This document shows positions 1-64,000 of a stretch of DNA of 64,000 nucleotides, in pieces. The position numbers and the translations under genes are program-made. Position 1 is the first letter of the stretch. Every line of letters starts with the position of its first letter. The stretch lies in IMG/VR virus record IMGVR_UViG_3300043427_002668, one strand, 5' to 3'. The notes below the pieces were generated by a model. It saw only the letters and a list, made by a program, of their open reading frames with translations, was not told the DNA's origin and made no database searches. The stretch comes from a virus. Taxonomy: Duplodnaviria; Caudoviricetes.

Positions 1-96
1 TATTACGAAGACCACAAAGATGCTGAAAATGTAGAGTATCTTGTGCTGACTGATGAAGCATACAACGAAATGTTCCCTTGTGAGGATGAAGAATGA
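1..96 (+). CDS. Hypothetical protein, 3' fragment (truncated by window start)
   Basis: Open frame YYEDHKDAENVEYLVLTDEAYNEMFPCEDEE* ending in TGA that overlaps the next ATG (ATGA). Confidence 0.6.
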   Translation, partial: YYEDHKDAENVEYLVLTDEAYNEMFPCEDEE

Positions 97-347
97 AACT
101 CTTTCAATACGATAAGAAAGTTTGGGATGAAGGTGAAACCTCACATACTTGGCAGTTTGGTATCATCAACAATCGTTCATTACTTTGGGTAAATGGTGAT
201 GTTTATGCAGAATATAGTAATGGTGGATTACACATCCTACTCTCATTTTTCACTTCTACTTCTTTATTTGGAGCAGATTTTCAAGTTGGTAAGGTTGGTT
301 TGAATTTTAACTTTTTTACTGAATACTGTGAGGGGTGGAAAGAATGA
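93..347 (+). CDS. Hypothetical protein
   Basis: 84-aa ORF, ATGA-coupled on both sides. Confidence 0.7.
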   Translation: MKLFQYDKKVWDEGETSHTWQFGIINNRSLLWVNGDVYAEYSNGGLHILLSFFTSTSLFGADFQVGKVGLNFNFFTEYCEGWKE

Positions 348-529
348 CTGAAAGAGCACAAAAAATCGTAGATGCTACGATGGAACTTACACTACGACCA
401 CAACAAGGAGACAGAGCAAGAGTGATTGCTGCTGCTATTCGTGAAGTCATCAACCAACTCCAACAAAGTCCTGGTGTGATTATGTGTGCTGATGTGTTAG
501 AATTGTGTGAGGAACTGGAGAAACTATGA
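344..529 (+). CDS. Hypothetical protein
   Basis: Start moved to ATG 344 (ATGA overlap with upstream stop); MTERAQKIVDA... Confidence 0.7.
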   Translation: MTERAQKIVDATMELTLRPQQGDRARVIAAAIREVINQLQQSPGVIMCADVLELCEELEKL

Positions 530-747
530 GAAACTTTGATGGAATTGATTGGGCAGTTTTGTCTGTATTCTTTATTATGATCGTTGCTGCTGGTGTTATT
601 ACTTATGATGCCCAACAACAACGGGCACTCTTTCAACAAACATACAATAAGAACTTGGAGTGTCGTCAAGCACTTAAAGGACAAACAGTAGGAAGAGTGA
701 ATGAGATTTGTGGTGCTGTTCCCGTGATTGGAGATTTTGTGAAATGA
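526..747 (+). CDS. Small membrane protein
   Basis: N-terminal hydrophobic helix WAVLSVFFIMIVAAGVITY; coupled overlaps. Confidence 0.7.
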   Translation: MRNFDGIDWAVLSVFFIMIVAAGVITYDAQQQRALFQQTYNKNLECRQALKGQTVGRVNEICGAVPVIGDFVK

Positions 748-944
748 CTGAACCAGGACTTATTATTCCTTTTATACTTGGTATTCCAACGATTGCTACT
801 GTGATATTCTTTCTTGGTTTCAATATTGGTGGATATAATGGTATGAGTGTAGGAAAAGATGTTGGTATTGTGTATTGTATGGAAAAACCAAAAGAATGTA
901 AGATACAGTATGATTACCTGAAACTTCAAGAGAACCAGAAATGA
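744..944 (+). CDS. Small membrane protein
   Basis: Start at ATG 744; TM segment LIIPFILGIPTIATVIFFLGF. Confidence 0.7.
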   Translation: MTEPGLIIPFILGIPTIATVIFFLGFNIGGYNGMSVGKDVGIVYCMEKPKECKIQYDYLKLQENQK

Positions 945-1213
945 AAGTTTATTCACTCTATTATAAAGAAACATTTGTAGCAGCATTTCCAGAAAGGAAA
1001 GATGCTATTGCTTATGGTAAGCAGTTTTATGAGGATGCTTGGGATTGTAATATTGTAGAAGAGTATTTGAGTAAATTTCAACCACTTTATAGTTCTCCTT
1101 ATACTCCTCTCACTCCTCCTAATACTATTCCTTGTGTTTCTCCCGTAATCTCAAAACCACCTGTGAAATATCCTGATACTTATCCTCATATCTATTGTGA
1201 TGGAACCAAATGA
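941..1213 (+). CDS. Hypothetical protein, Pro-rich C-terminus
   Basis: 90-aa ORF, ATGA-coupled. Confidence 0.65.
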   Translation: MKVYSLYYKETFVAAFPERKDAIAYGKQFYEDAWDCNIVEEYLSKFQPLYSSPYTPLTPPNTIPCVSPVISKPPVKYPDTYPHIYCDGTK

Positions 1214-1419
1214 CTGACATAAGAAAGCAACCATTCACAACTGATACACTCACTATTCGGCAACTCAAAGAAATCTTGAGTATTCTTCCTGATACTAATG
1301 AGTATGGTGAGGATTATGAGGTATGGACTGGGGATGGTGGTTCCTTCTCAAATGTGATAAAATCTGTTTGTGCCTTGAATAAAAGAGAAGATGGTTGTGA
1401 CATTATTTTGGAGATATGA
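1210..1419 (+). CDS. Hypothetical protein
   Basis: 69-aa ORF, ATGA-coupled. Confidence 0.65.
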   Translation: MTDIRKQPFTTDTLTIRQLKEILSILPDTNEYGEDYEVWTGDGGSFSNVIKSVCALNKREDGCDIILEI

Positions 1420-1422
1420 AAA

Positions 1423-1980
1423 ATGACTAAACCAATAGGATATAGGGGATATAAACTCAATCCAAACAAACTTAAAAAAGCACCTCAAGGTATTCTTCCT
1501 TATGTTGTTGGTGCCTTTTATTACACAGAAGATTTTGAATATTTTGATGTAATCAAACCTTATCTTGATATTCCAGAACCACCCAAGTCATTAGAAGAAA
1601 TCCAACAAGAACTGGATGAGAAGTTTGATGAACTTTTGGTAAAAACCAAGAGGAAGTTTGCTGTATCCAAAGAAAATGCCGAGTATCGTTACAATCAAAA
1701 GTTCAATAGAATTATTGATAACTTAGAGTATGCCCGTAAGAATGGATTTTTCCTACCCACACTTACAGTAGGAGCACTAGAAGGATCTTATCTTGTATCA
1801 AATGGTATTACTTCTTCATTTGTCTCACCCACCTATGTAATCAAACAAGGAAATAACCACGAAGGATATTATACATTTGGTGCTGGATTTGTGAGGTATT
1901 ATATGCCAACTAAACCGAATGCTATTACTCGTTGGTTTATGGATAAATGTCTTTCTTTTAGATGGGTGGGTGAGAAATGA
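1423..1980 (+). CDS. Hypothetical protein
   Basis: 185-aa ORF with upstream GGAG. Confidence 0.7.
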   Translation: MTKPIGYRGYKLNPNKLKKAPQGILPYVVGAFYYTEDFEYFDVIKPYLDIPEPPKSLEEIQQELDEKFDELLVKTKRKFAVSKENAEYRYNQKFNRIIDNLEYARKNGFFLPTLTVGALEGSYLVSNGITSSFVSPTYVIKQGNNHEGYYTFGAGFVRYYMPTKPNAITRWFMDKCLSFRWVGEK

Positions 1981-2138
1981 CACTTGAAGAAAAAGACATC
2001 TTAAGATTAGCAAGACAAACTGGAAAAACAAAATTCTATACCAAAGAGATTATGAAAAATATTGAAGAACTCCAAAAATACTTGGATGATAATAACATCA
2101 CCCTTGAAGATTATTTGGGGAATATTGAGACCACTTGA
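1977..2138 (+). CDS. Hypothetical protein (53 aa, not in ORF track)
   Basis: MTLEEKDILRLARQTGKTKFYTKE...; ATGA-coupled. Confidence 0.55.
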   Translation: MTLEEKDILRLARQTGKTKFYTKEIMKNIEELQKYLDDNNITLEDYLGNIETT

Positions 2139-2140
2139 AG

Positions 2141-2186
2141 AACTGGCACAGAAGGGCACCCAGAGAGCCCTGTGATGCCTTATAAT
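2141..2186 (+). promoter_or_regulatory. Early-type promoter: TATAAT -10 with an upstream GGGC-N9-GCCC inverted repeat
   Basis: TATAAT at 2181-2186 in an intergenic gap; GGGCACCCAGAGAGCCC at 2154-2170; no canonical -35. Confidence 0.55.
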
Positions 2187-2209
2187 ACTTTCATACACAC
2201 AGAAACCTG

Positions 2210-2401
2210 ATGACTGACTTCTCTCAAAAACGATTTGTTGATTTGGGACAAACTCTTTATACAGAGTGGTTGAAAACTTGTTCTAATATGCAAAGTGCTA
2301 CAGAACAAGAACGACGAGAAGTGTTCAAGTTTGGTGCTGAACTTGCATTTGAGGCAGCAGAAGAGTTTGCTAAAGTTTTCAATCATCAGGAGAACAACTG
2401 A
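2210..2401 (+). CDS. Hypothetical protein
   Basis: 63-aa ORF directly after the promoter. Confidence 0.7.
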   Translation: MTDFSQKRFVDLGQTLYTEWLKTCSNMQSATEQERREVFKFGAELAFEAAEEFAKVFNHQENN

Positions 2402-2402
2402 A

Positions 2403-2735
2403 ATGACTATCAAAGTAACTGAACTTCTCAAACTGCTCACCAAAGTAGAAAAACTTGGATTGAGTGTTAATGTTCGTGAAGACAAAGCTGGTGATTATGT
2501 AATCAAAATCTTTAATATGTTTGAGTTTGACAGCAAATTTGAACCTTATAAGGTAGTTATTACTCAAAAAGGTGAGAGTGATTGGAACAAGGGTAATTAT
2601 TGTTTTGATGCTATGATGGATGTTCTTGATGGAGAGTTGGAAGAACAAAAGCAAAAAGAAATCAAAGAACAAAAACGACAGGCACTAATTGCCAGTTTGA
2701 CTGATGAAGAAAAAGAACTTCTTAACCTGAAATGA
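2403..2735 (+). CDS. Hypothetical protein ending in ASLTDEEKELLNLK
   Basis: Start moved to ATG 2403 just after the upstream stop. Confidence 0.7.
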   Translation: MTIKVTELLKLLTKVEKLGLSVNVREDKAGDYVIKIFNMFEFDSKFEPYKVVITQKGESDWNKGNYCFDAMMDVLDGELEEQKQKEIKEQKRQALIASLTDEEKELLNLK

Positions 2736-3078
2736 CTAACAAACCTAAAAAAATTCAAGTCAAAGAAACTCAAAAGTATTATGGGGACTTTGATGGTCCT
2801 CTTGAGAGTATTATTGCTTCACTCCAAAAAGAGTTGGATGATGGGTGGGAGGGGATTGAAAGTGAATATGAATGGGATTATGGTGGTGAAAAATACACTG
2901 AATATTACATTTACAAGCATCGTGAAGAAACCGACAAAGAGTATGAGAAACGGATGAAGCAACTGGAGAAAGAAAAGGCAGTAAAGGCAAAGGCAAAGGA
3001 ACTAAAACTTGAAAAACTCAAGAAAGACCTTGCTTCCTTGACTGATGAAGAAAAAGAATTCCTTAACCTGAAATGACT
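2697..3078 (+). repeat. 41-bp direct repeat (2697-2737 and 3038-3078), 39/41 identical
   Basis: TTGACTGATGAAGAAAAAGAA(CTT/TTC)CTTAACCTGAAATGACT at the ends of two adjacent genes. Confidence 0.95.
2732..3076 (+). CDS. Hypothetical protein ending in ASLTDEEKEFLNLK
   Basis: 114-aa ORF, ATGA-coupled. Confidence 0.7.
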   Translation: MTNKPKKIQVKETQKYYGDFDGPLESIIASLQKELDDGWEGIESEYEWDYGGEKYTEYYIYKHREETDKEYEKRMKQLEKEKAVKAKAKELKLEKLKKDLASLTDEEKEFLNLK

Positions 3079-3402
3079 GCCTTCACTTACAAAGGATACG
3101 GACGCATCTACACCAATCCAGAGCACATTCAAGTTGTAGAGGATATTATCAAATTACTTGATGAGTTTGAGTGGGGTTATTATCCACAAGGACTTGTAGC
3201 ATCTTGGGATAGGTATCCAAATGTTGAGTATGTTGGTAAGTTTGAACTGAATGGAGAAAAGTTCAAAGAGTTTTGTAAAAAAGCAGACATTCCTGTTTTT
3301 ATCTTTGATGCTGGTATGAATGATTATCCTTCTGGATATTATCCCACAGAACCTTTGAGTAAAGAAGAAATCAAACAACTTTCTTATGGAGAACTGAAAT
3401 GA
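3073..3402 (+). CDS. Hypothetical protein
   Basis: 109-aa ORF, ATGA-coupled. Confidence 0.7.
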   Translation: MTAFTYKGYGRIYTNPEHIQVVEDIIKLLDEFEWGYYPQGLVASWDRYPNVEYVGKFELNGEKFKEFCKKADIPVFIFDAGMNDYPSGYYPTEPLSKEEIKQLSYGELK

Positions 3403-3746
3403 CCTGTAAGTATTTTGATTCTGGATGGTGTTACGCACCAGAAGATGTAGAACACAACTCAAAAAATGGTAGTTGTATTGAACCATTATCTTGTCCTTAT
3501 AGGAAATCACAAATGACTAACCAACAACCTCCCGATATTATTGAAATTGGTGGTGTAAAATACCAACGATTGTCAGAACCAAAACCACAGACACTTTACA
3601 ATAGATTGTATGATGAACTTGGTTATGATTTTGATACTTGTAATGATATTGTAGATTTGGTGGAGGACTGGTTGCCTAAAGAACACGATACGAATTCTGA
3701 TGGATGGAATAAGTGTGTTAGAATGCTACGGGATAAACTACGATGA
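3399..3746 (+). CDS. Hypothetical protein with Cys-rich N-terminal module; internal AAATGACT start at 3513
   Basis: C-x6-WC-x14-C-x5-C then MTNQQPP... Confidence 0.65.
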   Translation: MTCKYFDSGWCYAPEDVEHNSKNGSCIEPLSCPYRKSQMTNQQPPDIIEIGGVKYQRLSEPKPQTLYNRLYDELGYDFDTCNDIVDLVEDWLPKEHDTNSDGWNKCVRMLRDKLR

Positions 3747-3970
3747 GACATAATCCATCAGATTGGGACACATATTCTTCAAAACAAAGAAAAGAGTTTT
3801 ATCTCAAACCATTTAAAGAACAACGGGAGATTATAAATCAATCGTATCTTTCAGTTATTACTGATGAGAATGGAAATCTTGATACTTTAAAAATCCTTGA
3901 GATTATTATGGATTTGCAAGACCGAGTAGAAGACCTTGAAATAGAATGTGTGAAGAAGGACTATTTCTAA
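3743..3970 (+). CDS. Hypothetical protein
   Basis: 75-aa ORF, coupled. Confidence 0.65.
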   Translation: MRHNPSDWDTYSSKQRKEFYLKPFKEQREIINQSYLSVITDENGNLDTLKILEIIMDLQDRVEDLEIECVKKDYF

Positions 3971-4389
3971 TGACTGAAGAATACGGACACATTCCTGATG
4001 CCTTCTATCTTTCACAAGAAGAGATTGAAACACTACGCAAATCTAAAAAAGAACTGACCGAGTACGGTAGAAAGCAATTTCGTAAGATGATGAAGAACAA
4101 TAACTACATTCCTGATGATGATGTGATTGAAGAAATGATCGGTGAAAAACTCACAGATGAAAAGAAACGAGAACTAGCAGAGCAAAGAGAGAAACTTCAC
4201 GCAGGTTTCAAGAAAGATGAGAATGGAAACTGGTATCGTCCTACACTACAAGAACTTACAAGGAATGAGAGGATTGAACTTGCAGAGAAAGAGATTGCTT
4301 ATATTGTGATGGGAGGACAGGATGGAAGAGAGTATGCGAACTCTATTGCTTTTATTTTGCAAGTATTGGATAGTTTGAAAGATGAATGA
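3970..4389 (+). CDS. Hypothetical protein
   Basis: Start moved to ATG 3970 (TAATG overlap). Confidence 0.65.
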   Translation: MTEEYGHIPDAFYLSQEEIETLRKSKKELTEYGRKQFRKMMKNNNYIPDDDVIEEMIGEKLTDEKKRELAEQREKLHAGFKKDENGNWYRPTLQELTRNERIELAEKEIAYIVMGGQDGREYANSIAFILQVLDSLKDE

Positions 4390-4660
4390 AATAGACATAT
4401 CAAAAGTTCTTATAGAAGGTGATATTGCAACCATTATGGGTGTAGAATACAAAAGAATGGAGAACAAAATGAGTATAATGCCACGATTTATTAAAAACCC
4501 AGATGAGATTGTACTGGAAGATGTGAAGATGGTTCATTATGAGGTGATGGAACAGGGCCGTGCTGTATGGTTGGGTATCTATCTCAACAACGGCAAGATG
4601 TATCACCTGAATATTGGTGGTGATAATCTTTATGTGAACTATAGTGAAGAGACAGTATGA
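4382..4660 (+). CDS. Hypothetical protein
   Basis: 92-aa ORF. Confidence 0.6.
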   Translation: MNEIDISKVLIEGDIATIMGVEYKRMENKMSIMPRFIKNPDEIVLEDVKMVHYEVMEQGRAVWLGIYLNNGKMYHLNIGGDNLYVNYSEETV

Positions 4661-4682
4661 CGCCAAAAGAATACTGGGATGA

Positions 4683-4871
4683 ATGATTATGGAAATCACC
4701 GAAAAGGCAAAGATATACTATAATGTCTGGAAGTGTGCCTATCAACGAAGACATATGTATAAGGGCACACCACGCGAATATGGGGAACACGATACACTAT
4801 TGATGTGCCTGAAGATGAAAGGTGCTAAATGGTGGAGTTTTGATACTGAGAAACCGCATTATCTAATATGA
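4683..4871 (+). CDS. Hypothetical protein
   Basis: 62-aa ORF, coupled to next. Confidence 0.6.
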   Translation: MIMEITEKAKIYYNVWKCAYQRRHMYKGTPREYGEHDTLLMCLKMKGAKWWSFDTEKPHYLI

Positions 4872-5059
4872 AAGTAACCGAACACAACATTACAGATTGG
4901 AAACTGTCTGAAGAAGAAATCCAAAGTCTAATCCACCTCACAAAACTTGAAATCAAAAGGTGTGAAGGTGATAGTTTCACACAAACTTATTACGGCATTA
5001 TTCTAGGTAAACTTCTTATTTTACGAAATGATATTCAGCAGAGCCCTTCTAGGAACTGA
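4868..5059 (+). CDS. Hypothetical protein
   Basis: 63-aa ORF. Confidence 0.6.
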   Translation: MKVTEHNITDWKLSEEEIQSLIHLTKLEIKRCEGDSFTQTYYGIILGKLLILRNDIQQSPSRN

Positions 5060-5423
5060 TAAGAATAAAACCAAACTCTCCTGGTTTGAGTATATCTTGC
5101 ATTCTTGTATTATTCAAGGATGGTATAACTGTTGGTATGCTTTTAAGAACTGGGGAGACTTGCTGGGAGATAACTATCAAGAATATGCTCTTCTTATAAG
5201 TGATGACCCATTGGAGCAGTGTGCTCTTTATTTTTGGGATAGTCTAGAGGACGACATTTACCCAAAAGAGTTTCTTGAGAGTCTGATGCAGATGGCGGAT
5301 GATGTAGAAACTGGTAAGGTAGAAACAGTCCCATTTACCAAAGAAATGTTTGATAAACTTGATGACCTTGTGGGGGATATGATTGATTATGTAAATCTTG
5401 ATGGGGAGTTAGATGATGAATGA
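5028..5423 (+). CDS. Hypothetical protein, acidic C-terminus
   Basis: 131-aa ORF. Confidence 0.65.
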   Translation: MIFSRALLGTDKNKTKLSWFEYILHSCIIQGWYNCWYAFKNWGDLLGDNYQEYALLISDDPLEQCALYFWDSLEDDIYPKEFLESLMQMADDVETGKVETVPFTKEMFDKLDDLVGDMIDYVNLDGELDDE

Positions 5424-5586
5424 AGCGCATTATGGGTATGTAATCAATACATACTGGGACCATCTTAATATGCTCTCAAAAATGAAAGATAAGAACCCTC
5501 AACGATTTGAAGCATTTGAGTATTCGCAGACGCATATCTATGATATGATAGATAGACTACAACATCAGCAAAATCTCCAAGACTAA
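5413..5586 (+). CDS. Hypothetical protein (57 aa, not in ORF track)
   Basis: MMNEAHYGYVINTYWDHLNMLSKM...; stop overlaps the next ATG. Confidence 0.55.
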   Translation: MMNEAHYGYVINTYWDHLNMLSKMKDKNPQRFEAFEYSQTHIYDMIDRLQHQQNLQD

Positions 5587-6059
5587 TGAGTGAAGTTCAG
5601 TTTAAGAAGCACAGAGTATTCCGTGAAACGGATGCAGTTGTATTCTATGATATTTCAGTAGAACATTCAAACGCACAGGATTTAGTGGTACATACTGGTC
5701 CTGCTATCAGTCCTCCTGATGATATTGTAGGAGCAAAACAGTTTTATATTCATTATCATCAGGTAGATCACAATCGTGTTCTGTCTGGTATTCGCACATT
5801 TGAACTCATCAATCCAGAGTGGCGTTATCCTTATCATATCGTTCATCTTAACCGTTCTTCTGGTGCTCTTGTTATTCCTAAAATGACCTATCATCGTTCA
5901 TACTCTGGTGAGGAAGGTTCTATTGTGATTAACCAGGCAATCCGTGATGATGATTTTGATCCTAACACAGAGTTTATTCCAGTATCAGCAGCCCAGAATA
6001 GTGACCTTTATCGCATCCTAGCACACGAAAAACCAGTCATTCATACTCTTGGAGAATAA
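5586..6059 (+). CDS. Cupin-fold (RmlC-like) protein
   Basis: His-rich cupin motifs FYIHYHQVDHNRVLSG and LVIPKMTYHRS. Confidence 0.6.
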   Translation: MSEVQFKKHRVFRETDAVVFYDISVEHSNAQDLVVHTGPAISPPDDIVGAKQFYIHYHQVDHNRVLSGIRTFELINPEWRYPYHIVHLNRSSGALVIPKMTYHRSYSGEEGSIVINQAIRDDDFDPNTEFIPVSAAQNSDLYRILAHEKPVIHTLGE

Positions 6060-6061
6060 AG

Positions 6062-6457
6062 ATGGGGATGTTTGATTATTTCCGTTCTTCTTATGATTTG
6101 GGAGAACACTTCACAAATGTAGTGATGCAAACAAAAGATATTGAAGATGGTATTGGTGGAACACTAACCACTTATTGGTTGGACCCCAAAGGTGTATTGT
6201 GGTGTCCTGATTATACTGGTACAAATACCTTTGAGATTATCCCCGAAGACGATCCACGATATGATGCTGATAGGAAGTTTCTAAACTTTGAGTGGATACC
6301 AACAGGACAACGAGGAAAGTATCAGGTTCATTCTATAACCAAATATGTGGAAGTTTATCCTGAAGGTTGGAAAGGAAAGTGGGAAGATTGGCCCCGATTA
6401 AAACTACATTTTAAGAAAGGTGTTCTTCAAGATTATGAGGATGTGACTGGACGATGA
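6062..6457 (+). CDS. Conserved phage hypothetical protein
   Basis: MGMFDY...QTKDI N-terminus; GGAG RBS. Confidence 0.7.
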   Translation: MGMFDYFRSSYDLGEHFTNVVMQTKDIEDGIGGTLTTYWLDPKGVLWCPDYTGTNTFEIIPEDDPRYDADRKFLNFEWIPTGQRGKYQVHSITKYVEVYPEGWKGKWEDWPRLKLHFKKGVLQDYEDVTGR

Positions 6458-6915
6458 AAGAGTTTGATTACTCACTTGATTACAAAACTTTAGATTTCAC
6501 GGATTTTAGTACAAGAAAACTATATAGAATAGGCAGGGGGGAGCAGGGAGTTCTTCTTGTAAGACCGTACACCGAAGATATCTGTAAGTATTGGAGGTTC
6601 AAGGATGAGACTACTGCTCGGAAGTCTGCTGTTAAGATATACGAAATGTTCCTGGATTATTCACGGAAGAGTGACTTCATTGGTATGGACTTGGCGCGAA
6701 AATTCCTTGAGATGGGATTTACTCGCGCCAGAAGATATGCAAATCACAGTAGTGGGAAAAAATACTCTAAGGATGGTAAAGTATTACCCCAGGACAAAGA
6801 TGCACTTGTATGCGAAAAAGCAAGAGCAGCAACAATCTTCAAAGAATACAGAGATTTAGCAGCAAAAGACCCAAAGTATGTTATGATGCGTAAGTCGTGG
6901 AGAGCACAAGAATGA
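6454..6915 (+). CDS. DUF4385-like protein
   Basis: YRIGRGEQGVLLVRPY...WRFKD and MDLARKFLEMGFTRARRYANH motifs. Confidence 0.75.
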   Translation: MKEFDYSLDYKTLDFTDFSTRKLYRIGRGEQGVLLVRPYTEDICKYWRFKDETTARKSAVKIYEMFLDYSRKSDFIGMDLARKFLEMGFTRARRYANHSSGKKYSKDGKVLPQDKDALVCEKARAATIFKEYRDLAAKDPKYVMMRKSWRAQE

Positions 6916-7232
6916 TTGATACCTCTTTGTTTCCTTATGAAAAGTTTCCTGTGCGATTGCAGTTTGGTGAAAAGAAAGAGATTTCAGTTTGCTGGTTTGA
7001 GTGTGACGAGCACTTGCAAAAATACCTGAATCGGTATAAACTGGATAAGAGAACTATTAAGATTGATTATCGTGATGGAGAACCCACTAAGCCTAGTAAA
7101 GCAAACAAGAACAGTGTGGAACAAGGAACTAGAAAGGCCAGTAGTAGAAGTACAGGTGGAAGTAAACGGAGCACCAAAAAGTTGGATACCCCTGGAACTT
7201 CTAGAAGCACTCGCAAACCTAAATCAAAATGA
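6912..7232 (+). CDS. Hypothetical protein with basic C-terminal tail
   Basis: Start at ATG 6912 (ATGA overlap); stop coupled to ATG 7229. Confidence 0.65.
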   Translation: MIDTSLFPYEKFPVRLQFGEKKEISVCWFECDEHLQKYLNRYKLDKRTIKIDYRDGEPTKPSKANKNSVEQGTRKASSRSTGGSKRSTKKLDTPGTSRSTRKPKSK

Positions 7233-7272
7233 ACGAAGCAACGAAACTGTTGTTAGCACTACAGCAGATTGA
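7075..7272 (+). CDS. Possible overprinted gene in an alternative frame
   Basis: MENPLSLVKQTRTVWNKELERPVVEVQVEVNGAPKSWIPLELL...; globular-like composition. Confidence 0.4.
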   Translation: MENPLSLVKQTRTVWNKELERPVVEVQVEVNGAPKSWIPLELLEALANLNQNERSNETVVSTTAD

Positions 7273-7390
7273 TAATCTTACAAAACTCTTGGAAGGTAAC
7301 GAGTATCAAACATTTTTATATTCACATCTAAACTCATTAAACATAGAACTTAAGAGGCAACTAAGTCATTATGGAAAAACAATTGATTGA
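7229..7390 (+). CDS. Hypothetical protein (53 aa, not in ORF track)
   Basis: MNEATKLLLALQQIDNLTKLLEGNEYQ... Confidence 0.55.
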   Translation: MNEATKLLLALQQIDNLTKLLEGNEYQTFLYSHLNSLNIELKRQLSHYGKTID

Positions 7391-7586
7391 TGATGCTTTT
7401 TACGTTGAGGAAAAAGGTTGGGGAACTTGGCAATCTCATCATCCCGATGGAAAAGGTATTATCACGTCTCTCACAGAAGAAGAATGTGTGAGAGCAACAC
7501 GTTGGTATTTGAAAGCAAAACAAGAAGGTGAGTTTGACAAATCGCCAGAAAAAACATATGATAGCATCGTTGGAGGAAAACTATGA
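7371..7586 (+). CDS. Hypothetical protein
   Basis: 71-aa ORF. Confidence 0.65.
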   Translation: MEKQLIDDAFYVEEKGWGTWQSHHPDGKGIITSLTEEECVRATRWYLKAKQEGEFDKSPEKTYDSIVGGKL

Positions 7587-7738
7587 CATTACGCACTTTT
7601 GTTGATAAGAATGGTAATACTTGGGAGTGGAATGAAACTCCTGAGGTTCTAGAAGTTATTAAGAACTTTCATGCAGGAAACTATCAGGGTCCATTGTATT
7701 CTCCGCATCCTGATCTAAAACAAACAAAAGATGAGTGA
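7583..7738 (+). CDS. Hypothetical protein (51 aa)
   Basis: MTLRTFVDKNGNTWEW...; GGAGG RBS, ATGA-coupled. Confidence 0.55.
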   Translation: MTLRTFVDKNGNTWEWNETPEVLEVIKNFHAGNYQGPLYSPHPDLKQTKDE

Positions 7739-7868
7739 TACTGACCCAACAAGTCCCTGGTATGAGTTTCTATCTTATTGTAGATGTTGTGAGAGTTTAG
7801 GTGTTCCTATTCGGGTTCAATCGTTTATGAGATACCAACGATATTTGAGAGAGATAGGTTTAGTATGA
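7731..7868 (+). CDS. Hypothetical protein (45 aa)
   Basis: MSDTDPTSPWYEFLSYCRCCESLG... Confidence 0.55.
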   Translation: MSDTDPTSPWYEFLSYCRCCESLGVPIRVQSFMRYQRYLREIGLV

Positions 7869-8092
7869 AAAACTTTATTCGTTGGTTCTTTGGACCATCC
7901 AAGAAACCAATCGTAGAAGAGATTGATCTTTATGCAAAGATTTCTGAATTGGAACAGCGTATTATAAAACTTGAAGAAGAAAATGTAGAAACTACAAACT
8001 GCCTTTATGAGTTAGGAAACTCTGTTAATGCAGTAGATGCACGAATTGATATTGTTCTAAATACTCCAAAACATTACGAAAACTTTAACTGA
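7865..8092 (+). CDS. Hypothetical coiled-coil protein
   Basis: 75-aa ORF, ATGA-coupled. Confidence 0.65.
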
Positions 8093-8097
8093 CGATT

Positions 8098-8388
8098 ATG
8101 GCTTATTCTATTACTCTCCGTTCTGCTGATGGTACTGAAAATGTTATTCAGTGCGAAGAAGACCAATATATTCTTGAAGCAGCACAAGATGCTGGTGTAG
8201 ATCTACCTTATTCGTGCCGTGCTGGTGCTTGTAGTTCTTGTGCTGGTAAAGTTGTTGAGGGTGAGGTTGATAACTCAGAGCAAACTTTCCTTGATGACGA
8301 CCAAATGGACCAAGGATTTAGTCTGCTGTGTGTAGCATATCCAATGTCTGATTGTGTTATCCTCACAGAGCAAGAGGAGAATCTCTGA
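8098..8388 (+). CDS. petF: Plant-type [2Fe-2S] ferredoxin (auxiliary metabolic gene)
   Basis: [14 protein letters not shown] (C-x4-C-x2-C) plus distal LLCVAYP cysteine; 96 aa, acidic. Confidence 0.97.
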
Positions 8389-8570
8389 TGTATGAAGATT
8401 TGAATAACTTTGAAAAAGCACTATCACATTTTGGTACTAGAGTAGATATTATCTGTTCTTTAGAACTTGGAGGAAAGATTGATGCTGAGACAGCTTATCA
8501 GAACATTAAAGACGAACTTAAAGACCTCAAAAAAGCACGAAAACGACAGAGAAAAGACGAGGAGGTGTGA
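8388..8570 (+). CDS. Conserved cyanophage hypothetical protein
   Basis: Start at ATG 8388; [20 protein letters not shown]... Confidence 0.65.
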   Translation: MYEDLNNFEKALSHFGTRVDIICSLELGGKIDAETAYQNIKDELKDLKKARKRQRKDEEV

Positions 8571-8685
8571 TAAGTGTGGTGAGGAGAAACCTCTTGACGA
8601 AAACCACTATCAGGTGGTAAAGTACTTTCGTGGAGGTTTCTCCTACTATTGTAATGAGTGTAACAAACCAAAACCCAAAGATTGA
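8482..8685 (+). CDS. Zn-finger protein (CxxC...CxxC)
   Basis: CDKC...CNEC; GGAGG 8 nt upstream of ATG 8482. Confidence 0.6.
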   Translation: MLRQLIRTLKTNLKTSKKHENDREKTRRCDKCGEEKPLDENHYQVVKYFRGGFSYYCNECNKPKPKD

Positions 8686-8687
8686 TT

Positions 8688-9173
8688 ATGGACTTTGATT
8701 ACAAAAAGTATTCACTTGAAAAACTGAATGAATGGATGCACGATGCAATCTCCTGCAGTGAAGCAACACCGCAGGAGATTTATGATGTGATTAAAGATGT
8801 AGTGAGTGAGAACTACTACACTTACAAGAATGAAACTGAAAAGTGTTATGAACTTCTTGCATTGTTGAATGGTAATGGTGTAGGTCATATTCAAGAGGGC
8901 AACGATAGCATTGTACTCTGTGACTTTGATGATGATTCTTTATATTGTAGGGGATCTTGGACTGATTTTTGGGAAAATGATGATGTGATTGAAGAAGATA
9001 AAGTAGTTAAGTGGCAACTTCCAGTTCAAGTTGATGGATTGACTGGGGAGTGTTATGTTAACTTTCCCGATGATTTGTTAGAAGCAGCAAATCTAAAAGA
9101 AGGTGATACTGTGGAGTGGGTAGATAATAATGATGGTAGCTTTACAATGAGGAAAGTTAATGGCACTAAGTAA
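8688..9173 (+). CDS. Protein with C-terminal AbrB/MazE-like DNA-binding domain
   Basis: C-terminus ...YVNFPDDLLEAANLKEGDTVEWVDNNDGSFTMRKV. Confidence 0.6.
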   Translation: MDFDYKKYSLEKLNEWMHDAISCSEATPQEIYDVIKDVVSENYYTYKNETEKCYELLALLNGNGVGHIQEGNDSIVLCDFDDDSLYCRGSWTDFWENDDVIEEDKVVKWQLPVQVDGLTGECYVNFPDDLLEAANLKEGDTVEWVDNNDGSFTMRKVNGTK

Positions 9174-9387
9174 GCAAACACTAGAACATCTGTTAGAAGC
9201 AGAAAGTCATCTGAGAGCAGCAATCAAGTCTGCATCTGTGAATGAAAAACCTCTGGTTATTCAACAACTATCCAAGATTCTTCTTGATATGGAACAATGC
9301 AAGAAGTTTGAGGAGATTATGGATATGTTGGATAATCGTAGACCTGGAAGTAAAGGTAACTTTGGTTCGTTCTTTGATAATGATTAA
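9160..9387 (+). CDS. Hypothetical protein
   Basis: 75-aa ORF with AGGA RBS. Confidence 0.65.
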   Translation: MALSKQTLEHLLEAESHLRAAIKSASVNEKPLVIQQLSKILLDMEQCKKFEEIMDMLDNRRPGSKGNFGSFFDND

Positions 9388-9474
9388 GTTTTGTAACGAC
9401 ACTCTAAAGACATCATTAAGGAATCGCACTTCTCTCTTAAATACTGTTAGGATTTAAAGATATATGGGAGCAAA

Positions 9475-9642
9475 ATGATGACTTATTCCAAGAAGAATAC
9501 CAGTGAACTCACACAAACTGAATGGGATGAGATGGTTGCTCTTAAGAACGCAATAAATCACGATATTACTCAAGTTCATACAGAAAAACTAGAACAATTC
9601 ACAGAATATCTTGTTCGTAGTTTGAAGGAGAAAGGTGGTTGA
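9475..9642 (+). CDS. Hypothetical protein (55 aa)
   Basis: MMTYSKKNTSELTQTEWDEMVALK...; GGGAG RBS. Confidence 0.55.
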   Translation: MMTYSKKNTSELTQTEWDEMVALKNAINHDITQVHTEKLEQFTEYLVRSLKEKGG

Positions 9643-9645
9643 CTG

Positions 9646-9681
9646 AAAGGGGGGACGCCTAAAGTGCCCTAGTAATGTAAG
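9646..9681 (+). promoter_or_regulatory. Repeated intergenic element, copy 1 of 13
   Basis: AAAGGGGGGACGCCTAAAGTGCCCTAGTAATGTAAG. Confidence 0.85.
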
Positions 9682-9692
9682 CACAACATTCA

Positions 9693-10088
9693 ATGGCAAC
9701 CCGCTCACGCATCGGTATTGAACTCGCTGATGGTTCTGTTCTCTCTGCATACCACCACTGGGATGGTTATCCCGAATGGTTGGGTCGCATCCTGAAGACG
9801 CACTACAATAGCAAAGAACTTGCTGCCGAACTGATTGATGGTGGTGATATGTCCTGTGCTTGGACTGATGAACGTTGGGATTTGAGTGCTGATGGATCTT
9901 ATGGACCTAACTATTACTCCTATCGTGGTCAGAATTGCCCTCCTCGCCTTGATGCTAACCTGATTGAGTATGTTGGTGATGCTGAAGAGTATGCTTATCT
10001 CTACACTTTGAAAGGTGAATGGGTGTGCTACGAACTTCACGAAACTCCTAAAATCGTTGAAATCCCCTCTGCTGCTCTTCACGTTTGA
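9693..10088 (+). CDS. Conserved phage hypothetical protein
   Basis: MATRSRIG...YHHWDGYPEWLG motif. Confidence 0.75.
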   Translation: MATRSRIGIELADGSVLSAYHHWDGYPEWLGRILKTHYNSKELAAELIDGGDMSCAWTDERWDLSADGSYGPNYYSYRGQNCPPRLDANLIEYVGDAEEYAYLYTLKGEWVCYELHETPKIVEIPSAALHV

Positions 10089-10090
10089 TT

Positions 10091-10249
10091 ATGAAACCAA
10101 AGTATCTTGCTGCTGGATTGATTGCTTTCTCTGCTGTGATTGGGTGGAATGTCTTTCTAGTTCAACGTGATGATGTGATGTATAAAGAATACTATCGTCG
10201 TCAAGCAATCGAGAACATTAAGCAACCAATTAGCAGTCAGATACGATGA
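10091..10249 (+). CDS. Small membrane protein (52 aa)
   Basis: MKPKYLAAGLIAFSAVIGWNVFLV... Confidence 0.55.
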   Translation: MKPKYLAAGLIAFSAVIGWNVFLVQRDDVMYKEYYRRQAIENIKQPISSQIR

Positions 10250-10377
10250 GTTTATCACTTGCAATCGCAATCTACTGTGCTATGATTGCTGTGGTCTCAT
10301 CACTTCTCACCTATTATTTCAAGGTGATGAGACCTAGAGAAGAAGAACAAATTAAAGGAGGAAAAACTTTTGATTGA
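10246..10377 (+). CDS. Small membrane protein (43 aa)
   Basis: MSLSLAIAIYCAMIAVVSSLLTYYF...; ATGA-coupled. Confidence 0.5.
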   Translation: MSLSLAIAIYCAMIAVVSSLLTYYFKVMRPREEEQIKGGKTFD

Positions 10378-10507
10378 TTATAACAAAGACCGCAAAGATC
10401 TTCAGATTGATAGGACTGCTGAAGATTTTTGTTCTTATATTGAAGAACTTGCATCTAAATATGAGGTCACTTGCGACTACATTTTAGAGGAGTTTCTCTT
10501 AGACTAA
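10370..10507 (+). CDS. Small acidic protein (TTG start)
   Basis: GGAGG RBS; ends ...EVTCDYILEEFLLD. Confidence 0.5.
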   Translation: MIDYNKDRKDLQIDRTAEDFCSYIEELASKYEVTCDYILEEFLLD

Positions 10508-10926
10508 TGAAACAATTACTTTGGGGAATTACATTCTCTTTACTTGCTACATCACTTCCAGTCAAAGCACAGCAAACAAACATTTATTCAGTTTGCACTA
10601 ACTATCAGGAGAACTATGCTCCTGGTTATTATGATGCTTATGGGAACTACGTTCAAGGAAATGTGAATACACAACGATATAACGTTCAATGTGGAACTGG
10701 AACGTATTATCGTCCAAATGGTGGAAATGTGTATCAATCTCCAGTTGCTGCTCCGATAGCACAACCTGGATATGGTAGGGGTTATTGTTCTCCCGCAAGA
10801 ACAACTCTTGGTGGATTGCTTGGTGGTGGTATTGGTGCAGCAGTATCTAAAAAAGACGCTTGGAGTTGGGCTATTCCTCTAGGTGCAGTTCTTGGTGCTG
10901 GTGCTGCTAATGCTACCTGCTATTGA
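10507..10926 (+). CDS. Signal-peptide protein with C-terminal glycine zipper
   Basis: MKQLLWGITFSLLATSLPVKA; LGGLLGGGIGAAV...LGAVLGAGAA. Confidence 0.7.
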   Translation: MKQLLWGITFSLLATSLPVKAQQTNIYSVCTNYQENYAPGYYDAYGNYVQGNVNTQRYNVQCGTGTYYRPNGGNVYQSPVAAPIAQPGYGRGYCSPARTTLGGLLGGGIGAAVSKKDAWSWAIPLGAVLGAGAANATCY

Positions 10927-10974
10927 CTTAAACCAAACTAACGATTAAACTAAAGGAGTAATTTACAAAGACAA

Positions 10975-11205
10975 ATGAAGTATCTTTATATCGTTGATTA
11001 CTGGGTTCCTTTTCCAGCATCTGAAGGTGGTGGTCTTATCAATCTGATTGCTGAATCTGATACTGAGGCATTTGAACTTCTTATTGTAGAAAAGCAGTTT
11101 GATGATCGTTATACTGATCGGATTATGGAACGAGTAGTGAACTCCCAGAAGTTTGCTCTTGTTGATGAATATGAATCTGGTATTCTTGAAGCATTTACGA
11201 CCTGA
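10975..11205 (+). CDS. Conserved cyanophage hypothetical protein
   Basis: YLYIVDYWVPFPASEGGG; AAGGAG upstream. Confidence 0.7.
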   Translation: MKYLYIVDYWVPFPASEGGGLINLIAESDTEAFELLIVEKQFDDRYTDRIMERVVNSQKFALVDEYESGILEAFTT

Positions 11206-11366
11206 TGAGTAATCCTGAAATCAACCGTCTTGCATTTGATTTGAAGCAACAATACCAAGACCGCATCGAAGATTTGCAACAGAAGATTACAGAACAGCAG
11301 AAGGAGATCCTAAAACTCCAAGAACAGATTAAACTGCTCTCATACGACAAATACTACGATTGTTGA
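11205..11366 (+). CDS. Hypothetical coiled-coil protein (53 aa)
   Basis: TGATG-coupled; Q/E/K-rich heptads. Confidence 0.55.
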   Translation: MSNPEINRLAFDLKQQYQDRIEDLQQKITEQQKEILKLQEQIKLLSYDKYYDC

Positions 11367-11665
11367 TGAAACTCTCAGTTGATCTCATTCCTCAGTTTAC
11401 ACACAAAGCACCAGAAGGTTATAGTTATGAAGTTGAAGAGTTCAAACGTGGTATCTTTTCTATTTGGTTGTGCTGCAACCGCAAGTTTGATTACAATATG
11501 GGGAAACCTACCAGGACCATCTGGGGATTTTACAACTACAAAAAGTGTGAGTTCTATAGTCCTGTAAATAGTAGTACAGTTGGTAAAGTTGTGAATTTCA
11601 AAGATACGCGAGACTACACGGCTATGCCTCTTAACCTTAATCCTCTTATGTCCGCATTTGTATGA
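11366..11665 (+). CDS. Conserved cyanophage hypothetical protein
   Basis: F.HKAPEGYSYEVEEFK...IWGFY. Confidence 0.7.
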   Translation: MKLSVDLIPQFTHKAPEGYSYEVEEFKRGIFSIWLCCNRKFDYNMGKPTRTIWGFYNYKKCEFYSPVNSSTVGKVVNFKDTRDYTAMPLNLNPLMSAFV

Positions 11666-11841
11666 TTTTCTCTGAAGGTACTGCAGTCATCTATAAAGAA
11701 ATGTGTGGTGTGATTGATTTTGTATGCGACCATTATGTTGTTATACAACTTCCCGCACATCCTAGTCGCAATGCTCCACGATTGTTAGTCTTCAGAGAAT
11801 ATTATAAACAAATTGCAATACAGAAAGCATCAACTAAATGA
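11662..11841 (+). CDS. Hypothetical protein (59 aa)
   Basis: ATGA-coupled on both sides. Confidence 0.55.
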   Translation: MIFSEGTAVIYKEMCGVIDFVCDHYVVIQLPAHPSRNAPRLLVFREYYKQIAIQKASTK

Positions 11842-12053
11842 AACAAAAGAAAACTATCTGGAGACTGATTGCAAAGTCTTTAGGTGAAAAAGCAGGTAAA
11901 AATGATAATGAGGCGGATAGGATTGCTCTTATCCGTCTTTTGATGTTTCTTTCTATTTTTATTACAAACGCATTTATTATCTTTAATGCTGTAAGAACTC
12001 ATATTGTACCTGCAGAACCTAAACCAGTGAAGTGTATCATTCTAAATACATAA
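11838..12053 (+). CDS. Small membrane protein
   Basis: WRLIAKSLGEKAG...ADRIALIR followed by a TM helix. Confidence 0.7.
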   Translation: MKQKKTIWRLIAKSLGEKAGKNDNEADRIALIRLLMFLSIFITNAFIIFNAVRTHIVPAEPKPVKCIILNT

Positions 12054-12068
12054 AAACATACTAGACAA

Positions 12069-12272
12069 ATGCTAACTTTTAGAGAGTTTGTTGAAAAATT
12101 GCAAGAACAAGATCCTCATATGACGCCAACATCTTTTAATGTTGCAAAAGCAAGAGAACAAGCAAAAGGTGGTATTCAACATAGAAAACACGTTCACGGA
12201 GAACTTGCAAGAGAAGCAGGAGCACAACAATCAGCAAAAAATGCAAGATTAAAAGCAATTATGTCTCGTTGA
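12069..12272 (+). CDS. Putative internal head protein (capsid-targeting-like N-terminus)
   Basis: MLTFREFVEKLQE; late-promoter-like CTAAATA at 12042-12048. Confidence 0.55.
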   Translation: MLTFREFVEKLQEQDPHMTPTSFNVAKAREQAKGGIQHRKHVHGELAREAGAQQSAKNARLKAIMSR

Positions 12273-12276
12273 TAAG

Positions 12277-12311
12277 AAAGGGGGACGCCCAAAGTGTTCT
12301 AATAATGTAAG
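12277..12311 (+). promoter_or_regulatory. Repeated intergenic element, copy 2
   Basis: AAAGGGGGACGCCCAAAGTGTTCTAATAATGTAAG. Confidence 0.85.
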
Positions 12312-12322
12312 CACCCATTAAG

Positions 12323-12460
12323 ATGGATCCTTTCAACGACAACTATCAAATCGAAGAGGAAGGTTACTTCAACTTTGTCGAAGAAGACGACATCTTTATC
12401 GACGAAGAGTTTGATGATAAATCCTTCGCTGAATACATTAACGCTACCTACGACTTCTGA
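12323..12460 (+). CDS. Highly acidic, aromatic-rich 45-aa protein (not in ORF track)
   Basis: MDPFNDNYQIEEEGYFNFVEEDDIFIDEEFDDKSFAEYINATYDF; first ORF after element copy 2. Confidence 0.6.
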   Translation: MDPFNDNYQIEEEGYFNFVEEDDIFIDEEFDDKSFAEYINATYDF

Positions 12461-12462
12461 TT

Positions 12463-12675
12463 ATGACCGAAACTGTGAACGTGCTGCCTCATCTGAACGA
12501 ACTGAAAGAGATCTGGCGCAAGCAAGATTTTACCTTCACCAAACAACAACAGGAAGAATATGATATTCTACTTGCTGCCCGTCGTGAACGTGTAAAGTAT
12601 TTCTATGATAATGACTTGGTGTGTAAGATTAGCAAGTCCGCTCAAGATAAACTTCGTGATGCTGCAGATAACTAA
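12463..12675 (+). CDS. Hypothetical protein
   Basis: 70-aa ORF. Confidence 0.65.
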   Translation: MTETVNVLPHLNELKEIWRKQDFTFTKQQQEEYDILLAARRERVKYFYDNDLVCKISKSAQDKLRDAADN

Positions 12676-12702
12676 ATAATAAAAAAGACTGTTTAGATAC
12701 CA

Positions 12703-13293
12703 ATGAGAACCTTTCAGGAATTTGTTTTGATTGCTGAAGCATCTTATGATGCTAGTGTAATGAGTTCTTCTCAAATCCGTAAAACTGGAGAAGGTGGAAG
12801 AATTGGTGCAGAACGTAAGAAATCTGCTCCTGAAAGGCGTCGTATGAAAGCAGTCGGCGGTGGTAAGATGGAACCCGTTGATTACAAACCACGCAAAGAT
12901 ATTGGATCTCAAAGACAAGCATCCACAAGAGTTCAACAACCAGAAAAAGAGCGTGGAAGTGCTGAAGTAAAGCAATCTTATGCTGAAAAGGTAAAGGCAG
13001 AACGTAGAGCAGCAGCAAAAGCAAGAGCAGCAGCAAAGAAAGGTGGTGGAGAAGCACCAGCAGCAAAACCAAAGGCAAAAGATGTAGCAAAAACTGCATC
13101 TAAACTTCTTTCAACTAAGAAACCAGAAGCACAAGCACATCCTGATTACAAACCACAAAAAGCATCAGGACTTTCTACACAAGAAAGAAAAGCACTTTAC
13201 AAGAAAGGTGAAAGAAAACTGAGAGATCTTGTTCTACAATCAACTGGTAAGAAATCAGAGAAAGAACTCAAGCACAAATACACTTCTAAATAA
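12703..13293 (+). CDS. Putative internal head protein, Lys/Ala/Arg-rich
   Basis: MRTFQEFVLIAE resembles the T4 IP capsid-targeting sequence; CTAAATA at 12672-12678. Confidence 0.6.
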   Translation: MRTFQEFVLIAEASYDASVMSSSQIRKTGEGGRIGAERKKSAPERRRMKAVGGGKMEPVDYKPRKDIGSQRQASTRVQQPEKERGSAEVKQSYAEKVKAERRAAAKARAAAKKGGGEAPAAKPKAKDVAKTASKLLSTKKPEAQAHPDYKPQKASGLSTQERKALYKKGERKLRDLVLQSTGKKSEKELKHKYTSK

Positions 13294-13317
13294 TCAACAC
13301 TTACTTGAAACTTTATT

Positions 13318-13632
13318 ATGGCTACTTGGAGAGCAGAAGTATTTGTTAACTCACAAGTCGGTAGGATTACGACTGAAGTTGAAGCAGCAACTATTAGTGG
13401 AGCAAAACAGCAGATTTATGCTAAGCACGGTGATGTTCAGCAGATTACAAATTTGAGAGAAGTTCGCTCCAATGGTGGAGGTTCTTCATTCAGTTCTGGA
13501 GATACTGAAGGACTTGTATGGTTAGCAGGAATTGGATTTATTCTTTACTTATTCGTAACTTACTGGTATATTGCTATTCCTGTTTCCCTTGTCCTTGGTA
13601 TTCTCATCATAATGGGAATGTCGGGTGATTGA
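13318..13632 (+). CDS. Membrane protein
   Basis: Two C-terminal hydrophobic segments. Confidence 0.65.
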   Translation: MATWRAEVFVNSQVGRITTEVEAATISGAKQQIYAKHGDVQQITNLREVRSNGGGSSFSSGDTEGLVWLAGIGFILYLFVTYWYIAIPVSLVLGILIIMGMSGD

Positions 13633-13666
13633 AAGGGGGGACGCCTAAACTGTCCTAGTATTAGAT
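13632..13666 (+). promoter_or_regulatory. Repeated intergenic element, copy 3
   Basis: AAAGGGGGGACGCCTAAACTGTCCTAGTATTAGAT. Confidence 0.85.
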
Positions 13667-13667
13667 A

Positions 13668-14909
13668 ATGCAACTTATGAACATTCAACTTCGCCCTCAT
13701 CAGGAACGTGGTGTTGCTGCTATGCAACAGCATAACAAAGGTCAGATCATTGTTCCTACTGGTGGTGGAAAGACTCTCAAGATGATCTATGATGCTCTGC
13801 GTGAGTTCCAGTCTGAAACTCCTCAGACCATTGTTGTAGTCGCTCCGCGTATTCTGCTTGCAGAGCAACTGTCTGCTGAGTTTCTGGAGTTTATCACTAA
13901 CGCTAAAGTCTTCCACGTTCATAGTGGTGAGACGCATCACGAATCTTCTACTCGTCCGCGTGAGATTTACAACTGGGTTAATGCTAATGCCGACAATCAT
14001 CGCCTGATTGTAACCACCTACAACTCTCTGTCGCGTCTTCAAGTCGCAGAGATTGATGTGGATACGATCTACTTTGACGAAGCACATAACAGCGTTCAGC
14101 GTCACTTTTTCCCTGCTACAGAGCACTTCTCTGCTAACGCAAAACGTGCGTACTTCTTCACTGCTACCCCCAAACATTCGCTTGCTGTGGGTAAACCAGG
14201 AATGAATGATTCTGCAGTCTACGGTCAAGTGATCTGCAAAGTTCCTGCTCCTGAGCTAGTTGAAGGTGGATACATTGTGCCTCCTAAAGTTATCGTCAAG
14301 CAACTGCCGATGGTAACTGGTAAGCAGACCAACTATGATCGGGACGCTGAGAATCTGCTGGAAACGATTGATGAGAACAGCGTCGGTAAGATCCTGATCT
14401 GTTCTAAGGCAACCAAGCAAATCGTTGCTCTGGTGTCTGAAACTGATTTCTGCTCCGAACTAGAGAATCGCGGTTACTCTTGGATGTATATCACTGCCAA
14501 GACTGGTGCTGTGATTGATGGTCGCAAAGTGAACCGTGAGGTATTCTTTGACACCCTATCTGCCTGGGGTAAGGATAACGACAAAAAGTTTGTTGTTCTA
14601 CACCATAGCATCCTCGCTGAGGGTATCAACGTCAGCGGTCTGGAAGCGGTACTCTTCCTCCGTAATATGGACTTCATTGGTATCAGTCAGACCATCGGAC
14701 GTTGCATCCGTCTGCATCACGATGATGCGAAAGGTATGCGCGATGGACGTATTGAACCTGGCAACCTCACTCAGTATAGCAAATCGTTTGGTCTGGTTTG
14801 TGTGCCTGTGTACTCTAAGGTTGGTATCAGCACTGCTCGCGCAGTTCAGTCTGTTGTTGATACTATTTTTCAGAAGGGGGAACCTGCCATCAGTGTGGTT
14901 CGCAGGTGA
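13668..14909 (+). CDS. SF2 (DEAH/ResIII-like) helicase
   Basis: LRPHQ, PTGGGKT, FDEAH, TATP, LAEGINV, QTIGRCIR. Confidence 0.92.
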   Translation: MQLMNIQLRPHQERGVAAMQQHNKGQIIVPTGGGKTLKMIYDALREFQSETPQTIVVVAPRILLAEQLSAEFLEFITNAKVFHVHSGETHHESSTRPREIYNWVNANADNHRLIVTTYNSLSRLQVAEIDVDTIYFDEAHNSVQRHFFPATEHFSANAKRAYFFTATPKHSLAVGKPGMNDSAVYGQVICKVPAPELVEGGYIVPPKVIVKQLPMVTGKQTNYDRDAENLLETIDENSVGKILICSKATKQIVALVSETDFCSELENRGYSWMYITAKTGAVIDGRKVNREVFFDTLSAWGKDNDKKFVVLHHSILAEGINVSGLEAVLFLRNMDFIGISQTIGRCIRLHHDDAKGMRDGRIEPGNLTQYSKSFGLVCVPVYSKVGISTARAVQSVVDTIFQKGEPAISVVRR

Positions 14910-14932
14910 GTCTCACTGAGAACCCAGTCTCC

Positions 14933-14958
14933 ATCAGGGTGCAAACCCTGATTTTTTT
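14933..14958 (+). terminator. Rho-independent terminator
   Basis: ATCAGGGT-GCAA-ACCCTGAT followed by T6. Confidence 0.8.
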
Positions 14959-15030
14959 GCATTTCTACTGCAGACGTGCTATGATAGGTCTGCTGCAACC
15001 AAATCAACGATTTTTTGGAAAGTATAACAA

Positions 15031-15204
15031 ATGGAAGGATTCACAATGTATAAAGATGAGTACGCTGCGATTCCTTATGGAAAACAGTATCTCATTATAC
15101 ACAAGGGTCAACAACTTGAGAAACTTTGTAAGACTGAGGCATCAGCACGAAAGTACATCACAGATCACAAGAAGGGTAAAAGTGTAGCACAACTCCCATT
15201 GTAA
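15031..15204 (+). CDS. Hypothetical protein (57 aa)
   Basis: MEGFTMYKDEYAAIPYGKQYLIIHKG... Confidence 0.55.
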   Translation: MEGFTMYKDEYAAIPYGKQYLIIHKGQQLEKLCKTEASARKYITDHKKGKSVAQLPL

Positions 15205-15205
15205 C

Positions 15206-15240
15206 AAAGGGGGGACGCCTAAAATGTTCCAATAGTGTAT
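15206..15240 (+). promoter_or_regulatory. Repeated intergenic element, copy 4
   Basis: AAAGGGGGGACGCCTAAAATGTTCCAATAGTGTAT. Confidence 0.8.
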
Positions 15241-15251
15241 CAACACAAATC

Positions 15252-15854
15252 ATGACAGTTCTTTCTATTCTCAATGAAACTATTGAGGAAGCAGTTGAAA
15301 ATAGCAATCAAGAATGGAAAGGTTCTCCATTTGAACCTCTGACTCTTATCACTAATGATGAGCGTGGTCGTTGGGGTGAAAAGTTCCTCTTCCGTATCAT
15401 TACTGAGGTTGCTAAGATTGAATCTAAGTGGGATGGTGATTGTAACACCCGCCCTGAAGATGGTGGCACTTATGACATCCTCGTCAATCTGATTAAGAAA
15501 CTCAAGAATGAAGTAAAGACTGCATTTTCGTGTGCTAAGAGTGCCAACTGGCAACATGAGAACATCTATGCTAAATCTGTCTGGGACAAATTGACGTTTG
15601 TTGATGTAGACTATGATAAGATCTACATTACTGTCCTGACTCCTGCTAACATGGAGAAACTCTTTCAGAATGAGAAAGATCCTATTCTTGGAAAGAAAGC
15701 AACTCTCCGTGAATCTCAAGAGGATAAGTGGAAGTTTGATTTCTCCCGTGTTACTGTTGCAAATGCTATCAAAGCAGGTTATACTTTCTGTTATGACGTA
15801 AATAACCCTGACGATGCTGGGGTTGTCTCTCACCTTGTTAAGCACTTTGGTTGA
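15252..15854 (+). CDS. Putative PD-(D/E)xK restriction endonuclease
   Basis: ERGRWGE helix, TYDILV...NEVKTA catalytic-type motif; stop overlaps the methyltransferase start. Confidence 0.6.
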   Translation: MTVLSILNETIEEAVENSNQEWKGSPFEPLTLITNDERGRWGEKFLFRIITEVAKIESKWDGDCNTRPEDGGTYDILVNLIKKLKNEVKTAFSCAKSANWQHENIYAKSVWDKLTFVDVDYDKIYITVLTPANMEKLFQNEKDPILGKKATLRESQEDKWKFDFSRVTVANAIKAGYTFCYDVNNPDDAGVVSHLVKHFG

Positions 15855-16930
15855 TGAAAAACATCTACGACTTCTTTCTTCCGATCTATCAAAAGTTTGG
15901 TATTGATACTGTGTGTCAAGAACTGTACCTGCATAAAGGTACAGTGAACCGTTGGATTGAGAAGAAAGAAGTTCCTCCACAATACTATTTTGATTTGTGT
16001 AGGTTAGCAGATGTGCCAGTTCTTTACTCTAACTTTACTGAAAAGCAAAAGGATCAGTTCTTTACTGATCCAAATACTGCTGAGTATTGTTACAATCAAA
16101 CTCTCAAGATTCTAGGTGATCTTGGTGTAGATTTGCGTGAATACACCTTTATTGAACCATCAGCAGGTGATGGTAGTTTCTATAACATTCTACCCATCTA
16201 TCAGCGTGTTGGTGTTGACATCGAACCTCAATGTGATGGTGTAGAGAAACAAGACTTTTTAAGGTGGAAACCTGATACTCAAAAGAACATTTGTATCGGC
16301 AATCCACCATTTGGACTCAGAGGACATTTAGCCCTTAAGTTCATCAATCATGCCGCACAGTTCTCTGATTTCGTATGCTTCATTCTACCGCAGTTGTTTG
16401 ATAGCAACGGCAAAGGTAGTTGTAAATCAAGAGTGAAAGGTATGAATCTGATTCACACTGAAGTTGTGGATTCTTCATTTCACTATCCTGATGGCAAAAC
16501 TGTGACCGTAAATGTAGTCTTTCAGATCTGGGCGAAGGACTACAAAATCGAGGAGGAAGTTGTTGATCTGACTAACATCATCAAACTCTATTCTCTCTCT
16601 GATGGTGGCACACCAGGAAGCACACGAAACAAACAACATCTGTACTCTTGTGACTATTATTTGCCATCAACGTGTTTCGGTGAAGAGAGTGTAAAAGTCT
16701 ATGATGACTTTGAGAATCTACCACATCGTAGAGGTTATGGAATTGTAGCACTTGCAGACAAAGATGTGATTGATAATGTGATGCAATCAATTAACTGGTC
16801 TGATGTAGCATTTGCGTCTACAAATGGTGCATTTAATCTTCGATTCGACATCATACAGAAAACTATTTGGAAGCACCTTCCAGATTCTCTCAAGCAATAT
16901 CAAAATCCTTTATTGTCTGCGTTGAACTAA
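15854..16930 (+). CDS. N6-adenine DNA methyltransferase (gamma-type motif order) with N-terminal HTH-like extension
   Basis: KDQFFT (motif X), FIEPSAGDGSF (motif I), IGNPPFG (motif IV), C-terminal TRD-like region. Confidence 0.9.
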   Translation: MKNIYDFFLPIYQKFGIDTVCQELYLHKGTVNRWIEKKEVPPQYYFDLCRLADVPVLYSNFTEKQKDQFFTDPNTAEYCYNQTLKILGDLGVDLREYTFIEPSAGDGSFYNILPIYQRVGVDIEPQCDGVEKQDFLRWKPDTQKNICIGNPPFGLRGHLALKFINHAAQFSDFVCFILPQLFDSNGKGSCKSRVKGMNLIHTEVVDSSFHYPDGKTVTVNVVFQIWAKDYKIEEEVVDLTNIIKLYSLSDGGTPGSTRNKQHLYSCDYYLPSTCFGEESVKVYDDFENLPHRRGYGIVALADKDVIDNVMQSINWSDVAFASTNGAFNLRFDIIQKTIWKHLPDSLKQYQNPLLSALN

Positions 16931-16964
16931 AGGGGGGACTCCCAAAGTGTCCTAGTAGTGTAAG
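16929..16964 (+). promoter_or_regulatory. Repeated intergenic element, copy 5
   Basis: AAAGGGGGGACTCCCAAAGTGTCCTAGTAGTGTAAG. Confidence 0.85.
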
Positions 16965-16977
16965 ACGCATCCAATCT

Positions 16978-17232
16978 ATGCCTCGCGCTCGCAAGCAAAC
17001 TGCAAATGTTGAAGTTGTTGCTAACGAAGTGAAAGTTCCTGAGGTTCTCATCACTCGCCAGCAATATCTGCAAGACATTAAAGTTCGCTGGCAAATCCAT
17101 CAGTATGAAGTCAACAAACTTCGTGAAGATGTGAGTAAAGTTACTCAAACTGTTTTTCCTTATGTGAAGAACGCAATGGATTATGTTCTCGATCAATATC
17201 AGCAAATCCGCTCCAAATACGCCACTAATTGA
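16978..17232 (+). CDS. Hypothetical protein (84 aa)
   Basis: Start moved to ATG 16978 after element copy 5; MPRARKQTANVEVV... Confidence 0.7.
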   Translation: MPRARKQTANVEVVANEVKVPEVLITRQQYLQDIKVRWQIHQYEVNKLREDVSKVTQTVFPYVKNAMDYVLDQYQQIRSKYATN

Positions 17233-17242
17233 AGTGGTACAT

Positions 17243-17268
17243 GGGAACTCAATGAGTTCCCTTTTTTT
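17243..17268 (+). terminator. Rho-independent terminator
   Basis: GGGAACTC-AAT-GAGTTCCC followed by T7. Confidence 0.85.
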
Positions 17269-17276
17269 GTTTTATG

Positions 17277-17310
17277 AAAGGGGGGACGCCCAAAGTGTCC
17301 TAGTAGTATG
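17277..17310 (+). promoter_or_regulatory. Repeated intergenic element, copy 6 (includes the ATG)
   Basis: AAAGGGGGGACGCCCAAAGTGTCCTAGTAGTATG. Confidence 0.85.
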
Positions 17311-18204
17311 AAGAACACTCACCTGCAACATCCTGAAGATTCTATTCTCACGGGCGATCTGTCTGTGCTGGATTGGTTTGTAACTGCTGGCGATCTGTCT
17401 GTAAAGATTGATGGCGCTCCTGCAGTAGTTTTTGGTATCAATCCTGCGACTGGTAACTTCTTCGTGGGGACCAAAAGTGTCTTCAATAAAGTTAAAATCA
17501 AAATCAACGAATCGCATCAAGATATTGATGCAAATCACGAAGGTAATGTAGCAAACATTCTTCACGCTTGCTTTGACTATCTGCCGCGTGTAAATGCTAT
17601 CATTCAAGCAGACTTTATCGGGTTTGGTGGTAGTGATGAGTACAAACCAAATACTATCACCTACAAGTTTCCTGATGTGGTGAATGAGGAGATTATTCTT
17701 GCTCCTCATACTGTCTACATCGCAGAGAATGATTTGCGTGATGCAGTAGCGTATCCGATGAAGTTCATCATCACCGATACACATTACTGCAAGTTTGTGA
17801 AACCTGATGCTTACATCGTTCATCAGCAAGAATCGTTCGCTGATGTAAAAGAAGTTTGTGCGTTTGCCCGCCAAATGTCTACGATGTGTGAGTTTGTTTC
17901 TAACAAGGAAGCAGCAAAGATTACCAAGAAATTGAATGATTTTATTCGTGCAGGAGAGCAGATTACTGTAGATAATGTGAATGACTTTGATTGTGACCCT
18001 AACCTCATCCGTTTGTGGTCGCTGGTGAAGTCTATCAAAGATGATTGCTTGTTCCTCTGCCGCAATGATGGTCCTGCTGCTTATATCGGATACAATCGTA
18101 TTGATGCTGAAGGATACGTTATGACGAATGAGTTTGGAATGTTTAAGTTGGTAAATCGTGAATGTTTCTCCCGTGCTAACTTCAATCTTGCAAAGAGTTG
18201 GTAA
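17308..18204 (+). CDS. ATP-dependent ligase/nucleotidyltransferase-fold protein (DUF6267-like)
   Basis: KIDG (motif I), EGYV (motif IV), FKLVN (motif V). Confidence 0.6.
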   Translation: MKNTHLQHPEDSILTGDLSVLDWFVTAGDLSVKIDGAPAVVFGINPATGNFFVGTKSVFNKVKIKINESHQDIDANHEGNVANILHACFDYLPRVNAIIQADFIGFGGSDEYKPNTITYKFPDVVNEEIILAPHTVYIAENDLRDAVAYPMKFIITDTHYCKFVKPDAYIVHQQESFADVKEVCAFARQMSTMCEFVSNKEAAKITKKLNDFIRAGEQITVDNVNDFDCDPNLIRLWSLVKSIKDDCLFLCRNDGPAAYIGYNRIDAEGYVMTNEFGMFKLVNRECFSRANFNLAKSW

Positions 18205-18235
18205 GGGGGGACGCTCAAAGTGTCCTAGTAGTATG
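18203..18235 (+). promoter_or_regulatory. Repeated intergenic element, copy 7 (includes the ATG)
   Basis: AAGGGGGGACGCTCAAAGTGTCCTAGTAGTATG. Confidence 0.85.
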
Positions 18236-18427
18236 AGGACCAACGATAAAATGATTAACCAAATCGCTGAAATGATTGTGGATGCTGCTAATGATCCTCG
18301 CACTGCAGATAATATCCGCGAAATGCACAAACATCCGCAAGGTGCAGAAACTCTGCGACTGATTGTGCGTGATAATGTAGCAGGTGCTGCTGACGTAGTT
18401 GTTAATGCTCTCTGGAACAATCTCTGA
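18233..18427 (+). CDS. Hypothetical protein (64 aa)
   Basis: MRTNDKMINQIAEMIVDAAND... Confidence 0.6.
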   Translation: MRTNDKMINQIAEMIVDAANDPRTADNIREMHKHPQGAETLRLIVRDNVAGAADVVVNALWNNL

Positions 18428-18434
18428 AACTAAA

Positions 18435-18788
18435 ATGACTATCACTCTCGCTGAATACGCTGCACAGAAAGATGCAAGCAACACAATCTACCTTAACATC
18501 GTTAAGTATGGTATGATGCTGTGTGATGCTCTCCAGCAAGATGCACCCGATGGTTACTTCTATGAACTGGATAGTTCTGGTCGCAAGTATCATAAAATCT
18601 GGATGTATATTGGAGACCGTCGTGATAGCATCCACGCCTTTATTGATAAGAAAACTGGTTCAGTATTGAAACCTGCAAGTGTAAAGGCACCTGCGAAGGG
18701 TGAGCGTTACAATCTGCTCTCTATTCCTTCCCGTGAGAAGTGTTTTGAGAACGCTGATTGGTCTGGTTCTTATCTGTACGCTCGCTGA
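18435..18788 (+). CDS. Conserved phage hypothetical protein
   Basis: HAFIDKKTGSVLKPASVKAPAKGERYNL motif; start moved to 18435. Confidence 0.75.
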   Translation: MTITLAEYAAQKDASNTIYLNIVKYGMMLCDALQQDAPDGYFYELDSSGRKYHKIWMYIGDRRDSIHAFIDKKTGSVLKPASVKAPAKGERYNLLSIPSREKCFENADWSGSYLYAR

Positions 18789-18790
18789 TT

Positions 18791-19012
18791 ATGACTATTC
18801 CTACCTACAACGCACTTCAGTTTCACTCTGAGGAAGAACATCAGGCAGCACTTTATGATGCTTGTTTGTTGATTGTGAATACTTACAACCAAACAGATAT
18901 GCTGGATGGTTATTGTTTCGATCACGGTGAAACTGAAACTATGACCTCATATGATTTTATGAAGTTTGCCCGTAACATCATCAACAATTATGATTGCAAC
19001 CCAAATGACTGA
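18791..19012 (+). CDS. Hypothetical protein
   Basis: MTIPTYNALQF... Confidence 0.6.
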   Translation: MTIPTYNALQFHSEEEHQAALYDACLLIVNTYNQTDMLDGYCFDHGETETMTSYDFMKFARNIINNYDCNPND

Positions 19013-19232
19013 AACCACCAAAGACCAAAGCATCACAAAATCGTTGCAACTTCTGCGTGATGGTTTCAAACGTGACTTTGCAAACTATGTGTATGAAGAC
19101 GAGCGTATCACAACTCTTTTGATGGAACTTTCTATGGAGTTTGTTGATGCTAATGTCCCAATCACAGATGATGAGTTGCAAATCGAACTCGCTCAAATGT
19201 TTATTGAAATCATCAGTATTGAAGCACGATGA
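19005..19232 (+). CDS. Hypothetical protein
   Basis: MTETTKDQSITKSLQLLRDG... Confidence 0.65.
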   Translation: MTETTKDQSITKSLQLLRDGFKRDFANYVYEDERITTLLMELSMEFVDANVPITDDELQIELAQMFIEIISIEAR

Positions 19233-19378
19233 CTGTACCAAATCTCACAAGTCAGCACATAGATTTTAATGAATGGTTGAAAGAATGTCCTGTTGAATGG
19301 TTCAAGAGTGCAAAACCAAGTGTAAATGGTTCTGCAACTTATGAGTTCTTTTTTGATGCTGTGACTGAGGAAGAATGA
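19229..19378 (+). CDS. Hypothetical protein (49 aa)
   Basis: ATGA-coupled on both sides. Confidence 0.55.
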   Translation: MTVPNLTSQHIDFNEWLKECPVEWFKSAKPSVNGSATYEFFFDAVTEEE

Positions 19379-19638
19379 CTTACTCAAATCTCTCCAAGAT
19401 TAAACCTAAACTTCGCACACAAGGTAGGGTTTCTGGGAACTTCGGAAAAAATCGTGTTAAGGCAGGTTCTACACTCAACGACATCGGAATGAGCTCTAAA
19501 GAGAGTATCAAATGCACCACACAAGATGAATATCTCAATCGTCTTTATGTTGCGTTCGATAGTAGCACAGATGATAAACTGCGTCGGTTCATTTATGCTG
19601 AGATCCGCAAGATCCACATTCAGAGAGGCACTTGGTAG
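19375..19638 (+). CDS. Conserved cyanophage hypothetical protein, basic
   Basis: MTYSNLSKIKPKLRTQGRVSGNFG... Confidence 0.7.
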   Translation: MTYSNLSKIKPKLRTQGRVSGNFGKNRVKAGSTLNDIGMSSKESIKCTTQDEYLNRLYVAFDSSTDDKLRRFIYAEIRKIHIQRGTW

Positions 19639-19646
19639 AGTGATGC

Positions 19647-19682
19647 AAAGGGGGGACGCGCAAAGTGTCCTAGTAGTATAAG
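19647..19682 (+). promoter_or_regulatory. Repeated intergenic element, copy 8
   Basis: AAAGGGGGGACGCGCAAAGTGTCCTAGTAGTATAAG. Confidence 0.85.
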
Positions 19683-19696
19683 CACACACTCAACCG

Positions 19697-19927
19697 ATGA
19701 TCGTTTCTGAAATCTACTCCTACCATACAAATTGGAAGGAAGGTAAAGTCAACCAAATGTGGATCGAACAGTCTGGTGATGAGAACAAAGGTTATTCTTT
19801 CGTCGCTGTAGCACACAATCCCCGCAATGGTAAGACGATGGAAATGTCTAACCCTCGCACATCTTACCGTGAAACTCTAGAATGGGTTCGCGGTTGGTGT
19901 GGTACTTTCTGTGTTCTTCCTGCCTGA
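19697..19927 (+). CDS. Hypothetical protein
   Basis: 76-aa ORF after element copy 8. Confidence 0.65.
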   Translation: MIVSEIYSYHTNWKEGKVNQMWIEQSGDENKGYSFVAVAHNPRNGKTMEMSNPRTSYRETLEWVRGWCGTFCVLPA

Positions 19928-19933
19928 TTGATT

Positions 19934-20113
19934 ATGAAAGACGAAGAACTTCTAAAACTTGCTTCTCATTTTCTTGCAATTCATCCTATTGATGAAAACA
20001 ATCCAGAAAACCTCTTGAAGTTTGCCCGAGCACTTTACGAAGAAGGTTATAGTGACGGTTATGATGTTGGTGAAGAAATTGGATACGATAGAGGAACTCT
20101 TGATGGTGAATGA
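19934..20113 (+). CDS. Hypothetical protein
   Basis: MKDEELLKLA...YEEGYSDGYDVGEEIGYDRG. Confidence 0.6.
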   Translation: MKDEELLKLASHFLAIHPIDENNPENLLKFARALYEEGYSDGYDVGEEIGYDRGTLDGE

Positions 20114-20119
20114 ACTGAA

Positions 20120-20281
20120 ATGAAAAACTATCGCGTGATGGTTGAAACTAAAGATGGATGTTGTACTATTTGGTATGAGAAATCCAACGCAAAGACCGCA
20201 GACAAACTTATCCTAAATCGCGTCTATAATCAACTCTGCGGTCTCAACATTAAAGAAATCTCTGTTATTCCTTCTGTATGA
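20120..20281 (+). CDS. Hypothetical protein (53 aa)
   Basis: MKNYRVMVETKDG... Confidence 0.55.
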   Translation: MKNYRVMVETKDGCCTIWYEKSNAKTADKLILNRVYNQLCGLNIKEISVIPSV

Positions 20282-20421
20282 AATACGAAGTTAAACTCTA
20301 TCAAGGCGGCAAAGTCTTCACTGAGGAAGTGTATGCTAGCACACCCAAAGATGCGCGTGAAACTGCACTCGCTCGCAACCCAACTTGTAAGGTAGTTGGA
20401 GTGAACGCAAAGTTTAACTGA
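20278..20421 (+). CDS. Hypothetical protein (47 aa)
   Basis: MKYEVKLYQGGKVFTEEVYA...; ATGA-coupled. Confidence 0.55.
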   Translation: MKYEVKLYQGGKVFTEEVYASTPKDARETALARNPTCKVVGVNAKFN

Positions 20422-20424
20422 TAG

Positions 20425-20458
20425 AAAGGGGGGACGCCCAAAGTGTCCTAGTAGTATG
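20425..20458 (+). promoter_or_regulatory. Repeated intergenic element, copy 9 (identical to copy 6; includes the ATG)
   Basis: AAAGGGGGGACGCCCAAAGTGTCCTAGTAGTATG. Confidence 0.85.
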
Positions 20459-20626
20459 ACTAACACTTTCACCGTCCGTTTCGATTCCAATGCTCTCGAT
20501 TCTCCCGAGTATATTGGACCTTTCTACTCTGAAGAAGACGCTCAAGATTATGCTGATGATCGCAATGGTTCGTTAGCACTCTCTGGTATTCCTTCCTCTG
20601 TTGCTTGTTACTCTGTCGTTGACTGA
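20456..20626 (+). CDS. Hypothetical protein (56 aa)
   Basis: MTNTFTVRFDSNALDSPEYIGPFYSEEDAQDYA... Confidence 0.6.
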   Translation: MTNTFTVRFDSNALDSPEYIGPFYSEEDAQDYADDRNGSLALSGIPSSVACYSVVD

Positions 20627-20629
20627 TTT

Positions 20630-20764
20630 ATGAAAATTGTTCTTCTGTTTACTACACTTTTCTTTGGTATTCAGTTTGGTGCAAATGCTATCGCAACTGT
20701 GAACCAACAACAAGAACAACGCGCAGAACAATTCTGCAACATTGATCCTAATTTCTGCAAATGA
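20630..20764 (+). CDS. Small membrane/secreted protein (44 aa)
   Basis: MKIVLLFTTLFFGIQFGANAIA...FCNIDPNFCK. Confidence 0.5.
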   Translation: MKIVLLFTTLFFGIQFGANAIATVNQQQEQRAEQFCNIDPNFCK

Positions 20765-20913
20765 GCCGCAGAAGTTTAACACTCAAACCACCGTGCAAAG
20801 TGAAAACAATTCTTCTGATTTTCACCGTTGCGTTTCTACTCTCACCAGGAGTTCGCAACATCACCTCCAACACATTACACACCGTCGCTGATATTATCCA
20901 ACCACAACAATGA
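20761..20913 (+). CDS. Small membrane protein (50 aa)
   Basis: ATGA-coupled; ILLIFTVAFLL. Confidence 0.45.
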   Translation: MSRRSLTLKPPCKVKTILLIFTVAFLLSPGVRNITSNTLHTVADIIQPQQ

Positions 20914-21050
20914 TTGAAACTGATTTCTTCATTCTCTCACAAGAACAGTATCAGCAAACTCTCCAAGATGCTGCAATCGAAGGTGTATCAATCGACTATT
21001 ATTTGCTGGAGTTTTGTACTGTAGAAGGAGAGTGGGTAGAAGTTGAATGA
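20910..21050 (+). CDS. Small acidic protein (46 aa)
   Basis: ...GVSIDYYLLEF...; stop overlaps element copy 10. Confidence 0.55.
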   Translation: MIETDFFILSQEQYQQTLQDAAIEGVSIDYYLLEFCTVEGEWVEVE

Positions 21051-21083
21051 AAGGGGGGACGTGCAAAGTGTCCTAGTAGTATG
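21050..21083 (+). promoter_or_regulatory. Repeated intergenic element, copy 10 (includes the ATG)
   Basis: AAAGGGGGGACGTGCAAAGTGTCCTAGTAGTATG. Confidence 0.85.
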
Positions 21084-21368
21084 ACAACCAACGACCTCTT
21101 CGATTCCATCAAACTCACGGAGCAACTTGCTCTGGAAAACTATCAACAACGCAATGGTGTTGTTGACTATTGCCTCGATGGAGTTTGCCATCACTACTTC
21201 GCAAAGTATGATTGGAATGGTAATCGTGACGGTGAGATTTGCCTCACCTGTAAAGTTTCCAAGACTGTAAAAGGACAACTCCGTTATACTTTCCAAGTTG
21301 ACGGTAAGCGTATCGCAGAGAAAAACATCTGGTCGAAGTTTAACTCTCTGGGTGCATTTCGTAACTGA
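21081..21368 (+). CDS. Hypothetical protein
   Basis: 95-aa ORF filling the space between element copies 10 and 11. Confidence 0.7.
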   Translation: MTTNDLFDSIKLTEQLALENYQQRNGVVDYCLDGVCHHYFAKYDWNGNRDGEICLTCKVSKTVKGQLRYTFQVDGKRIAEKNIWSKFNSLGAFRN

Positions 21369-21371
21369 ATC

Positions 21372-21406
21372 AAAGGGGGGACGCCCAAAGTGTCCCAGTA
21401 GTATAG
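21372..21406 (+). promoter_or_regulatory. Repeated intergenic element, copy 11
   Basis: AAAGGGGGGACGCCCAAAGTGTCCCAGTAGTATAG. Confidence 0.85.
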
Positions 21407-21427
21407 ATCACAATCCCCAACCACAAA

Positions 21428-21742
21428 ATGCGTAAGATCGAAGCACAAATGAACCGCGCAATCTCCCAAGAGATTGATTGGAAAAAGGACAACACTCAAG
21501 TCATCAACATTGAAGGTGTAAGTTTCGTCTATCTGTATAGCAATCTGATTGCGATGGTAGGTGATACTTGGCTGGAACTGTTCGATGGCGGACATCAAAC
21601 TGCAACAACTAAAAGCAGAATTAACGCTATTCTTTCTTCCCACGGTACAGGAGTTGAATATGTCTTTCAGAAGAAAGGTGAGTGGTTTCTTAACTGTGAA
21701 GGAGGTCCAGTTCCTTTCAACAATGGAATGAAACTCAACTAA
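21428..21742 (+). CDS. Conserved phage hypothetical protein
   Basis: MRKIEAQM...TATTKSRINAIL motif. Confidence 0.7.
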   Translation: MRKIEAQMNRAISQEIDWKKDNTQVINIEGVSFVYLYSNLIAMVGDTWLELFDGGHQTATTKSRINAILSSHGTGVEYVFQKKGEWFLNCEGGPVPFNNGMKLN

Positions 21743-22232
21743 GTTTTTCTAAAATCTTGTAACCTTTGTGATGATTTACCTTTGTTAATGTCTTATGAAG
21801 ATTTGACCTATTCAAGTTATTTTCTTCGCACCATTTAGCAAGGTTTTTTATCACAAAAGTTTCATTGGTTTCTATGTGTAAAATCTTCCATTCTGCCGCT
21901 TTGTTTCTACCAATGTTGTCTCTTGAAAGTTCACAGTTTTGTTTATGAGTTACCCACTCTAAATTATCTAAACTGTTGTTTGTTGGGTTATCATCTCTAT
22001 GGTGAACATCTGATAGATTATGTGGATTAGGTAAGTAAGTTTCTGCTACTAATCTATGAACTGCTCTCAACTTTTGATTATACAACCCGACTTGTATTCT
22101 CACTCTTGCATAACCTCTTTCATCCACACTTTCTTTTAGTTTGCGAGGTGATTTGTAGTTCTTTCCTGTACTATAAATGCTCCCATCTTTCGACACTAAA
22201 ATGTTATTGTAAAGAGGATGCTCTTTCATCAT
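21735..22232 (-). CDS. Free-standing HNH homing endonuclease (NUMOD4-HNH type)
   Basis: VSKDG, VHRLVAETYL, VHHRDDNPTNNSLDNLEWVT..QN; late promoter AATAAATA on the minus strand at 22252-22259. Confidence 0.9.
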   Translation of the reverse strand: MMKEHPLYNNILVSKDGSIYSTGKNYKSPRKLKESVDERGYARVRIQVGLYNQKLRAVHRLVAETYLPNPHNLSDVHHRDDNPTNNSLDNLEWVTHKQNCELSRDNIGRNKAAEWKILHIETNETFVIKNLAKWCEENNLNRSNLHKTLTKVNHHKGYKILEKLS

Positions 22233-22276
22233 TAAATACCTAACTTTGTAGTATTTATTATACCACATCTCCACAA

Positions 22277-22498
22277 ATGACTGACACTCAAAAACTCCAA
22301 TTCCTTCTTCTAAAACTTAAAGAAACCGCACATAGTAAGCATTGTTATGAAGCGTATGGTGATGATTACTCACCTTCAGAAAGTGGTAGTTATGATGATG
22401 CTTTTGATGCAGGATTTGAGTATGGTGAAATCATATTTGCTCGTGAGTTGCTTCAACAACTAAACCTCCAAATTCAAATCTTTCCTCACTTGAAATGA
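22277..22498 (+). CDS. Hypothetical protein
   Basis: 73-aa ORF. Confidence 0.65.
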   Translation: MTDTQKLQFLLLKLKETAHSKHCYEAYGDDYSPSESGSYDDAFDAGFEYGEIIFARELLQQLNLQIQIFPHLK

Positions 22499-22695
22499 TG
22501 ACTGAATCTCAAATCCTTCAACTTCGTTTTCTTTGTAGTGATGTGATTTTCGATTTTGAGTTTACACAATTCCTGGTTGATAATCCACACGATAGAGACA
22601 AGATCAAACAAAAAGCAGAACGGTACATTAACAAACTTCAATCAATTCTAGATGATGCCTATGTCCCTGATTCTCAAATGTCTCTCCCGTGCTGA
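22495..22695 (+). CDS. Hypothetical protein
   Basis: 66-aa ORF, ATGA-coupled. Confidence 0.55.
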   Translation: MMTESQILQLRFLCSDVIFDFEFTQFLVDNPHDRDKIKQKAERYINKLQSILDDAYVPDSQMSLPC

Positions 22696-22834
22696 AGAGT
22701 TAGCAAGTGAAATCAATGGTGATTTGTTCTATGTACCTGATGAAGACGTGCAACAACTCATCAACAAACTCACTGAAGATAATGTAGAAGAGATTGCATC
22801 AGAACTCGCAGATTTAGCACACTTTTTTAACTAA
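22652..22834 (+). CDS. Hypothetical protein, acidic
   Basis: AEELASEINGDLFYVPDED...; start uncertain. Confidence 0.55.
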   Translation: MMPMSLILKCLSRAEELASEINGDLFYVPDEDVQQLINKLTEDNVEEIASELADLAHFFN

Positions 22835-22932
22835 TTCAAGATAAAGAGGAAGGGAGTTTGCCTCTAGTAAGTAAAGAAAGTGACTTCCGTAGAGTATAGA
22901 TAATTTCCAATAAGTTAGGTGGTTGGGTGTAT

Positions 22933-22963
22933 AGAGAGGGACTGGTAATCCCTCTCTTTTTTT
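22933..22963 (+). terminator. Rho-independent terminator
   Basis: AGAGAGGGA-CTGGTAA-TCCCTCTCT followed by a T-run. Confidence 0.85.
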
Positions 22964-23069
22964 ATGTTTAGAAATCAAATGTATTGTGGTTAAATTATAA
23001 TTAAATCAATTAAAAATGTTAATTTAAATATAAACGTTCGATCAATCTCTCTTGTCATTTGTGTGTCTG

Positions 23070-23131
23070 GACCTTGTAACTTATAGTCATTTAAATGCTC
23101 TCAGACCTTGTAACTTATAGTCATTTAAATG
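23070..23131. repeat. Two perfect 28-bp direct repeats (23070-23097, 23104-23131)
   Basis: GACCTTGTAACTTATAGTCATTTAAATG x2, period 34. Confidence 0.95.
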
Positions 23132-23158
23132 TCTCTGGGGGTCGTTATCTTTGCGTGC

Positions 23159-23187
23159 ATTATATCAGCACTCCTCCAAAATGTCTA
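23159..23187 (-). promoter_or_regulatory. Leftward sigma70 promoter
   Basis: Minus strand TAGACA-17 nt-TATAAT with extended TG; flanked by the 8-bp inverted repeat TGGGGGTC/GACCCCCA. Confidence 0.7.
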
Positions 23188-23262
23188 GACCCCCAACGTC
23201 ACAAAATCCCCACAATCCCCGCGCAGAATCCCCCGGAGCGCCCCTAAATACTCTCCAGGTAC

Positions 23263-23291
23263 TTGACACCTACCTCAGAGTATTATAGAAT
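23263..23291 (+). promoter_or_regulatory. Rightward sigma70 promoter
   Basis: TTGACA-17 nt-TAGAAT; AAGGAG RBS and ATG 23319 downstream. Confidence 0.8.
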
Positions 23292-23318
23292 GATTCCATA
23301 ACTCAAAGGAGCGTACTT

Positions 23319-23492
23319 ATGTCAGTTGCGTATCATCAGGCACAGAAGCAGCGTTATAGGATCACTCTGGAAATGAACGTACTGAGTGATTTCGATCCTC
23401 ATCAAATTGATTGGGAGAAGCTATTCAAACTCGAACCATCTGAGCGTGTGGAAGCATACGTTGAGGATCTCGATTGCCCTTCTAAGTGGTAG
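23319..23492 (+). CDS. Conserved cyanophage hypothetical protein (57 aa, not in ORF track)
   Basis: MSVAYHQAQKQRYRITLE...DFDPHQIDWEKLF. Confidence 0.7.
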   Translation: MSVAYHQAQKQRYRITLEMNVLSDFDPHQIDWEKLFKLEPSERVEAYVEDLDCPSKW

Positions 23493-23503
23493 AAACGCAC
23501 TTT

Positions 23504-23555
23504 TAGTTTTGTCCCAAAACTTATACATATTATGGGGTATTTTGGGACAAAACTA
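23504..23555. repeat. Perfect 16-bp inverted repeat with a 20-nt spacer
   Basis: TAGTTTTGTCCCAAAA ... TTTTGGGACAAAACTA. Confidence 0.9.
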
Positions 23556-23722
23556 TGAGACCGAAGAATTACACTTTTCTGGGTACGACAGAGAGAATGC
23601 GCGTACCTTATGTGAAGCAAATGAGTGCGATCTTAAATGAGTTAAATCGTATCGCAGAGTTAGGTCACGATCCGACAGACTATCTGGAGGAGTTTATAGA
23701 ACGTCTGCAGGTTGTTGAATGA
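23555..23722 (+). CDS. Hypothetical protein (55 aa)
   Basis: MRPKNYTFLGTTERMRVPYVKQM...; stop overlaps element copy 12. Confidence 0.5.
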   Translation: MRPKNYTFLGTTERMRVPYVKQMSAILNELNRIAELGHDPTDYLEEFIERLQVVE

Positions 23723-23755
23723 AAGGGGGGACGTTGAAAGTGTCCCAGTAGTATG
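23722..23755 (+). promoter_or_regulatory. Repeated intergenic element, copy 12 (includes the ATG)
   Basis: AAAGGGGGGACGTTGAAAGTGTCCCAGTAGTATG. Confidence 0.85.
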
Positions 23756-23965
23756 AGCGCAACCGACACGTCCTACACTTCTCCCCACACTGGTAAAGTG
23801 TACCAGGTGATGACAGAAACCCGTAAGGATTACACCGTCTACAACTTCATCGAAGACGGTAAGATTATCACCAAATCGTTTCAGAATGACCCCAAGTATC
23901 TTGCGGGTTTGTTTGGTGAAATCGAAGGCATTTATGCGCCTTGGAGTACATCACCCCGCGACTGA
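23753..23965 (+). CDS. Hypothetical protein
   Basis: 70-aa ORF between element copies 12 and 13. Confidence 0.65.
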   Translation: MSATDTSYTSPHTGKVYQVMTETRKDYTVYNFIEDGKIITKSFQNDPKYLAGLFGEIEGIYAPWSTSPRD

Positions 23966-23972
23966 GTTACTA

Positions 23973-24008
23973 AAAGGGGGGACGTGCAAAGTGTCCCAGT
24001 AGTATAAG
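23973..24008 (+). promoter_or_regulatory. Repeated intergenic element, copy 13
   Basis: AAAGGGGGGACGTGCAAAGTGTCCCAGTAGTATAAG. Confidence 0.85.
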
Positions 24009-24034
24009 ACCAACCCACTTCAATTCTTCACCAA

Positions 24035-24208
24035 ATGTCTAACACTTTCCGAGTTGTAATCCCTACCGCTGATGGTATACAAGTCGCTGGAGAGTTTCCC
24101 ACTTGGTTGAATGCATCTCTGTTCCAGCAAGTTATTCTCACTGACCGCAATCTTAAGTGTTCGGTTGAATCGTTCTGTAACGGGATGTGGTTAAGCGAGT
24201 GGGATTGA
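24035..24208 (+). CDS. Hypothetical protein (57 aa)
   Basis: MSNTFRVVIPTADG... Confidence 0.5.
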   Translation: MSNTFRVVIPTADGIQVAGEFPTWLNASLFQQVILTDRNLKCSVESFCNGMWLSEWD

Positions 24209-24254
24209 TTCTCTCCATTCTCATTAACACAAACCCCCTTACACTTTTCCCCAA

Positions 24255-24503
24255 ATGACTACCACTTTCCAAAGCAATGCTCTCGACATTTCCTATAACG
24301 GTTGGGAGAATTATGAGACCTGGAACGTTGCACTCTGGATCAACAATGATGAGGGTCTATATAACATCGCCATGGAGTGCGGTTCGTATCAGGATTTCGT
24401 TGAATATATCAGCGAATTTATGACACAAACTCCTGATGGTGTTCGGTTTGATGATCCTGCTGTAAATGCGATCCAAATCAATAGCGATGTGTTCGACTTC
24501 TAA
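24255..24503 (+). CDS. Conserved phage hypothetical protein
   Basis: YNGWENYETWNVALWINND motif. Confidence 0.7.
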   Translation: MTTTFQSNALDISYNGWENYETWNVALWINNDEGLYNIAMECGSYQDFVEYISEFMTQTPDGVRFDDPAVNAIQINSDVFDF

Positions 24504-24581
24504 GTAACACAAAAGGGAATGAGATGCGCCCTATAAAGACACTCACAACACACACTGTTTCTTACACTTTTCTTCTTCATT

Positions 24582-24722
24582 ATGTCTAAGTCTGTGATGC
24601 TCTCGATGCTGGCACAAGGTAACACTGGCGATGAGATTCTTTCGATTCTGGATGCACTGACCTCTGATAATGTTTCTGAGGTTGCTGATAACGAACCGAC
24701 TCTGAATCCTATCGAGTTCTGA
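24582..24722 (+). CDS. Small acidic protein (46 aa)
   Basis: MSKSVMLSMLAQGNTGDEILSILDAL... Confidence 0.55.
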   Translation: MSKSVMLSMLAQGNTGDEILSILDALTSDNVSEVADNEPTLNPIEF

Positions 24723-24728
24723 TAACAC

Positions 24729-24771
24729 AGGGGCACGGGGTTTGACACTCTGTGCCCCTCTATGTTATGCT
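24729..24771 (+). promoter_or_regulatory. Sigma70 promoter with its -35 inside a stem-loop
   Basis: AGGGGCAC/GTGCCCCT inverted repeat enclosing TTGACA (24742-47); TGn-TATGCT at 24766-71 (18-nt spacer). Confidence 0.55.
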
Positions 24772-24926
24772 TAGGTGATGATAGTGGTTCGGCAGTGATT
24801 TGATGCCGATTTGTTATAGCGCGGCGCGGCGTTGTCCCGATATATAAGATTTTGGGTCCTTCCTAACCTACAGAGGTGACAAATCGACCAAGCTATATCA
24901 ATCTCATAAAAAATTCCCGGAAGTAT

Positions 24927-25073
24927 ATGATGAGACGAAAACCCCCCTATTGGAATTTCTGGAAGGTAATCTTTGCGGGATGGATAATCCGATATCCTGA
25001 TAAAATTTTCCGATTTATTGGAGTGCCCCTTGGAATTCTTATAGTGATGATATATAATGCATTGACAAAATAA
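24927..25073 (+). CDS. Small membrane protein
   Basis: MMRRKPPYWNFWKVIFAGWIIRYP...GILIVMIY. Confidence 0.6.
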   Translation: MMRRKPPYWNFWKVIFAGWIIRYPDKIFRFIGVPLGILIVMIYNALTK

Positions 25074-25093
25074 AAAATTCCCGGAAAAATTTT

Positions 25094-25294
25094 ATGGAAA
25101 ATACTGAAAAATTATATCACATATACGCAAAGGGCGAGTGCATTTATCACAGCCTTTCAGAGGAAAAATTCTCTGAGACATGGGATATGTTACACAAAAT
25201 GATTGAGTTACTTGATAATAATTTTTCAGATGAAGATTTGCAATACGAAGAAGTAACTGTGAATAAACTCATAGTGCAAAATGCATCATATTGA
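25094..25294 (+). CDS. Conserved hypothetical protein
   Basis: LYHIYAKGECIYHSLSEEKF. Confidence 0.7.
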   Translation: MENTEKLYHIYAKGECIYHSLSEEKFSETWDMLHKMIELLDNNFSDEDLQYEEVTVNKLIVQNASY

Positions 25295-25319
25295 CAAATA
25301 CTAAATAGGACGATAAAAT
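25291..25319 (+). promoter_or_regulatory. Sigma70 promoter with a nested late-type CTAAATA
   Basis: TTGACA-17 nt-TAAAAT; CTAAATA at 25301-25307 in the spacer. Confidence 0.7.
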
Positions 25320-25342
25320 TGATCTGAAGGTTAATTTAACTT

Positions 25343-26110
25343 ATGGCAAAAGGATTTACAGTAAAAGCAACAGCACCAAAACCCAAAGAACAAGAATGGG
25401 ATATTGATGCAATTAAAGAACGGATGAAGGGCAAGTCAATTGTCTTTTGTCTTCCAGGGCGTGGATGCTCTTTTATTTTTCTGAAGGCATTCGTACAACT
25501 CTGTTTTGATCTCGTTCAGAATGGAATGAGTATTCAGATTTCTCAGGATTACTCATCGATGGTAAACTTTGCACGTTGTAAGGTTCTTGGTGCAAATGTA
25601 CTTCGTGGTCCCAAGCAAATTCCTTGGGATGGCAAACTGAATTATGATTATCAACTCTGGATTGATAGTGACATTGTTTTTGATACTCAAAAATTCTGGC
25701 AACTCTGTGATGTAGCTCTTCCTGCTGAAGGAGATGAGCGTGAAATCGTCGCTGGTTGGTATGCAACCGAAGATGGCATCACAACATCTGTCGCACACTG
25801 GTTAGAGGAAGATGATTTCCGTAAGAACGGTGGTGTGATGAATCATGAAACCGTGGATTCAATTTCCAAGCGTAGAAAGCCATTCACAGTTGACTATACT
25901 GGTTTTGGTTGGGTTCTCATTAAGAAAGGTGTTTTTGAGAATCTTGAATATCCTTGGTTTGCTCCGAAGATGCAAGTTTTTGAATCTGGTGCAGTTCAGG
26001 ATATGTGTGGAGAAGATGTTTCATTCTGTCTTGATGCAAAAGAGGCAGGACTTGAAATCTGGTGCGATCCTCGTATCAGAGTGGGACATGAGAAAACTCG
26101 TATTATTTGA
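25343..26110 (+). CDS. GT-A fold glycosyltransferase-like protein
   Basis: WIDSDI DxD motif, YTGFGWVLIK, GEDVSFC..A...G.EIW.DP..RVGHEK. Confidence 0.8.
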   Translation: MAKGFTVKATAPKPKEQEWDIDAIKERMKGKSIVFCLPGRGCSFIFLKAFVQLCFDLVQNGMSIQISQDYSSMVNFARCKVLGANVLRGPKQIPWDGKLNYDYQLWIDSDIVFDTQKFWQLCDVALPAEGDEREIVAGWYATEDGITTSVAHWLEEDDFRKNGGVMNHETVDSISKRRKPFTVDYTGFGWVLIKKGVFENLEYPWFAPKMQVFESGAVQDMCGEDVSFCLDAKEAGLEIWCDPRIRVGHEKTRII

Positions 26111-26124
26111 TTTGGAGGTAATTT

Positions 26125-26265
26125 ATGGCAAAAGGTGGATCTAATAAGACTCTGTTTGAACCTGGAGCACCTAAGAAAACTCGTCAAGGACGTTCTCCTC
26201 GTACATTACTGAGTGCTACTTCTCGTAATGGACGTAAGAAGAAATATCGAGGACAAGGAAAATAA
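26125..26265 (+). CDS. Small basic protein (46 aa)
   Basis: MAKGGSNK...PKKTRQGRS...KKYRGQGK; GGAGG RBS. Confidence 0.7.
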   Translation: MAKGGSNKTLFEPGAPKKTRQGRSPRTLLSATSRNGRKKKYRGQGK

Positions 26266-26306
26266 TTTTATCAGAGTGCTTAAATAGAAATAAGCACTCT
26301 TTTTTT

Positions 26307-26765
26307 ATGCATTCCGAAAAAGAACTTCATATTTTAAATTGGATTAAAGAAGTATCACAGGTAAGAGAAGAACTGAATGGATTTGCAGTTTGTCCTTTTG
26401 CTTCAAAAGCAATATTTAAGATCGTAGAGTGCTCGGTTGAAGATATTATTCCAATCGAAGGATATCAAGTCATTATTTTTATCGTTGAAGATTATTTGAA
26501 TCTTGATTCAATTCAATTTTGGGTTGATTTATATAACAAAAAATATGAAAAGTGGAAATTTTTTGAAGATTGTGGGTCATATGACACATTTATCAATGAA
26601 ATTCAAACGAATAATGGGAAATATAACTTAATTTTAGCGCAACCAACTGAAAAATTACGTAAATTTCGGCAAAATCTAGCAAAAACTTCTTATTATGAGT
26701 TGTGGGATGATGAATATCTCAAAGAAATTCTTGAAGATGACTATGATATGGTCAAAACGGGATAG
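26307..26765 (+). CDS. Conserved hypothetical protein
   Basis: WIKEVS..REELNGFAVCPFA. Confidence 0.7.
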   Translation: MHSEKELHILNWIKEVSQVREELNGFAVCPFASKAIFKIVECSVEDIIPIEGYQVIIFIVEDYLNLDSIQFWVDLYNKKYEKWKFFEDCGSYDTFINEIQTNNGKYNLILAQPTEKLRKFRQNLAKTSYYELWDDEYLKEILEDDYDMVKTG

Positions 26766-26809
26766 CAACCCCGTAAAAAGTTCTGATTTTAACAAATCAG
26801 GAGCTAAAA

Positions 26810-26971
26810 ATGGATCAAAAAATGCTTAGAGAAATCTTTAATGATGATTTAACACCAAAAAAACATAATTTTGAGGTTCAAAATGAGATTCATGAGAAAA
26901 TCAGAAATGATGATGACTATGATGATTGGGAATATGGGACAGAACCTCTTTATGAATCCAAAAAACCATAA
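26810..26971 (+). CDS. Small acidic protein (53 aa)
   Basis: AGGAG RBS; MDQKMLREIFNDD...DDDYDDWEYG. Confidence 0.6.
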   Translation: MDQKMLREIFNDDLTPKKHNFEVQNEIHEKIRNDDDYDDWEYGTEPLYESKKP

Positions 26972-26977
26972 TAAATA
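26970..26977 (+). promoter_or_regulatory. T4-type late promoter for gp25
   Basis: AATAAATA about 20 nt upstream of ATG 26999. Confidence 0.65.
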
Positions 26978-26998
26978 AGATAGATTTATTAATTTTTT

Positions 26999-27400
26999 AT
27001 GCCTGTAGAACGGATAAGTAAAGGTTTCAAAGACATAAGTATGACTTTTCAGGTTAACCCTGTAAATTATGACCTTATTGGTCTTAAAAATGAAACTGCT
27101 ATTTCCCGTTCTATTCGTAATTTGGTTTTTACTCTTCCTGGAGAAAGATTCTTCAATCAAAATTTAGGATCAAGAGTCAGTCGTCAACTCTTCGAAAACA
27201 TGGATGCGGTTTCTGCATCTATTATTGAGGATGAAATTAGAAATACTATTAATAATTATGAACCAAGAGTTAGACTCATCAATGTAGAAGTAACTCCTAA
27301 TTATGATGAAAATGAATTTAATGTAACAATTACATATAGAATAGTTGGAATTGATGTTTTACCGCAACAGCTAACATTTGCACTACAGCCAACACGATAA
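26999..27400 (+). CDS. gp25: Baseplate wedge subunit gp25
   Basis: LKNETAISRSIRNLV.T.PGERFF...G; YEPRV. Confidence 0.92.
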   Translation: MPVERISKGFKDISMTFQVNPVNYDLIGLKNETAISRSIRNLVFTLPGERFFNQNLGSRVSRQLFENMDAVSASIIEDEIRNTINNYEPRVRLINVEVTPNYDENEFNVTITYRIVGIDVLPQQLTFALQPTR

Positions 27401-29317
27401 ATGGCATTAGTTAATTTTACTAATTTAGATTTCGATCAAATTAAAAGTTCTCTTAGAGAATATCTGAGAGCTAATTCAAATTTTACTGACTATGATTTTG
27501 AAGGTTCAAATCTTTCAACAATCATAGACCTTCTTGCATATAATACCTATATTTCCTCATATAATGCTAATATGATTAGCAATGAGGTCTTTATTGATAG
27601 TGCAACTCTTAGAGAGAATGTTGTTTCTCTTGCAGGGCATATTGGATATGTCCCAAGATCTAAAACATCAGCAAAGGCAAATATATCATTTTTTGTAGAT
27701 GCATCTAATTTCACTACAAATCCAAAAACAATTACTTTGCAAAGAGGTACAGTATGCTCCTCTTCAAATAATTTCGGAAATCAAAGTTATACATTTTCAA
27801 TTTTAAACGATATTACAGTTCCAGTTACAAATAACATTGCATTTTTTGAAAACATTGACGTATATGAAGGAACCTATTTACTTGAAAGGTTTGTTGTAGA
27901 CAGCAATAATAAAAATCAAAGATTTATTCTTTCAAATGCAAATATTGACACCTCATCGATAGTTGTTGAAGTAAGAAATTCTGCAGAAAGCACTGTAATT
28001 AGAAAATTTAACGTCTGTAAGGATTTTTGTGCTGTAGATGCGGAATCTAGAGTTTTCTTCATCAAAGAAATAGAAGATCAAAGATATGAGATTGTTTTTG
28101 GTGATGGAATTTTTGGTAAGAAATTAGATAATAACAATATTGTTGAAGTATATCATGTAGTAAGTAATGGTGGCGAAAGTGCCAATGGGATAACATCATT
28201 CGATTTTAGTGGTAGACTATTTGATAATAATGGTAGAATTGTTTCTACTGGAATATCATTAATTACTTCAAATTCTTCTTCTCAGGGAGGAAGGGAAATT
28301 GAATCCGTAGAGTCTATTCGTAAGTTTGCTCCTCGTTTATACTCTTCACAGAAAAGAGCAGTAACAACCGAAGATTATGAAACTATAATTGCCACATTAT
28401 ATCCAGAAGCAGAATCTGTTTCTGTATTTGGAGGAGAGGAACTTGATCCCCCAAAATATGGAAAAGTTTTTATCGCCATAAAACCAATTTCCGGAGATTT
28501 TCTTGCAAATTCTATTAAGGAAAATCTAAAAAATCTACTAAGAAAATACAGTGTTGCTGGTATTGTAACTGAAATAGTAGATTTAAAATATCTCTATATT
28601 GAATTTGACTCTTCAGTCTACTATAATACTAATCTATCTCAATCAGCAAATAGACTTCAAACTAGAGTAATTAACAATATAATAAGATATTCGGATTCTT
28701 CAGAATTAAACAAATACGGAGCTAGATTTAAATATAGTAAATTTTTAAAAATAATAGATGAAACTGATAAAGCAATAACATCAAATATTACAAATGTTAC
28801 AATGAGAAGGGATTTAAGAGCAGTCTTAGGTCAGTTTTCAGAGTATGAGATTTGTTTTGGAAATAGATTTAATATTAATGATTCTGCAGGATATAATATA
28901 AAATCTTCTGGATTTAGACTGAGTGGTTACAATTTTGATTTATACCTTTCTGATATTCCAAACTCTGATTTAAAAACTGGAAGACTAATATTCTTCCGTA
29001 TTGATCCTCAGACATCAAATCCAGTAATTATAAATCAAAATGCGGGAAAAGTAGATTATGAAAGAGGAGAAATTATAATTTCTCCCACAAACTTAATATC
29101 AACCTCAAAAGAAAAACTAAATCAACCAATTATAGAAATATCAGCAACTCCATATTCAAATGATATAATTGGTCTCCAAGATTTGTATATACAGCTTGAT
29201 GTGGAGAATAGTAATGTTGATATGATAGTAGATACTATTTCTTCCGGAACCGATATTTCTGGGTCAATATATAAATCATCATCTAGTTACACTACACGGG
29301 AATTTATAAGAAAGTAA
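27401..29317 (+). CDS. gp6: Baseplate wedge subunit gp6
   Basis: LDFDQIK...TDYDFEGSNLSTIIDLLAYNTY; QKRAVT.EDY. Confidence 0.95.
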   Translation: MALVNFTNLDFDQIKSSLREYLRANSNFTDYDFEGSNLSTIIDLLAYNTYISSYNANMISNEVFIDSATLRENVVSLAGHIGYVPRSKTSAKANISFFVDASNFTTNPKTITLQRGTVCSSSNNFGNQSYTFSILNDITVPVTNNIAFFENIDVYEGTYLLERFVVDSNNKNQRFILSNANIDTSSIVVEVRNSAESTVIRKFNVCKDFCAVDAESRVFFIKEIEDQRYEIVFGDGIFGKKLDNNNIVEVYHVVSNGGESANGITSFDFSGRLFDNNGRIVSTGISLITSNSSSQGGREIESVESIRKFAPRLYSSQKRAVTTEDYETIIATLYPEAESVSVFGGEELDPPKYGKVFIAIKPISGDFLANSIKENLKNLLRKYSVAGIVTEIVDLKYLYIEFDSSVYYNTNLSQSANRLQTRVINNIIRYSDSSELNKYGARFKYSKFLKIIDETDKAITSNITNVTMRRDLRAVLGQFSEYEICFGNRFNINDSAGYNIKSSGFRLSGYNFDLYLSDIPNSDLKTGRLIFFRIDPQTSNPVIINQNAGKVDYERGEIIISPTNLISTSKEKLNQPIIEISATPYSNDIIGLQDLYIQLDVENSNVDMIVDTISSGTDISGSIYKSSSSYTTREFIRK

Positions 29318-29318
29318 T

Positions 29319-32300
29319 ATGAAGAACACAATTAAATTCTATTCAATTGTAGAAAGTCTAGTACCAGAGTACGTTAAAATAGAATTTCCGTTAGTCGTAG
29401 AATTTTTATCACAGTATTATAAATCTCAAGAAAATCAAAGTGCTGCTCTTGATATAATTCATAATATTGATAAGTACGTCCAGATTGATAGTGTTGCAAA
29501 TTTAGATTTAACAACAACACTTACATATCCACTAGAATTTGAAAATGAGATCTTTATATCTTCGGGGAAGGATCTTCCAAAAAATTATGGATTAATTAAA
29601 ATTGATAATGAAATAATATGGTATGAAAGATTAATAGATGAAGAAGTAACTACATCAGTTTTTACAATTAATCCAGGATCGACTTCTATTATTTCCACAG
29701 ATGTTATCTCTGATTGGATTGGAAAAATACTTATTATTAGAGATAGTCAAGGAAATATTGTAAATTCAACAAAAATTTTATCTATAGAAGACGGACTAAG
29801 CGTTCTTACAGATTCTCCACTAATTATTGACACTAAATCTAGTGTTTATAATTCTTCAAATACATATACCTGTGAAATTAATGGAAATAGACTTATAAAT
29901 TGTACTAGAGGATTTAATGCTACAACTGCATATGATTCTGACAGTACTACCGACGAACTAGTTTATGAAGAAACTTCGATTGATACGCATAATTTAGGAT
30001 CTGAAATAACAAATTTAAGTATAATATTCCTCACAGAATTTTTTAAAAAGATTAAAGTTCAAATAACTCCTGGATTTGAAGACGAAGAATTCTATGAAAA
30101 AATTAATGAAGCAACTTTTATTCGTAATATAAAACAATTCTACCAATCAAAAGGATCTGACTGTTCTTTTGAGATTCTCTTTAGAGCACTTTTTGGAGAA
30201 GATATAAGTATTATTAGACCAAGAGATTTTGTTATTCAAGCTTCTGATGCTCAATATAATATTTTCAGAGACTTGGTTGTAGAACAATTTGAAGGAAACC
30301 CAGAAGATCTAGAAAATCTAACGTTATATCAAGATGCATATTTAAATATTCCACAGTCAAAAGGAACAATTGCTAAAATTGAAAAAATTCAAAGAGGAGA
30401 TGTATTTTATTATACAATAAGTTTAGATCAATCCAAAGAAAATACTTATTCTTCAAATTTAGGCCAGTTTAGTATTCATCCTAAAACAAAAACAACAATA
30501 GATGTTACTGTTAACAGTGATTTTATTGATGTTGATTCTACCATAGGATTTCCAGATTCAGGTGAACTCTTAGTACAGAATACTAATGGAACATCTTTTG
30601 TCGTATCATATTCGTCAAGAACGTCAACACAATTTTTAGATTGTAATGGAATAAATCAGGATATAGGCATCAATTCTACTATTCGTCTGAATACTTTTGC
30701 ATATGGATATAATGGATCAGAACAAATTAAGGTATTTGTTGGTGGTGTTCTATCTTCAGTAAACATTGAGTCTTCTCCATATTATTCATCTCCAGATGAA
30801 AAAATAAAAATCAAAACCATAGGTAAAAATTTAACTGATATTAGAGCGGATAATTGGTTCTATAATATAACAACAAAATATGATGTAAAGGATATAACTT
30901 TAGTTGATACTTCTAACTTAGTTTATCAAATAACTTTGTATGACGATAGCATTTTAAAAATAGGAGATTCTGTTTCATTATTATACAGCGAAGGAATTGT
31001 CAAAAATGGCATCATAACTGGTCAATCAAACAAAAAATCATTTTTTGTAGTTGGGTTTGAAGATATAGATTTATCTATCAAATATACTTTGAAAAAAAAT
31101 ATTTTAAAGGTAAATTCATTAAATTATCCAGAACTTTCAAAATATTCCACAAACGTTCAGAATGTTTATATCGATAGAAATCAAAATATTTTTGTAAATT
31201 CACAATCATTACCTAATTATGTCTTCGAACCTTTATTAATAACTGATCGAACAGTAACTTTTTCCGGTTCGTATATTGCGTCGGAAACAATTAATGTCGT
31301 TTCACACAAATTTTATACCGGAGATTCTGTAGTTTATGAACCTGGAGAAGGAAATAACAAATTAGATATCAAAAAAGGAATCTATTTTGTTTATGTTGTA
31401 GATGGGAATACTATTAAAATTGCTAGAAGTAGAGAAAATATATACACTCAAAATTTTATTAAGGTAACCGGAGATGTTACAAATAATAAGTTTATATTAG
31501 AATCATTTACAACTACAGAACTTGAGACTAAAAAGCTGCTACCACAAAATATTTTTAGAGAAATATCAACACCTGGAATTCCCCCAAAAAATTCTAAAAT
31601 AGAAACTTCTCCAGGAACAACAGGAGTATTTGTCAATGGAGTTGAGTTATTAAACTATAAATCCAAAGATATTCTGTATTATGGAGAAATAGAAGAAATT
31701 TTCCCAACTGCAGGTGGAAATGGATATGATATTATCAATCCACCTGTACTGAGCATAGAAGATGATAATGGTTCTGGAGCAAACGGTTATGTGTCAATTG
31801 TTGGATTTTTGGATAGGGTTGATATTGTTGATCCTGGATTCGATTATGTAGAAACTCCGACTGCTATTATTTCTGGGGGAAATGGAAAGGGAGCTGAAGT
31901 ATCTTTAAATCTAACATCTGTAGATTATTCAGCATTTTTTAATGCAAATATTGGAATCAATACTACCAACGACACAATAGGATTTACTACTTATCACAAG
32001 TTTAGAAATAATGAAGTAGTTCTTTATGATCCACAAGGACAAACTAAAATAACAGGGTTAAGTACAAATTCTCAATATTATGCTTCAGTAATTGATCCTC
32101 TTACAATTAAATTATATAAAAATTTAGAAGACTCTTCTGCAGGAATTAATACTGTCAATTTAACAGGAATTGGTACAGGAAGACAATCATTTAAATCTGT
32201 TGCAAAGAAAAAGCAAATAGGTTCAGTACAAGTAATCAATTCTGGATTTGGATATGAAACTAAAAAAAGAACAGTATCTTCTGTAGGAATTGATACTTTT

Positions 32301-35300
32301 TCGGGAACAATTACTATAAAAAATCATGGTTATCGTGAAGGGGAGATAATAACTTATAATTCAACTGATACGGATATAGGTGGACTTACCTCAGGTTCTT
32401 CTTATTATGTAAGTTTTGTTAGTGAGAATAAATTTAAACTATCTAACGTTGGTCTTGGAAATACTGAAAAAGACTTTTTCTATAAAACAGGAAATTACAT
32501 TAATTTTACATCAATTGGACTAGGAACTCACTCTTTTAATTATGAACCAATAACAATAACAGTTATTGGAAAAACTGGAATAGGAACCACTTATTCAAAT
32601 CAAGTAAATTTAAGGCCAATATTTACAGGGAAAGTTACATCGGTTCATTTGGAAAATAAGGGATTTTTGTATGGATCTGAGATTATTAATTATAACAGAC
32701 AACCAAATGTAACATTATTGAGTGGTAAAAACGCTCAGGCAAAACCAATAATACAAAATGGAAAAATAGTAGAAGTTGTAATAATTAATAGTGGAACTCA
32801 GTATTATTCTACTCCAAAAATTAATATTGTAGGAAATGGGTCTGGTGCCGTTCTTACTCCTATTATAGAAAATAATGTATTGAAAAAAATAAAAGTTATT
32901 TATGGTGGAGGTGGATATAAAGAAAATACAATAATTAATATAGTTCCATCAGGATCTGAGTCTAAATTTGAAACTAAGATTGCAACCTGGAGATTTAATC
33001 TTTTTGAAAGACTTTTTAGAAATAATCAAATTCCTCCAGATGATGGAGTCCTTTATGAAGGAAAAAATGATAAAAATGGTTTAGAGTATACTCATTTATA
33101 TGCACCTAGAAAATTAAGGTCTTCTGTTCTAGGGCAAAGAAGTCTTAATGGAAAAGTAGTTTATAATCCCGATTTAGAGTTAATCAATGGATCAGAATCT
33201 ATTTCACTAACCCATTCTCCAATAATTGGATGGGCATATGATGGAAATCCAATTTATGGACCTTATGGTTATACTTCTATAACCGGCGGTTCAATCAAAC
33301 AAATGGTTTCTGGTTATGAACTTATAGGTAATGCCGCAGTAAATCGACCAAATTATCCTTTTGGTTCTTTTGTTGAGGATTATTCATTTACTAATAATGG
33401 AGATCTAGATGAACATAATGGAAGATTTTGTGTTACTCCAGAATTTCCAAATGGGGTATATGCGTACTTCTGTACCATTGATACAGGTCTTCCACAAAAT
33501 AGTGAGCCATTTCTCAATTATAAAAAACCACAATTTCCTTATGTAATAGGAAATACTTATAAATCCTCTCCTATTGAATTTAATTTCTTATCCACTTCAA
33601 ATTTAAATAAATTCAATTTAAATGAATCATCCCTATTAAGAAATACAAAACCATATGGGATATTAGACAAATATACTCAATACGACCAAATTATTGATCC
33701 AAATAAAATTAAAAACCAAGTATCAAGAATAAAGTCAGTATCTGAGGGTAAAGTTGATTTTATTGGAATTGTAACGGGAGGAAATTCTTACAGAGTTAAT
33801 CAAGGTATTACACTGTCAGATCAGAAAACAAAAGCTTTTGTTTCCGAAATAGAAGGAAAATATGTTAACAATATTAGTGTGGCTACTACTACAATTTCTA
33901 ATATTGAATTTGTTCGAAATAATGATAAGTATGTTGGTTTTTCATCTGTACCTCACAACTTACTTACTAATGATCTTGTAGTTATTACCTCAACATATGA
34001 TTATAATATAACTGGCAATATAGATGTAAAAAATTACACATTAACCTTAAGATCTGGTATTGAGTCCTCATCAGTAACCGGAATAGTTACCTATTTAGAT
34101 GTCACAGGATCCTTAGATGAATCAAAAATTAGAGAAAATGACATATATTTTCTTGGAAATGAACAGATTAAAATATTAAATATAGATCCACAAAAGTCTA
34201 GATTAAGAATATTGAGAAATCAATATGGAACCATTGGGGTTTCTTCTATTTCTGTAGGAACTGCTATAACGGAGAATCCAAGAAAGTTTGAAATTAATTT
34301 TGGTATTACAACTTCATATGATTTTAATTACAACAGACAATTATACTTTGATCCTATTTTATCTGTTGGACTGGGGACAACTTCCGGAGTTGGAATTAAT
34401 TCAACTTTATTCTTAAGTACAAATAATTTTAAACATCCAGTATCTATAGGAACTGGCACTACTACATTTTTATATTTTTCTGATATTAAAGATCTTCAAG
34501 AGTATACTAGTGGTGGATATGTTGATTTAGTAGATTCTACCAATACTTCATTTAATGTATCTAAGAAAAAAATAGTTTCTATAGGATCAAGTGCTATAGG
34601 AATTAATTTTAATAGTTCAGCACTGTCTGGAACTGGTGTTATTTCATATGTAAATAAATGGATTTCTAAGGATATTCCTACAAGAACAATATATTTACCA
34701 AATCATAATTTAAATACTGGCGATTCCTTAATTTATTCTTCAAATGGTGGCACAAGAGTTTCTGTTTCGACAAATGGAATTTCCAATTTCCAACTTGGAG
34801 AAAATTCAATTCTTTATGTTGCAAAAATCTCTAGCGATTTAATTGGCATATCTACAATAAAAGTTGGATTGGGATCAACCGGAACGTTTGTTGGTGTTGG
34901 ATCAATTTCGTCTTCTATCTTATACCTCACTTCTGTTGGAACAGGTAACACTCATAGTTTTACTACTAACTATAATAATATTTTTGTTGCCGATTTATCA
35001 AAAAATGTGGCAACAATACAAACAAAGGAACCTCATGAATTAATTAGAAATGATTATGTTAATGTATCAGTTTTATCTGGGGTCAGTACATCAATTAAAT
35101 TTACATATAATAAAAAACATAGAAGAGTTTTGGTCGATCCAAAAACTTTTGTATCATCGAATGTAGATCTAATAAAAAATATTATAACAATCAATAAACA
35201 TAATTTTAAAACAGGACAGAAAGTTATTCACACTTGCACTGGATCTCCAGTGGGTGGGTTGATAAATGATAAAATTTATTTTGTAATAGTAATAGATCAG

Positions 35301-38300
35301 AATAAAATAAGGTTATCCGATACTTTTTATAATGCTATAAAGGCAGAACCAAATTACGTTATCTTTACGTCAACTTCATCCGGAACTATTTCAAAAATTA
35401 ATCCACAAATTGATATAGTCAAAAATTCTCAAGTAATTTTTGACTTATCGGACTCATCATTATCATTTACAAATAATTCAAAAGATTATCCCGCATTTAG
35501 TCTAGATTTTTATACAGATTCAACATTTACTAACAAGTATGAAAGTTCCGGATTAACCAAAAAATTTGATGTTACTAGATCTGGATTGGTTGGAATTGAC
35601 AGTCAGGCAAGGGTAACTCTAAATTCCACCAATTCCCCGAACATTTTATATTATAAACTAAATCCAATTAATACAAAAATTAATTCTAATGAAAATCTTG
35701 AAGTGATTATTGATACGGAAATAACAAACTCAAATAAAATTCAGATAACTGAAAGTTCATATAATGGAAGACATAAAATTGTTGGGGTTGGAAGCACTAC
35801 CTTTACATTTGATTTAGAAAAAAATCCAGAAACATCTTCGTATTCATCAGAATCTTCATCTATAAAATATTCTACAAATTCTTCCTCCGCAACTGGACAA
35901 ATAAGTAATGTTACGATTTATTCTACAAACACAAATTTAAAGTCTTTACCAAAAGTTGTTTCTTCTTCGGATATATCTAATTCTAGCGCAATATTATACG
36001 CTGAAGGATTTGGGATAGGAAGAGTAGAGCAAAAAAATATAGAAATACTAGACATTGGATTTGACTACTCTTCAGATTTTTCAATTAGACCGACCGCAAA
36101 GTTCTCATCTTTGTTTGAAATAGAATCATATTCTACTATAGAAAGTATTTCTGTTCTTTCGGTCGGTAAACAATATTCAGTAAAACCAGATTTAGTTCTA
36201 TTTGATACTTATACTAAAAAAATAATTAATGATGTTGTTCTGAATTATAATATTCAAAATCATAGTGTAACTATTCTTAAAAATACAAATAATATCACTG
36301 GAAATTATATTCCTTTAATTATACCAATAAACAACAGTAATGGAGTTGGAATAAGTTCAATTTCTTATAATTCTTCCAATAAGACGGTAACTGTTGGATT
36401 AGCAAAATCTTATAGTAGTATAAGTGACTTCCCATTTGCTGTAGGGGATAGTGTAGTTATTGAAAATGTAAGCGTTGGTATAGGATCCACATTAAAGGGA
36501 TATAATTCTTCAGAATATGAATATAGTTCATTTGAAATTATAAGTAGAGATCCAAATATTGGAGGTTCTAATGGAACTATAACCTATAGTATGAATAATT
36601 ATTTGAGCGATTCTGATATTTTAGGATCCTATGATTTGTTAAATTCTTCAGGTAAAATTATCAATACAAATAATTTACCAATCTTTGAGGTTAAAACTAA
36701 GAAAAAACAATTCTTTAAAAATGAAACTATTACATCAAATGGTTCTGCAGGAATAATTGAAAACCACGATACTGATAGAGATATTATTAAGGTCTCAACT
36801 GTTGATGATTTTTATGTGGGAAATATAGTAAAAGGATCATCCTCAAATACAATAGGAAAAATTAAAAAGATAAGTGAATTTGATCTTAATTATAATGTAT
36901 CTTCATCTACAGTTGTCAATAAAGGATGGTCTAAAGAAACTGGATTCTTAAATTATAACACTCAAAGAATACACGATAGTGATTATTATCAATATTTTTC
37001 ATATTCTGTTCAATCAAAAGTTGAATATGAAAAATGGAATGAAAATGTAAGTAAATTAACTCACACTTCTGGATTTAAAAAATTTAGTGATTTAATAGTT
37101 GATTCGGATTCAAAATATTCTGGAATGTCCAAGGATCAAAATAGCAGTGACATATCAGGAATATCAGACATCCATAGTGCTGCAAGCGTTCATTGTTACT
37201 ATGATTTTGACTTAGTAAGGGAGAATAATATTTCCTTTAATTCAGAAATAGGTTCTAATGAGATAACATTTAACTCAAAAATACTTCAGGATTACATAGA
37301 ATCTGTTGGCAATAGAGTATTAATTATTGATGATGTGTCAGATTCTTTTAGTAGTAGTCCGAGGACAAGTAAGTTTAGTATTGTGGATTCTTTTGATATT
37401 TCCGAAGATCCTTTTCTTTCTAACAGATATAAAAAGTATTTCTTTAGTATCAGAGATAAGGTATATTTGGATCCGGTTGAGGTTGGATTAATATCACTCC
37501 TACACGATGATAATTTTGGTTATTTAAATCAATATGGATTTACTAATTCGGAATATTCATTGGGAACTTTTGATTTTTCAATCAGTTCTGGATTTGGTCA
37601 ACTAAGATTTTTCCCAATTAATTTTTCTGAGCAAATTTATAGTGTCAATCTATTTTCTATCGGTTTTCCAAATGTTGCTGCTGGAGTAGGAAGCACAAAT
37701 ATTGGCAATATTGTAAATATATCTTCAAATTATGTTAATGTCAGTACAGCAAATACTACTTCGATAGTAAGTATTTCTTCTACCTATAGATCATCTAAAG
37801 TTTTGGTTCAAATTGGTTCTACAGATGGAAATTACTATGAAATAAATGAATTTACTCTTTTGAATGATGGGACAAATGTAAGTTCACTCGAATATGGAAT
37901 GTTGAATACAAATTCACTCAACTCGTATTCAACAAGTGGAATATCTACTTTTAATTTTAATATTGTTGGGGGCGATTTAAATGTTGAAATAAATCCAATA
38001 TCTGGTTATGGATCTAATATTAATGTAAATGCCTTTGTTGTTTCTATAGCTAATACTACTTCTACTGGAATTTCCACAGAACAATATTCTAATGGATATA
38101 TTAACTCCAGATTTAAACAAATATCTTCATCAGTAACTCCTTCAGCAAACGTAATTTCAAGTTTCGACTCTGCATCCAATGGAGCTTATTACATAGTTTC
38201 TATCGAAGATTTAACAAATAATGAGTATCAAACTTGCGAAATTATAATTGTCAGAAATGACGCCACTTCAGGAATTTCCGAATTTGGTGTAGTCCAAACA

Positions 38301-41300
38301 AACAATTCTTTAGGAGAATTTACTTCAGATATTTCTGGGTCGAATTGCAGATTATTATTTACACCAATTCCAAACATTGATGTTGAAGTTAGAGTTTGTG
38401 AATTTTCAATTTCAGAATTGGATGAAACATATCCAACAGAACTTGATTTTGGAAATGGTTTTTCCGTACAATACACAACATCCGAATATACTGGAACAGA
38501 TATTGATATAAGAAAATCGTTTGATTTAACTTATAAGAAAAATCCAATTTTCCAAAAAACTTTTAGTGGAATATCTAGTGGAGTTGTTAATGTTGAAGAT
38601 AATACAATACAAATTCCATATCATTATTTTGTAACAGGTGAAGAAGTTCAATATTCTTACCCAAATTCAAATGTATCGACTGCAAATGCTATTGGAATCG
38701 CTACAACTACCATTAGTGGAATAGGAAATACTGATAGATTACCCAACACTCTTTATATTGTAAAGGTGAATGACTCAAAAGTAAGAGTTTCTGCTTCAGC
38801 ATCAGAAGCTCTCAAAACAGTGCCAAATGTTCTGAATATAACTTCAGTTGGAATAGGGTCTCATACCTTTACCTCAAAGAAACAAAATTCAAAATGTTTA
38901 ATTTCCATAGACAATATAGTTCAATCTCCTATTGTTTCTACATCTATTACTTCAATATTAGCAACATCAGTTTCTAAAACTACAAATGTAATAGACATAT
39001 CAGATCCAAGCGAATTTTATGGCGGAGATTTTATTAAAATTAATGATGAAATTATGAAGATAAGATCTGTTGGTTTTGGAAGTACGAATTCGATTTTGGT
39101 TCAAAGACCGCTTCTAGGAACTTCACCCCAAAGTCATAATTCATCCGATATCGTTACAAAAATTTCTGGTCAATACAATATTGTTAACAATACACTGCAC
39201 TTTTCAGAACCTCCATTCGGAAAAGTACCATTTTTAAATGAAAATAATAGGGGAGATGAAGAAGATTATTATAAATTAGAAACTAGTTCAAAGTTTAATG
39301 GAAGAGTTTTTATAAGATCTGGGGTCGAAAATTCTTCAGAAGAAACTTATAAAAATAACTATATTTTTGATAGTATATCTTCAAATTTCACTGGATTTAC
39401 TACAGAATTTACTCTGACATCTAACAGTTCTAATATAAGTGGGATTGTTACTTCAAATGCAATTGTTTTGGTTAATAACGTTTTCCAATTTCCAAATAAA
39501 AATACAGGTTCTATCGAAGAAAATCAATATGAACTAAAAGAGTTTTCTGGTATTACAAGTATTACCTTTGAACCAAGTACTTTGACAAATTATTCTTCTG
39601 ATATTAATAAAACTAATTTACCTAGAGGTGGAATCATACTCTCTGTAGCCTCTACTGAGGGATTTGGTTATCAACCTCTTGTAGCGGCAGGTGGAACTGC
39701 TATTGTGTCTTTGGCTGGTACTATTCAGTCAATAAGTATCGGAAACAGTGGATCTGGTTATAGATCTGGAATTCAAACTGCAGTAAATGTTAGTGTGGCG
39801 ACTTCTAGCACAGGAATAGTTAATATTACTAAAATAGGAACCGCTACAGTAAATAATGGTAATATTGTAAGTGTTGCTATTACAAATCCCGGAATAGGAT
39901 ATACGTCAACAAATCCACCTATTGTTATATTCGATTCTCCTTTACCTTATTATAATATTCCATTAGTTTATAATTCATCATCTTCCGGAATTGGTACTGG
40001 AGCAAAAGTTAACATTATTGTGGGACAAGGATCTAGTGTTATTAATTTTGAAATTTCAAACTATGGATTTGGTTATGAGATTGGAGATATCTTAACAGTA
40101 AATATTGGAGGATCTACTGGAATTCCTACAAACACTTCTTTACCATTCAAAGAATTTAATTTAACAGTGGATCAAATTTATAATGATATATTCTATGGAT
40201 GGTCTGTTGGAGATCTTCAGGTTTTAGATTCTGTTGATGATCTAATAGATGGAAATCGCAAATTATTCCCAATTAAACTAAATGGACAACAAATTTCTAT
40301 TAGAGCAAGGAAGGGTTCAAGTATAGACGTTCAGGCAACATTATTAGTGTTTATAAATGACATATTACAAGTTCCCGGAGAAGGATATATTTTTAATGGT
40401 GGAAGTGTTATTGAAATCAGTGAATCTCTAAAAGAAGGAGATAAATTAAGAATTCTATTCTATAAAGGAACGGGAAGTGTTGATACTCAAAATGTAGATA
40501 TCCTTGAACCTGTTGAAATTGGCGATTTAGTTAATATAAATTCCACAGATTTAATTCTAGATCAAAGTGATAGATTAACGGAGCAAATTACTAATAGTGA
40601 TTTAATTGTAACAAATTCTTATTTTGGTGTTGGTATTTCGTCAGATTCAACTGTAGTCAGACCAATTACATTATGCAAACAAACTGAAGATAGATTTGTT
40701 GATGGAAAATATGTATCTAAAGATAGAAACATATATGAACCACTAATTTTCCCAACGACTAATATTATAGAAAATGTTAGTACATCTTCAACAACTATTT
40801 TTGTTGAAAGTGTAAAAACTTTCTTTGACAGTGGAAAAGAATACATTCAAAATAATGTAGACAATATTCCACAAAAATCCGTAAGAATATTATCACAAAC
40901 ATCAACATCCGTTGCTATTGCCACTGCAATAGTTTCTGCAGCTGGGTCCATAACTTCAATAGTAATTTCTGATGGGGGGGTTGGATATTCAACGAATCCT
41001 TCAGTGATTATACAGAATCCAGTGGGTTCCGGTGTAACAATTGGTATTGGATCTACAGCGTTAGTATCTTCTACAATATCCGTGGGTGGAACAGTTTCAT
41101 CAATAACTGTTGTAGATTCTGGAATTGGATATACAACATCAAATCCACCAGTAGTAATGATAGAACCACCATTTGCAACATATGAAGACATTAACAATGT
41201 TACATATAATGGTGACTTTGGAATAATAGTCGGTATTGCTACAACATCTCTTGTTGGAGTAGCTTCGACAGGCATTGTATTTGATCTATTTGTTCCAACA

Positions 41301-41753
41301 TCATCTGCTCTCAGAAATACTTCAATAAATGTGGGAGTTGCTACTACTGGTATAAGTGGAATACAGACAAATTATCTTTTTGTTGTAAGCAACTCAAATA
41401 TAGGAAATGGAGTTACTTCATTAAATTCTTCTGGATCAATAGTTGGTGTTGGTTCTACTTTCTTGGACGGAATTTATAGTGCTGTTAAAGTTTCTGTAGC
41501 GCAGACATCAGTTCCCGGTGTTGGGATTACAAATGTCTCCAGGGTTGTTGTAAGTGTTAGGAGTTATAATGGATTGACTGGAACTGGATACAGTGAGTTT
41601 TTTGGAAATTATTCTTGGGGAATATTATCAAACTTAACAAGAAAAAATCCGCAATCATTTACTGCAAATGTAAATGGATATAGTGGGATTTCTTCCTCTC
41701 CGATTGTTATTAGATCAAATTCACTTAAATATATTGGGTATTCTACCACATAA
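29319..41753 (+). CDS. gp7: Giant baseplate wedge initiator, gp7-like (4144 aa)
   Basis: Lies between gp6 and gp8; FLSQYY...; HSPIIGWAYDGNPIYGPYG; RIHDSDYYQYFSYS; many I-x-I-x-N-x-G-x-G-Y beta repeats. Confidence 0.75.
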   Translation: MKNTIKFYSIVESLVPEYVKIEFPLVVEFLSQYYKSQENQSAALDIIHNIDKYVQIDSVANLDLTTTLTYPLEFENEIFISSGKDLPKNYGLIKIDNEIIWYERLIDEEVTTSVFTINPGSTSIISTDVISDWIGKILIIRDSQGNIVNSTKILSIEDGLSVLTDSPLIIDTKSSVYNSSNTYTCEINGNRLINCTRGFNATTAYDSDSTTDELVYEETSIDTHNLGSEITNLSIIFLTEFFKKIKVQITPGFEDEEFYEKINEATFIRNIKQFYQSKGSDCSFEILFRALFGEDISIIRPRDFVIQASDAQYNIFRDLVVEQFEGNPEDLENLTLYQDAYLNIPQSKGTIAKIEKIQRGDVFYYTISLDQSKENTYSSNLGQFSIHPKTKTTIDVTVNSDFIDVDSTIGFPDSGELLVQNTNGTSFVVSYSSRTSTQFLDCNGINQDIGINSTIRLNTFAYGYNGSEQIKVFVGGVLSSVNIESSPYYSSPDEKIKIKTIGKNLTDIRADNWFYNITTKYDVKDITLVDTSNLVYQITLYDDSILKIGDSVSLLYSEGIVKNGIITGQSNKKSFFVVGFEDIDLSIKYTLKKNILKVNSLNYPELSKYSTNVQNVYIDRNQNIFVNSQSLPNYVFEPLLITDRTVTFSGSYIASETINVVSHKFYTGDSVVYEPGEGNNKLDIKKGIYFVYVVDGNTIKIARSRENIYTQNFIKVTGDVTNNKFILESFTTTELETKKLLPQNIFREISTPGIPPKNSKIETSPGTTGVFVNGVELLNYKSKDILYYGEIEEIFPTAGGNGYDIINPPVLSIEDDNGSGANGYVSIVGFLDRVDIVDPGFDYVETPTAIISGGNGKGAEVSLNLTSVDYSAFFNANIGINTTNDTIGFTTYHKFRNNEVVLYDPQGQTKITGLSTNSQYYASVIDPLTIKLYKNLEDSSAGINTVNLTGIGTGRQSFKSVAKKKQIGSVQVINSGFGYETKKRTVSSVGIDTFSGTITIKNHGYREGEIITYNSTDTDIGGLTSGSSYYVSFVSENKFKLSNVGLGNTEKDFFYKTGNYINFTSIGLGTHSFNYEPITITVIGKTGIGTTYSNQVNLRPIFTGKVTSVHLENKGFLYGSEIINYNRQPNVTLLSGKNAQAKPIIQNGKIVEVVIINSGTQYYSTPKINIVGNGSGAVLTPIIENNVLKKIKVIYGGGGYKENTIINIVPSGSESKFETKIATWRFNLFERLFRNNQIPPDDGVLYEGKNDKNGLEYTHLYAPRKLRSSVLGQRSLNGKVVYNPDLELINGSESISLTHSPIIGWAYDGNPIYGPYGYTSITGGSIKQMVSGYELIGNAAVNRPNYPFGSFVEDYSFTNNGDLDEHNGRFCVTPEFPNGVYAYFCTIDTGLPQNSEPFLNYKKPQFPYVIGNTYKSSPIEFNFLSTSNLNKFNLNESSLLRNTKPYGILDKYTQYDQIIDPNKIKNQVSRIKSVSEGKVDFIGIVTGGNSYRVNQGITLSDQKTKAFVSEIEGKYVNNISVATTTISNIEFVRNNDKYVGFSSVPHNLLTNDLVVITSTYDYNITGNIDVKNYTLTLRSGIESSSVTGIVTYLDVTGSLDESKIRENDIYFLGNEQIKILNIDPQKSRLRILRNQYGTIGVSSISVGTAITENPRKFEINFGITTSYDFNYNRQLYFDPILSVGLGTTSGVGINSTLFLSTNNFKHPVSIGTGTTTFLYFSDIKDLQEYTSGGYVDLVDSTNTSFNVSKKKIVSIGSSAIGINFNSSALSGTGVISYVNKWISKDIPTRTIYLPNHNLNTGDSLIYSSNGGTRVSVSTNGISNFQLGENSILYVAKISSDLIGISTIKVGLGSTGTFVGVGSISSSILYLTSVGTGNTHSFTTNYNNIFVADLSKNVATIQTKEPHELIRNDYVNVSVLSGVSTSIKFTYNKKHRRVLVDPKTFVSSNVDLIKNIITINKHNFKTGQKVIHTCTGSPVGGLINDKIYFVIVIDQNKIRLSDTFYNAIKAEPNYVIFTSTSSGTISKINPQIDIVKNSQVIFDLSDSSLSFTNNSKDYPAFSLDFYTDSTFTNKYESSGLTKKFDVTRSGLVGIDSQARVTLNSTNSPNILYYKLNPINTKINSNENLEVIIDTEITNSNKIQITESSYNGRHKIVGVGSTTFTFDLEKNPETSSYSSESSSIKYSTNSSSATGQISNVTIYSTNTNLKSLPKVVSSSDISNSSAILYAEGFGIGRVEQKNIEILDIGFDYSSDFSIRPTAKFSSLFEIESYSTIESISVLSVGKQYSVKPDLVLFDTYTKKIINDVVLNYNIQNHSVTILKNTNNITGNYIPLIIPINNSNGVGISSISYNSSNKTVTVGLAKSYSSISDFPFAVGDSVVIENVSVGIGSTLKGYNSSEYEYSSFEIISRDPNIGGSNGTITYSMNNYLSDSDILGSYDLLNSSGKIINTNNLPIFEVKTKKKQFFKNETITSNGSAGIIENHDTDRDIIKVSTVDDFYVGNIVKGSSSNTIGKIKKISEFDLNYNVSSSTVVNKGWSKETGFLNYNTQRIHDSDYYQYFSYSVQSKVEYEKWNENVSKLTHTSGFKKFSDLIVDSDSKYSGMSKDQNSSDISGISDIHSAASVHCYYDFDLVRENNISFNSEIGSNEITFNSKILQDYIESVGNRVLIIDDVSDSFSSSPRTSKFSIVDSFDISEDPFLSNRYKKYFFSIRDKVYLDPVEVGLISLLHDDNFGYLNQYGFTNSEYSLGTFDFSISSGFGQLRFFPINFSEQIYSVNLFSIGFPNVAAGVGSTNIGNIVNISSNYVNVSTANTTSIVSISSTYRSSKVLVQIGSTDGNYYEINEFTLLNDGTNVSSLEYGMLNTNSLNSYSTSGISTFNFNIVGGDLNVEINPISGYGSNINVNAFVVSIANTTSTGISTEQYSNGYINSRFKQISSSVTPSANVISSFDSASNGAYYIVSIEDLTNNEYQTCEIIIVRNDATSGISEFGVVQTNNSLGEFTSDISGSNCRLLFTPIPNIDVEVRVCEFSISELDETYPTELDFGNGFSVQYTTSEYTGTDIDIRKSFDLTYKKNPIFQKTFSGISSGVVNVEDNTIQIPYHYFVTGEEVQYSYPNSNVSTANAIGIATTTISGIGNTDRLPNTLYIVKVNDSKVRVSASASEALKTVPNVLNITSVGIGSHTFTSKKQNSKCLISIDNIVQSPIVSTSITSILATSVSKTTNVIDISDPSEFYGGDFIKINDEIMKIRSVGFGSTNSILVQRPLLGTSPQSHNSSDIVTKISGQYNIVNNTLHFSEPPFGKVPFLNENNRGDEEDYYKLETSSKFNGRVFIRSGVENSSEETYKNNYIFDSISSNFTGFTTEFTLTSNSSNISGIVTSNAIVLVNNVFQFPNKNTGSIEENQYELKEFSGITSITFEPSTLTNYSSDINKTNLPRGGIILSVASTEGFGYQPLVAAGGTAIVSLAGTIQSISIGNSGSGYRSGIQTAVNVSVATSSTGIVNITKIGTATVNNGNIVSVAITNPGIGYTSTNPPIVIFDSPLPYYNIPLVYNSSSSGIGTGAKVNIIVGQGSSVINFEISNYGFGYEIGDILTVNIGGSTGIPTNTSLPFKEFNLTVDQIYNDIFYGWSVGDLQVLDSVDDLIDGNRKLFPIKLNGQQISIRARKGSSIDVQATLLVFINDILQVPGEGYIFNGGSVIEISESLKEGDKLRILFYKGTGSVDTQNVDILEPVEIGDLVNINSTDLILDQSDRLTEQITNSDLIVTNSYFGVGISSDSTVVRPITLCKQTEDRFVDGKYVSKDRNIYEPLIFPTTNIIENVSTSSTTIFVESVKTFFDSGKEYIQNNVDNIPQKSVRILSQTSTSVAIATAIVSAAGSITSIVISDGGVGYSTNPSVIIQNPVGSGVTIGIGSTALVSSTISVGGTVSSITVVDSGIGYTTSNPPVVMIEPPFATYEDINNVTYNGDFGIIVGIATTSLVGVASTGIVFDLFVPTSSALRNTSINVGVATTGISGIQTNYLFVVSNSNIGNGVTSLNSSGSIVGVGSTFLDGIYSAVKVSVAQTSVPGVGITNVSRVVVSVRSYNGLTGTGYSEFFGNYSWGILSNLTRKNPQSFTANVNGYSGISSSPIVIRSNSLKYIGYSTT

Positions 41754-41756
41754 ATA
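41749..41756 (+). promoter_or_regulatory. Late promoter for gp8
   Basis: CATAAATA. Confidence 0.6.
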
Positions 41757-41772
41757 GATAAAAAACCACAAA

Positions 41773-43344
41773 ATGTCTGCAATTATAACTGATCAATTAC
41801 GAATATTGAATGCGAAGAATTTTGTTTCATCAGCAACAACTTCTTCCAATTCACATTATGTTTTTATCGGACTTCCAAATGCAACAGAATATAATTCAGA
41901 ATGGGATAAAAATCCACCTTCTCCTAGGGATAGTTTTGATGATGAAAATGATTATTGGGATACTATTATTGCTTTAAAGAAAATTAAACCAGAAGATGTT
42001 AAGCAAGTAGTTAGAAAGATTTCTTGGCAGTCTGGTATCACTTATGATATGTATCGTCATAAGATTTCTAGAGATAATTTATCATTGCCTTCTCAGGCAA
42101 CTAATTTATATTCCGCAAACTATTATGTAGTTAATAGTGAATATAAAGTTTATATTTGCATTCATAATGGAGCAGATCCAGAAAACCCTGAGGGTAGACC
42201 TTCATTAGATGAGCCAACTTTTGTAGATTTGGAGCCAAGATCTGCAGGGACAAGTGGAGATGGATATTTGTGGAAATATTTGTACACTATTTCCCCAAGT
42301 GATATTATAAAATTTGATGGAATTAATTATATCCCCGTACCTAAAAATTGGGGAGAAGATTCTGCAACATCAATTATTAAAGAAAATGCAAAAACAAGTA
42401 CTCAAATTAAAAATATAATTATAAGAAGCAGAGGAGATAACCTCGGTTCTCCGGGGATTTATTCTAATGTTCCAATTAAAGGAGACGGAACTGGAGCAGA
42501 AGCAACCATCATTATTAATGATAATTTTCAAGTTGAATCAATTACAGTATCTAATGGCGGATCTGGGTATACATACGCTTCAGTAGATATTGAATCTAGT
42601 GACATATCAACAACTGAGGTTGGATTTTCTTATCCACTATTTGAAGTTGTTATTCCGCCTGTGGGAGGTCACGGATATGATATCTATAGAGAACTTGGAT
42701 CTTACAACGTTTTAGTTTATTCCCGAGTTGAAAATGATTTGGAAAATCCAGATTTTATTCTAGGGAATCAAGTAGCAAGATTTGGAATTGTAAAAAATCC
42801 CCTTGCATATGAGTCGGAAGAAATTTTAAATGAGGACAAAGTTAGTGCAGTACATGCAATAAAACTTTCTGGAAATTTTCAAGATGCAGAATATATACCA
42901 GATAGTTTAATTACTCAAACAATTTCAACTGGAACAACAGCAATTGGAAAGGTTATTTCATATGATTCAAATACTGGAGTTTTGAAATATTGGCAAGATA
43001 GAACATTATATGGATTTAATTTTGATGGTACTGATAATTTGAATCCAACTTATGGATTTCAGAATATTTCATTCACTTCTTCACCAGGAACTGGTGGAAG
43101 TTTATCTATAGTTGGAGATCAATATTCATTATCCATAGATACATCTTTTGGTAGTGAATCTTTACCTGCATCAAGTACAACTATAAATAATAAAACATAC
43201 TATCTTGGACAAGAGTTTGTAGAGGGATTATCAAATCCTGAAGTAAAAAAACATTCTGGAGATATTATTTACGTTGACAATAGACCCTCAATTACCAGGT
43301 CTCAAAATCAAAAAGAAGATATCAAAGTCATTTTGCAATTTTAA
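41773..43344 (+). CDS. gp8: Baseplate wedge subunit gp8
   Basis: MSAIITDQLRILNA; YDMYRH; GDGYLWKYLYTI; KEDIKVILQF. Confidence 0.92.
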   Translation: MSAIITDQLRILNAKNFVSSATTSSNSHYVFIGLPNATEYNSEWDKNPPSPRDSFDDENDYWDTIIALKKIKPEDVKQVVRKISWQSGITYDMYRHKISRDNLSLPSQATNLYSANYYVVNSEYKVYICIHNGADPENPEGRPSLDEPTFVDLEPRSAGTSGDGYLWKYLYTISPSDIIKFDGINYIPVPKNWGEDSATSIIKENAKTSTQIKNIIIRSRGDNLGSPGIYSNVPIKGDGTGAEATIIINDNFQVESITVSNGGSGYTYASVDIESSDISTTEVGFSYPLFEVVIPPVGGHGYDIYRELGSYNVLVYSRVENDLENPDFILGNQVARFGIVKNPLAYESEEILNEDKVSAVHAIKLSGNFQDAEYIPDSLITQTISTGTTAIGKVISYDSNTGVLKYWQDRTLYGFNFDGTDNLNPTYGFQNISFTSSPGTGGSLSIVGDQYSLSIDTSFGSESLPASSTTINNKTYYLGQEFVEGLSNPEVKKHSGDIIYVDNRPSITRSQNQKEDIKVILQF

Positions 43345-43350
43345 AGAATT

Positions 43351-46300
43351 ATGCCACAGGAAACTAACCTCAACGTATCACCATATTTTGATGATTTTGA
43401 TCCAGAAAAAAATTATCATAAGGTTCTTTTCAAACCGGGTTATCCAATCCAGGCTAGAGAATTAACTACATTACAATCAATTCTCCAAAATCAAATTGAG
43501 CAACAGGGAAAGCATTTATTTCAAGAAGGATCTGTTGTAATTCCAGGAAAAGTTAGAATTGATAGTCCTTTATCTGCAGTAGAAATTGAAAGTACTTATA
43601 TAGGAACGCCAGTATCTCTATACTTTGACAAACTTTTAGGGAAAAAACTAAAAGGATCAACAAGTGGAGTTTTGGCCGAAGTTGTTTATACGTTAAGGTC
43701 AGTTGATTCTCAAAGAAATAACTTTACTTTATATTTAAAGTATCTTGAGTGTGGTGGTCCTCAATTAGAAAATAAGACTTTTTTTGATGGTGAGACTTTA
43801 ATTTTACAATCTTCTCTGACTTACGGAGAATTGGGATTTACTATTCAATCCGGTGAAGGAATTTGTAATACTATAAGCAATAATTCAAATTCGTTTGGGT
43901 CATCAGCAATAGTTTCTGATGGAGTTTATTTTGCTCGCGGGCATTTCGTGTCGGTAAAAGAGCAAAGAATAATATTAGATCAATATAGTTCTTCACCATC
44001 TTATAAAATAGGTTTTAATGTACTAGAGAGTATAGTCTCTTCAGACGATGATCCATCACTTTCTGATAACGCAAAGGGATTTTCAAACTACACTGCTCCA
44101 GGAGCAGATAGATTAAAAATTGAACTAATCCTTGAAAAAAGAGGTATATTGGAATCTCCTGATAATTTTATCGAAATTATCAGAATTGAAAACGGAAATC
44201 CAATTTTTAAAAAAGAATCAACTCAATATAGTTTAATCAGAGATGAGTTAGCAAGAAGAACATTCGATGAATCTGGAGATTATTTTGTAAGACCCTTTAC
44301 AGTTTTTGTTAGGGACACTTTAAATGATAGAACTAGAACTGATGGATTATATTATAAAAATCAATTAACTTCTACAGGTGTTGCTCCATCCGACGATTTG
44401 ATGATCTATCAAATTGGACCAGGAAAAGCTTATGTAAATGGTTACGATATTGAAAAAATATCTTCATCAGAAGTTATAGTAGAAAAACCAAGAACCACAA
44501 AAACTATAGAAAATGAAGTTCTTAGGTATGATGCTGGAACTTCATTGGTTTTGAATAGAGGGTATGGATCTCCGGTTGTTGGATTAGGAACAACATCATA
44601 TGTCGAATTAAAAGATTCTAGAATTGGCGTATCTTCTCATAGTGCTTCAGGAAATACTATTGGTGTTGCTAGAGTATATGATTTTGTTCCAGAAACGGAT
44701 TATGTTAATGACACAAGTAGACTTAATGTAAGATTATTTGATATTCAAACTTATACAAAAGTTGGATTAACTACTAATATTTCTTCATTATCAACTCCAG
44801 CTTTAATTAGAGGTAAAAAAAGTAAAGCTTCTGGATACTTGTCTTCAAGTATAAGTAATTCAAGAATTTTAACACTTTATAATGTTTCTGGTTCATTTTT
44901 AGAGAATGAACCAATTTCAATTAATGGAATTGATGACGGTAGACTTATTAATGAAGTAATCGACTATAATATATCAGATATAAAATCAATATACTCCACA
45001 ACTGGAATTTCAACATTTAATGCGGATGTTGTATTATCACAGAAGACTCCAATTGCACCCCTCGGAACCAAGTTTAAAATAACAGGTTCTTCTTCTGGCA
45101 TCAGTACCGTATCTGCCGGAATTGACGTTGTTTTTACTAATCAAATTAAAGTTGGAGATATAGTTTCATATGCTAGCACCACATTAACTGGAGACACTAT
45201 ATACAATAAAGTTGAAAGTGTTTCTAATGATGGTCTTTCTTTCAATATTTCAGGAATTACAACGATATCTGGAATATGCAATGGTTCTCTACCATCATCT
45301 ACCGTAGAAGTCAACAATATCATTAAGGTATTTGGATTATCAGATTCTACAAATTCATCTTTAATGACTAAATTGAGATTTGAAAATATTTCAAATGTAA
45401 ATTTAGAAAATCAAGAAATTTTACAAAGAAGATCATTTAATAATATATCTTTTTCTGGCAATTTTATTAGGTTAACTATCACCGAACCAGATTTATATTT
45501 TGCATCCTTCGATGAGGATAGATTTATTATTACATACTCAGATGGTATTATTGAACCAATGAGAATTGATAAGTATGATTTGGACACAACTGGCAAAATA
45601 TTAACCTTCTATGGTTTGACAAAAGCAAGTGGCACTGCAAATGTAATTACTACGGTAAGAAATGTAAAACCAAGTTATAAGATTAAAAAATTAAACAAGG
45701 CATCAACTTTAGTTGTAAATAAATCAATTAAAACTTCATCTGGAATAGGAACAACAACTTTAAATGATGGATTGACTTATAGTAATGTTTATGGTCTACG
45801 AGTTCAAGATCAAGAAATTTGCCTCAATGTTCCAGATGTAGTAAGAGTTATTGCTGTTTTTGAATCTACTAATAGTCAAGATCCAACTTTACCAAAAATT
45901 CAACTCACTGGATTTACAGGATCGTTTAACAACAATCAAGACTTTATAATAGGTGAGCAAATAATTGGGGAAAGTAGTGGAGCAGTTGCATTAGTTGTAA
46001 ATCGTTCGGCATCCGATTCTTTAGAATATGTCTATCTAAACGATAGTCAGTTTACTGTGGAAGAAAGAATTACTGGAGAACAATCAAGTAATAGTGCCAC
46101 AATTACTAGTGTAATTCTAACATCATCTAAAGATATAACTCAGAATTTTTATCTCGATGATGGTCAAAGACCATCATTCTATGATTATGGTAGAATAATT
46201 AGAAAAGAAAATACTGAAAATCCAATAGGAAAACTTAAAATAGTATTTCAAAATTATACTATTGATTCTGGAGACACTGGAGAGTTAATAACAGTAAATA

Positions 46301-49300
46301 GCTATCCTGCAGATGGATTTAAATATGATATACCAAATTATGGAAATTCCAGATCATCCGATTATATTGATTTAAGACCTAGAGTTTCCGAATTTACTTC
46401 TAGTTCGTATTCACCATTTGAATTTTCAGCAAGACGTTTTGATGGAGAAGGTCAATATTCAAAATATACATTATGTCCAGATGAAAATATTATAATATCA
46501 TATTCATATTACTTGCCTAGAACTGATTTATTATACTTAACTCCGGGCGGAAACTTTGAGGTTGCCAAGGGAACTCCAAATGAAATTCCAGTTGCTCCAA
46601 ATCTACCAACAAATACTTTAGATATCGCAAGAATAACTATTCCACCATATCTATTTAATGTTGAAAATGTAAAAGTCGATATATCTCAGCATAAGAGATA
46701 TAGAATGAGTGATATATCACTTCTAGAGGATAGGGTTGATAGACTAGAAAAATATACTACTTTATCAATGTTGGAATCTAAAACTGAAAGTTATTTAATA
46801 AAAGATGCTGCAACTGGATTAGATAGATTTAAGAGTGGTTTCTTTGTTGATAATTTTAGCTCTCATGTATATCACGATTTAGAAAATCCACTATTTAGAT
46901 GTTCTATTGATACTAGTTCAAATACTCTTAGACCTCCACATTATACCACATCATTAGATCTTCAACTCGGTACAGAATCTATTAATGGATTTACTGATGA
47001 ATATTCTTCAAATTCCGATCAAAGTTATCCAACTAACTTAGGATCAACTCAGGTTAGAAAAACCGGAGATTTAATCACTCTAAATTATAATGAAATATTA
47101 TATTCATATCAGAATCTTGCATCAACTACTGAAAATGTAAACCCTTATATTGTCGGTTATTGGGAGGGATCTATTACACTTAGACCCAGTTTTGAAAATT
47201 GGATTGAAGAAAAACTGGTTACCATAGAAAGTAAAGTAGATAAAACTTATACAAATGGAGTTACTATTCCCGGATCAAATACTGGTTTAAATAACTCTGA
47301 TAATATACCAGTTTATAACAATTCACCAAGTCATAATCAAGGAATTCCTGCTTTTGATTGGATTGCAAATGCCAAAGATGTGTTTGGAGATACACTTTTA
47401 TTAGGAAGACATTCTAAACTTAATAGAAAGGGTAGTTCAATCTATACAGCATGGAAGCGTAATAAGCATCTTGGAATTGGAAGTAAATACAATAGAAAAT
47501 CAATAGAACTAATTTCTCGTGATTTGGTTGATAGGAAATTAAGTTCCGGAATCGTGAATGGAAATACCATTCATATGGAATGGAACAAAAAAGTTCGCAA
47601 TGCTGATGCTTTCTTTGATATTGCAAATAAAGTTTTTCCACCAGATATAGCAAAAGATTTTCGTAGAAGAATTGAGACCTCTAGGACAAAGAAAAAACAA
47701 ATTATTTCTGCAGAATATACTCCAAATCAAGGTACTGGAATTAATCCTAATACCAATATAGGTGCAGGTAATGGTACTGGATCCGGATCAAACTCTGGTG
47801 GAGGATCTATCGCAAATGATGGAATAACTATTATTGAAACAACGGAAACTACAGAATCAAATTACACCGAACAAATCAATTATTTGAGAAGTAGAAATAT
47901 TGAATTTGATATTACTGCATTAAAGCCAAGAACCAAATTTACCCCATTCTTTGAGTATGTGGATGTTTCTAGTTACATTATACCAAAGCTTCTTGAAATT
48001 AAAATGGTTTCTGGAGCATTCCAAATTGGAGAAACTGTAGAGAGTGACCCTCATTTTACTAGTTCTTTTATTAAGTTTAAGTTATGTGTACCTAATCATA
48101 AAACTGGAGCACATAACTTACCCCAGGAAACATACACATTAAATCCATATAATCAAACTTTATTCGAGACTGCATATTCACAATCTTCAACAGTATTAAA
48201 TGTTGATACAAGATCTTTACAATTAACCACTGAAGATTTTTATGGATCAGTCTCACCTGGAATGACTTTAAGAGGAAAATCTTCTGGTGCGGTTGCAAAA
48301 ATTACTGAGGTTCGTCTAATTTCAGATAATTCGGGAAGATTAATAGGTTCTCTCTTCATTCCAGATCCATCTGTAGTTGGAAATCCAAAATGGACTAATG
48401 GAGAAAACACTTTTAATGTAATTGACACTGATAGTAGTGCATCTACACAGTTTACCTCTTCAGGAAGACTTGATGTTACTGAAAGAAATATTATTACTAC
48501 AAGAAATATTATTATAAGACCAACTCCACCTCCACCCCCAACTCCTACACCTACACCTAATCCAAGTCCAAGACCAACACCTACTCCAGGACCAACTCCA
48601 GGACCAACTCCTACACCTACTCCCGAACCTACTCCCGAACCTACTCCCGAACCTACTCCCGAACCTACTCCTACTGTATCAAATATTGATGCCTATTGGG
48701 ATATTAATAGTCCAAGCTCCGGTAGATATACTGTTGATCTTGTTGTAACAGGAACAGGAACTGCTAGAATTTCTATTAGGCAAAAAATTGATGACGATCC
48801 AAATATTGCAGGTCAAATATATAAAAATCCACTCAGAATACCTTCACCAATATCTGATACCCTCTCATTCCCATGGAAATCTTCTGAAGATGAAACTAAG
48901 AGTGCTAAATTTACCGCAGGTAGATATAGAATGTTTACTGTCAATGCAAAAGGAGAAAGAATAACAGAAATTCCATTCCAAAAAACACCACAATATGGTA
49001 GAACTGAGGATAATGATAGGAATAAAAGAGTATTAATACTTAGAGATGGTTCCGGTAATGATACAAATGGAAGTTTTAGAATTACACGTATAGAACAACT
49101 TCCAATTAGTCAAACTGCAAATCCTAATTTCTGCAGAACTGATCCTCTAGCACAATCATTCTTTGTTGATGATGAAACTGGAATATTTGTAACTTCTGTT
49201 GATGTATTTTTTGAAACTAAGGATGAAAGTGTTCCTGTTACTTTACAACTTCGTCCAATGATTGCTGGTGTTCCAAGTAATGTAGTAATTCCATTCTCTG

Positions 49301-51636
49301 AGGTTACTTTAGATCCTGATGCGGTGACTGTATCTGCAGATGGAAGCATTGCGACTAGATTTGAATTCCCATCTCCAGTATATCTTTCTGGTCCACAAAA
49401 ACAAGTCACTAGATTTGGAGATTTTGAAAAGGACCAGTCTTCAGAATATTCTATTGTTTTACTGTCTAATAGTCCAAATTATAGAGTTTTCATTTCCCGT
49501 CTAGGTGAAGTAGATATTTCTACGCAAAATAGAATATCTACTCAACCAACACTAGGAAGTTTATTTAAATCCCAAAATGCTACTACTTGGACTCCTTCTC
49601 AGTTAGAAGATCTTAAATATAACCTATATCGTGCTTCCTTTGGCACTGAAGGTCTTGTCAGATTCTTTAATCCAAAACTCTCTGTAGGAAATCAAAAATC
49701 TACGGTGACTTCTGTAAACAGTTTTATCCCACTATCAAAGACAATTATTGTTGGATTGGGTTCTACTGGATATAACACCGCAAATGTAATTCCCGGAGTT
49801 ACTCTGTCTCAGGGTTCGGCAACAGGAAAACTTATTGGAATTGGTGCAAGTGCTACTCAGGCAATAGTGTCAAATGTCGGAATTGGTTATAGTATTGGAA
49901 CTTACACTAACATTTCGCTTGAAACTGAAACCGGATATGGAAGAGGAGCATTAGCAACAATTGGAATTACCACTGTAGGAGTAGCAACTGTTACTATTAC
50001 TTCTGGTGGACTTGGATACAGAATTGGGGATAGTGTAAAAATTCCAAGAATTCAAAATCTTGGGTATGGTGGTAGAGCAACTATTACATCAATAGGATCA
50101 AGCAACTCATTCATTATTGATGAAGTTCAGGGAACATTTAATTCTGGTATTTCAACAATTAATTATATTAATTCTTCCGGTATTACAACTCAAACAGGAA
50201 TTGGTGTTACAATATCTTCCATATTTGAAGATCAATATAATGATGGACTTCATATGAAAGTTCTTCATATGAATCATGGGATGCATTCGACAGAAAATTA
50301 CGTTAAAATCGAACAATTTAGACCAACTTCAGATGAAGTTAATTCAACTTTACTTGAGCAGGTAATAGAAACCGATACAACAATCACATTACAATCTGGT
50401 GCTGGTATCGGATTTACTAATTTTGAAGGTTCTTCCGTAAGTGCAACAAATCCAGGATATGTAATTATTGGAAATGAAGTCATTGGATATACGTCCGTTG
50501 CTGGAGATGCTTTAGTTACTTCATCAAACCTAAGAGGTATTGATGGAACTCCAATTCAATCTTATGCGGTTGGATCTCCGGTATTTAAATATGAATTTAA
50601 TGGAATTTCTTTAAGGAGAATTAATAAAGTTCATAATTTTGCTGAATCTGATGTAAATAATCATCCTATAGATTTCCATAGTTATTATATTAAAATTGAT
50701 ACAAGTGATACTGATTTTGATGGTATTGGTATAGGTTCAGATAGATCAAATAATCTATACTTCAAGAAGACTATCCAATCCGGAAGAGCTGGAACTATTT
50801 TATCAAATAACATTCAATACGAAGTTTTAGCTCCAAAAATCAATACTATTATTCCAGCTGGTTCTGATATGACTTCCAGGATAAGAACATTTACTGGAAC
50901 AAGTGTTGGAGGAAATGAAAAATCCTTTGTTGATGCAGGATACCAAGATCTTCCATTAAATGCTAGACTATATTTCCAGTCGCCTAGAATTATTTGCTCT
51001 GATATTAATGAGCAAAAGTTTATTACAGAATCTCCAGAAAGAAGATCATTTAGTATGGATGTCATTATGACATCTAATGATGAAAGAGTTTCTCCTGTAA
51101 TTGATCTTGTTCCACCGCCATCTTTAATATTAACTTCAAATTTACTGAATAACCCTGTTGGTTTAGAAGATGTTTCATTATATGCAAATGATGAAAAGGT
51201 AAGAGGAACTGAAAATGATCCACACTCTGCAGTTTATGTCTCAAGGCCGATTAATTTAGCAATCCCAGCAAATTCTATTAAAGTTATTCTTTCTGCTAAT
51301 AAGAATGAAACTAATGATATTAGAGTTTTATATAAAATCTATAGACCAGATGCCACCTTCGATGAAGAATCTTATGAATTATTCCCAGGTTATTCAAACT
51401 ATAAATTAAATGGGGTTGGAAACACCGTTGTAGATATGTCATTAAGTGACGGATCTTCAGATTTCTTTGTTAAGGAATCTAATGATGGTGAATTTAAAGA
51501 GTATGCTTATACTATTGATGGATTGCCAGATTTCACTGCTTTTGCGATTAAAATTGTTATGGCAGGAACGAATCAGGCTTCTCCACCTTTAGTTTCTCAA
51601 TTGAGAGCAATTGCAACTGCATTACCGAGGATTTGA
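43351..51636 (+). CDS. Large virion structural protein, VrlC/DUF4815-like (2761 aa)
   Basis: MPQETNLNVSPYFDDF...KVLFKPGYPIQARELTTLQSILQNQ; TAPGADRLKI; DPLAQSF. Confidence 0.8.
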   Translation: MPQETNLNVSPYFDDFDPEKNYHKVLFKPGYPIQARELTTLQSILQNQIEQQGKHLFQEGSVVIPGKVRIDSPLSAVEIESTYIGTPVSLYFDKLLGKKLKGSTSGVLAEVVYTLRSVDSQRNNFTLYLKYLECGGPQLENKTFFDGETLILQSSLTYGELGFTIQSGEGICNTISNNSNSFGSSAIVSDGVYFARGHFVSVKEQRIILDQYSSSPSYKIGFNVLESIVSSDDDPSLSDNAKGFSNYTAPGADRLKIELILEKRGILESPDNFIEIIRIENGNPIFKKESTQYSLIRDELARRTFDESGDYFVRPFTVFVRDTLNDRTRTDGLYYKNQLTSTGVAPSDDLMIYQIGPGKAYVNGYDIEKISSSEVIVEKPRTTKTIENEVLRYDAGTSLVLNRGYGSPVVGLGTTSYVELKDSRIGVSSHSASGNTIGVARVYDFVPETDYVNDTSRLNVRLFDIQTYTKVGLTTNISSLSTPALIRGKKSKASGYLSSSISNSRILTLYNVSGSFLENEPISINGIDDGRLINEVIDYNISDIKSIYSTTGISTFNADVVLSQKTPIAPLGTKFKITGSSSGISTVSAGIDVVFTNQIKVGDIVSYASTTLTGDTIYNKVESVSNDGLSFNISGITTISGICNGSLPSSTVEVNNIIKVFGLSDSTNSSLMTKLRFENISNVNLENQEILQRRSFNNISFSGNFIRLTITEPDLYFASFDEDRFIITYSDGIIEPMRIDKYDLDTTGKILTFYGLTKASGTANVITTVRNVKPSYKIKKLNKASTLVVNKSIKTSSGIGTTTLNDGLTYSNVYGLRVQDQEICLNVPDVVRVIAVFESTNSQDPTLPKIQLTGFTGSFNNNQDFIIGEQIIGESSGAVALVVNRSASDSLEYVYLNDSQFTVEERITGEQSSNSATITSVILTSSKDITQNFYLDDGQRPSFYDYGRIIRKENTENPIGKLKIVFQNYTIDSGDTGELITVNSYPADGFKYDIPNYGNSRSSDYIDLRPRVSEFTSSSYSPFEFSARRFDGEGQYSKYTLCPDENIIISYSYYLPRTDLLYLTPGGNFEVAKGTPNEIPVAPNLPTNTLDIARITIPPYLFNVENVKVDISQHKRYRMSDISLLEDRVDRLEKYTTLSMLESKTESYLIKDAATGLDRFKSGFFVDNFSSHVYHDLENPLFRCSIDTSSNTLRPPHYTTSLDLQLGTESINGFTDEYSSNSDQSYPTNLGSTQVRKTGDLITLNYNEILYSYQNLASTTENVNPYIVGYWEGSITLRPSFENWIEEKLVTIESKVDKTYTNGVTIPGSNTGLNNSDNIPVYNNSPSHNQGIPAFDWIANAKDVFGDTLLLGRHSKLNRKGSSIYTAWKRNKHLGIGSKYNRKSIELISRDLVDRKLSSGIVNGNTIHMEWNKKVRNADAFFDIANKVFPPDIAKDFRRRIETSRTKKKQIISAEYTPNQGTGINPNTNIGAGNGTGSGSNSGGGSIANDGITIIETTETTESNYTEQINYLRSRNIEFDITALKPRTKFTPFFEYVDVSSYIIPKLLEIKMVSGAFQIGETVESDPHFTSSFIKFKLCVPNHKTGAHNLPQETYTLNPYNQTLFETAYSQSSTVLNVDTRSLQLTTEDFYGSVSPGMTLRGKSSGAVAKITEVRLISDNSGRLIGSLFIPDPSVVGNPKWTNGENTFNVIDTDSSASTQFTSSGRLDVTERNIITTRNIIIRPTPPPPPTPTPTPNPSPRPTPTPGPTPGPTPTPTPEPTPEPTPEPTPEPTPTVSNIDAYWDINSPSSGRYTVDLVVTGTGTARISIRQKIDDDPNIAGQIYKNPLRIPSPISDTLSFPWKSSEDETKSAKFTAGRYRMFTVNAKGERITEIPFQKTPQYGRTEDNDRNKRVLILRDGSGNDTNGSFRITRIEQLPISQTANPNFCRTDPLAQSFFVDDETGIFVTSVDVFFETKDESVPVTLQLRPMIAGVPSNVVIPFSEVTLDPDAVTVSADGSIATRFEFPSPVYLSGPQKQVTRFGDFEKDQSSEYSIVLLSNSPNYRVFISRLGEVDISTQNRISTQPTLGSLFKSQNATTWTPSQLEDLKYNLYRASFGTEGLVRFFNPKLSVGNQKSTVTSVNSFIPLSKTIIVGLGSTGYNTANVIPGVTLSQGSATGKLIGIGASATQAIVSNVGIGYSIGTYTNISLETETGYGRGALATIGITTVGVATVTITSGGLGYRIGDSVKIPRIQNLGYGGRATITSIGSSNSFIIDEVQGTFNSGISTINYINSSGITTQTGIGVTISSIFEDQYNDGLHMKVLHMNHGMHSTENYVKIEQFRPTSDEVNSTLLEQVIETDTTITLQSGAGIGFTNFEGSSVSATNPGYVIIGNEVIGYTSVAGDALVTSSNLRGIDGTPIQSYAVGSPVFKYEFNGISLRRINKVHNFAESDVNNHPIDFHSYYIKIDTSDTDFDGIGIGSDRSNNLYFKKTIQSGRAGTILSNNIQYEVLAPKINTIIPAGSDMTSRIRTFTGTSVGGNEKSFVDAGYQDLPLNARLYFQSPRIICSDINEQKFITESPERRSFSMDVIMTSNDERVSPVIDLVPPPSLILTSNLLNNPVGLEDVSLYANDEKVRGTENDPHSAVYVSRPINLAIPANSIKVILSANKNETNDIRVLYKIYRPDATFDEESYELFPGYSNYKLNGVGNTVVDMSLSDGSSDFFVKESNDGEFKEYAYTIDGLPDFTAFAIKIVMAGTNQASPPLVSQLRAIATALPRI
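48520..48675 (+). repeat. Pro/Thr-rich linker with 4 perfect 12-bp tandem units (CCTACTCCCGAA, 48616-48663)
   Basis: Encodes PTPPPPPTPTPTP...PTPEPTPEPTPEPTPEPTPT. Confidence 0.95.
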
Positions 51637-51641
51637 TTTTT

Positions 51642-51866
51642 ATGGATTATATAAAAGTAAAAGATAAAAATAATTTATCTAGAGATATTGGTAATAATGC
51701 TATTATCAATACTGATATGAAAGGTTATAATGAATATAAAGAAAATTATAAAAGATTATATAATCAAAATAAAAGGATTAATGATCTTGAAAATAATGTA
51801 AATGAAATTAAAAGTGACTTAAATGAAATTAAAAATTTATTGAGGAATTTGGCAAATGGATCCTGA
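51642..51866 (+). CDS. Small coiled-coil protein
   Basis: YIKVKDKNNLSRD....AIINTD; C-terminal heptads. Confidence 0.7.
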   Translation: MDYIKVKDKNNLSRDIGNNAIINTDMKGYNEYKENYKRLYNQNKRINDLENNVNEIKSDLNEIKNLLRNLANGS

Positions 51867-52026
51867 CAAAATTTCGTTGGAAACAATGACAAAAATGTTT
51901 GAATATGAAAAACTTTCCAGAGATATAGATAGTATAAGTGATATTGAAACTTTGAGAGATCTTGCAAAGTCATATATTAAATTATACTTTAGTCAACAAG
52001 AAGTAATTTCTAGTCTTAGAATCTAA
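51856..52026 (+). CDS. Small helical protein (56 aa, not in ORF track)
   Basis: MDPDKISLETMTKMFEYEKLSRDID...YIKLYFSQQEV; TAATG-coupled to gp13. Confidence 0.65.
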   Translation: MDPDKISLETMTKMFEYEKLSRDIDSISDIETLRDLAKSYIKLYFSQQEVISSLRI

Positions 52027-52880
52027 TGGCACAACCATCTACCCGTCAAGAATTAATTGACTACTGCAAGAGAAAACTAGGTGCTCCGGTTTTAGAAATA
52101 AATGTTGCAGACGAACAGATTGAAGACCTGGTAGATGATGCGGTTCAGTTCTTTCAAGAGAGACATTTTGATGGAGTATATCCAACTTTTTATAAGTATA
52201 GAGTAACTCAAAATGATATTGACAGGGGTAGAGCAGGTTATGGTTCAAATGCAGCAAGTTCAGTAGGAATTGCCAGTACATCATTGACATCAGATATAGT
52301 TGGCGCTGCTACAACTTTTACATATTACGAAAATAGTAATTACTTACAAGTTCCACCAAACATTATTGGGGTAAATAAAATTTTTACTTTTGATGGTGCT
52401 AATACTATTACTCACAACATGTTTAGTGTTAAATATCAATTATTTTTAAATGATATTTACTACTGGGGAACTACAGAACTTCTTAGTTATGCTATGGTTA
52501 AGACATATCTAGAAGATTTGGACTTTTTATTGAATACCAATAAACAAATACGTTTTAATAAAAGACAAGATAGGTTATATCTGGATATAGATTGGGGTTC
52601 TGTTACTAAAGATCAATTTTTTGTAATTGATTGCTACTCAACTTTAGATCCAAATGATTATTCTAGAGTTTGGAATGATTCTTTCTTAAAACCATATCTG
52701 ACCTCATTGATTAAAAAACAGTGGGGGCAGAATATGATGAAATTTACTGGAGTAAAACTTCCTGGTGGGGTTGAACTTAATGGTAGGCAAATGTATGACG
52801 ATGCTCAGAGAGAAATTGACGTTTTAATGGAAAAAATGTCAAGTACCTACGAACTTCCACCTCTAGATATGATAGGTTAA
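52026..52880 (+). CDS. gp13: Neck protein gp13
   Basis: RQELIDYCKRKLGAPVLEINVADEQIEDLVDDA; QWGQN..KF.GVKLPGGVELNG. Confidence 0.95.
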   Translation: MAQPSTRQELIDYCKRKLGAPVLEINVADEQIEDLVDDAVQFFQERHFDGVYPTFYKYRVTQNDIDRGRAGYGSNAASSVGIASTSLTSDIVGAATTFTYYENSNYLQVPPNIIGVNKIFTFDGANTITHNMFSVKYQLFLNDIYYWGTTELLSYAMVKTYLEDLDFLLNTNKQIRFNKRQDRLYLDIDWGSVTKDQFFVIDCYSTLDPNDYSRVWNDSFLKPYLTSLIKKQWGQNMMKFTGVKLPGGVELNGRQMYDDAQREIDVLMEKMSSTYELPPLDMIG

Positions 52881-52884
52881 TCAT

Positions 52885-54306
52885 ATGCTTAATCCTTTTT
52901 TTCTTCAAGGATCAAAAACAGAGCAGGGTTTAATACAAGATCTTATCAACGAACAGTTGAGGATGTATGGTGTTGAAGTTCATTATTTACCTAGACAATA
53001 TATCACAGAAAAAACTGTCATTAGAGAAGTTATAGAATCTGAATTTAATAATGCATATCCAATAGAAGCATATGTAAACACATATGAAGGTTACTCAGAT
53101 AATCCTACTATTTTATCGAAATTTGGGATACAGGCTCTTAATGAAATAACCTTAACTATTTCTAGAGAAAGATTTAAAACTTATATATCTCCCCTAATTA
53201 AAAATCAACCAAATATTAAATTATCTTCAAGACCAAAAGAAGGTGATTTAATTTATTTTCCTTTGGGTAAACGATTATTTGAAATAAAATATGTGGAGCA
53301 TGAAAAACCGTTTTATCAACTTCAAGGATTATATACTTACGAATTAAGATGCGAATTGTTCCGCTATGAAGACGAACTGATTGATACAGGTATCGATGAT
53401 ATTGATGATTTGGGCAGCAGTGATGAAGATGGGGCAGGAATTACCACATCATTTAATCCATATGGAAATATTATTAATCTCACAATGGTTGGTTTTGGTG
53501 TAACCGCAACTGCAATTTCTTCCATTGTAAATGGTGGAGTAAGGTTTGTAACGATTACAAATAGGGGTGGAGGATACACAAGCACTCCTACAGTAGGATT
53601 TTCTTCTGCTCCCGCCGGAGGTCAGACAGCGAGTGCAATTGCTGAGATGATCGGTGGTATTGTAGTATGTAATAGTAATGTTAATCCACAAGCAAAATCA
53701 GTACAACAAGTTAAAATCACTAATGCTGGATATGGATATACAGTAACACCTGGCGTCAGATTTATAGGTGGTGGAGGTCGTGGTGCAACAGCTACTGCAA
53801 CACTTGGCGATGGAATAGTAGGCATTATAACAATTACAAATTCCGGATCTGGTTATGTATCTCCACCATCAATTACCTTTACCGGAATTTCTTCAGTTTC
53901 TGCTGCAGCAACTGCAGTGGTGTCTGCTGCCGGATCTATTACTGCAATTTATATCACAAATGCTGGATTAGGATACACAGAACCTCCTACCCTAACAATA
54001 GGAAATCCTGCACTAAATTCTACAGGAAACTTTATTTTCAACGAATTAGTAACTGGTTCCCAAAGTGGCGTAACTGCAAGAGTTAAATCTTGGAATTCTA
54101 TTACAAATGTTCTTCAAGTTTCTCAACTCACCGGAAGTTTTATTCCAGGAGAAAATATAGTAGGATCTGCATCTAGTGCTTCTCATTATTTGAGAAATAT
54201 TGATACATATGCCGCAAGGGATGGATTTGGTGCAAATGATGAAATTGAAGAAGAGGCAGACCAAATCATAGATTTTAGCGAAGTTAATCCATTTGGAATG
54301 CCATAG
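52885..54306 (+). CDS. gp14: Neck protein gp14 with inserted Gly/Thr-rich repeats
   Basis: LNPFF..G...EQ.LIQDLINEQLRMYG; VEHEKPFYQL; DFSEVNPFG. Confidence 0.92.
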   Translation: MLNPFFLQGSKTEQGLIQDLINEQLRMYGVEVHYLPRQYITEKTVIREVIESEFNNAYPIEAYVNTYEGYSDNPTILSKFGIQALNEITLTISRERFKTYISPLIKNQPNIKLSSRPKEGDLIYFPLGKRLFEIKYVEHEKPFYQLQGLYTYELRCELFRYEDELIDTGIDDIDDLGSSDEDGAGITTSFNPYGNIINLTMVGFGVTATAISSIVNGGVRFVTITNRGGGYTSTPTVGFSSAPAGGQTASAIAEMIGGIVVCNSNVNPQAKSVQQVKITNAGYGYTVTPGVRFIGGGGRGATATATLGDGIVGIITITNSGSGYVSPPSITFTGISSVSAAATAVVSAAGSITAIYITNAGLGYTEPPTLTIGNPALNSTGNFIFNELVTGSQSGVTARVKSWNSITNVLQVSQLTGSFIPGENIVGSASSASHYLRNIDTYAARDGFGANDEIEEEADQIIDFSEVNPFGMP

Positions 54307-54308
54307 CA

Positions 54309-54316
54309 TATAAATA
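54309..54316 (+). promoter_or_regulatory. Late promoter for gp15
   Basis: Perfect TATAAATA. Confidence 0.75.
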
Positions 54317-54339
54317 TTAATTAAACATGAGTTAATTGT

Positions 54340-55341
54340 ATGTTTGAATACTTTTATCACGAAATTTTAAGAAAAACCGTTGTATCATTTGGATCTTTAT
54401 TCAACAATATATCCATCAAACATACAAATAACTCCGATCAAGTCGTAAGTGTAATAAAAGTACCACTTGCGTATGGACCAACTCAAAAATTTCTTGCCAG
54501 ACTTAATCAATCTCCAAATTTAAGTAAACCAATTCAAATAACATTGCCGAGAATGTCATTTGAATTTACTGGGTTAACATATGATGCATCAAGAAAAGCA
54601 ACTACAACTCAATCATTCTTAGTAAAGTCTGAAGTTGATGGAACTGATGTAAGAAAAGCATATCTTCCAGTTCCTTATAATATGCAATTTGAACTTAGTA
54701 TAATGACTAAGTTAAATGATGATGCTCTTCAAATTGTAGAGCAAATTTTACCATATTTTCAACCGGCATATACATTGACTGTCGATTTGGTTGATACTAT
54801 TCAAGAAAAAAGAGATATTCCAGTTGTATTAGAGAATATCACTATGCAAGATGATTATGAAGGTGATTTTACTACAAGAAGAGTTTTAATATACACTTTA
54901 AGATTTACTGCAAAGACTTATCTGTTTGGTCCAGTTTCTTCCGCTTCCAAGGATATTATCAAAAAGGCATCTGTTGGTTTTATTGCGGGGGATGTTACAA
55001 CTACTCCGACACGAGAGGTTGTTTACTCAGCAGAACCAAGAGCTATCAAAAATTACACAGGTATTATACTTACCAATATATCAAATGATATAACAACATC
55101 GGATCAACTTATCGCAGTAAATGATGCAAGTTCTATTTCGGTCAATAGTTATGTTGATTTGGATGGAGAAGAGTTACTTGTAGTATCTAAATCCGGAAAT
55201 ACATTAACTGTAGAAAGAGGTAAAGATGGAACCACAATAACTTCTCACTTAGCAGGAGCACCAATTAAGTCCATTACTTCCGCAGATAATGAATTAATAG
55301 AAGTTGGTGATGATTTTGGATTTAGTGGAGAGTTCCTCTGA
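54340..55341 (+). CDS. gp15: Tail sheath stabilizer/completion protein gp15
   Basis: YFYHEILRKTVVSFGSLFN; KVPLAYGPTQKFLARL; LPRMSFE. Confidence 0.95.
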   Translation: MFEYFYHEILRKTVVSFGSLFNNISIKHTNNSDQVVSVIKVPLAYGPTQKFLARLNQSPNLSKPIQITLPRMSFEFTGLTYDASRKATTTQSFLVKSEVDGTDVRKAYLPVPYNMQFELSIMTKLNDDALQIVEQILPYFQPAYTLTVDLVDTIQEKRDIPVVLENITMQDDYEGDFTTRRVLIYTLRFTAKTYLFGPVSSASKDIIKKASVGFIAGDVTTTPTREVVYSAEPRAIKNYTGIILTNISNDITTSDQLIAVNDASSISVNSYVDLDGEELLVVSKSGNTLTVERGKDGTTITSHLAGAPIKSITSADNELIEVGDDFGFSGEFL

Positions 55342-55347
55342 TAAGTT

Positions 55348-55773
55348 ATGAAAATGACGAAAAAATTTGATAAGCTTAACGAAACTTTCAATGTGGAAAG
55401 TGAGATAGTACCTGTTAAAGCAGAAAAAGTTTCTGAAGAAATTGAAAAATATTCTGCTGCCGCAGATGACATTAAAAAAGACTATGAATATGCAAGAGGA
55501 AATTTATATTCATTGGTTGAAAAGGGACAAGAAGCAATTAATGGAATTCTTGAATTAGCACAAGAAAGTGAAATGCCAAGAGCTTACGAAGTAGCAGGAC
55601 AATTGATAAAAAATACAAGTGAAATTGCAGAAAAACTAATGGCACTTCACAAGATCAAAAAGGATGTTGAGGAAGAAACTCAGAAAGGACCGACTACAGT
55701 TAATAATGCACTTTTCGTTGGGTCTACTGCAGAACTAGCAAAATTACTTAAACAGCAAACTCAAGAACAATAA
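55348..55773 (+). CDS. gp16: Terminase small subunit gp16
   Basis: DYEYARGNLYSLVEKGQEAI; PRAYEVAGQLIK; NNALFVGSTAEL. Confidence 0.92.
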   Translation: MKMTKKFDKLNETFNVESEIVPVKAEKVSEEIEKYSAAADDIKKDYEYARGNLYSLVEKGQEAINGILELAQESEMPRAYEVAGQLIKNTSEIAEKLMALHKIKKDVEEETQKGPTTVNNALFVGSTAELAKLLKQQTQEQ

Positions 55774-55798
55774 ATAAATAAAGGTTCCTTTTATATTA

Positions 55799-57517
55799 AT
55801 GTCTAAAATTAAGTCCCATAAGTCTGTTGAGCAAATTGCAAAGAAGCATCGACTTGAAGTTTCTTTTATACAAAAGCAACTTGATATGGGAGAACCTATT
55901 GAACATGAACATACTAAAGATCACAATCTTGCTAGAGATATTGCTCTTCAGCATTTAGATGAGATACCAGATTACTATACCAGACTAAAAAAAATGGAAA
56001 ATGATGCTAAAAAGCATCATAATAAGTTTAAAGATGTGAAAGAAGAAACTAAATCCGGAGATGAAGGTCTCCATGATTGGTTCAATAAATCTAAATCATC
56101 TGACGGTAAAAAAGGTTGGGTTCAACTTGGTGGCAAATGGGCAGGAAAGCCATGTGCTCGTCAACCAGGACAAACTTCTACACCAAAATGTGGTAGCTCA
56201 AAAATGAAAAGATCACTTTCCAAAAATGAAGAAGAAGCAGCAAGACGTAGAAAAAATATACAAGACCCAAATCAACCACAAAAAACAGGTGGAGCAAAGC
56301 CAACTAACGTGAGAACTGAAGAAATGGATTTACAAGAAGTAAAAGACAAACCAGGTAAAGGTAGTGGTAAAAAAGATGCCTGTTACCATAAGGTAAAGTC
56401 ACGTTATGATGTTTGGCCTAGTGCATATGCATCTGGAGCACTAGTTAAGTGCCGCAAATCTGGTGCTGCAAACTGGGGGACAAAATCAGAGTCTACAACG
56501 CAAGACGAAGAGAGATATTGTCCCTTATGTGATAAAAGGGAGACTAGATCAGAATGCTCCTATGGAGGAAAGGCATGGGATAAAGTCTCAGTCAAAGATC
56601 ACGAATATTCCATGGTTCGTTCAGAACTCGAAACTCTCATAAATGCTGCAGAAAGACTTAAGGCAAAAGTAGAAAAAGGTGAGGGGAGTATAGAAGCTTG
56701 GGTTCAATCAAAAATCACTAAGGCAGCAGATTATCTTGACACAGCAGCAGATTATGTCGCTAGTGGAGAAATGGAAGAGGCATGTTGGTCTGGATATAAG
56801 CAAATTGGAATGAAGAAAAAAGGAAATAGAAAAGTTCCAAATTGTGTTCCCGAAAACGTAACTATTGAAGATGCTGATGGAAATACATTTGCAGAAGTTG
56901 TGGATTTAATTAAACCAGAACCGATTAAAGGATTTAAATCTCAGGTAGAAGAGGCAACCAGATTGCAGGCTCAAACTGGAAATGTAATTGGTGTTACTCT
57001 TTCTTGGAGAGGAAAATATTATTCACTTAAGATGTTTTTCCCACAGGTAAAACTTCCAACCAGAAAGGAAATTAATGTCGAACTAGAAAAGGTTTACCCT
57101 GGATGCAATGTAGTTCACCATTCCGTTTCCGAAATACAACCAGGTCAACCTCTAATTCAAGCATTTGGTCCTCAAGGTGGCAGCGCGGCAAAACCAGGAC
57201 CTAATAGAAACTATGTAAAACCAATGGGAATGTATGGTGAAGAGACGGAAGTTGATGAGGATTGGCAAAAAGTTAATCGTCAAGACAAAACTGATGGATT
57301 AAGTCAGAAAGCGGTTAATGCTTATCGCAGAGAAAATCCGGGTTCAAAACTTCAAACAGCAGTAACTGAAAAAAATCCAACAGGAAAAAGAGCAGATCGT
57401 CGTAAGTCTTTTTGTCGTCGTATGAAGGGTATGAAAAATAGACTGACATCTGCTGAAACGGCAAGGGATCCAGATAGCAGAATTAATAAAGCACTTCGTC
57501 GTTGGAATTGTAATTAA
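55799..57517 (+). CDS. Modular, Cys-containing protein; putative internal head protein
   Basis: Concatenated short modules (EHEHT..ALQHLDE; KKDACY..WPSAYASG; CW.GYK..VPNCV; RRKSFCRRM..RWNC); AATAAATA upstream at 55769. Confidence 0.65.
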   Translation: MSKIKSHKSVEQIAKKHRLEVSFIQKQLDMGEPIEHEHTKDHNLARDIALQHLDEIPDYYTRLKKMENDAKKHHNKFKDVKEETKSGDEGLHDWFNKSKSSDGKKGWVQLGGKWAGKPCARQPGQTSTPKCGSSKMKRSLSKNEEEAARRRKNIQDPNQPQKTGGAKPTNVRTEEMDLQEVKDKPGKGSGKKDACYHKVKSRYDVWPSAYASGALVKCRKSGAANWGTKSESTTQDEERYCPLCDKRETRSECSYGGKAWDKVSVKDHEYSMVRSELETLINAAERLKAKVEKGEGSIEAWVQSKITKAADYLDTAADYVASGEMEEACWSGYKQIGMKKKGNRKVPNCVPENVTIEDADGNTFAEVVDLIKPEPIKGFKSQVEEATRLQAQTGNVIGVTLSWRGKYYSLKMFFPQVKLPTRKEINVELEKVYPGCNVVHHSVSEIQPGQPLIQAFGPQGGSAAKPGPNRNYVKPMGMYGEETEVDEDWQKVNRQDKTDGLSQKAVNAYRRENPGSKLQTAVTEKNPTGKRADRRKSFCRRMKGMKNRLTSAETARDPDSRINKALRRWNCN

Positions 57518-57532
57518 TAATAGGTTTTTATT

Positions 57533-59182
57533 ATGTCAAATGATGTATATCTTGGTAATCCGTTACTAAAAAAAGCAAATACTCCTATAGAATTTACTCA
57601 AGAACAAATTCTTGAGTTTGTTAAGTGTCAAAATGATCCTGTTTATTTTGCTAAAAATTATGTAAAAATTGTAACCTTGGATCATGGTCTTCAGACATTT
57701 AAGCCTTATCATTTCCAAGAAAAGTTAATTAATAACTTTCACAAGCACAGATTTAATATATGTAAGATGCCTCGTCAGACAGGTAAGTCTACGACTGTGG
57801 TATCTTTTTTACTTCATTATGCAGTTTTTAACGATAATGTAAATATTGGTATTCTTGCGAACAAGGCAGCAACTGCTAGAGAACTTTTAGATAGATTGCA
57901 AACTGCATATGAGAATCTTCCCAAGTGGATGCAGCAAGGTATTATTTCTTGGAATAAAGGTTCACTTGAACTTGAAAATGGTTCTAAAATTTTAGCAGCA
58001 TCAACATCTGCATCTGCTGTTCGAGGAATGTCTTTTAACATTCTATTCTTGGACGAATTTGCGTTCGTTCCAAATCATATTGCAGATTCTTTCTTTGCAT
58101 CTGTTTATCCTACGATTACTTCAGGTAAACAAACTAAGGTTATTATTGTTTCTACTCCACACGGTATGAATCATTTCTACCGAATGTGGCACGACGCCGA
58201 AAAAGGTAAAAATGAATATGTATTTACCGACGTTCATTGGAGTGAAGTTCCCGGAAGAGATGAGGAGTGGAAAAAACAGACGATTGCAAACACTTCAGAA
58301 TCTCAGTTTAAGGTTGAGTTTGAATGTGAGTTTTTAGGGTCAGTTGATACTTTGATTGCACCATCTAAACTTAGAACCCTTGTCTACGATAGCCCTAAGA
58401 CCAGTAGCGCGGGTTTAGATGTATATGAAGACCCAGTAGAAAATCACGACTACCTCATCACTGTAGACGTTGCTAGAGGCGTTGGAAACGATTACTCAGC
58501 ATTTGCCGTTGTTGATATTACTCAGTTTCCCCACAAGGTTGTTGCAAAGTATAGAAATAATGAAATTAAACCAATGCTTTTTCCCACTATAATACATGAA
58601 GCAGCAACTGCATATAATGCAGCATATATTTTATGCGAAGTAAATGATGTTGGAGATCAAGTAGCAAGTATTCTCCAATATGATCTAGAATATAATAATC
58701 TTTTGATGTGTTCTATGAGAGGACGAGCGGGACAAATTGTAGGACAGGGATTTTCTGGAAAGAAAACTCAACTTGGAGTTAAAATGTCCAAAACAGTTAA
58801 AAAGGTTGGATGTCTTAACCTAAAGACAATGATTGAGGAGAGCAAGTTATTATTAAATGATTATGATATTATTAGTGAACTTACTACTTTTATTCAAAAA
58901 CATAATTCATTTGAAGCAGAAGAAGGATGTAATGACGACCTGGCAATGTGTTTGGTGATTTATGCTTGGTTAGTGGCTCAGGATTATTTTAAGGAACTCA
59001 CCGACCAAGATGTTAGAAAACGATTATATGAGGAACAAAAAAATCAAATAGAACAAGATATGTCTCCCTTTGGGTTTATTTCAGATGGCACTGATGAAAC
59101 AACTTTTGTCGATGATGATGGGGATAGATGGTATGTTGATGAATATGGAGATAGAGCTTATATGTGGGAATATATTCACTAA
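57533..59182 (+). CDS. gp17: Terminase large subunit gp17
   Basis: YLGNPLLKK; RQTGKST Walker A; LFLDEFAF Walker B; DVARGVG.DYS; NDDLAM. Confidence 0.97.
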   Translation: MSNDVYLGNPLLKKANTPIEFTQEQILEFVKCQNDPVYFAKNYVKIVTLDHGLQTFKPYHFQEKLINNFHKHRFNICKMPRQTGKSTTVVSFLLHYAVFNDNVNIGILANKAATARELLDRLQTAYENLPKWMQQGIISWNKGSLELENGSKILAASTSASAVRGMSFNILFLDEFAFVPNHIADSFFASVYPTITSGKQTKVIIVSTPHGMNHFYRMWHDAEKGKNEYVFTDVHWSEVPGRDEEWKKQTIANTSESQFKVEFECEFLGSVDTLIAPSKLRTLVYDSPKTSSAGLDVYEDPVENHDYLITVDVARGVGNDYSAFAVVDITQFPHKVVAKYRNNEIKPMLFPTIIHEAATAYNAAYILCEVNDVGDQVASILQYDLEYNNLLMCSMRGRAGQIVGQGFSGKKTQLGVKMSKTVKKVGCLNLKTMIEESKLLLNDYDIISELTTFIQKHNSFEAEEGCNDDLAMCLVIYAWLVAQDYFKELTDQDVRKRLYEEQKNQIEQDMSPFGFISDGTDETTFVDDDGDRWYVDEYGDRAYMWEYIH

Positions 59183-59412
59183 TGGATTTAGATAAGCAAA
59201 TAAAATTAGGACATTTATTACTTACAGATAGAAAGTGTAGAGTTTGTGGCGAAATAAAAAATTTGATAGATGGATTTTATAGAACCAGGAAGGATAGAGG
59301 TCCTGTTGCATCTTCATATTCTTATGAATGTAAAGAGTGCTCTGTTAAAAGAATTATTAATTTAAGGAAAAATCAATTACTACCATCGAAGTGGGAATAC
59401 CCTGACTGGTAG
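59182..59412 (+). CDS. Zn-finger protein
   Basis: CRVC...CKEC; TAATG-coupled to gp17. Confidence 0.7.
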   Translation: MDLDKQIKLGHLLLTDRKCRVCGEIKNLIDGFYRTRKDRGPVASSYSYECKECSVKRIINLRKNQLLPSKWEYPDW

Positions 59413-59448
59413 TTCACGTCTTATTTCCCCCCTGTAAAGTAACGTTTT

Positions 59449-59456
59449 AATAAATA
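59449..59456 (+). promoter_or_regulatory. Late promoter for gp18
   Basis: AATAAATA. Confidence 0.65.
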
Positions 59457-59490
59457 ATTTTTAGTTAATCTGAGATTTACGGAGAAAAAC

Positions 59491-61689
59491 ATGGCGACTC
59501 CTCAATTATCTCCTGGTGTACTAATCAGAGAGGTTGATTTAACTGTAGGAAGAGCTGATAATGTTTTAGATAACATTGGAGCTATTGCAGGTCCTTTTGC
59601 AATTGGTCCAGTTGACGAAGCGGTTGATATCACTACAGAAAGAGAACTTATCAACGTTTTTGGAAAACCACTTTCAACAGATGCTCAATATGAGTATTGG
59701 ATGACAGCATCAGCATTTCTTTCTTATGGTGGTGTTCTTAAGGTTTCAAGGGTAAACGGAGATAATCTAGTAAACGCAAATGCTATTAGAAACGCTGCTG
59801 GCGTTTCTACTGCAGGAGAACCTTCATTAAAGATTAAAAATTTTGATGACTATCAGGCAAATTATGCCGATGATATTGCAAATTATATTTTTGCAGCAAA
59901 AAATCCAGGTTCTTGGTCTAATAATTTAAAGGTATGTGTAATTGACGATAAAGCGGATCAGATCCTCAATGTTGGAGCAGCAGTAACTGCTCAAGCAACT
60001 GTCGGTATGGCAGTTACAACAACTTTAACAAATGTCGTTTCTGCTGGAGTAGGAACTACTTCATTATTCAGTGGTTATTTGAAAAGTATTGTTACTGGCA
60101 TTGGGGCAAGCACTCTTGATGTAAAGATAACCTCAGTAGTCAGCACTGCCGGAGTAGAAACTCCAGTAACTTACGCACAGAAATCCAGACTAAGATCTTT
60201 TACCCCAGCAACTGGAGGTGGATCAATAACAGTTGCTTTAATAGATTCTGCCGGCAGTGAAGTTGATACTGCATCAATTAATACCGGAACTAATCCAATT
60301 AGAGATTGGTACGATCAGCAAGTTCTTACTCTAAGCAATACTGCAATTTATTGGAATTCTATTGCACCTAAACCAGGTACATCACAATATGCAGCGCAGA
60401 GAAATGGAAGAAGTGATGAAATTCACGTAGTAATTGTTGATGATACTGGTACAGTAACAGGTACACAAGGAACTCTTTTAGAAAAGCATATTGGTTTATC
60501 AAAAGCGGTTGATGCAATTTCTGCGATTAATTCTCCACAGAAAATATGGTGGAAAGATTACTTGGCACTGTATTCAAATTATGTTTATGTTGGCGATAAT
60601 CCTTCGGATGAACTAAATGTAAATGAGCCAGTCTCTGCTACTGGATTCTCAACTGCATTTACGGAATACACTAACTCAGAGGGTCTTTGGAATAAAGACG
60701 CTCAGGATAGAACCTACAGCGCACTTGGTAACGTAACTTATAATCTCAGTGGAGGTAAAGATTATTCCAATAGTGGTGGAATGACTGCTACTTTGGGAGA
60801 TTTAATTACTTCATATAATCTATTCTCCAACCGAGATGAAATTCAAGTTGATTATTTAATCATGGGTCCTGGTTTAGGAAACAAATTTGAATCTCAAGCA
60901 AAAGCGAACCATTTAATTTCTCTTGCAAATCAGAGAAAGGACTGTGTTGCTGTAATTTCTCCACATCGCACCGATGTAGTAGATGTTACGAATAGCGATG
61001 ATCAAACGGATAATGTTTTAGAGTTCTTCTCTCCACTTTCATCGTCTTCTTATGCAATTTTTGATGCTGGATACAAGTACACTTATGACAGATTTAATAA
61101 CAAATTCCGTTATATTCCCTGTAACGGAGATGTTGCTGGTCTATGTGTAAGAACTTCTATCTTTGCATATCCATGGTTCTCTCCAGCAGGTCAGCAAAGA
61201 GGAATTCTTAATAATGCTATTAAACTTGCTTACAATCCCTCAAAAGCACAGAGAGATCAACTTTATCCACAGAGAATTAATGCAATCATTAATCAACCTG
61301 GAATTGGAATTCTTCTCTTTGGTGATAAGACTGCTCTCGGATATGCATCTGCATTTGACAGAATCAATGTTCGTCGTCTGTTCCTAACCGTAGAGCAAGC
61401 TCTTGAAAGATCAGCACAGGCACAACTCTTCGAGTTGAACGATGCCATTACTAGAGCGAACTTTGTCAACATCGTAGAACCATATCTGCGCGATGTTCAA
61501 GCAAAGAGAGGTCTCTATGGATTCTTAGTTGTTTGTGATGAAACAAATAACACCCCAGATGTTATTGATAACAACGAATTCCGAGCAGACATTTATCTGA
61601 AGCCTGCGAAGTCTATTAACTATGTAACTCTAACATTCGTAGCAACCAGAACTGGTGTTGCGTTTGAAGAAGTTGTTGGAACTGTTTGA
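59491..61689 (+). CDS. gp18: Tail sheath protein gp18
   Basis: LSPGVLIREVDLT; PWFSPAGQQRG; GDKT...SAFDRINVRRLF; IKPAKSINY-like C-terminus. Confidence 0.97.
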   Translation: MATPQLSPGVLIREVDLTVGRADNVLDNIGAIAGPFAIGPVDEAVDITTERELINVFGKPLSTDAQYEYWMTASAFLSYGGVLKVSRVNGDNLVNANAIRNAAGVSTAGEPSLKIKNFDDYQANYADDIANYIFAAKNPGSWSNNLKVCVIDDKADQILNVGAAVTAQATVGMAVTTTLTNVVSAGVGTTSLFSGYLKSIVTGIGASTLDVKITSVVSTAGVETPVTYAQKSRLRSFTPATGGGSITVALIDSAGSEVDTASINTGTNPIRDWYDQQVLTLSNTAIYWNSIAPKPGTSQYAAQRNGRSDEIHVVIVDDTGTVTGTQGTLLEKHIGLSKAVDAISAINSPQKIWWKDYLALYSNYVYVGDNPSDELNVNEPVSATGFSTAFTEYTNSEGLWNKDAQDRTYSALGNVTYNLSGGKDYSNSGGMTATLGDLITSYNLFSNRDEIQVDYLIMGPGLGNKFESQAKANHLISLANQRKDCVAVISPHRTDVVDVTNSDDQTDNVLEFFSPLSSSSYAIFDAGYKYTYDRFNNKFRYIPCNGDVAGLCVRTSIFAYPWFSPAGQQRGILNNAIKLAYNPSKAQRDQLYPQRINAIINQPGIGILLFGDKTALGYASAFDRINVRRLFLTVEQALERSAQAQLFELNDAITRANFVNIVEPYLRDVQAKRGLYGFLVVCDETNNTPDVIDNNEFRADIYLKPAKSINYVTLTFVATRTGVAFEEVVGTV

Positions 61690-61722
61690 TTATTATAAAT
61701 TAACTATAGGAGGATCCAAAAA

Positions 61723-62313
61723 ATGGCACACTCAATTCAAGACTTCAAGAAGGCACTTATTGGTGGAGGTGCGAGACCTAATCTATTCGAAGTTGCTATT
61801 CCAACTCTCCCAAATGGAGTTGATTTTGGTGGAACTGAAGGACAAGATAACTTCAGTATGCTCTGCAAATCAGCTGCTCTTCCAGCATCAAATATAGCGT
61901 CAATCGACGTTCCCTTTAGAGGACGTATTATGAAAGTTGCTGGAGACAGAACATTTGATACTTGGACTGTAACTGTTATTAATGATGAAAACTTTGCAAT
62001 CAGAAATGCAATGGAAATTTGGATGCAAAAGATCGGTCAGTATGGTGATGCAAGCGGAGATACTAATCCAGCAGACTATATGGTTGATGCATATGTTAAG
62101 CAACTGAAGAGATCTGCATCTGCTACTGGATTTAATTCTGCAACTGGCGGGGGACTACAAGCAGCTGCTTTGTATAAGTTCTATTCAATCTTCCCAACAA
62201 ATGTTTCTGCGATTGATCTTTCATATGATACCTCCGATACCATTGAGGAATTCACTGTAGAATTCCAGGTCCAGTACTGGACTCCACAGGGAGCACAAGA
62301 GGCTTGGCAATAA
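61723..62313 (+). CDS. gp19: Tail tube protein gp19
   Basis: GGARPNLFEV; VPFRGRIMKVAGDRTFDTWTVTVIND; IEEFTVEFQVQYW. Confidence 0.97.
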   Translation: MAHSIQDFKKALIGGGARPNLFEVAIPTLPNGVDFGGTEGQDNFSMLCKSAALPASNIASIDVPFRGRIMKVAGDRTFDTWTVTVINDENFAIRNAMEIWMQKIGQYGDASGDTNPADYMVDAYVKQLKRSASATGFNSATGGGLQAAALYKFYSIFPTNVSAIDLSYDTSDTIEEFTVEFQVQYWTPQGAQEAWQ

Positions 62314-62314
62314 A

Positions 62315-62322
62315 GATAAATA
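62315..62322 (+). promoter_or_regulatory. Late promoter for gp20
   Basis: GATAAATA. Confidence 0.6.
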
Positions 62323-62348
62323 GATAAAAATACGTTTAGACTTTAATA

Positions 62349-64000
62349 ATGGCAAAATTGTTTGGTTTTTCAATTGAGGATAACGATCCACAATCACCTG
62401 GCGCTGTTTCCCCCGTTCCTCCCAATAAGGAGGACGGGGTTGACCACTATTTGAGTAGTGGTTTTTTTGGATCTTATGTAGATATTGAAGGCGTCTATAG
62501 AACAGAATTTGACCTAATTAAAAGATATCGTGAGATGGCACTGCACCCAGAGTGCGATAGTGCTATTGAGGATATTGTTAATGAGGCAATTGTTTCTGAT
62601 ACTAATGATAGTCCCGTTCAAATTGATTTAGATAACTTGAATGCCAGCGATGGAATTAAGAAGAAAATCAGACAAGAATTTAAATATATTTTAGAACTTT
62701 TAGATTTTGATAAAAAATCTCACGAAATTTATAGAAATTGGTATGTTGATGGAAGACTTTATTACCACAAAGTAATTGATCTAAAAAATCCCGAGGCTGG
62801 TATTCAGGAACTAAGATATATTGACGCAATGAAAATGCGTTATGTTCGTCAGGCAAAGAAGAAAGAAGGAGACAAATATAGGATTTCAAACAGAAATGTA
62901 GATAATCCGATGGATTATGAGTTCCCCGAAATTGAAGAATATTTCATTTATGAACCAAAAATGACCTATCCAACAGGAACTCCAGCTCCTGGAACAATGG
63001 GAGGTTCAAATTCAGGAATCCGCATGACAAAGGATTCCATTACTTATTGTACTTCAGGTCTTGTAGATAGAAATAAAGGGTCAACACTTTCATATCTACA
63101 CAAAGCAATTAAATCACTCAATCAACTTCGTATGATTGAGGATTCACTAGTTATTTACAGATTATCTCGTGCGCCAGAACGTCGTATTTTTTACATTGAC
63201 GTAGGCAATCTACCAAAAGTGAAGGCGGAACAATATCTTCGTGATGTTATGATGCGTTATCGTAACAAACTTGTTTATGATGCAAACACTGGCGAAATTC
63301 GTGATGATCGCAAGTTTATGGCAATGCTTGAGGATTTCTGGCTTCCTCGCCGTGAAGGTGGCAGAGGAACGGAGATTTCCACACTACCCGGCGGACAGAA
63401 CCTTGGAGAAATCACAGATATTGAATATTTTAAAAAGAAACTATATCGCTCACTGAATGTTCCACCATCAAGAATGGATGGAGAAGGTGGATTTAATCTA
63501 GGTCGTTCATCAGAAATCCTCAGAGACGAAGTTAAGTTTAGTAAGTTTGTTTCTAGACTGAGAAAAAGATTCTCATATATGTTTAGTGATATGCTGAGAA
63601 CTCAATTGATTCTTAAGAACATCATTACGCCAGAGGACTGGCAGCAGATGGACGAACATATTCAATATGATTTTCTATATGATAATCATTTTGCAGAACT
63701 TAAGGATGCTGAGTTATTAAATGAAAGACTAGGTATGGTTCAAATTGCAGAACCATATGTCGGAAAATATTTCTCTCAGGATTATGTAAGACGTAAAATT
63801 CTTCGCCAAACTGACGTAGAAATCCTGGAGCAAGATGCATTAATTAAAAAAGAAATTGAAGATGGTATTATTCCGGATCCAAATGCACCAGTAGATCCTA
63901 TGACTGGTATGCCTTTAGATCAAACGGCACAAATGAATTTGGGACAACCAGTAATGGAACCGGATCTTAACGCTCAAGCAAAAACAACTCAAGTAAATGC
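62349..64000 (+). CDS. gp20: Portal protein gp20 (runs off the window end; absent from the ORF track)
   Basis: MAKLFGFSI; YREMALHPECDSAIEDIVNEAI; YRLSRAPERRIFYIDVGNLPKVKAEQYL; LPRREGGRGTEISTLPGGQNLG. Confidence 0.97.
   Translation, partial: MAKLFGFSIEDNDPQSPGAVSPVPPNKEDGVDHYLSSGFFGSYVDIEGVYRTEFDLIKRYREMALHPECDSAIEDIVNEAIVSDTNDSPVQIDLDNLNASDGIKKKIRQEFKYILELLDFDKKSHEIYRNWYVDGRLYYHKVIDLKNPEAGIQELRYIDAMKMRYVRQAKKKEGDKYRISNRNVDNPMDYEFPEIEEYFIYEPKMTYPTGTPAPGTMGGSNSGIRMTKDSITYCTSGLVDRNKGSTLSYLHKAIKSLNQLRMIEDSLVIYRLSRAPERRIFYIDVGNLPKVKAEQYLRDVMMRYRNKLVYDANTGEIRDDRKFMAMLEDFWLPRREGGRGTEISTLPGGQNLGEITDIEYFKKKLYRSLNVPPSRMDGEGGFNLGRSSEILRDEVKFSKFVSRLRKRFSYMFSDMLRTQLILKNIITPEDWQQMDEHIQYDFLYDNHFAELKDAELLNERLGMVQIAEPYVGKYFSQDYVRRKILRQTDVEILEQDALIKKEIEDGIIPDPNAPVDPMTGMPLDQTAQMNLGQPVMEPDLNAQAKTTQVN

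Follow-up and report, generated by a model that had tools for sequence, protein, structure and literature searches.

Early transcription of phage T4 is driven from strong sigma-70 promoters that combine a -35 and a -10 with an UP-like element, and the resulting mRNAs carry leaders. For the T4-like cyanophages Syn9 and P-TIM40, Doron et al. 2016 reportedly described a non-host-like element that controls early genes while host-like promoters drive the middle genes, and this early element is said to be abundant and conserved among T4-like cyanophages. Promoter-early stem-loops (PeSLs) are known from the T4-type phages RB49/phi1, T4/PST and KVP40/nt-1 (Arbiol et al. 2010, PMC2839356; Comeau et al. 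2014, PMC4122927). A study on halovirus HF2 describes short intergenic repeats along its genome that carry promoters (PMC8707807).

Here we analyze a repeated element in a 64 kb stretch of DNA (the window) from an uncultured freshwater T4-like cyanomyovirus. We propose, with a probability of about 0.65, that every copy heads a transcription unit of the early region, as a promoter-type element of T4-like cyanophages (Kyanoviridae) which also acts as a recombination junction. The early timing of these units is suggested by their position and gene content. The copies and the features that adjoin them are as follows.

9646..9683, + strand: element copy 1, heading the 11-gene unit g34-g44 (9693-12272)
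12276..12313, + strand: element copy 2, heading g45-g48
13632..13669, + strand: element copy 3, heading helicase g49 and g50
13668-14909: g49, helicase with ResIII/DEAD/Helicase_C domains
15206..15243, + strand: element copy 4, left end of the inserted unit g51-g52
15252..16930, + strand: g51 (200 aa) and g52 (358 aa)
16929..16966, + strand: element copy 5, right end of the g51-g52 insertion, heading g53 (16978-17232)
17243..17268, + strand: intrinsic terminator between g53 and copy 6 (hairpin 17243-17261 with an 8-bp GC-rich stem, then T7)
17277..17314, + strand: element copy 6, built-in ATG at 17308, heading the single-gene unit g54 (DUF6267, 17308-18204)
18202..18239, + strand: element copy 7, built-in ATG at 18233, heading g55-g60, of which g56 is DUF7717
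19647..19684, + strand: element copy 8, heading g61-g64
20425..20462, + strand: element copy 9, built-in ATG at 20456, heading g65-g68
21050..21087, + strand: element copy 10, built-in ATG at 21081, heading the single-gene unit g69
21372..21409, + strand: element copy 11, heading g70 (Kyano_Gp96, 21428-21742)
23722..23759, + strand: element copy 12, built-in ATG at 23753, heading the single-gene unit g77
23973..24010, + strand: element copy 13, heading g78 and following genes, the last copy before the host-type promoter-like sites

The pattern GGGGGAC-N4-AAAGTGTCC, matched with up to 3 mismatches, occurs at exactly 13 sites in the 64 kb window, all on the + strand (match starts 9650, 12280, 13636, 15210, 16933, 17281, 18206, 19651, 20429, 21054, 21376, 23726 and 23977), against a chance expectation from shuffles of 0.19 sites with a maximum of 2. 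Element positions are numbered with the first G of GGGGGAC as position 1; the coordinates of a preliminary description are the same sites, with counting begun at an AAAG that lies 3-4 nt before them. When both strands of the whole window were scanned with a PWM at a threshold of 12 bits, no copy came up beyond the 13, which score 47-63, and a core-only scan of the window allowing up to 4 mismatches gave no convincing additional copy. These results bear out the claims of 13 co-oriented copies and of their absence from the structural region. Other details of that description also hold: variation is concentrated after GGAC (element positions 8-11), copies 6 and 9 match each other exactly (for 36 nt), 12 copies abut an upstream stop codon (0-7 nt before AAAG) with copy 6 following a terminator, and the next start lies 0-25 nt away, the ATG being inside the element in copies 6, 7, 9, 10 and 12. 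Its picture of single-gene cassettes has to be corrected, as the units between copies comprise 1 to 11 genes. The copies occupy 13 of the ~46 gene junctions in the window, all co-oriented with the genes and filling stop-to-start gaps, and the remaining junctions are mostly overlapping or tightly coupled.

The element consists of two parts, a 3' core and a 5' half termed box A. The core, AAAGTGTCCC-TATAGT-RTRAGCA, of which AAAGTGTCCC constitutes box B, is almost invariant; the window phage has TAGTAGT for TATAGT, and its box A is AAAGGGGGGACG-N3. A logo built from 267 unique sites shows T24, A25, T27 and T29 conserved at 90% or more and is flat beyond -13. Box A varies from lineage to lineage, where we distinguish at least 12 types named after a short diagnostic motif (e.g. 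TTAC, AGCT), and is uniform within one genome. Specifically, the type is common to 91% of 1991 same-contig pairs, and copies at the orthologous g54 position on different contigs agree in 18% of pairs against a background of 24%. This uniformity within genomes points to concerted evolution.

Among the matches listed, the exact core 16-mer is present in more than 120 IMG/VR stretches, and it is also found in S-SM2, SynMITS9220M01, S-B05, S-B43, RN05-S and RB11-B. S-SM2 carries 12 copies (42.7-58.5 kb of its 190.8 kb genome) and SynMITS9220M01 carries 9 (38.9-50.0 kb of 190.2 kb), all on the forward strand. In the complete relatives every copy lies on one strand within one 11-16 kb block of small genes and helicase, and opposite-strand sites occur in only 3 of 187 core-carrying contigs, where they look spurious. 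The same genes are headed despite different box A types: g46-47, helicase g49, g54, g56, g61, g65, g69 and g70. The preliminary description had proposed a sequence-distinct system with accessory cargo. We find that the system is not private to this phage, its 3' half being a clade-wide core, and that the core mainly precedes conserved backbone genes (helicase, DUF6267, DUF7717, Kyano_Gp96).

The GGAC/GTCC inverted repeat noted earlier is present and longer than described, with 7 pairs (GGGACGC/GTGTCCY) around a 5-nt loop. As RNA this 7-bp hairpin has an energy of -9.8 kcal/mol, which is unexceptional relative to shuffles (z = -1.4). Across lineages no compensatory double change was seen in any hairpin pair: S-SM2 carries GGTC without a compensating change, the S-SM2 clade breaks pair 6-18, and the TTAC and AGCT lineages have no complement to the palindrome half (-2 to -3 kcal/mol) while keeping the core and the ATG at positions 28-30 (ATG28). 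Because the GGAC-N9-GTCC palindrome shows neither conservation across lineages nor double changes, the suggestion that it is read by a dimeric phage protein is unsupported.

Like PeSLs, the cyanophage element is a short regulatory-type sequence repeated between genes in hyperplastic early regions and pointing the same way as the small ORFs there; both serve as endpoints for indels and replacements between relatives, both can have a G-run/C-run stem within the promoter, and both have a lineage-specific sequence (PMC2839356, PMC4122927). It behaves in a PeSL-like way without being typical of the class, because its palindrome lacks conservation and just 8 of 310 sites come after a terminator-like hairpin with a T-run. 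In contrast to PeSLs, it has no near-consensus TTGACA-N17-TATAAT, AT-rich upstream part or terminator function, its stem-loop is missing in several lineages while the 16-nt core is invariant across them, it has a built-in start codon, and most of its copies precede conserved genes rather than ORFans. Where a -35 would lie, it has a G-run or some other GC-rich sequence peculiar to the lineage, and a generic sigma-70 scan of the window does not pick out the 13 copies. The T4 early promoters are likewise many and co-oriented, driving small early genes in hyperplastic regions (PMC2839356), but the cyanophage element lacks a conserved -35 and has its start codon directly after the -10-like stretch. 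With the HF2 repeats it would share membership in a class of short, promoter-bearing intergenic repeats if its predicted promoter activity is real, whereas HF2 is an archaeal virus whose AT-rich motifs are unrelated in sequence and in transcription machinery (PMC8707807).

The layout also resembles the one attributed to Doron et al. 2016, in that a non-canonical element occupies the small-gene/helicase block and host-type promoters adjoin it. Just beyond the array of the window, host-type TTGACA-N17/18 promoter-like sites stand at 24742, 25062 and 25291 (range 24742-25319) and probably represent a separate promoter class nearby; gp25 lies downstream of both, at 26999. Early-region spacers of Syn9 begin with AAGTGTCCAC-like decamers resembling box B. 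With up to 2 mismatches allowed, the first 100 kb of Syn9 contains no core 16-mer, and the Syn9 layout differs: the decamer is followed by an extended -10 after ~29 nt and by the ATG after ~66 nt.

Where transcription might start is indicated by reading-frame statistics. Of 650 unique sites 260 have ATG28, which in 236 cases opens an ORF of at least 40 codons. A second in-frame ATG stands at position 43 (84 sites), 46 (22) or 49 (18), and hardly any ATG lies out of frame. Where ATG28 is lacking, the first ATG of a long ORF falls at 43-49, positions 35-39 being almost empty, and the same start-codon pattern was recovered in a smaller site set. The bases at 28 and 30 do not vary independently (ATG 260, GTA 211, ATA 92, GTG 19; chi-square 237). 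ATG28 is the sole possible start for 106 ORFs from many families, and the g54 N-terminus, MKNTHLQHPED, aligns with homologues in Syn9, P-SSM4, S-SRM01 and Bellamy as well as with position 1 of the Pfam DUF6267 profile. The opening of long ORFs by ATG28 at 236 of 260 sites argues for transcripts that start at or just before it as leaderless mRNAs. Furthermore, the units served by copies 6, 10 and 12 are single genes beginning at ATG28, with a terminator ahead of copy 6; if transcription started downstream of 28, these copies would have no use.

We believe that the most likely place for transcription to start is within the TATAGT stretch or immediately behind it, at positions 25-28 of each copy, with the invariant purine at 28. 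The mRNA would be leaderless or nearly so where positions 28-30 are ATG, and the start codon would otherwise lie 15-20 nt further downstream. This placement is in conflict with the best -10-like hexamers (TATAGT at 22-27, TAGTRT at 24-29), which predict a start near 34-37, downstream of the built-in ATG. The layout in S-SRM01, which has TATACT-GTAAGCA before the same gene (the g54 homologue) and an ATG 21 nt later, fits an ordinary -10 reading. With a start at 25-28 there would be no canonical sigma-70 -10, AAGTGT (13-18) being the sole hexamer with an A at -11 and a T at -7. No T7-type RNA polymerase was found in S-SM2 or SynMITS9220M01, a weak result as control genomes gave no signal; on this basis the element would be read by the host enzyme in some form.

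It is unlikely, in our estimate, that the element is instead an ordinary host sigma-70 early promoter with TATAGT/TAGTRT as its -10, weak TTG/CTG-like triplets in box A as its -35 and a start near A34-A37, in which case box B in the spacer would be an operator for a conserved repressor or activator and ATG28 genes would be read from transcripts that begin at copies further upstream. TATAGT matches the -10 consensus at 5 of 6 positions and T24, A25, T27 and T29 are conserved at 90% or more, yet AGTAGT at positions 22-27 in 10 of the 13 window copies loses the key A at -11. Several box A types place CTGGGG, TTGGAT or CTGAAG 17 nt before TAGTRT, and SynMITS9220M01 has GTTACT-N17-TATAGT; the -35 region would nevertheless be the least conserved part of the element despite similar hosts. 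C33-A34 is a typical -1/+1 pair, a few sites have an ATG exactly at 34, and S-SRM01, Syn9, P-SSM4 and ACG-2014f have a clear -10 located 21-24 nt before the homologous gene, in three of the four as TGnTATAAT/TGnTATACT. However, the near-perfect in-frame rule, the avoidance of GTG at 28 and the bimodality between 28 and 43+ are left unexplained if 28 is not at a 5' end. Read-through from upstream copies is possible because terminators are rare, but copies 6, 10 and 12 would then serve no gene, and a strong terminator precedes copy 6.

We give little credence to an RNA-level role, with the element as a translation-initiation, processing or translational-operator signal within long early transcripts. 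In T4 genes 38/25 a hairpin brings the Shine-Dalgarno of a split ribosome-binding site close to the AUG, and RegA binds translational operators. By analogy the G-run could be a Shine-Dalgarno, the hairpin could bring it near AUG28, or a RegA-type operator could cover the AUG. AAGGGGG could indeed pair with the anti-Shine-Dalgarno, the 7-bp hairpin would leave 6 nt between stem and AUG28, the bases at 9, 16 and 19-21 vary by C/T transitions opposite G, and whole elements are spanned by contigs from RNA runs. Against this, the TTAC and AGCT lineages lack the G-run and hairpin and keep core and ATG28, the hairpin pairs show the history described above (no compensatory double change, pair 6-18 broken), the start codon lies at least 15 nt further on in 60% of sites, the flat logo beyond -13 offers no conserved upstream promoter for a long transcript, and an Rfam search with the element gave no match.

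Gene content changes between relatives at the element. The methyltransferase-like pair g51-g52 (g52 matches phrog_5172 and phrog_799, a DNA methyltransferase family) is an insertion spanning 15206-16942 that is bounded by copies 4 and 5; contigs L049, L095 and L069 have g50 and g53 separated by one element without g51-g52, and alignment places the crossover within the element. At copy 6 nucleotide identity rises abruptly from 85% to 97%, and at copy 11 it drops from 93% to 78%. Rearranged junctions are of 47 kinds, and in 34 of them a copy separates the two genes, relative to a window baseline of 13 of 46 (binomial p = 5e-10). Metagenome contigs also join different copies (16964>12321, 13653>24255, 16950>13686, 23997>13676, 23754>24009, 19686>9692), although these Logan contigs were assembled at k = 31 and may be chimeric at 30-nt repeats. 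Single copies with a foreign box A travel with their downstream genes, as with the window type (GGGGGGACG) and g57-g59-g60 in AGCT- and TTAC-type genomes. The expectation that gain, loss and rearrangement fall at the element is thus upheld. The earlier view that it co-regulates and shuffles genes in a PeSL-like manner stands in part: it heads co-oriented gene groups in an early-type hyperplastic region and exchange occurs at it, but the terminator half is missing, and rearrangement also affects the neighboring element-free block g13-g33. The element appears to be a preferred junction for gene shuffling, not a required one, and breakpoints at unit heads may reflect selection for intact transcription units instead of repeat-targeted recombination.

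A dedicated, integron attC-like recombination site at which a dimeric phage recombinase moves cassettes is scarcely credible: the places where units come, go or change position coincide exactly with the element, and the window lineage has an inverted repeat, but attC sites are imperfect palindromes of ~57-141 bp that fold single-stranded and have a linked integrase, whereas this element is 35-40 bp long with a palindrome that is not conserved, no integrase or recombinase domain was found among the 20 larger ORFs scanned, most copies hold fixed positions before conserved genes across lineages, the core contains a start codon and -10-like sequence, and crossovers appear scattered over different points of the element, the pattern expected of homologous exchange.

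For the promoter-type reading, recombination between copies is possible because all unit boundaries share this sequence of 35-40 bp. Such recombination, within a genome or between co-infecting relatives, would insert, delete, move or exchange whole units, and it would also homogenize box A. Most likely, the 13 repeats are the window phage's own version of a control element common to a large cyanophage clade.

Megablast matches of the window to cultured phages were to T4-like cyanomyoviruses only (S-SM2, S-SCSM1, Bellamy and SynMITS9220M01, ~72–78% identity), and those sequencing runs that cover most of the window's length are metagenomes from fresh water. A pattern search of the window recovered 13 sites of the ~35–40 bp element, all on the plus strand, against 0.19 expected, which bears out the array of 13 co-oriented copies in the preliminary description; no further convincing copy turned up in the 64 kb when both strands were scanned with a PWM and with the core alone. 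That description was also right that stop codons abut the element, that a terminator precedes copy 6, that copy 6 matches copy 9 exactly and that variation clusters after GGAC. Its gene cassettes stand as units delimited by copies, but "cassette" is too narrow a word because the units hold 1 to 11 genes. The array lies within a block of small co-oriented genes plus a helicase, with the baseplate gene gp25 (26999) ~3 kb downstream. Copy counts for this phage are limited to the 64-kb window, and for genome-wide placement we used two complete relatives: every copy is on the forward strand, within 42.7–58.5 kb in S-SM2 and within 38.9–50.0 kb in SynMITS9220M01. Rfam and tRNA scans returned no match. 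The setting of the array includes the following features.

Features around the array
93–9642: 33 tightly packed co-oriented small genes with no element copy, including DUF4385 (6454–6915) and a MazE-like C-terminus (8688–9173)
21738–22274, minus strand: HNH endonuclease gene within the array, between g70 and g73 (PF13392, E = 6e-10)
22696–23385: near the HNH gene, a terminator (22933–22957) and near-consensus sigma-70 promoter-like sites at 23187, 23022 (minus) and 23263 (plus)
24742–25319: cluster of near-consensus TTGACA-N17/18 sites with a 13-bp-stem hairpin (24729–24759), after the last copy and ahead of the conserved genes g82–g87
~26000: sharp module boundary, G+C falling from ~0.40 (1–26 kb, small-gene region) to ~0.29–0.31 (26–48 kb, baseplate and structural genes)

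The HNH gene resembles a mobile gene that entered independently and without the element at its borders. The S-SM2 homologues of g22–g25 are headed by an element copy; the window block at 93–9642 has none, and relatives rearrange this block element-free.

Exact matches to the window-type pattern were found in 97 IMG/VR stretches; a contig has at most 12 copies, always on a single strand, and S-SM2 carries 12 related copies in which GGTC replaces GGAC. The logo below was built from 267 unique sites and is numbered from the first G of GGGGGAC.

Consensus of the element
Upstream: stop codon
−2 to 8: AAG, GGGGG, A, C, G
Next: three variable bases
12–21: AAAGTGTCCC
22–27: TATAGT
28–34: R T R A G C A

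When only the core AAAGTGTCCCTATAGT was used as query, more than 120 further IMG/VR stretches were among the matches listed, and the core is also present in the cultured phages SynMITS9220M01, S-B05, S-B43, RN05-S and RB11-B. An invariant 16-nt core is common to hundreds of marine and freshwater cyanophage contigs. Core-only matches carry other 5′ halves (box A), which fall into no fewer than 12 types by our count, among them CTGGGGCCTTC, TTACTCACCTCT, ATAGCTCACCTCC, CTTGGATCGTCC, CTGAAGCCTCT and GGGGGAGCCCCT. Box A type is identical in 91% of same-contig copy pairs (n = 1991 pairs) but in only 18% of comparisons between copies that precede g54 in different contigs, near the 24% background. 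Box A therefore belongs to the genome and not to the gene, and represents concerted evolution. Many box A types (IMG/VR loci L102–L197) include a short GC-rich palindrome (GGCC, GGATCC, GGGCCC, AGGCCT or AGCT) of the kind recognised by restriction or methylation systems.

Gene maps of ~190 related stretches show that the backbone is alike whatever the box A type.

Backbone order
Element, g46, g47
Element, helicase
Element, g54 (DUF6267)
Element, g56 (DUF7717), followed by further genes
Element, g61–g64
Element, g65 onwards
Element, g69
Element, g70 (Kyano_Gp96)

The constancy of this order across box A types argues that the element is an old, stable head of conserved units and not only a wrapper for accessory genes.

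The 3′ end of the element contains a start codon at a fixed place. An ATG at positions 28–30 (ATG28) is present in 260 of 650 unique sites, 236 of which open at least 40 codons; in the first site set its frame was open in 71 of 72 sites, with the other two frames open in 2 and 21. A second ATG, if any, lies in frame at 43, 46 or 49 (124 sites), with hardly any ATG out of frame, while sites lacking ATG28 have their start codon at 43–49 and almost none start at 35–39. The bases at 28 and 30 are not independent, with ATG or GTA common and GTG rare; position 28 is always a purine, and T27 is conserved at 99%. For 106 ORFs from many families ATG28 is the sole possible start. Homologues in Syn9, P-SSM4, S-SRM01 and Bellamy conserve the g54 N-terminus, which agrees with the DUF6267 profile start, and window copies 6 (with its terminator ahead), 10 and 12 each head one gene starting at ATG28. 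This pattern says that position 28 would lie within the mRNA and behave like a 5′-terminal start codon. On the start codon statistics, the g54 N-terminus and copies 6, 10 and 12, transcription would begin at positions 25–28, and we give a start at or before position 28 a probability of roughly 0.55.

The strongest competitor is a sigma-70 promoter. The best −10-like hexamers, at 22–27 or 24–29, predict a start near 34–37, in conflict with 25–28; a start at 34–37 is possible but distinctly less probable, and what then remains falls to there being no promoter at all. In S-SRM01, TATACT-GTAAGCA stands 21 nt ahead of the g54 homologue (DUF6267). Among the runs listed as containing a 9.5-kb stretch none was an RNA run. 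RNA contigs from one metatranscriptome run (X25, covering a small share of the stretch) stop or join at elements, and are uninformative on 5′ ends because an assembly at k = 31 would stop or join there anyway.

Exchange of gene units between relatives also falls at the element. Three related contigs (L049, L095 and L069) match the window as far as the last bases of g50, continue with one element of the TTAC box A type and then with the right half of copy 5 and g53, where the window has copy 4, g51, g52 and copy 5; the methyltransferase-like pair g51–g52 is thus an indel with a copy at either end. Nucleotide identity to relatives shifts abruptly at copy 6 (from 85% to 97%) and at copy 11 (from 93% to 78%), and single foreign box A copies are found within otherwise uniform genomes together with their downstream genes. 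In the array region an element lies between both genes in 34 of 47 kinds of rearranged junction versus 13 of 46 window junctions (p = 5e-10). Joints between different copies make up 6 of the 10 listed joints with inserted letters, the contigs concerned coming from one RNA run and three DNA runs of freshwater or wetland origin, chimeras being possible at repeats. A strict role of the repeat is spoken against by the block g13–g33, which has no element and yet differs in arrangement between relatives, and selection for intact units would leave the same picture as exchange at the element.

A hairpin as the functional core is rejected. The window-lineage inverted repeat forms 7 pairs at −9.8 kcal/mol, an energy ordinary against shuffles, and although 91% of cells pair across 310 sites, every change is one-sided. 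Members of the S-SM2 clade carry T at position 6, which disrupts a pair without compensation, and in the TTAC and AGCT lineages nothing complements box B, the part of the 3′ core before TATAGT; folding in these two lineages gives −2 to −3 kcal/mol. The GGAC palindrome, for which a dimeric reader had been proposed, is for the same reasons not the conserved feature. A terminator-like hairpin precedes only 8 of the 310 sites.

Other promoter readings were dropped. An ECF-sigma-like AAC-N16-yGTC, with TGTC/CGTC at 16–19, would give a start near 26–28, but the position of AAC varies by as much as 2 nt among box A types, some of which lack it. A −35 box in the upstream stop codon (TTGAnn at −10 to −5 in the window) reads as a stop-codon signal, TAA being as frequent as TGA across the family, and sigma-54 and T4 late-promoter readings misfit in spacing. 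The T7-type RNA polymerase domain PF00940 had no match in S-SM2 or SynMITS9220M01, a weak result as control genomes also gave no signal; on this basis a host enzyme, perhaps with a further factor, would have to read the element. Host-type TTGACA-N17/18 promoter-like sites just past the array (24742, 25062 and 25291) fit two promoter classes, and the 24742–25319 cluster is possibly a switch to a host-type (middle) class.

In behaviour the element matches the promoter-early stem-loops (PeSLs) of T4-type phages (PMC2839356, PMC4122927), but it lacks their defining near-consensus sigma-70 promoter and terminator stem-loop. For S-PM2, PeSL-type modular shuffling was earlier judged unlikely (PMC4503421). 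The 16-nt core is absent, at up to 2 mismatches, from the first 100 kb of Syn9, where a box-B-like decamer lies ~29 nt upstream of an extended −10, a layout that differs from the element; a AAGTGTCCAC box is followed by TATAAG/TATAAT ~35 nt further on. The 110 nt upstream of the DUF6267 gene in Syn9 (L198), P-SSM4 (L203), ACG-2014f (L202) and S-SRM01 (L199) have a common promoter layout unlike the element: AA(C/G)TG(G/T)C(A/C)CAC, ~29–31 nt (often a C-run), TGnTATAAT or TATACT, 21–24 nt, ATG. The decamer of these distant cyanophages resembles box B. In Bellamy (L200, 385–403) the DUF6267 ATG lies 6 nt after TATCTT; an ATG 6 nt past the −10 hexamer is the classic leaderless-mRNA spacing. Doron et al. 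(2016) reportedly describe an early element that is not host-like and is conserved across the T4-like cyanophages; no description of its motif was found in other papers citing Doron et al. or near the topic.

Early-gene timing in T4-like cyanophages is poorly understood, and we know of none with the T4 middle-transcription proteins MotA and AsiA. The element offers a concrete anatomy: an invariant core, a fixed-position start codon that predicts leaderless early mRNAs, and a genome-uniform upstream half swapped between lineages. Box A clearly exemplifies concerted evolution in a regulatory repeat and provides a usable marker of recent gene-unit exchange between phage lineages, and PeSL-type modular shuffling is extended to cyanophages. 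The cultured carriers S-SM2, SynMITS9220M01, S-B05 and S-B43 make these predictions directly testable. More speculatively, and we consider this unlikely as a whole, the core would be a promoter class outside canonical sigma-70 recognition that starts exactly at purine 28, with box A read by a co-evolving specificity factor. If so, a large share of cyanomyovirus early mRNAs would be leaderless, the factor would be delivered in the virion or made early, and each lineage would have a private early-transcription code in which units with foreign box A would stand out as recently transferred.

Follow-up and report, generated by a model that had tools for sequence, protein, structure and literature searches.

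Most methyltransferases of phages are orphans with a shielding role, and a complete pair of cutting and protecting enzymes in a lytic T4-like phage is uncommon. Complete Type II restriction-modification (R-M) pairs derived from bacteria occur in the lytic chloroviruses and marseilleviruses, which infect eukaryotes; their genes adjoin and are under purifying selection, and they serve host DNA degradation in chloroviruses and the exclusion of competing viruses in marseilleviruses (PMC7253447). The melbournevirus and PBCV-1 CviAI systems are GATC-specific, and in melbournevirus the restriction gene (R) is transcribed before the methyltransferase gene (M) (PMC7253447). The same gene order is found in Eco29kI, a plasmid-borne bacterial system where R precedes and partly overlaps M in one operon, and where the arrangement of promoters solves the problem of establishment (PMC3113576).

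We analysed a 64,000-nt stretch of viral DNA (the window; IMG/VR record IMGVR_UViG_3300043427_002668, Caudoviricetes) from freshwater metagenomes, together with its relatives. By sequence, the phage appears T4-like and cyanophage-like, its putative cyanophage host being suggested by the adjoining helicase gene (73–75% nucleotide identity to Synechococcus phages). We estimate a probability of about 0.78 that two adjoining genes in the window form a Type II-like R-M unit carried by this lytic phage. The sequence-only reading had proposed a complete unit of this type, and the nuclease fold of the first gene product, the linkage of the two genes and the class of the methyltransferase all support it.

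The locus shares several features with orthodox Type II systems such as TaqI, including adjoining genes, an M.TaqI-like methyltransferase fold, a small E...D...ExK nuclease and a predicted homodimer, and the bacterial homologues of both phage genes form M-R pairs. It differs from them in residing in a lytic phage, in placing R first and in belonging to a nuclease family for which Pfam, NCBIfam and PADLOC hold no model. Its likeness to Eco29kI lies in the gene arrangement, although the incoming phage genome would presumably be methylated beforehand. In contrast to the chlorovirus and marseillevirus pairs, this one is found in a T4-like phage, in a separate viral clade and with an unnamed nuclease family. 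The logic is that of T4, where EndoII and EndoIV cut unmodified DNA and the phage's own hydroxymethylcytosine-containing DNA is spared; here, however, protection would come from site-specific methylation rather than global base replacement, and the nuclease families differ.

Two overlapping genes fill one interval between repeat elements

The R gene (ORF1; 15252–15854, + strand) encodes a 200-aa candidate Type II restriction endonuclease with the motifs ERGRWGE (residues 37–43), YDILV (74–78) and EVKTA (87–91). The M gene (15854–16930, + strand) encodes a 358-aa methyltransferase with the motifs DQFFT (67–71), EPSAGDG (101–107) and NPPF (150–153). Its ATG at 15854 overlaps the ORF1 stop codon within TGATG, and its TAA stop codon lies at 16928–16930. 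Judged from this overlap, translation of M is coupled to that of R. R and M are thus separate but adjoining genes, as in Type II systems. The motif-bearing ORF, its stop/start overlap with the methyltransferase and the filling of the whole interval between two repeat element copies had all been described from the sequence before, and each was present as described; no other gene lies between the two copies.

The interval is bounded on the left by copy 4 of the element (15207–15239, + strand), a promoter-like motif just upstream of R, and on the right by copy 5 (16930–16962, + strand), which lies upstream of an 84-aa gene (p84; 16978–17232, + strand). A 57-aa gene (p57; 15031–15204, + strand) forms the left flank. 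A pattern search found 11 element copies in the window, compared to none in shuffled sequence, and a looser threshold raised the count to 13; all copies have the same orientation.

We found no promoter match within the element in a sigma-70 consensus scan, and no hairpin followed by a T-run. More distant relatives have a canonical TTGACA-N17-TATAAT promoter at the element's position. We infer the transcription unit, because the flanking element is not itself a recognisable sigma-70 promoter. No terminator-like site was found on the + strand in the noncoding sequence from 15207 to 17232, including directly after M, and consequently transcription may read through copy 5. The first terminator-like hairpin 3′ of the pair, an 8-pair stem followed by a T-run, is located at 17243–17261 (+ strand).

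The pair behaves as an optional cassette

Among 80 close relatives identified by their helicase genes (87–98% identical), just four carry the pair and 74 lack it. Homologues of p57 follow the helicase in 79 of these 80 loci, and homologues of p84 are found in 33; p57 and p84 are the conserved flanks of the insertion site. In seven relatives the site is empty, consisting of p57, a single element copy and then p84. The insertion or deletion takes in both genes together. These comparisons support the view that the pair is an optional cassette, gained or lost with one copy of the intergenic element between p57 and p84. Acquisition as a cassette had been suggested from the window alone, and the empty sites at the same position in close relatives support it.

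The 3′ half of copy 5 and the leader that follows it are nearly identical to the single element at three empty sites (L139, L140 and L142). The other loci gave no match to the element in the exact form it has in the window, because relatives use lineage-specific versions of it at the same position. The arrangement resembles the PeSL cassettes of T4-like phages, in which a regulatory motif is repeated between genes and flanks optional genes in hyperplastic regions (PMC2839356, PMC4122927). The window's element likewise flanks optional genes, and the insertions and deletions are bounded by the motif. The PeSL motif joins an early promoter of sigma-70 type to a terminator stem-loop. Unlike PeSL, the window's element does not follow the sigma-70 consensus, and it has a short GGAC-N9-GTCC inverted repeat rather than a clear stem-loop.

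The methyltransferase belongs to the gamma class

The order of its motifs (X-I-IV) had placed M in the gamma class, and this assignment holds. M matches the PADLOC Type II methyltransferase model MTase_II PDLC03280 (E = 2.7e-55) over profile positions 26–319 of 320, and its AF2 model (pLDDT 88.4) matches the folds of M.TaqI, CamA and M.BseCI, while its sequence match to M.TaqI is weak. By motifs and modelled fold, M is a gamma-class, M.TaqI-like enzyme. The PADLOC model itself carries no specificity label. EPSAGDG and NPPF hardly vary among 22 homologues, and conservation extends over the full length of the protein, including the C-terminal half that follows motifs X-I-IV. An NPPF motif IV favours adenine-N6 as the methylated position, and M is therefore probably specific for N6-adenine.

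The N-terminus of M forms a helix-turn-helix (HTH) module (about residues 1–55; 15854–16018, + strand). The AF2 model places four helices at residues 5–51, and two homologues, P0135 and P0162, have matches to Pfam HTH_17 that fall just short of its cut-off (E about 3e-5). Residues T30, R33 and W34 are invariant. The module is found in most bacterial homologues of M and is absent from some Patescibacteria.

ORF1 is modelled as a homodimeric PD-(D/E)xK nuclease

A PD-(D/E)xK core had been proposed as the fold to look for at 15252–15854, and it is found there in the AF2 model (pLDDT 88.6) together with conserved catalytic residues. The model has the alpha-beta-beta-beta-alpha-beta core of the superfamily, in which an acidic residue opens strand 2 and (D/E)xK lies in strand 3: E43 lies in helix 35–53, D75 precedes strand 76–78, and E87 and K89 lie in strand 84–92. 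Across 83 non-redundant viral and bacterial relatives, E87, K89, Q101 and E103 are conserved in 100%, D75 in 99% and E43 in 95%. Members of the PD-(D/E)xK superfamily dominate both fold searches. VIA-align matched ORF1 to I-Ssp6803I (Z = 10.4), NhoI (10.1), Hjc (7.7) and ThaI (7.2), with many Type II restriction enzymes next in the ranking, and Foldseek ranked NhoI first (E = 4.5e-5). ORF1 thus folds, in the model, as a PD-(D/E)xK nuclease.

A Z of about 10 places ORF1 in the superfamily but does not make it a restriction enzyme; of the two best matches, one is a homing endonuclease (I-Ssp6803I) and the other a methylation-dependent enzyme (NhoI). ORF1 is alike to both in its compact core and similar size, with about 120 residues aligned, but its sequence identity to them is just 12–15%. 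Its genomic context is like that of neither the intron homing enzyme nor the methyl-directed restriction enzyme. Sequence searches with ORF1 gave no match in Pfam, NCBIfam or PADLOC, only a family of unknown function in PHROGs (E = 3e-4), and chance-level matches in the PDB by single sequence and by profile, where no characterised restriction enzyme was matched by sequence. Some relatives have extended N-termini, in which a Pfam scan found no named domain and only coiled-coil noise.

The predicted homodimer of ORF1 has an ipSAE of 0.80, compared to 0.00 for the best control; at least 98% of contacts recur between runs, and the partner pLDDT is at least 84. In calibration, the mark used for a dimer was reached by 20 of 30 proteins with a solved structure of two identical chains and by one of 23 whose solved structure has a single chain. 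On these predictions, ORF1 probably acts as a homodimer.

Could ORF1 instead be guided by methylation, as a nicking or repair nuclease acting alongside its methyltransferase in strand discrimination or repair, like MutH with Dam or Vsr with Dcm? MutH and Vsr have the same PD-(D/E)xK-type fold and are among the weaker matches of ORF1 (Z = 4.6 and 4.1), and the vsr and dcm genes overlap, as R and M do here. Their scores are, however, far under those of the restriction and resolvase-type matches. Each of them acts as a monomer, whereas a symmetric homodimer is predicted for ORF1. On informal inspection, no MutS or MutL partner was noticed near the pair. N6-adenine methylation makes no deamination mismatch that would need repair, and an optional, horizontally moving cassette is not part of a repair pathway. 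We consider this role improbable and reject it on the weak fold scores, the predicted dimer and the mobility of the cassette.

Linkage of the two genes across viruses and bacteria

Absence of the pair from homologues of either gene would have counted against an R-M unit; instead, the two genes are co-conserved, and they adjoin in nearly all of the aquatic viral contigs covered. M lies directly downstream of an ORF1 relative in 22 of 24 IMG/VR loci, and four M homologues with 61–78% identity all have an ORF1 relative upstream. In viruses, this adjacency persists where ORF1 identity is down to 31–40%, and the viruses with a linked pair span 26–51% GC. In bacteria, an ORF1-family gene directly follows the methyltransferase gene in 57–58 of 80 loci, including those of Helicobacter, Brachyspira, Mycoplasmatota and Rickettsiales, among others. 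These bacterial relatives came to light when genomes were scanned for the methyltransferase and the genes next to it were then screened with an HMM; a scan of bacterial genomes for patterns from the ORF1 alignment found no relative, which reflects a limit on the sensitivity of that scan. RefSeq names the bacterial M homologues 'restriction endonuclease subunit M' and the bacterial ORF1 relatives 'hypothetical protein'.

The gene order is M then R in bacteria and R then M in viruses. The 27 viral methyltransferases group in a single clade (support 100/98), and all are arranged R then M. The pair belongs to a bacterial R-M family, one branch of which entered aquatic viruses and there has the order R then M. 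The nuclease family is large and unnamed: 499 clusters at 50% identity match it (E up to 0.001). A tblastn search of ORF1 against 50,697 deposited phage genomes gave no match, which speaks for the rarity of such a pair in lytic T4-like phages.

Pairwise identities of R and of M are correlated (Spearman 0.6–0.7) and are decoupled in places. Between the window and locus L011, R is 83% and M 65% identical; between the window and locus L020, R is 43% and M 86% identical. Such decoupling is compatible with an R-M pair only if the whole family has one and the same specificity. In addition, three viral lineages (L007-9, L012 and L033) have an intact ORF1 relative without an adjacent methyltransferase gene. 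In L007, this relative is found in a Tet/JBP base-modification cluster, with a T4 EndoIV-family gene directly before it. Either these lineages protect their genomes by another modification, or the nuclease needs no cognate methylase.

The linkage also bears on whether ORF1, as a free-standing endonuclease of homing type like I-Ssp6803I, spreads itself from one phage genome to another, with its position next to a methyltransferase gene being incidental. Its top VIA-align match and its variable slot, filled in so few close relatives, would suit such an element, and T4-like phages carry many free-standing homing endonuclease genes. Nevertheless, the same methyltransferase family adjoins it throughout that range of GC content and in most of the bacterial loci, from many phyla. 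The indel takes both genes, their identities correlate, and there is no intron, intein or target-gene context at ORF1. We judge homing identity very unlikely and reject it on these grounds.

Both genes are under purifying selection (dN/dS of 0.07–0.11 for R and 0.09–0.12 for M). This result, together with the bacterial loci, argues against a modification-dependent nuclease like NhoI or DpnI, for which the methyltransferase would label the DNA to be cut rather than protect that of the phage. NhoI and the N-terminal domain of Eco15I, which come from methyl-directed enzymes, rank high among the fold matches, and DpnI is matched as well (Z = 5.1). A nuclease that cuts the product of its own methylase would, however, be suicidal in the 57–58 bacterial genomes with an M-R pair, and the methylase would mark the phage genome too. 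We rejected this role, giving it the same slim chance as homing. The least probable alternative, that ORF1 no longer cuts DNA and is a regulator or DNA-binding partner of the methyltransferase, draws on the small regulatory proteins that Type II systems often include, but was rejected in view of a full catalytic set conserved in 95–100% of the 83 relatives, a dN/dS of about 0.1 and a methyltransferase that already has its own HTH.

Discussion

We propose that the two genes act as a Type II-like R-M unit in which ORF1 would be a small homodimeric PD-(D/E)xK endonuclease with a metal site formed by E43, D75 and E87-x-K89; Q101-x-E103 is a further conserved motif. M would methylate the same sites that R cuts and so protect the phage genome. 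That genome would bring its methylation into the cell from the infection before, and consequently R could be made first, with M translated by coupling. Unmethylated DNA, either the host chromosome or the genome of a co-infecting phage that lacks the cassette, would be cleaved. The unit is probably autoregulated through the HTH of M, in the manner of SsoII-type systems. The likely roles of such a unit would be the breakdown of host DNA or the exclusion of rival phages.

A broader and more tentative proposal, which we regard as possible but doubtful, is that the virus-only R-then-M clade is an offensive weapon of T4-like aquatic phages without hypermodified DNA, shredding the DNA of the host or of co-infecting relatives devoid of the cassette. 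Since recombination is how T4-like phages mend breaks, cutting would also drive the cassette into the p57/p84 sites of rival genomes, in a general form of homing. The intact solitary nucleases of base-hypermodifying phages, such as that of L007, would then be the same weapon with another means of self-protection.

Near-identical phages with the site either empty or filled provide a clean natural example of the turnover of an element-bounded cassette. Characterising one member of the ORF1 family would annotate hundreds and might give a new restriction specificity. For the phages themselves, the pair is a candidate mechanism for host DNA breakdown or phage-phage competition in lineages without DNA hypermodification.

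A coupled gene pair flanked by copies of a repeat element

The window encodes two overlapping + strand genes, where a candidate endonuclease gene (ORF1, or R; 15252-15854; 200 aa with motifs ERGRWGE, YDILV and EVKTA) is followed by a methyltransferase gene (M; 15854-16930; 358 aa with DQFFT, EPSAGDG and NPPF in that order) whose ATG at 15854 overlaps the TGA stop of ORF1. Copies of a ~33 nt intergenic repeat, the element, lie on both sides of the pair (15207-15239 and 16930-16962, + strand). The sequence-only reading had described the ORFs, their motifs, the stop/start overlap and the flanking element copies, and checking the coordinates and translations showed it to be correct in every detail. 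A pattern search found 11 element copies in the window within 3 mismatches, compared to 0 in shuffled sequence; loosening the threshold raised the count to 13. Every copy is on the + strand, within 9647-24006. On the same strand, no terminator-like hairpin directly follows M, and the first one (17243-17261) is beyond the small gene that comes next. Two giant + strand ORFs (29319-41753, 4,144 aa; 43351-51636, 2,761 aa) are located in the structural part of the window.

ORF1 is predicted to be a dimeric PD-(D/E)xK nuclease

ORF1 has no match in Pfam, NCBIfam or PADLOC, and only a family of unknown function in PHROGs. Searching by indexed words identified 49 homologues (41-94% identity), all without a name, and the family grew to 499 members (E ≤0.001) when 1.84 billion cluster representatives were searched with a profile. 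D36, G39, G42, E43, D75, E87, K89, Q101 and H102, among others, are invariant in the 49-homologue alignment. Across 83 non-redundant viral and bacterial proteins, conservation is 100% at E87, K89, Q101 and E103, 99% at D75, 96% at G42 and 95% at E43. In an AlphaFold2 model built on the homologue alignment (mean pLDDT 88.6), E43 lies in helix 35-53, D75 opens a strand and E87-x-K89 is part of the following one, which is the classical layout of the PD-(D/E)xK superfamily. Foldseek against the PDB ranked NhoI first (E 4.5e-5), then MepB, I-Ssp6803I, the Eco15I N-terminal domain and ThaI; exhaustive VIA-align returned I-Ssp6803I (Z 10.4), NhoI (Z 10.1), Hjc (7.7) and ThaI (7.2), with numerous Type II restriction enzymes ranking after these. 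By its modeled fold and conserved residues, ORF1 is a PD-(D/E)xK nuclease; this is the core that the sequence-only reading had suggested looking for in 15252-15854.

The structure prediction also supports ORF1 acting as a dimer, with an interface formed by the N-terminal helix and helix 35-53 (ipSAE 0.80 versus 0.00 for the best control; contact agreement of at least 98% across runs; partner pLDDT of at least 84). Among the calibration proteins, 20 of 30 with a solved homo-pair structure and 1 of 23 with a solved single-chain structure reached the dimer mark.

M is a gamma-class methyltransferase

Residues 65-348 of M match nearly the whole of the PADLOC Type II methyltransferase model PDLC03280 (E 2.7e-55), its PHROGs match is a DNA methyltransferase family, and M.TaqI shows weak sequence similarity around NPPF. 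The AlphaFold2 model (pLDDT 88.4) matches the folds of M.TaqI, CamA and M.BseCI. Together with the motif order, these matches uphold the earlier gamma-class assignment. The first ~50 residues, modeled as four helices, match Pfam HTH_17 just under its cut-off in some homologues and form the HTH of this gamma-class DNA methyltransferase. Conservation spans the full length of the family, also in the C-terminal half expected to hold the target-recognition domain, which suggests the same or a closely similar specificity in all members. Purifying selection acts on both genes (dN/dS 0.07-0.12 compared to several relatives).

The two genes are conserved together, in opposite orders in viruses and bacteria

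M is located immediately 3′ of the ORF1 relative in 22 of 24 IMG/VR loci. Conversely, four M homologues chosen on long contigs (61-78% identity) all have an ORF1 relative just upstream (200-203 aa, 36-45% identity to ORF1). Two distant family members with N-terminal extensions (31-40% identity), on contigs of 26% and 51% GC, are each followed by an M homologue at 48-50%. On a 51%-GC marine contig (L051:4001-6103), the pair is beside DHFR, RNase_T, a T5orf172 gene and an ORF of >1,381 aa, and the nuclease has a ~150-aa N-terminal extension without a known domain and N in place of D36. One long-read contig (L047:2395-3004; 2.46x coverage) has its ORF1 relative broken into 76- and 145-aa ORFs, either by a sequencing error or as a recent pseudogene; the near-identical copy in L046 is intact.

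Scanning one genome per species with the M alignment identified 80 bacterial loci (41-49% identity) in Helicobacter, Brachyspira, Mycoplasma, Phytoplasma, Rickettsiales, Patescibacteria and many others, with the HTH included in most matches. An ORF1-family gene is directly 3′ of M in 57 of them by HMM, and in 58 after one iteration, so that the co-conservation expected of a restriction-modification (R-M) pair was found in viruses and bacteria alike. RefSeq labels the bacterial M homologues 'restriction endonuclease subunit M' and the nucleases 'hypothetical protein', while one UniRef entry is named 'Restriction endonuclease'.

The gene order is M then R in every bacterial locus, and R then M in every viral locus. 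In a maximum-likelihood tree of M, the 27 viral rows form one clade (support 100/98) among bacterial rows; the tree is only midpoint-rooted and does not set the direction of transfer. One contig binned as a Candidatus Kaiserbacteria MAG (L056; JABMNX010000051.1, 2,436 bp) has R then M and falls inside the viral clade beside L032, and is probably a mis-binned viral contig.

The pair is an optional cassette

The window resembles Kyanoviridae, and its helicase has 73-75% nucleotide identity to those of Synechococcus phages SynMITS9220M01 and S-H38. The former has three unrelated hypothetical genes between helicase and DUF6267. A helicase-anchored search found 80 relatives (L136-L215; 87-98% helicase amino-acid identity). 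Compared with 14909-17308 of the window, their helicase-to-DUF6267 interval ranges from ~300 to 3,900 bp and is a hyperplastic slot. The pair is present in only 4 of the 80 loci and absent in 74, while the 57-aa gene at its left flank (p57; 15031-15204) is kept in 79. Seven close relatives (L139, L140, L157, L142, L145, L146 and L210) have an empty site, where a single element copy separates p57 from the 84-aa gene p84 (16978-17232 in the window). The filled site contains p57, the element, R, M, a second element and p84, and its downstream junction is nearly identical to the empty-site junction. Comparing the two sites therefore defines the indel as R, M and one element copy, bearing out the proposal that the pair is a cassette.

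The element is bipartite, with a GC-rich, lineage-specific 5′ half and a conserved 3′ half whose core is AAAGTGTCC followed by TAGTAGTGTA (window, L155, L192 and L139). The copy just 5′ of R has a variant, AAAWTGT, common to the window, L155 and L192, as if this half of the element travels with the cassette.

Elsewhere, the pair is found 3′ of a SprT-like gene, 5′ of gp32 or beside DUF5824, and in most cases a lineage-specific element version or a canonical TTGACA-N17-TATAAT promoter lies 5′ of it. This behavior matches the PeSL cassettes described in T4-like phages (PMC2839356, PMC4122927); unlike them, the window's element has no sigma-70 consensus and was not called as a promoter in a consensus scan.

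Solitary nucleases and exchange between R and M

Three viral lineages have an intact ORF1-family nuclease without an adjacent M. In one marine phage lineage (L007:469-6187; also L008 and L009), Tet_JBP, a 259-aa unknown gene, ADDT, a P-loop nucleotide kinase and a T4 EndoIV-family gene are followed by the solitary nuclease, with catalytic residues intact, and then by an HD-domain gene; no methyltransferase of the M family is present. This is the gene set of a base-hypermodifying phage, where a nuclease attacking unmodified DNA would make sense with another kind of self-protection. On another contig (L033:3938-5764), a phage-encoded gene for ribosomal protein S21 (Pfam E 1.9e-13) and one for a 276-aa protein without a family match come after the solitary nuclease.

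Identities to the window are partly decoupled between the two genes (83% for R and 65% for M in L011; 43% and 86% in L020), indicating recombination between R and M. An R-M pair could tolerate such exchange only with the same specificity throughout the family.

Proposed role of the pair

As far as sequence and predicted structures can show, the pair has all the defining features of a Type II R-M system, and a Type II-like R-M unit is the best-supported reading. The nuclease, as a predicted dimer, would cut unmethylated sites, while the methyltransferase would protect the phage genome. Translational coupling with R first would be a hazard on entry into a naive bacterium. For a phage, we infer that the same order would be harmless, since packaged DNA would already be methylated, and would permit an immediate attack on unmethylated DNA. 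Eco29kI, in which R also precedes M, is a bacterial precedent for the order of the viral pairs (PMC3113576).

The nuclease family is unnamed, and the mechanism proposed for the pair is conventional; what is new here is a viral clade with reversed gene order and cassette behavior. Among 50,697 deposited phage genomes, there are no ORF1 relatives and M relatives occur only at ≤30% identity. The window's DNA occurs in freshwater metagenomes.

Chlorovirus R-M systems degrade host DNA and marseillevirus systems exclude competing viruses (PMC7253447); by analogy, either may be the role of the pair. Most close relatives do not have the cassette and would be susceptible to it during co-infection. The finding extends to hundreds of uncharacterised proteins.
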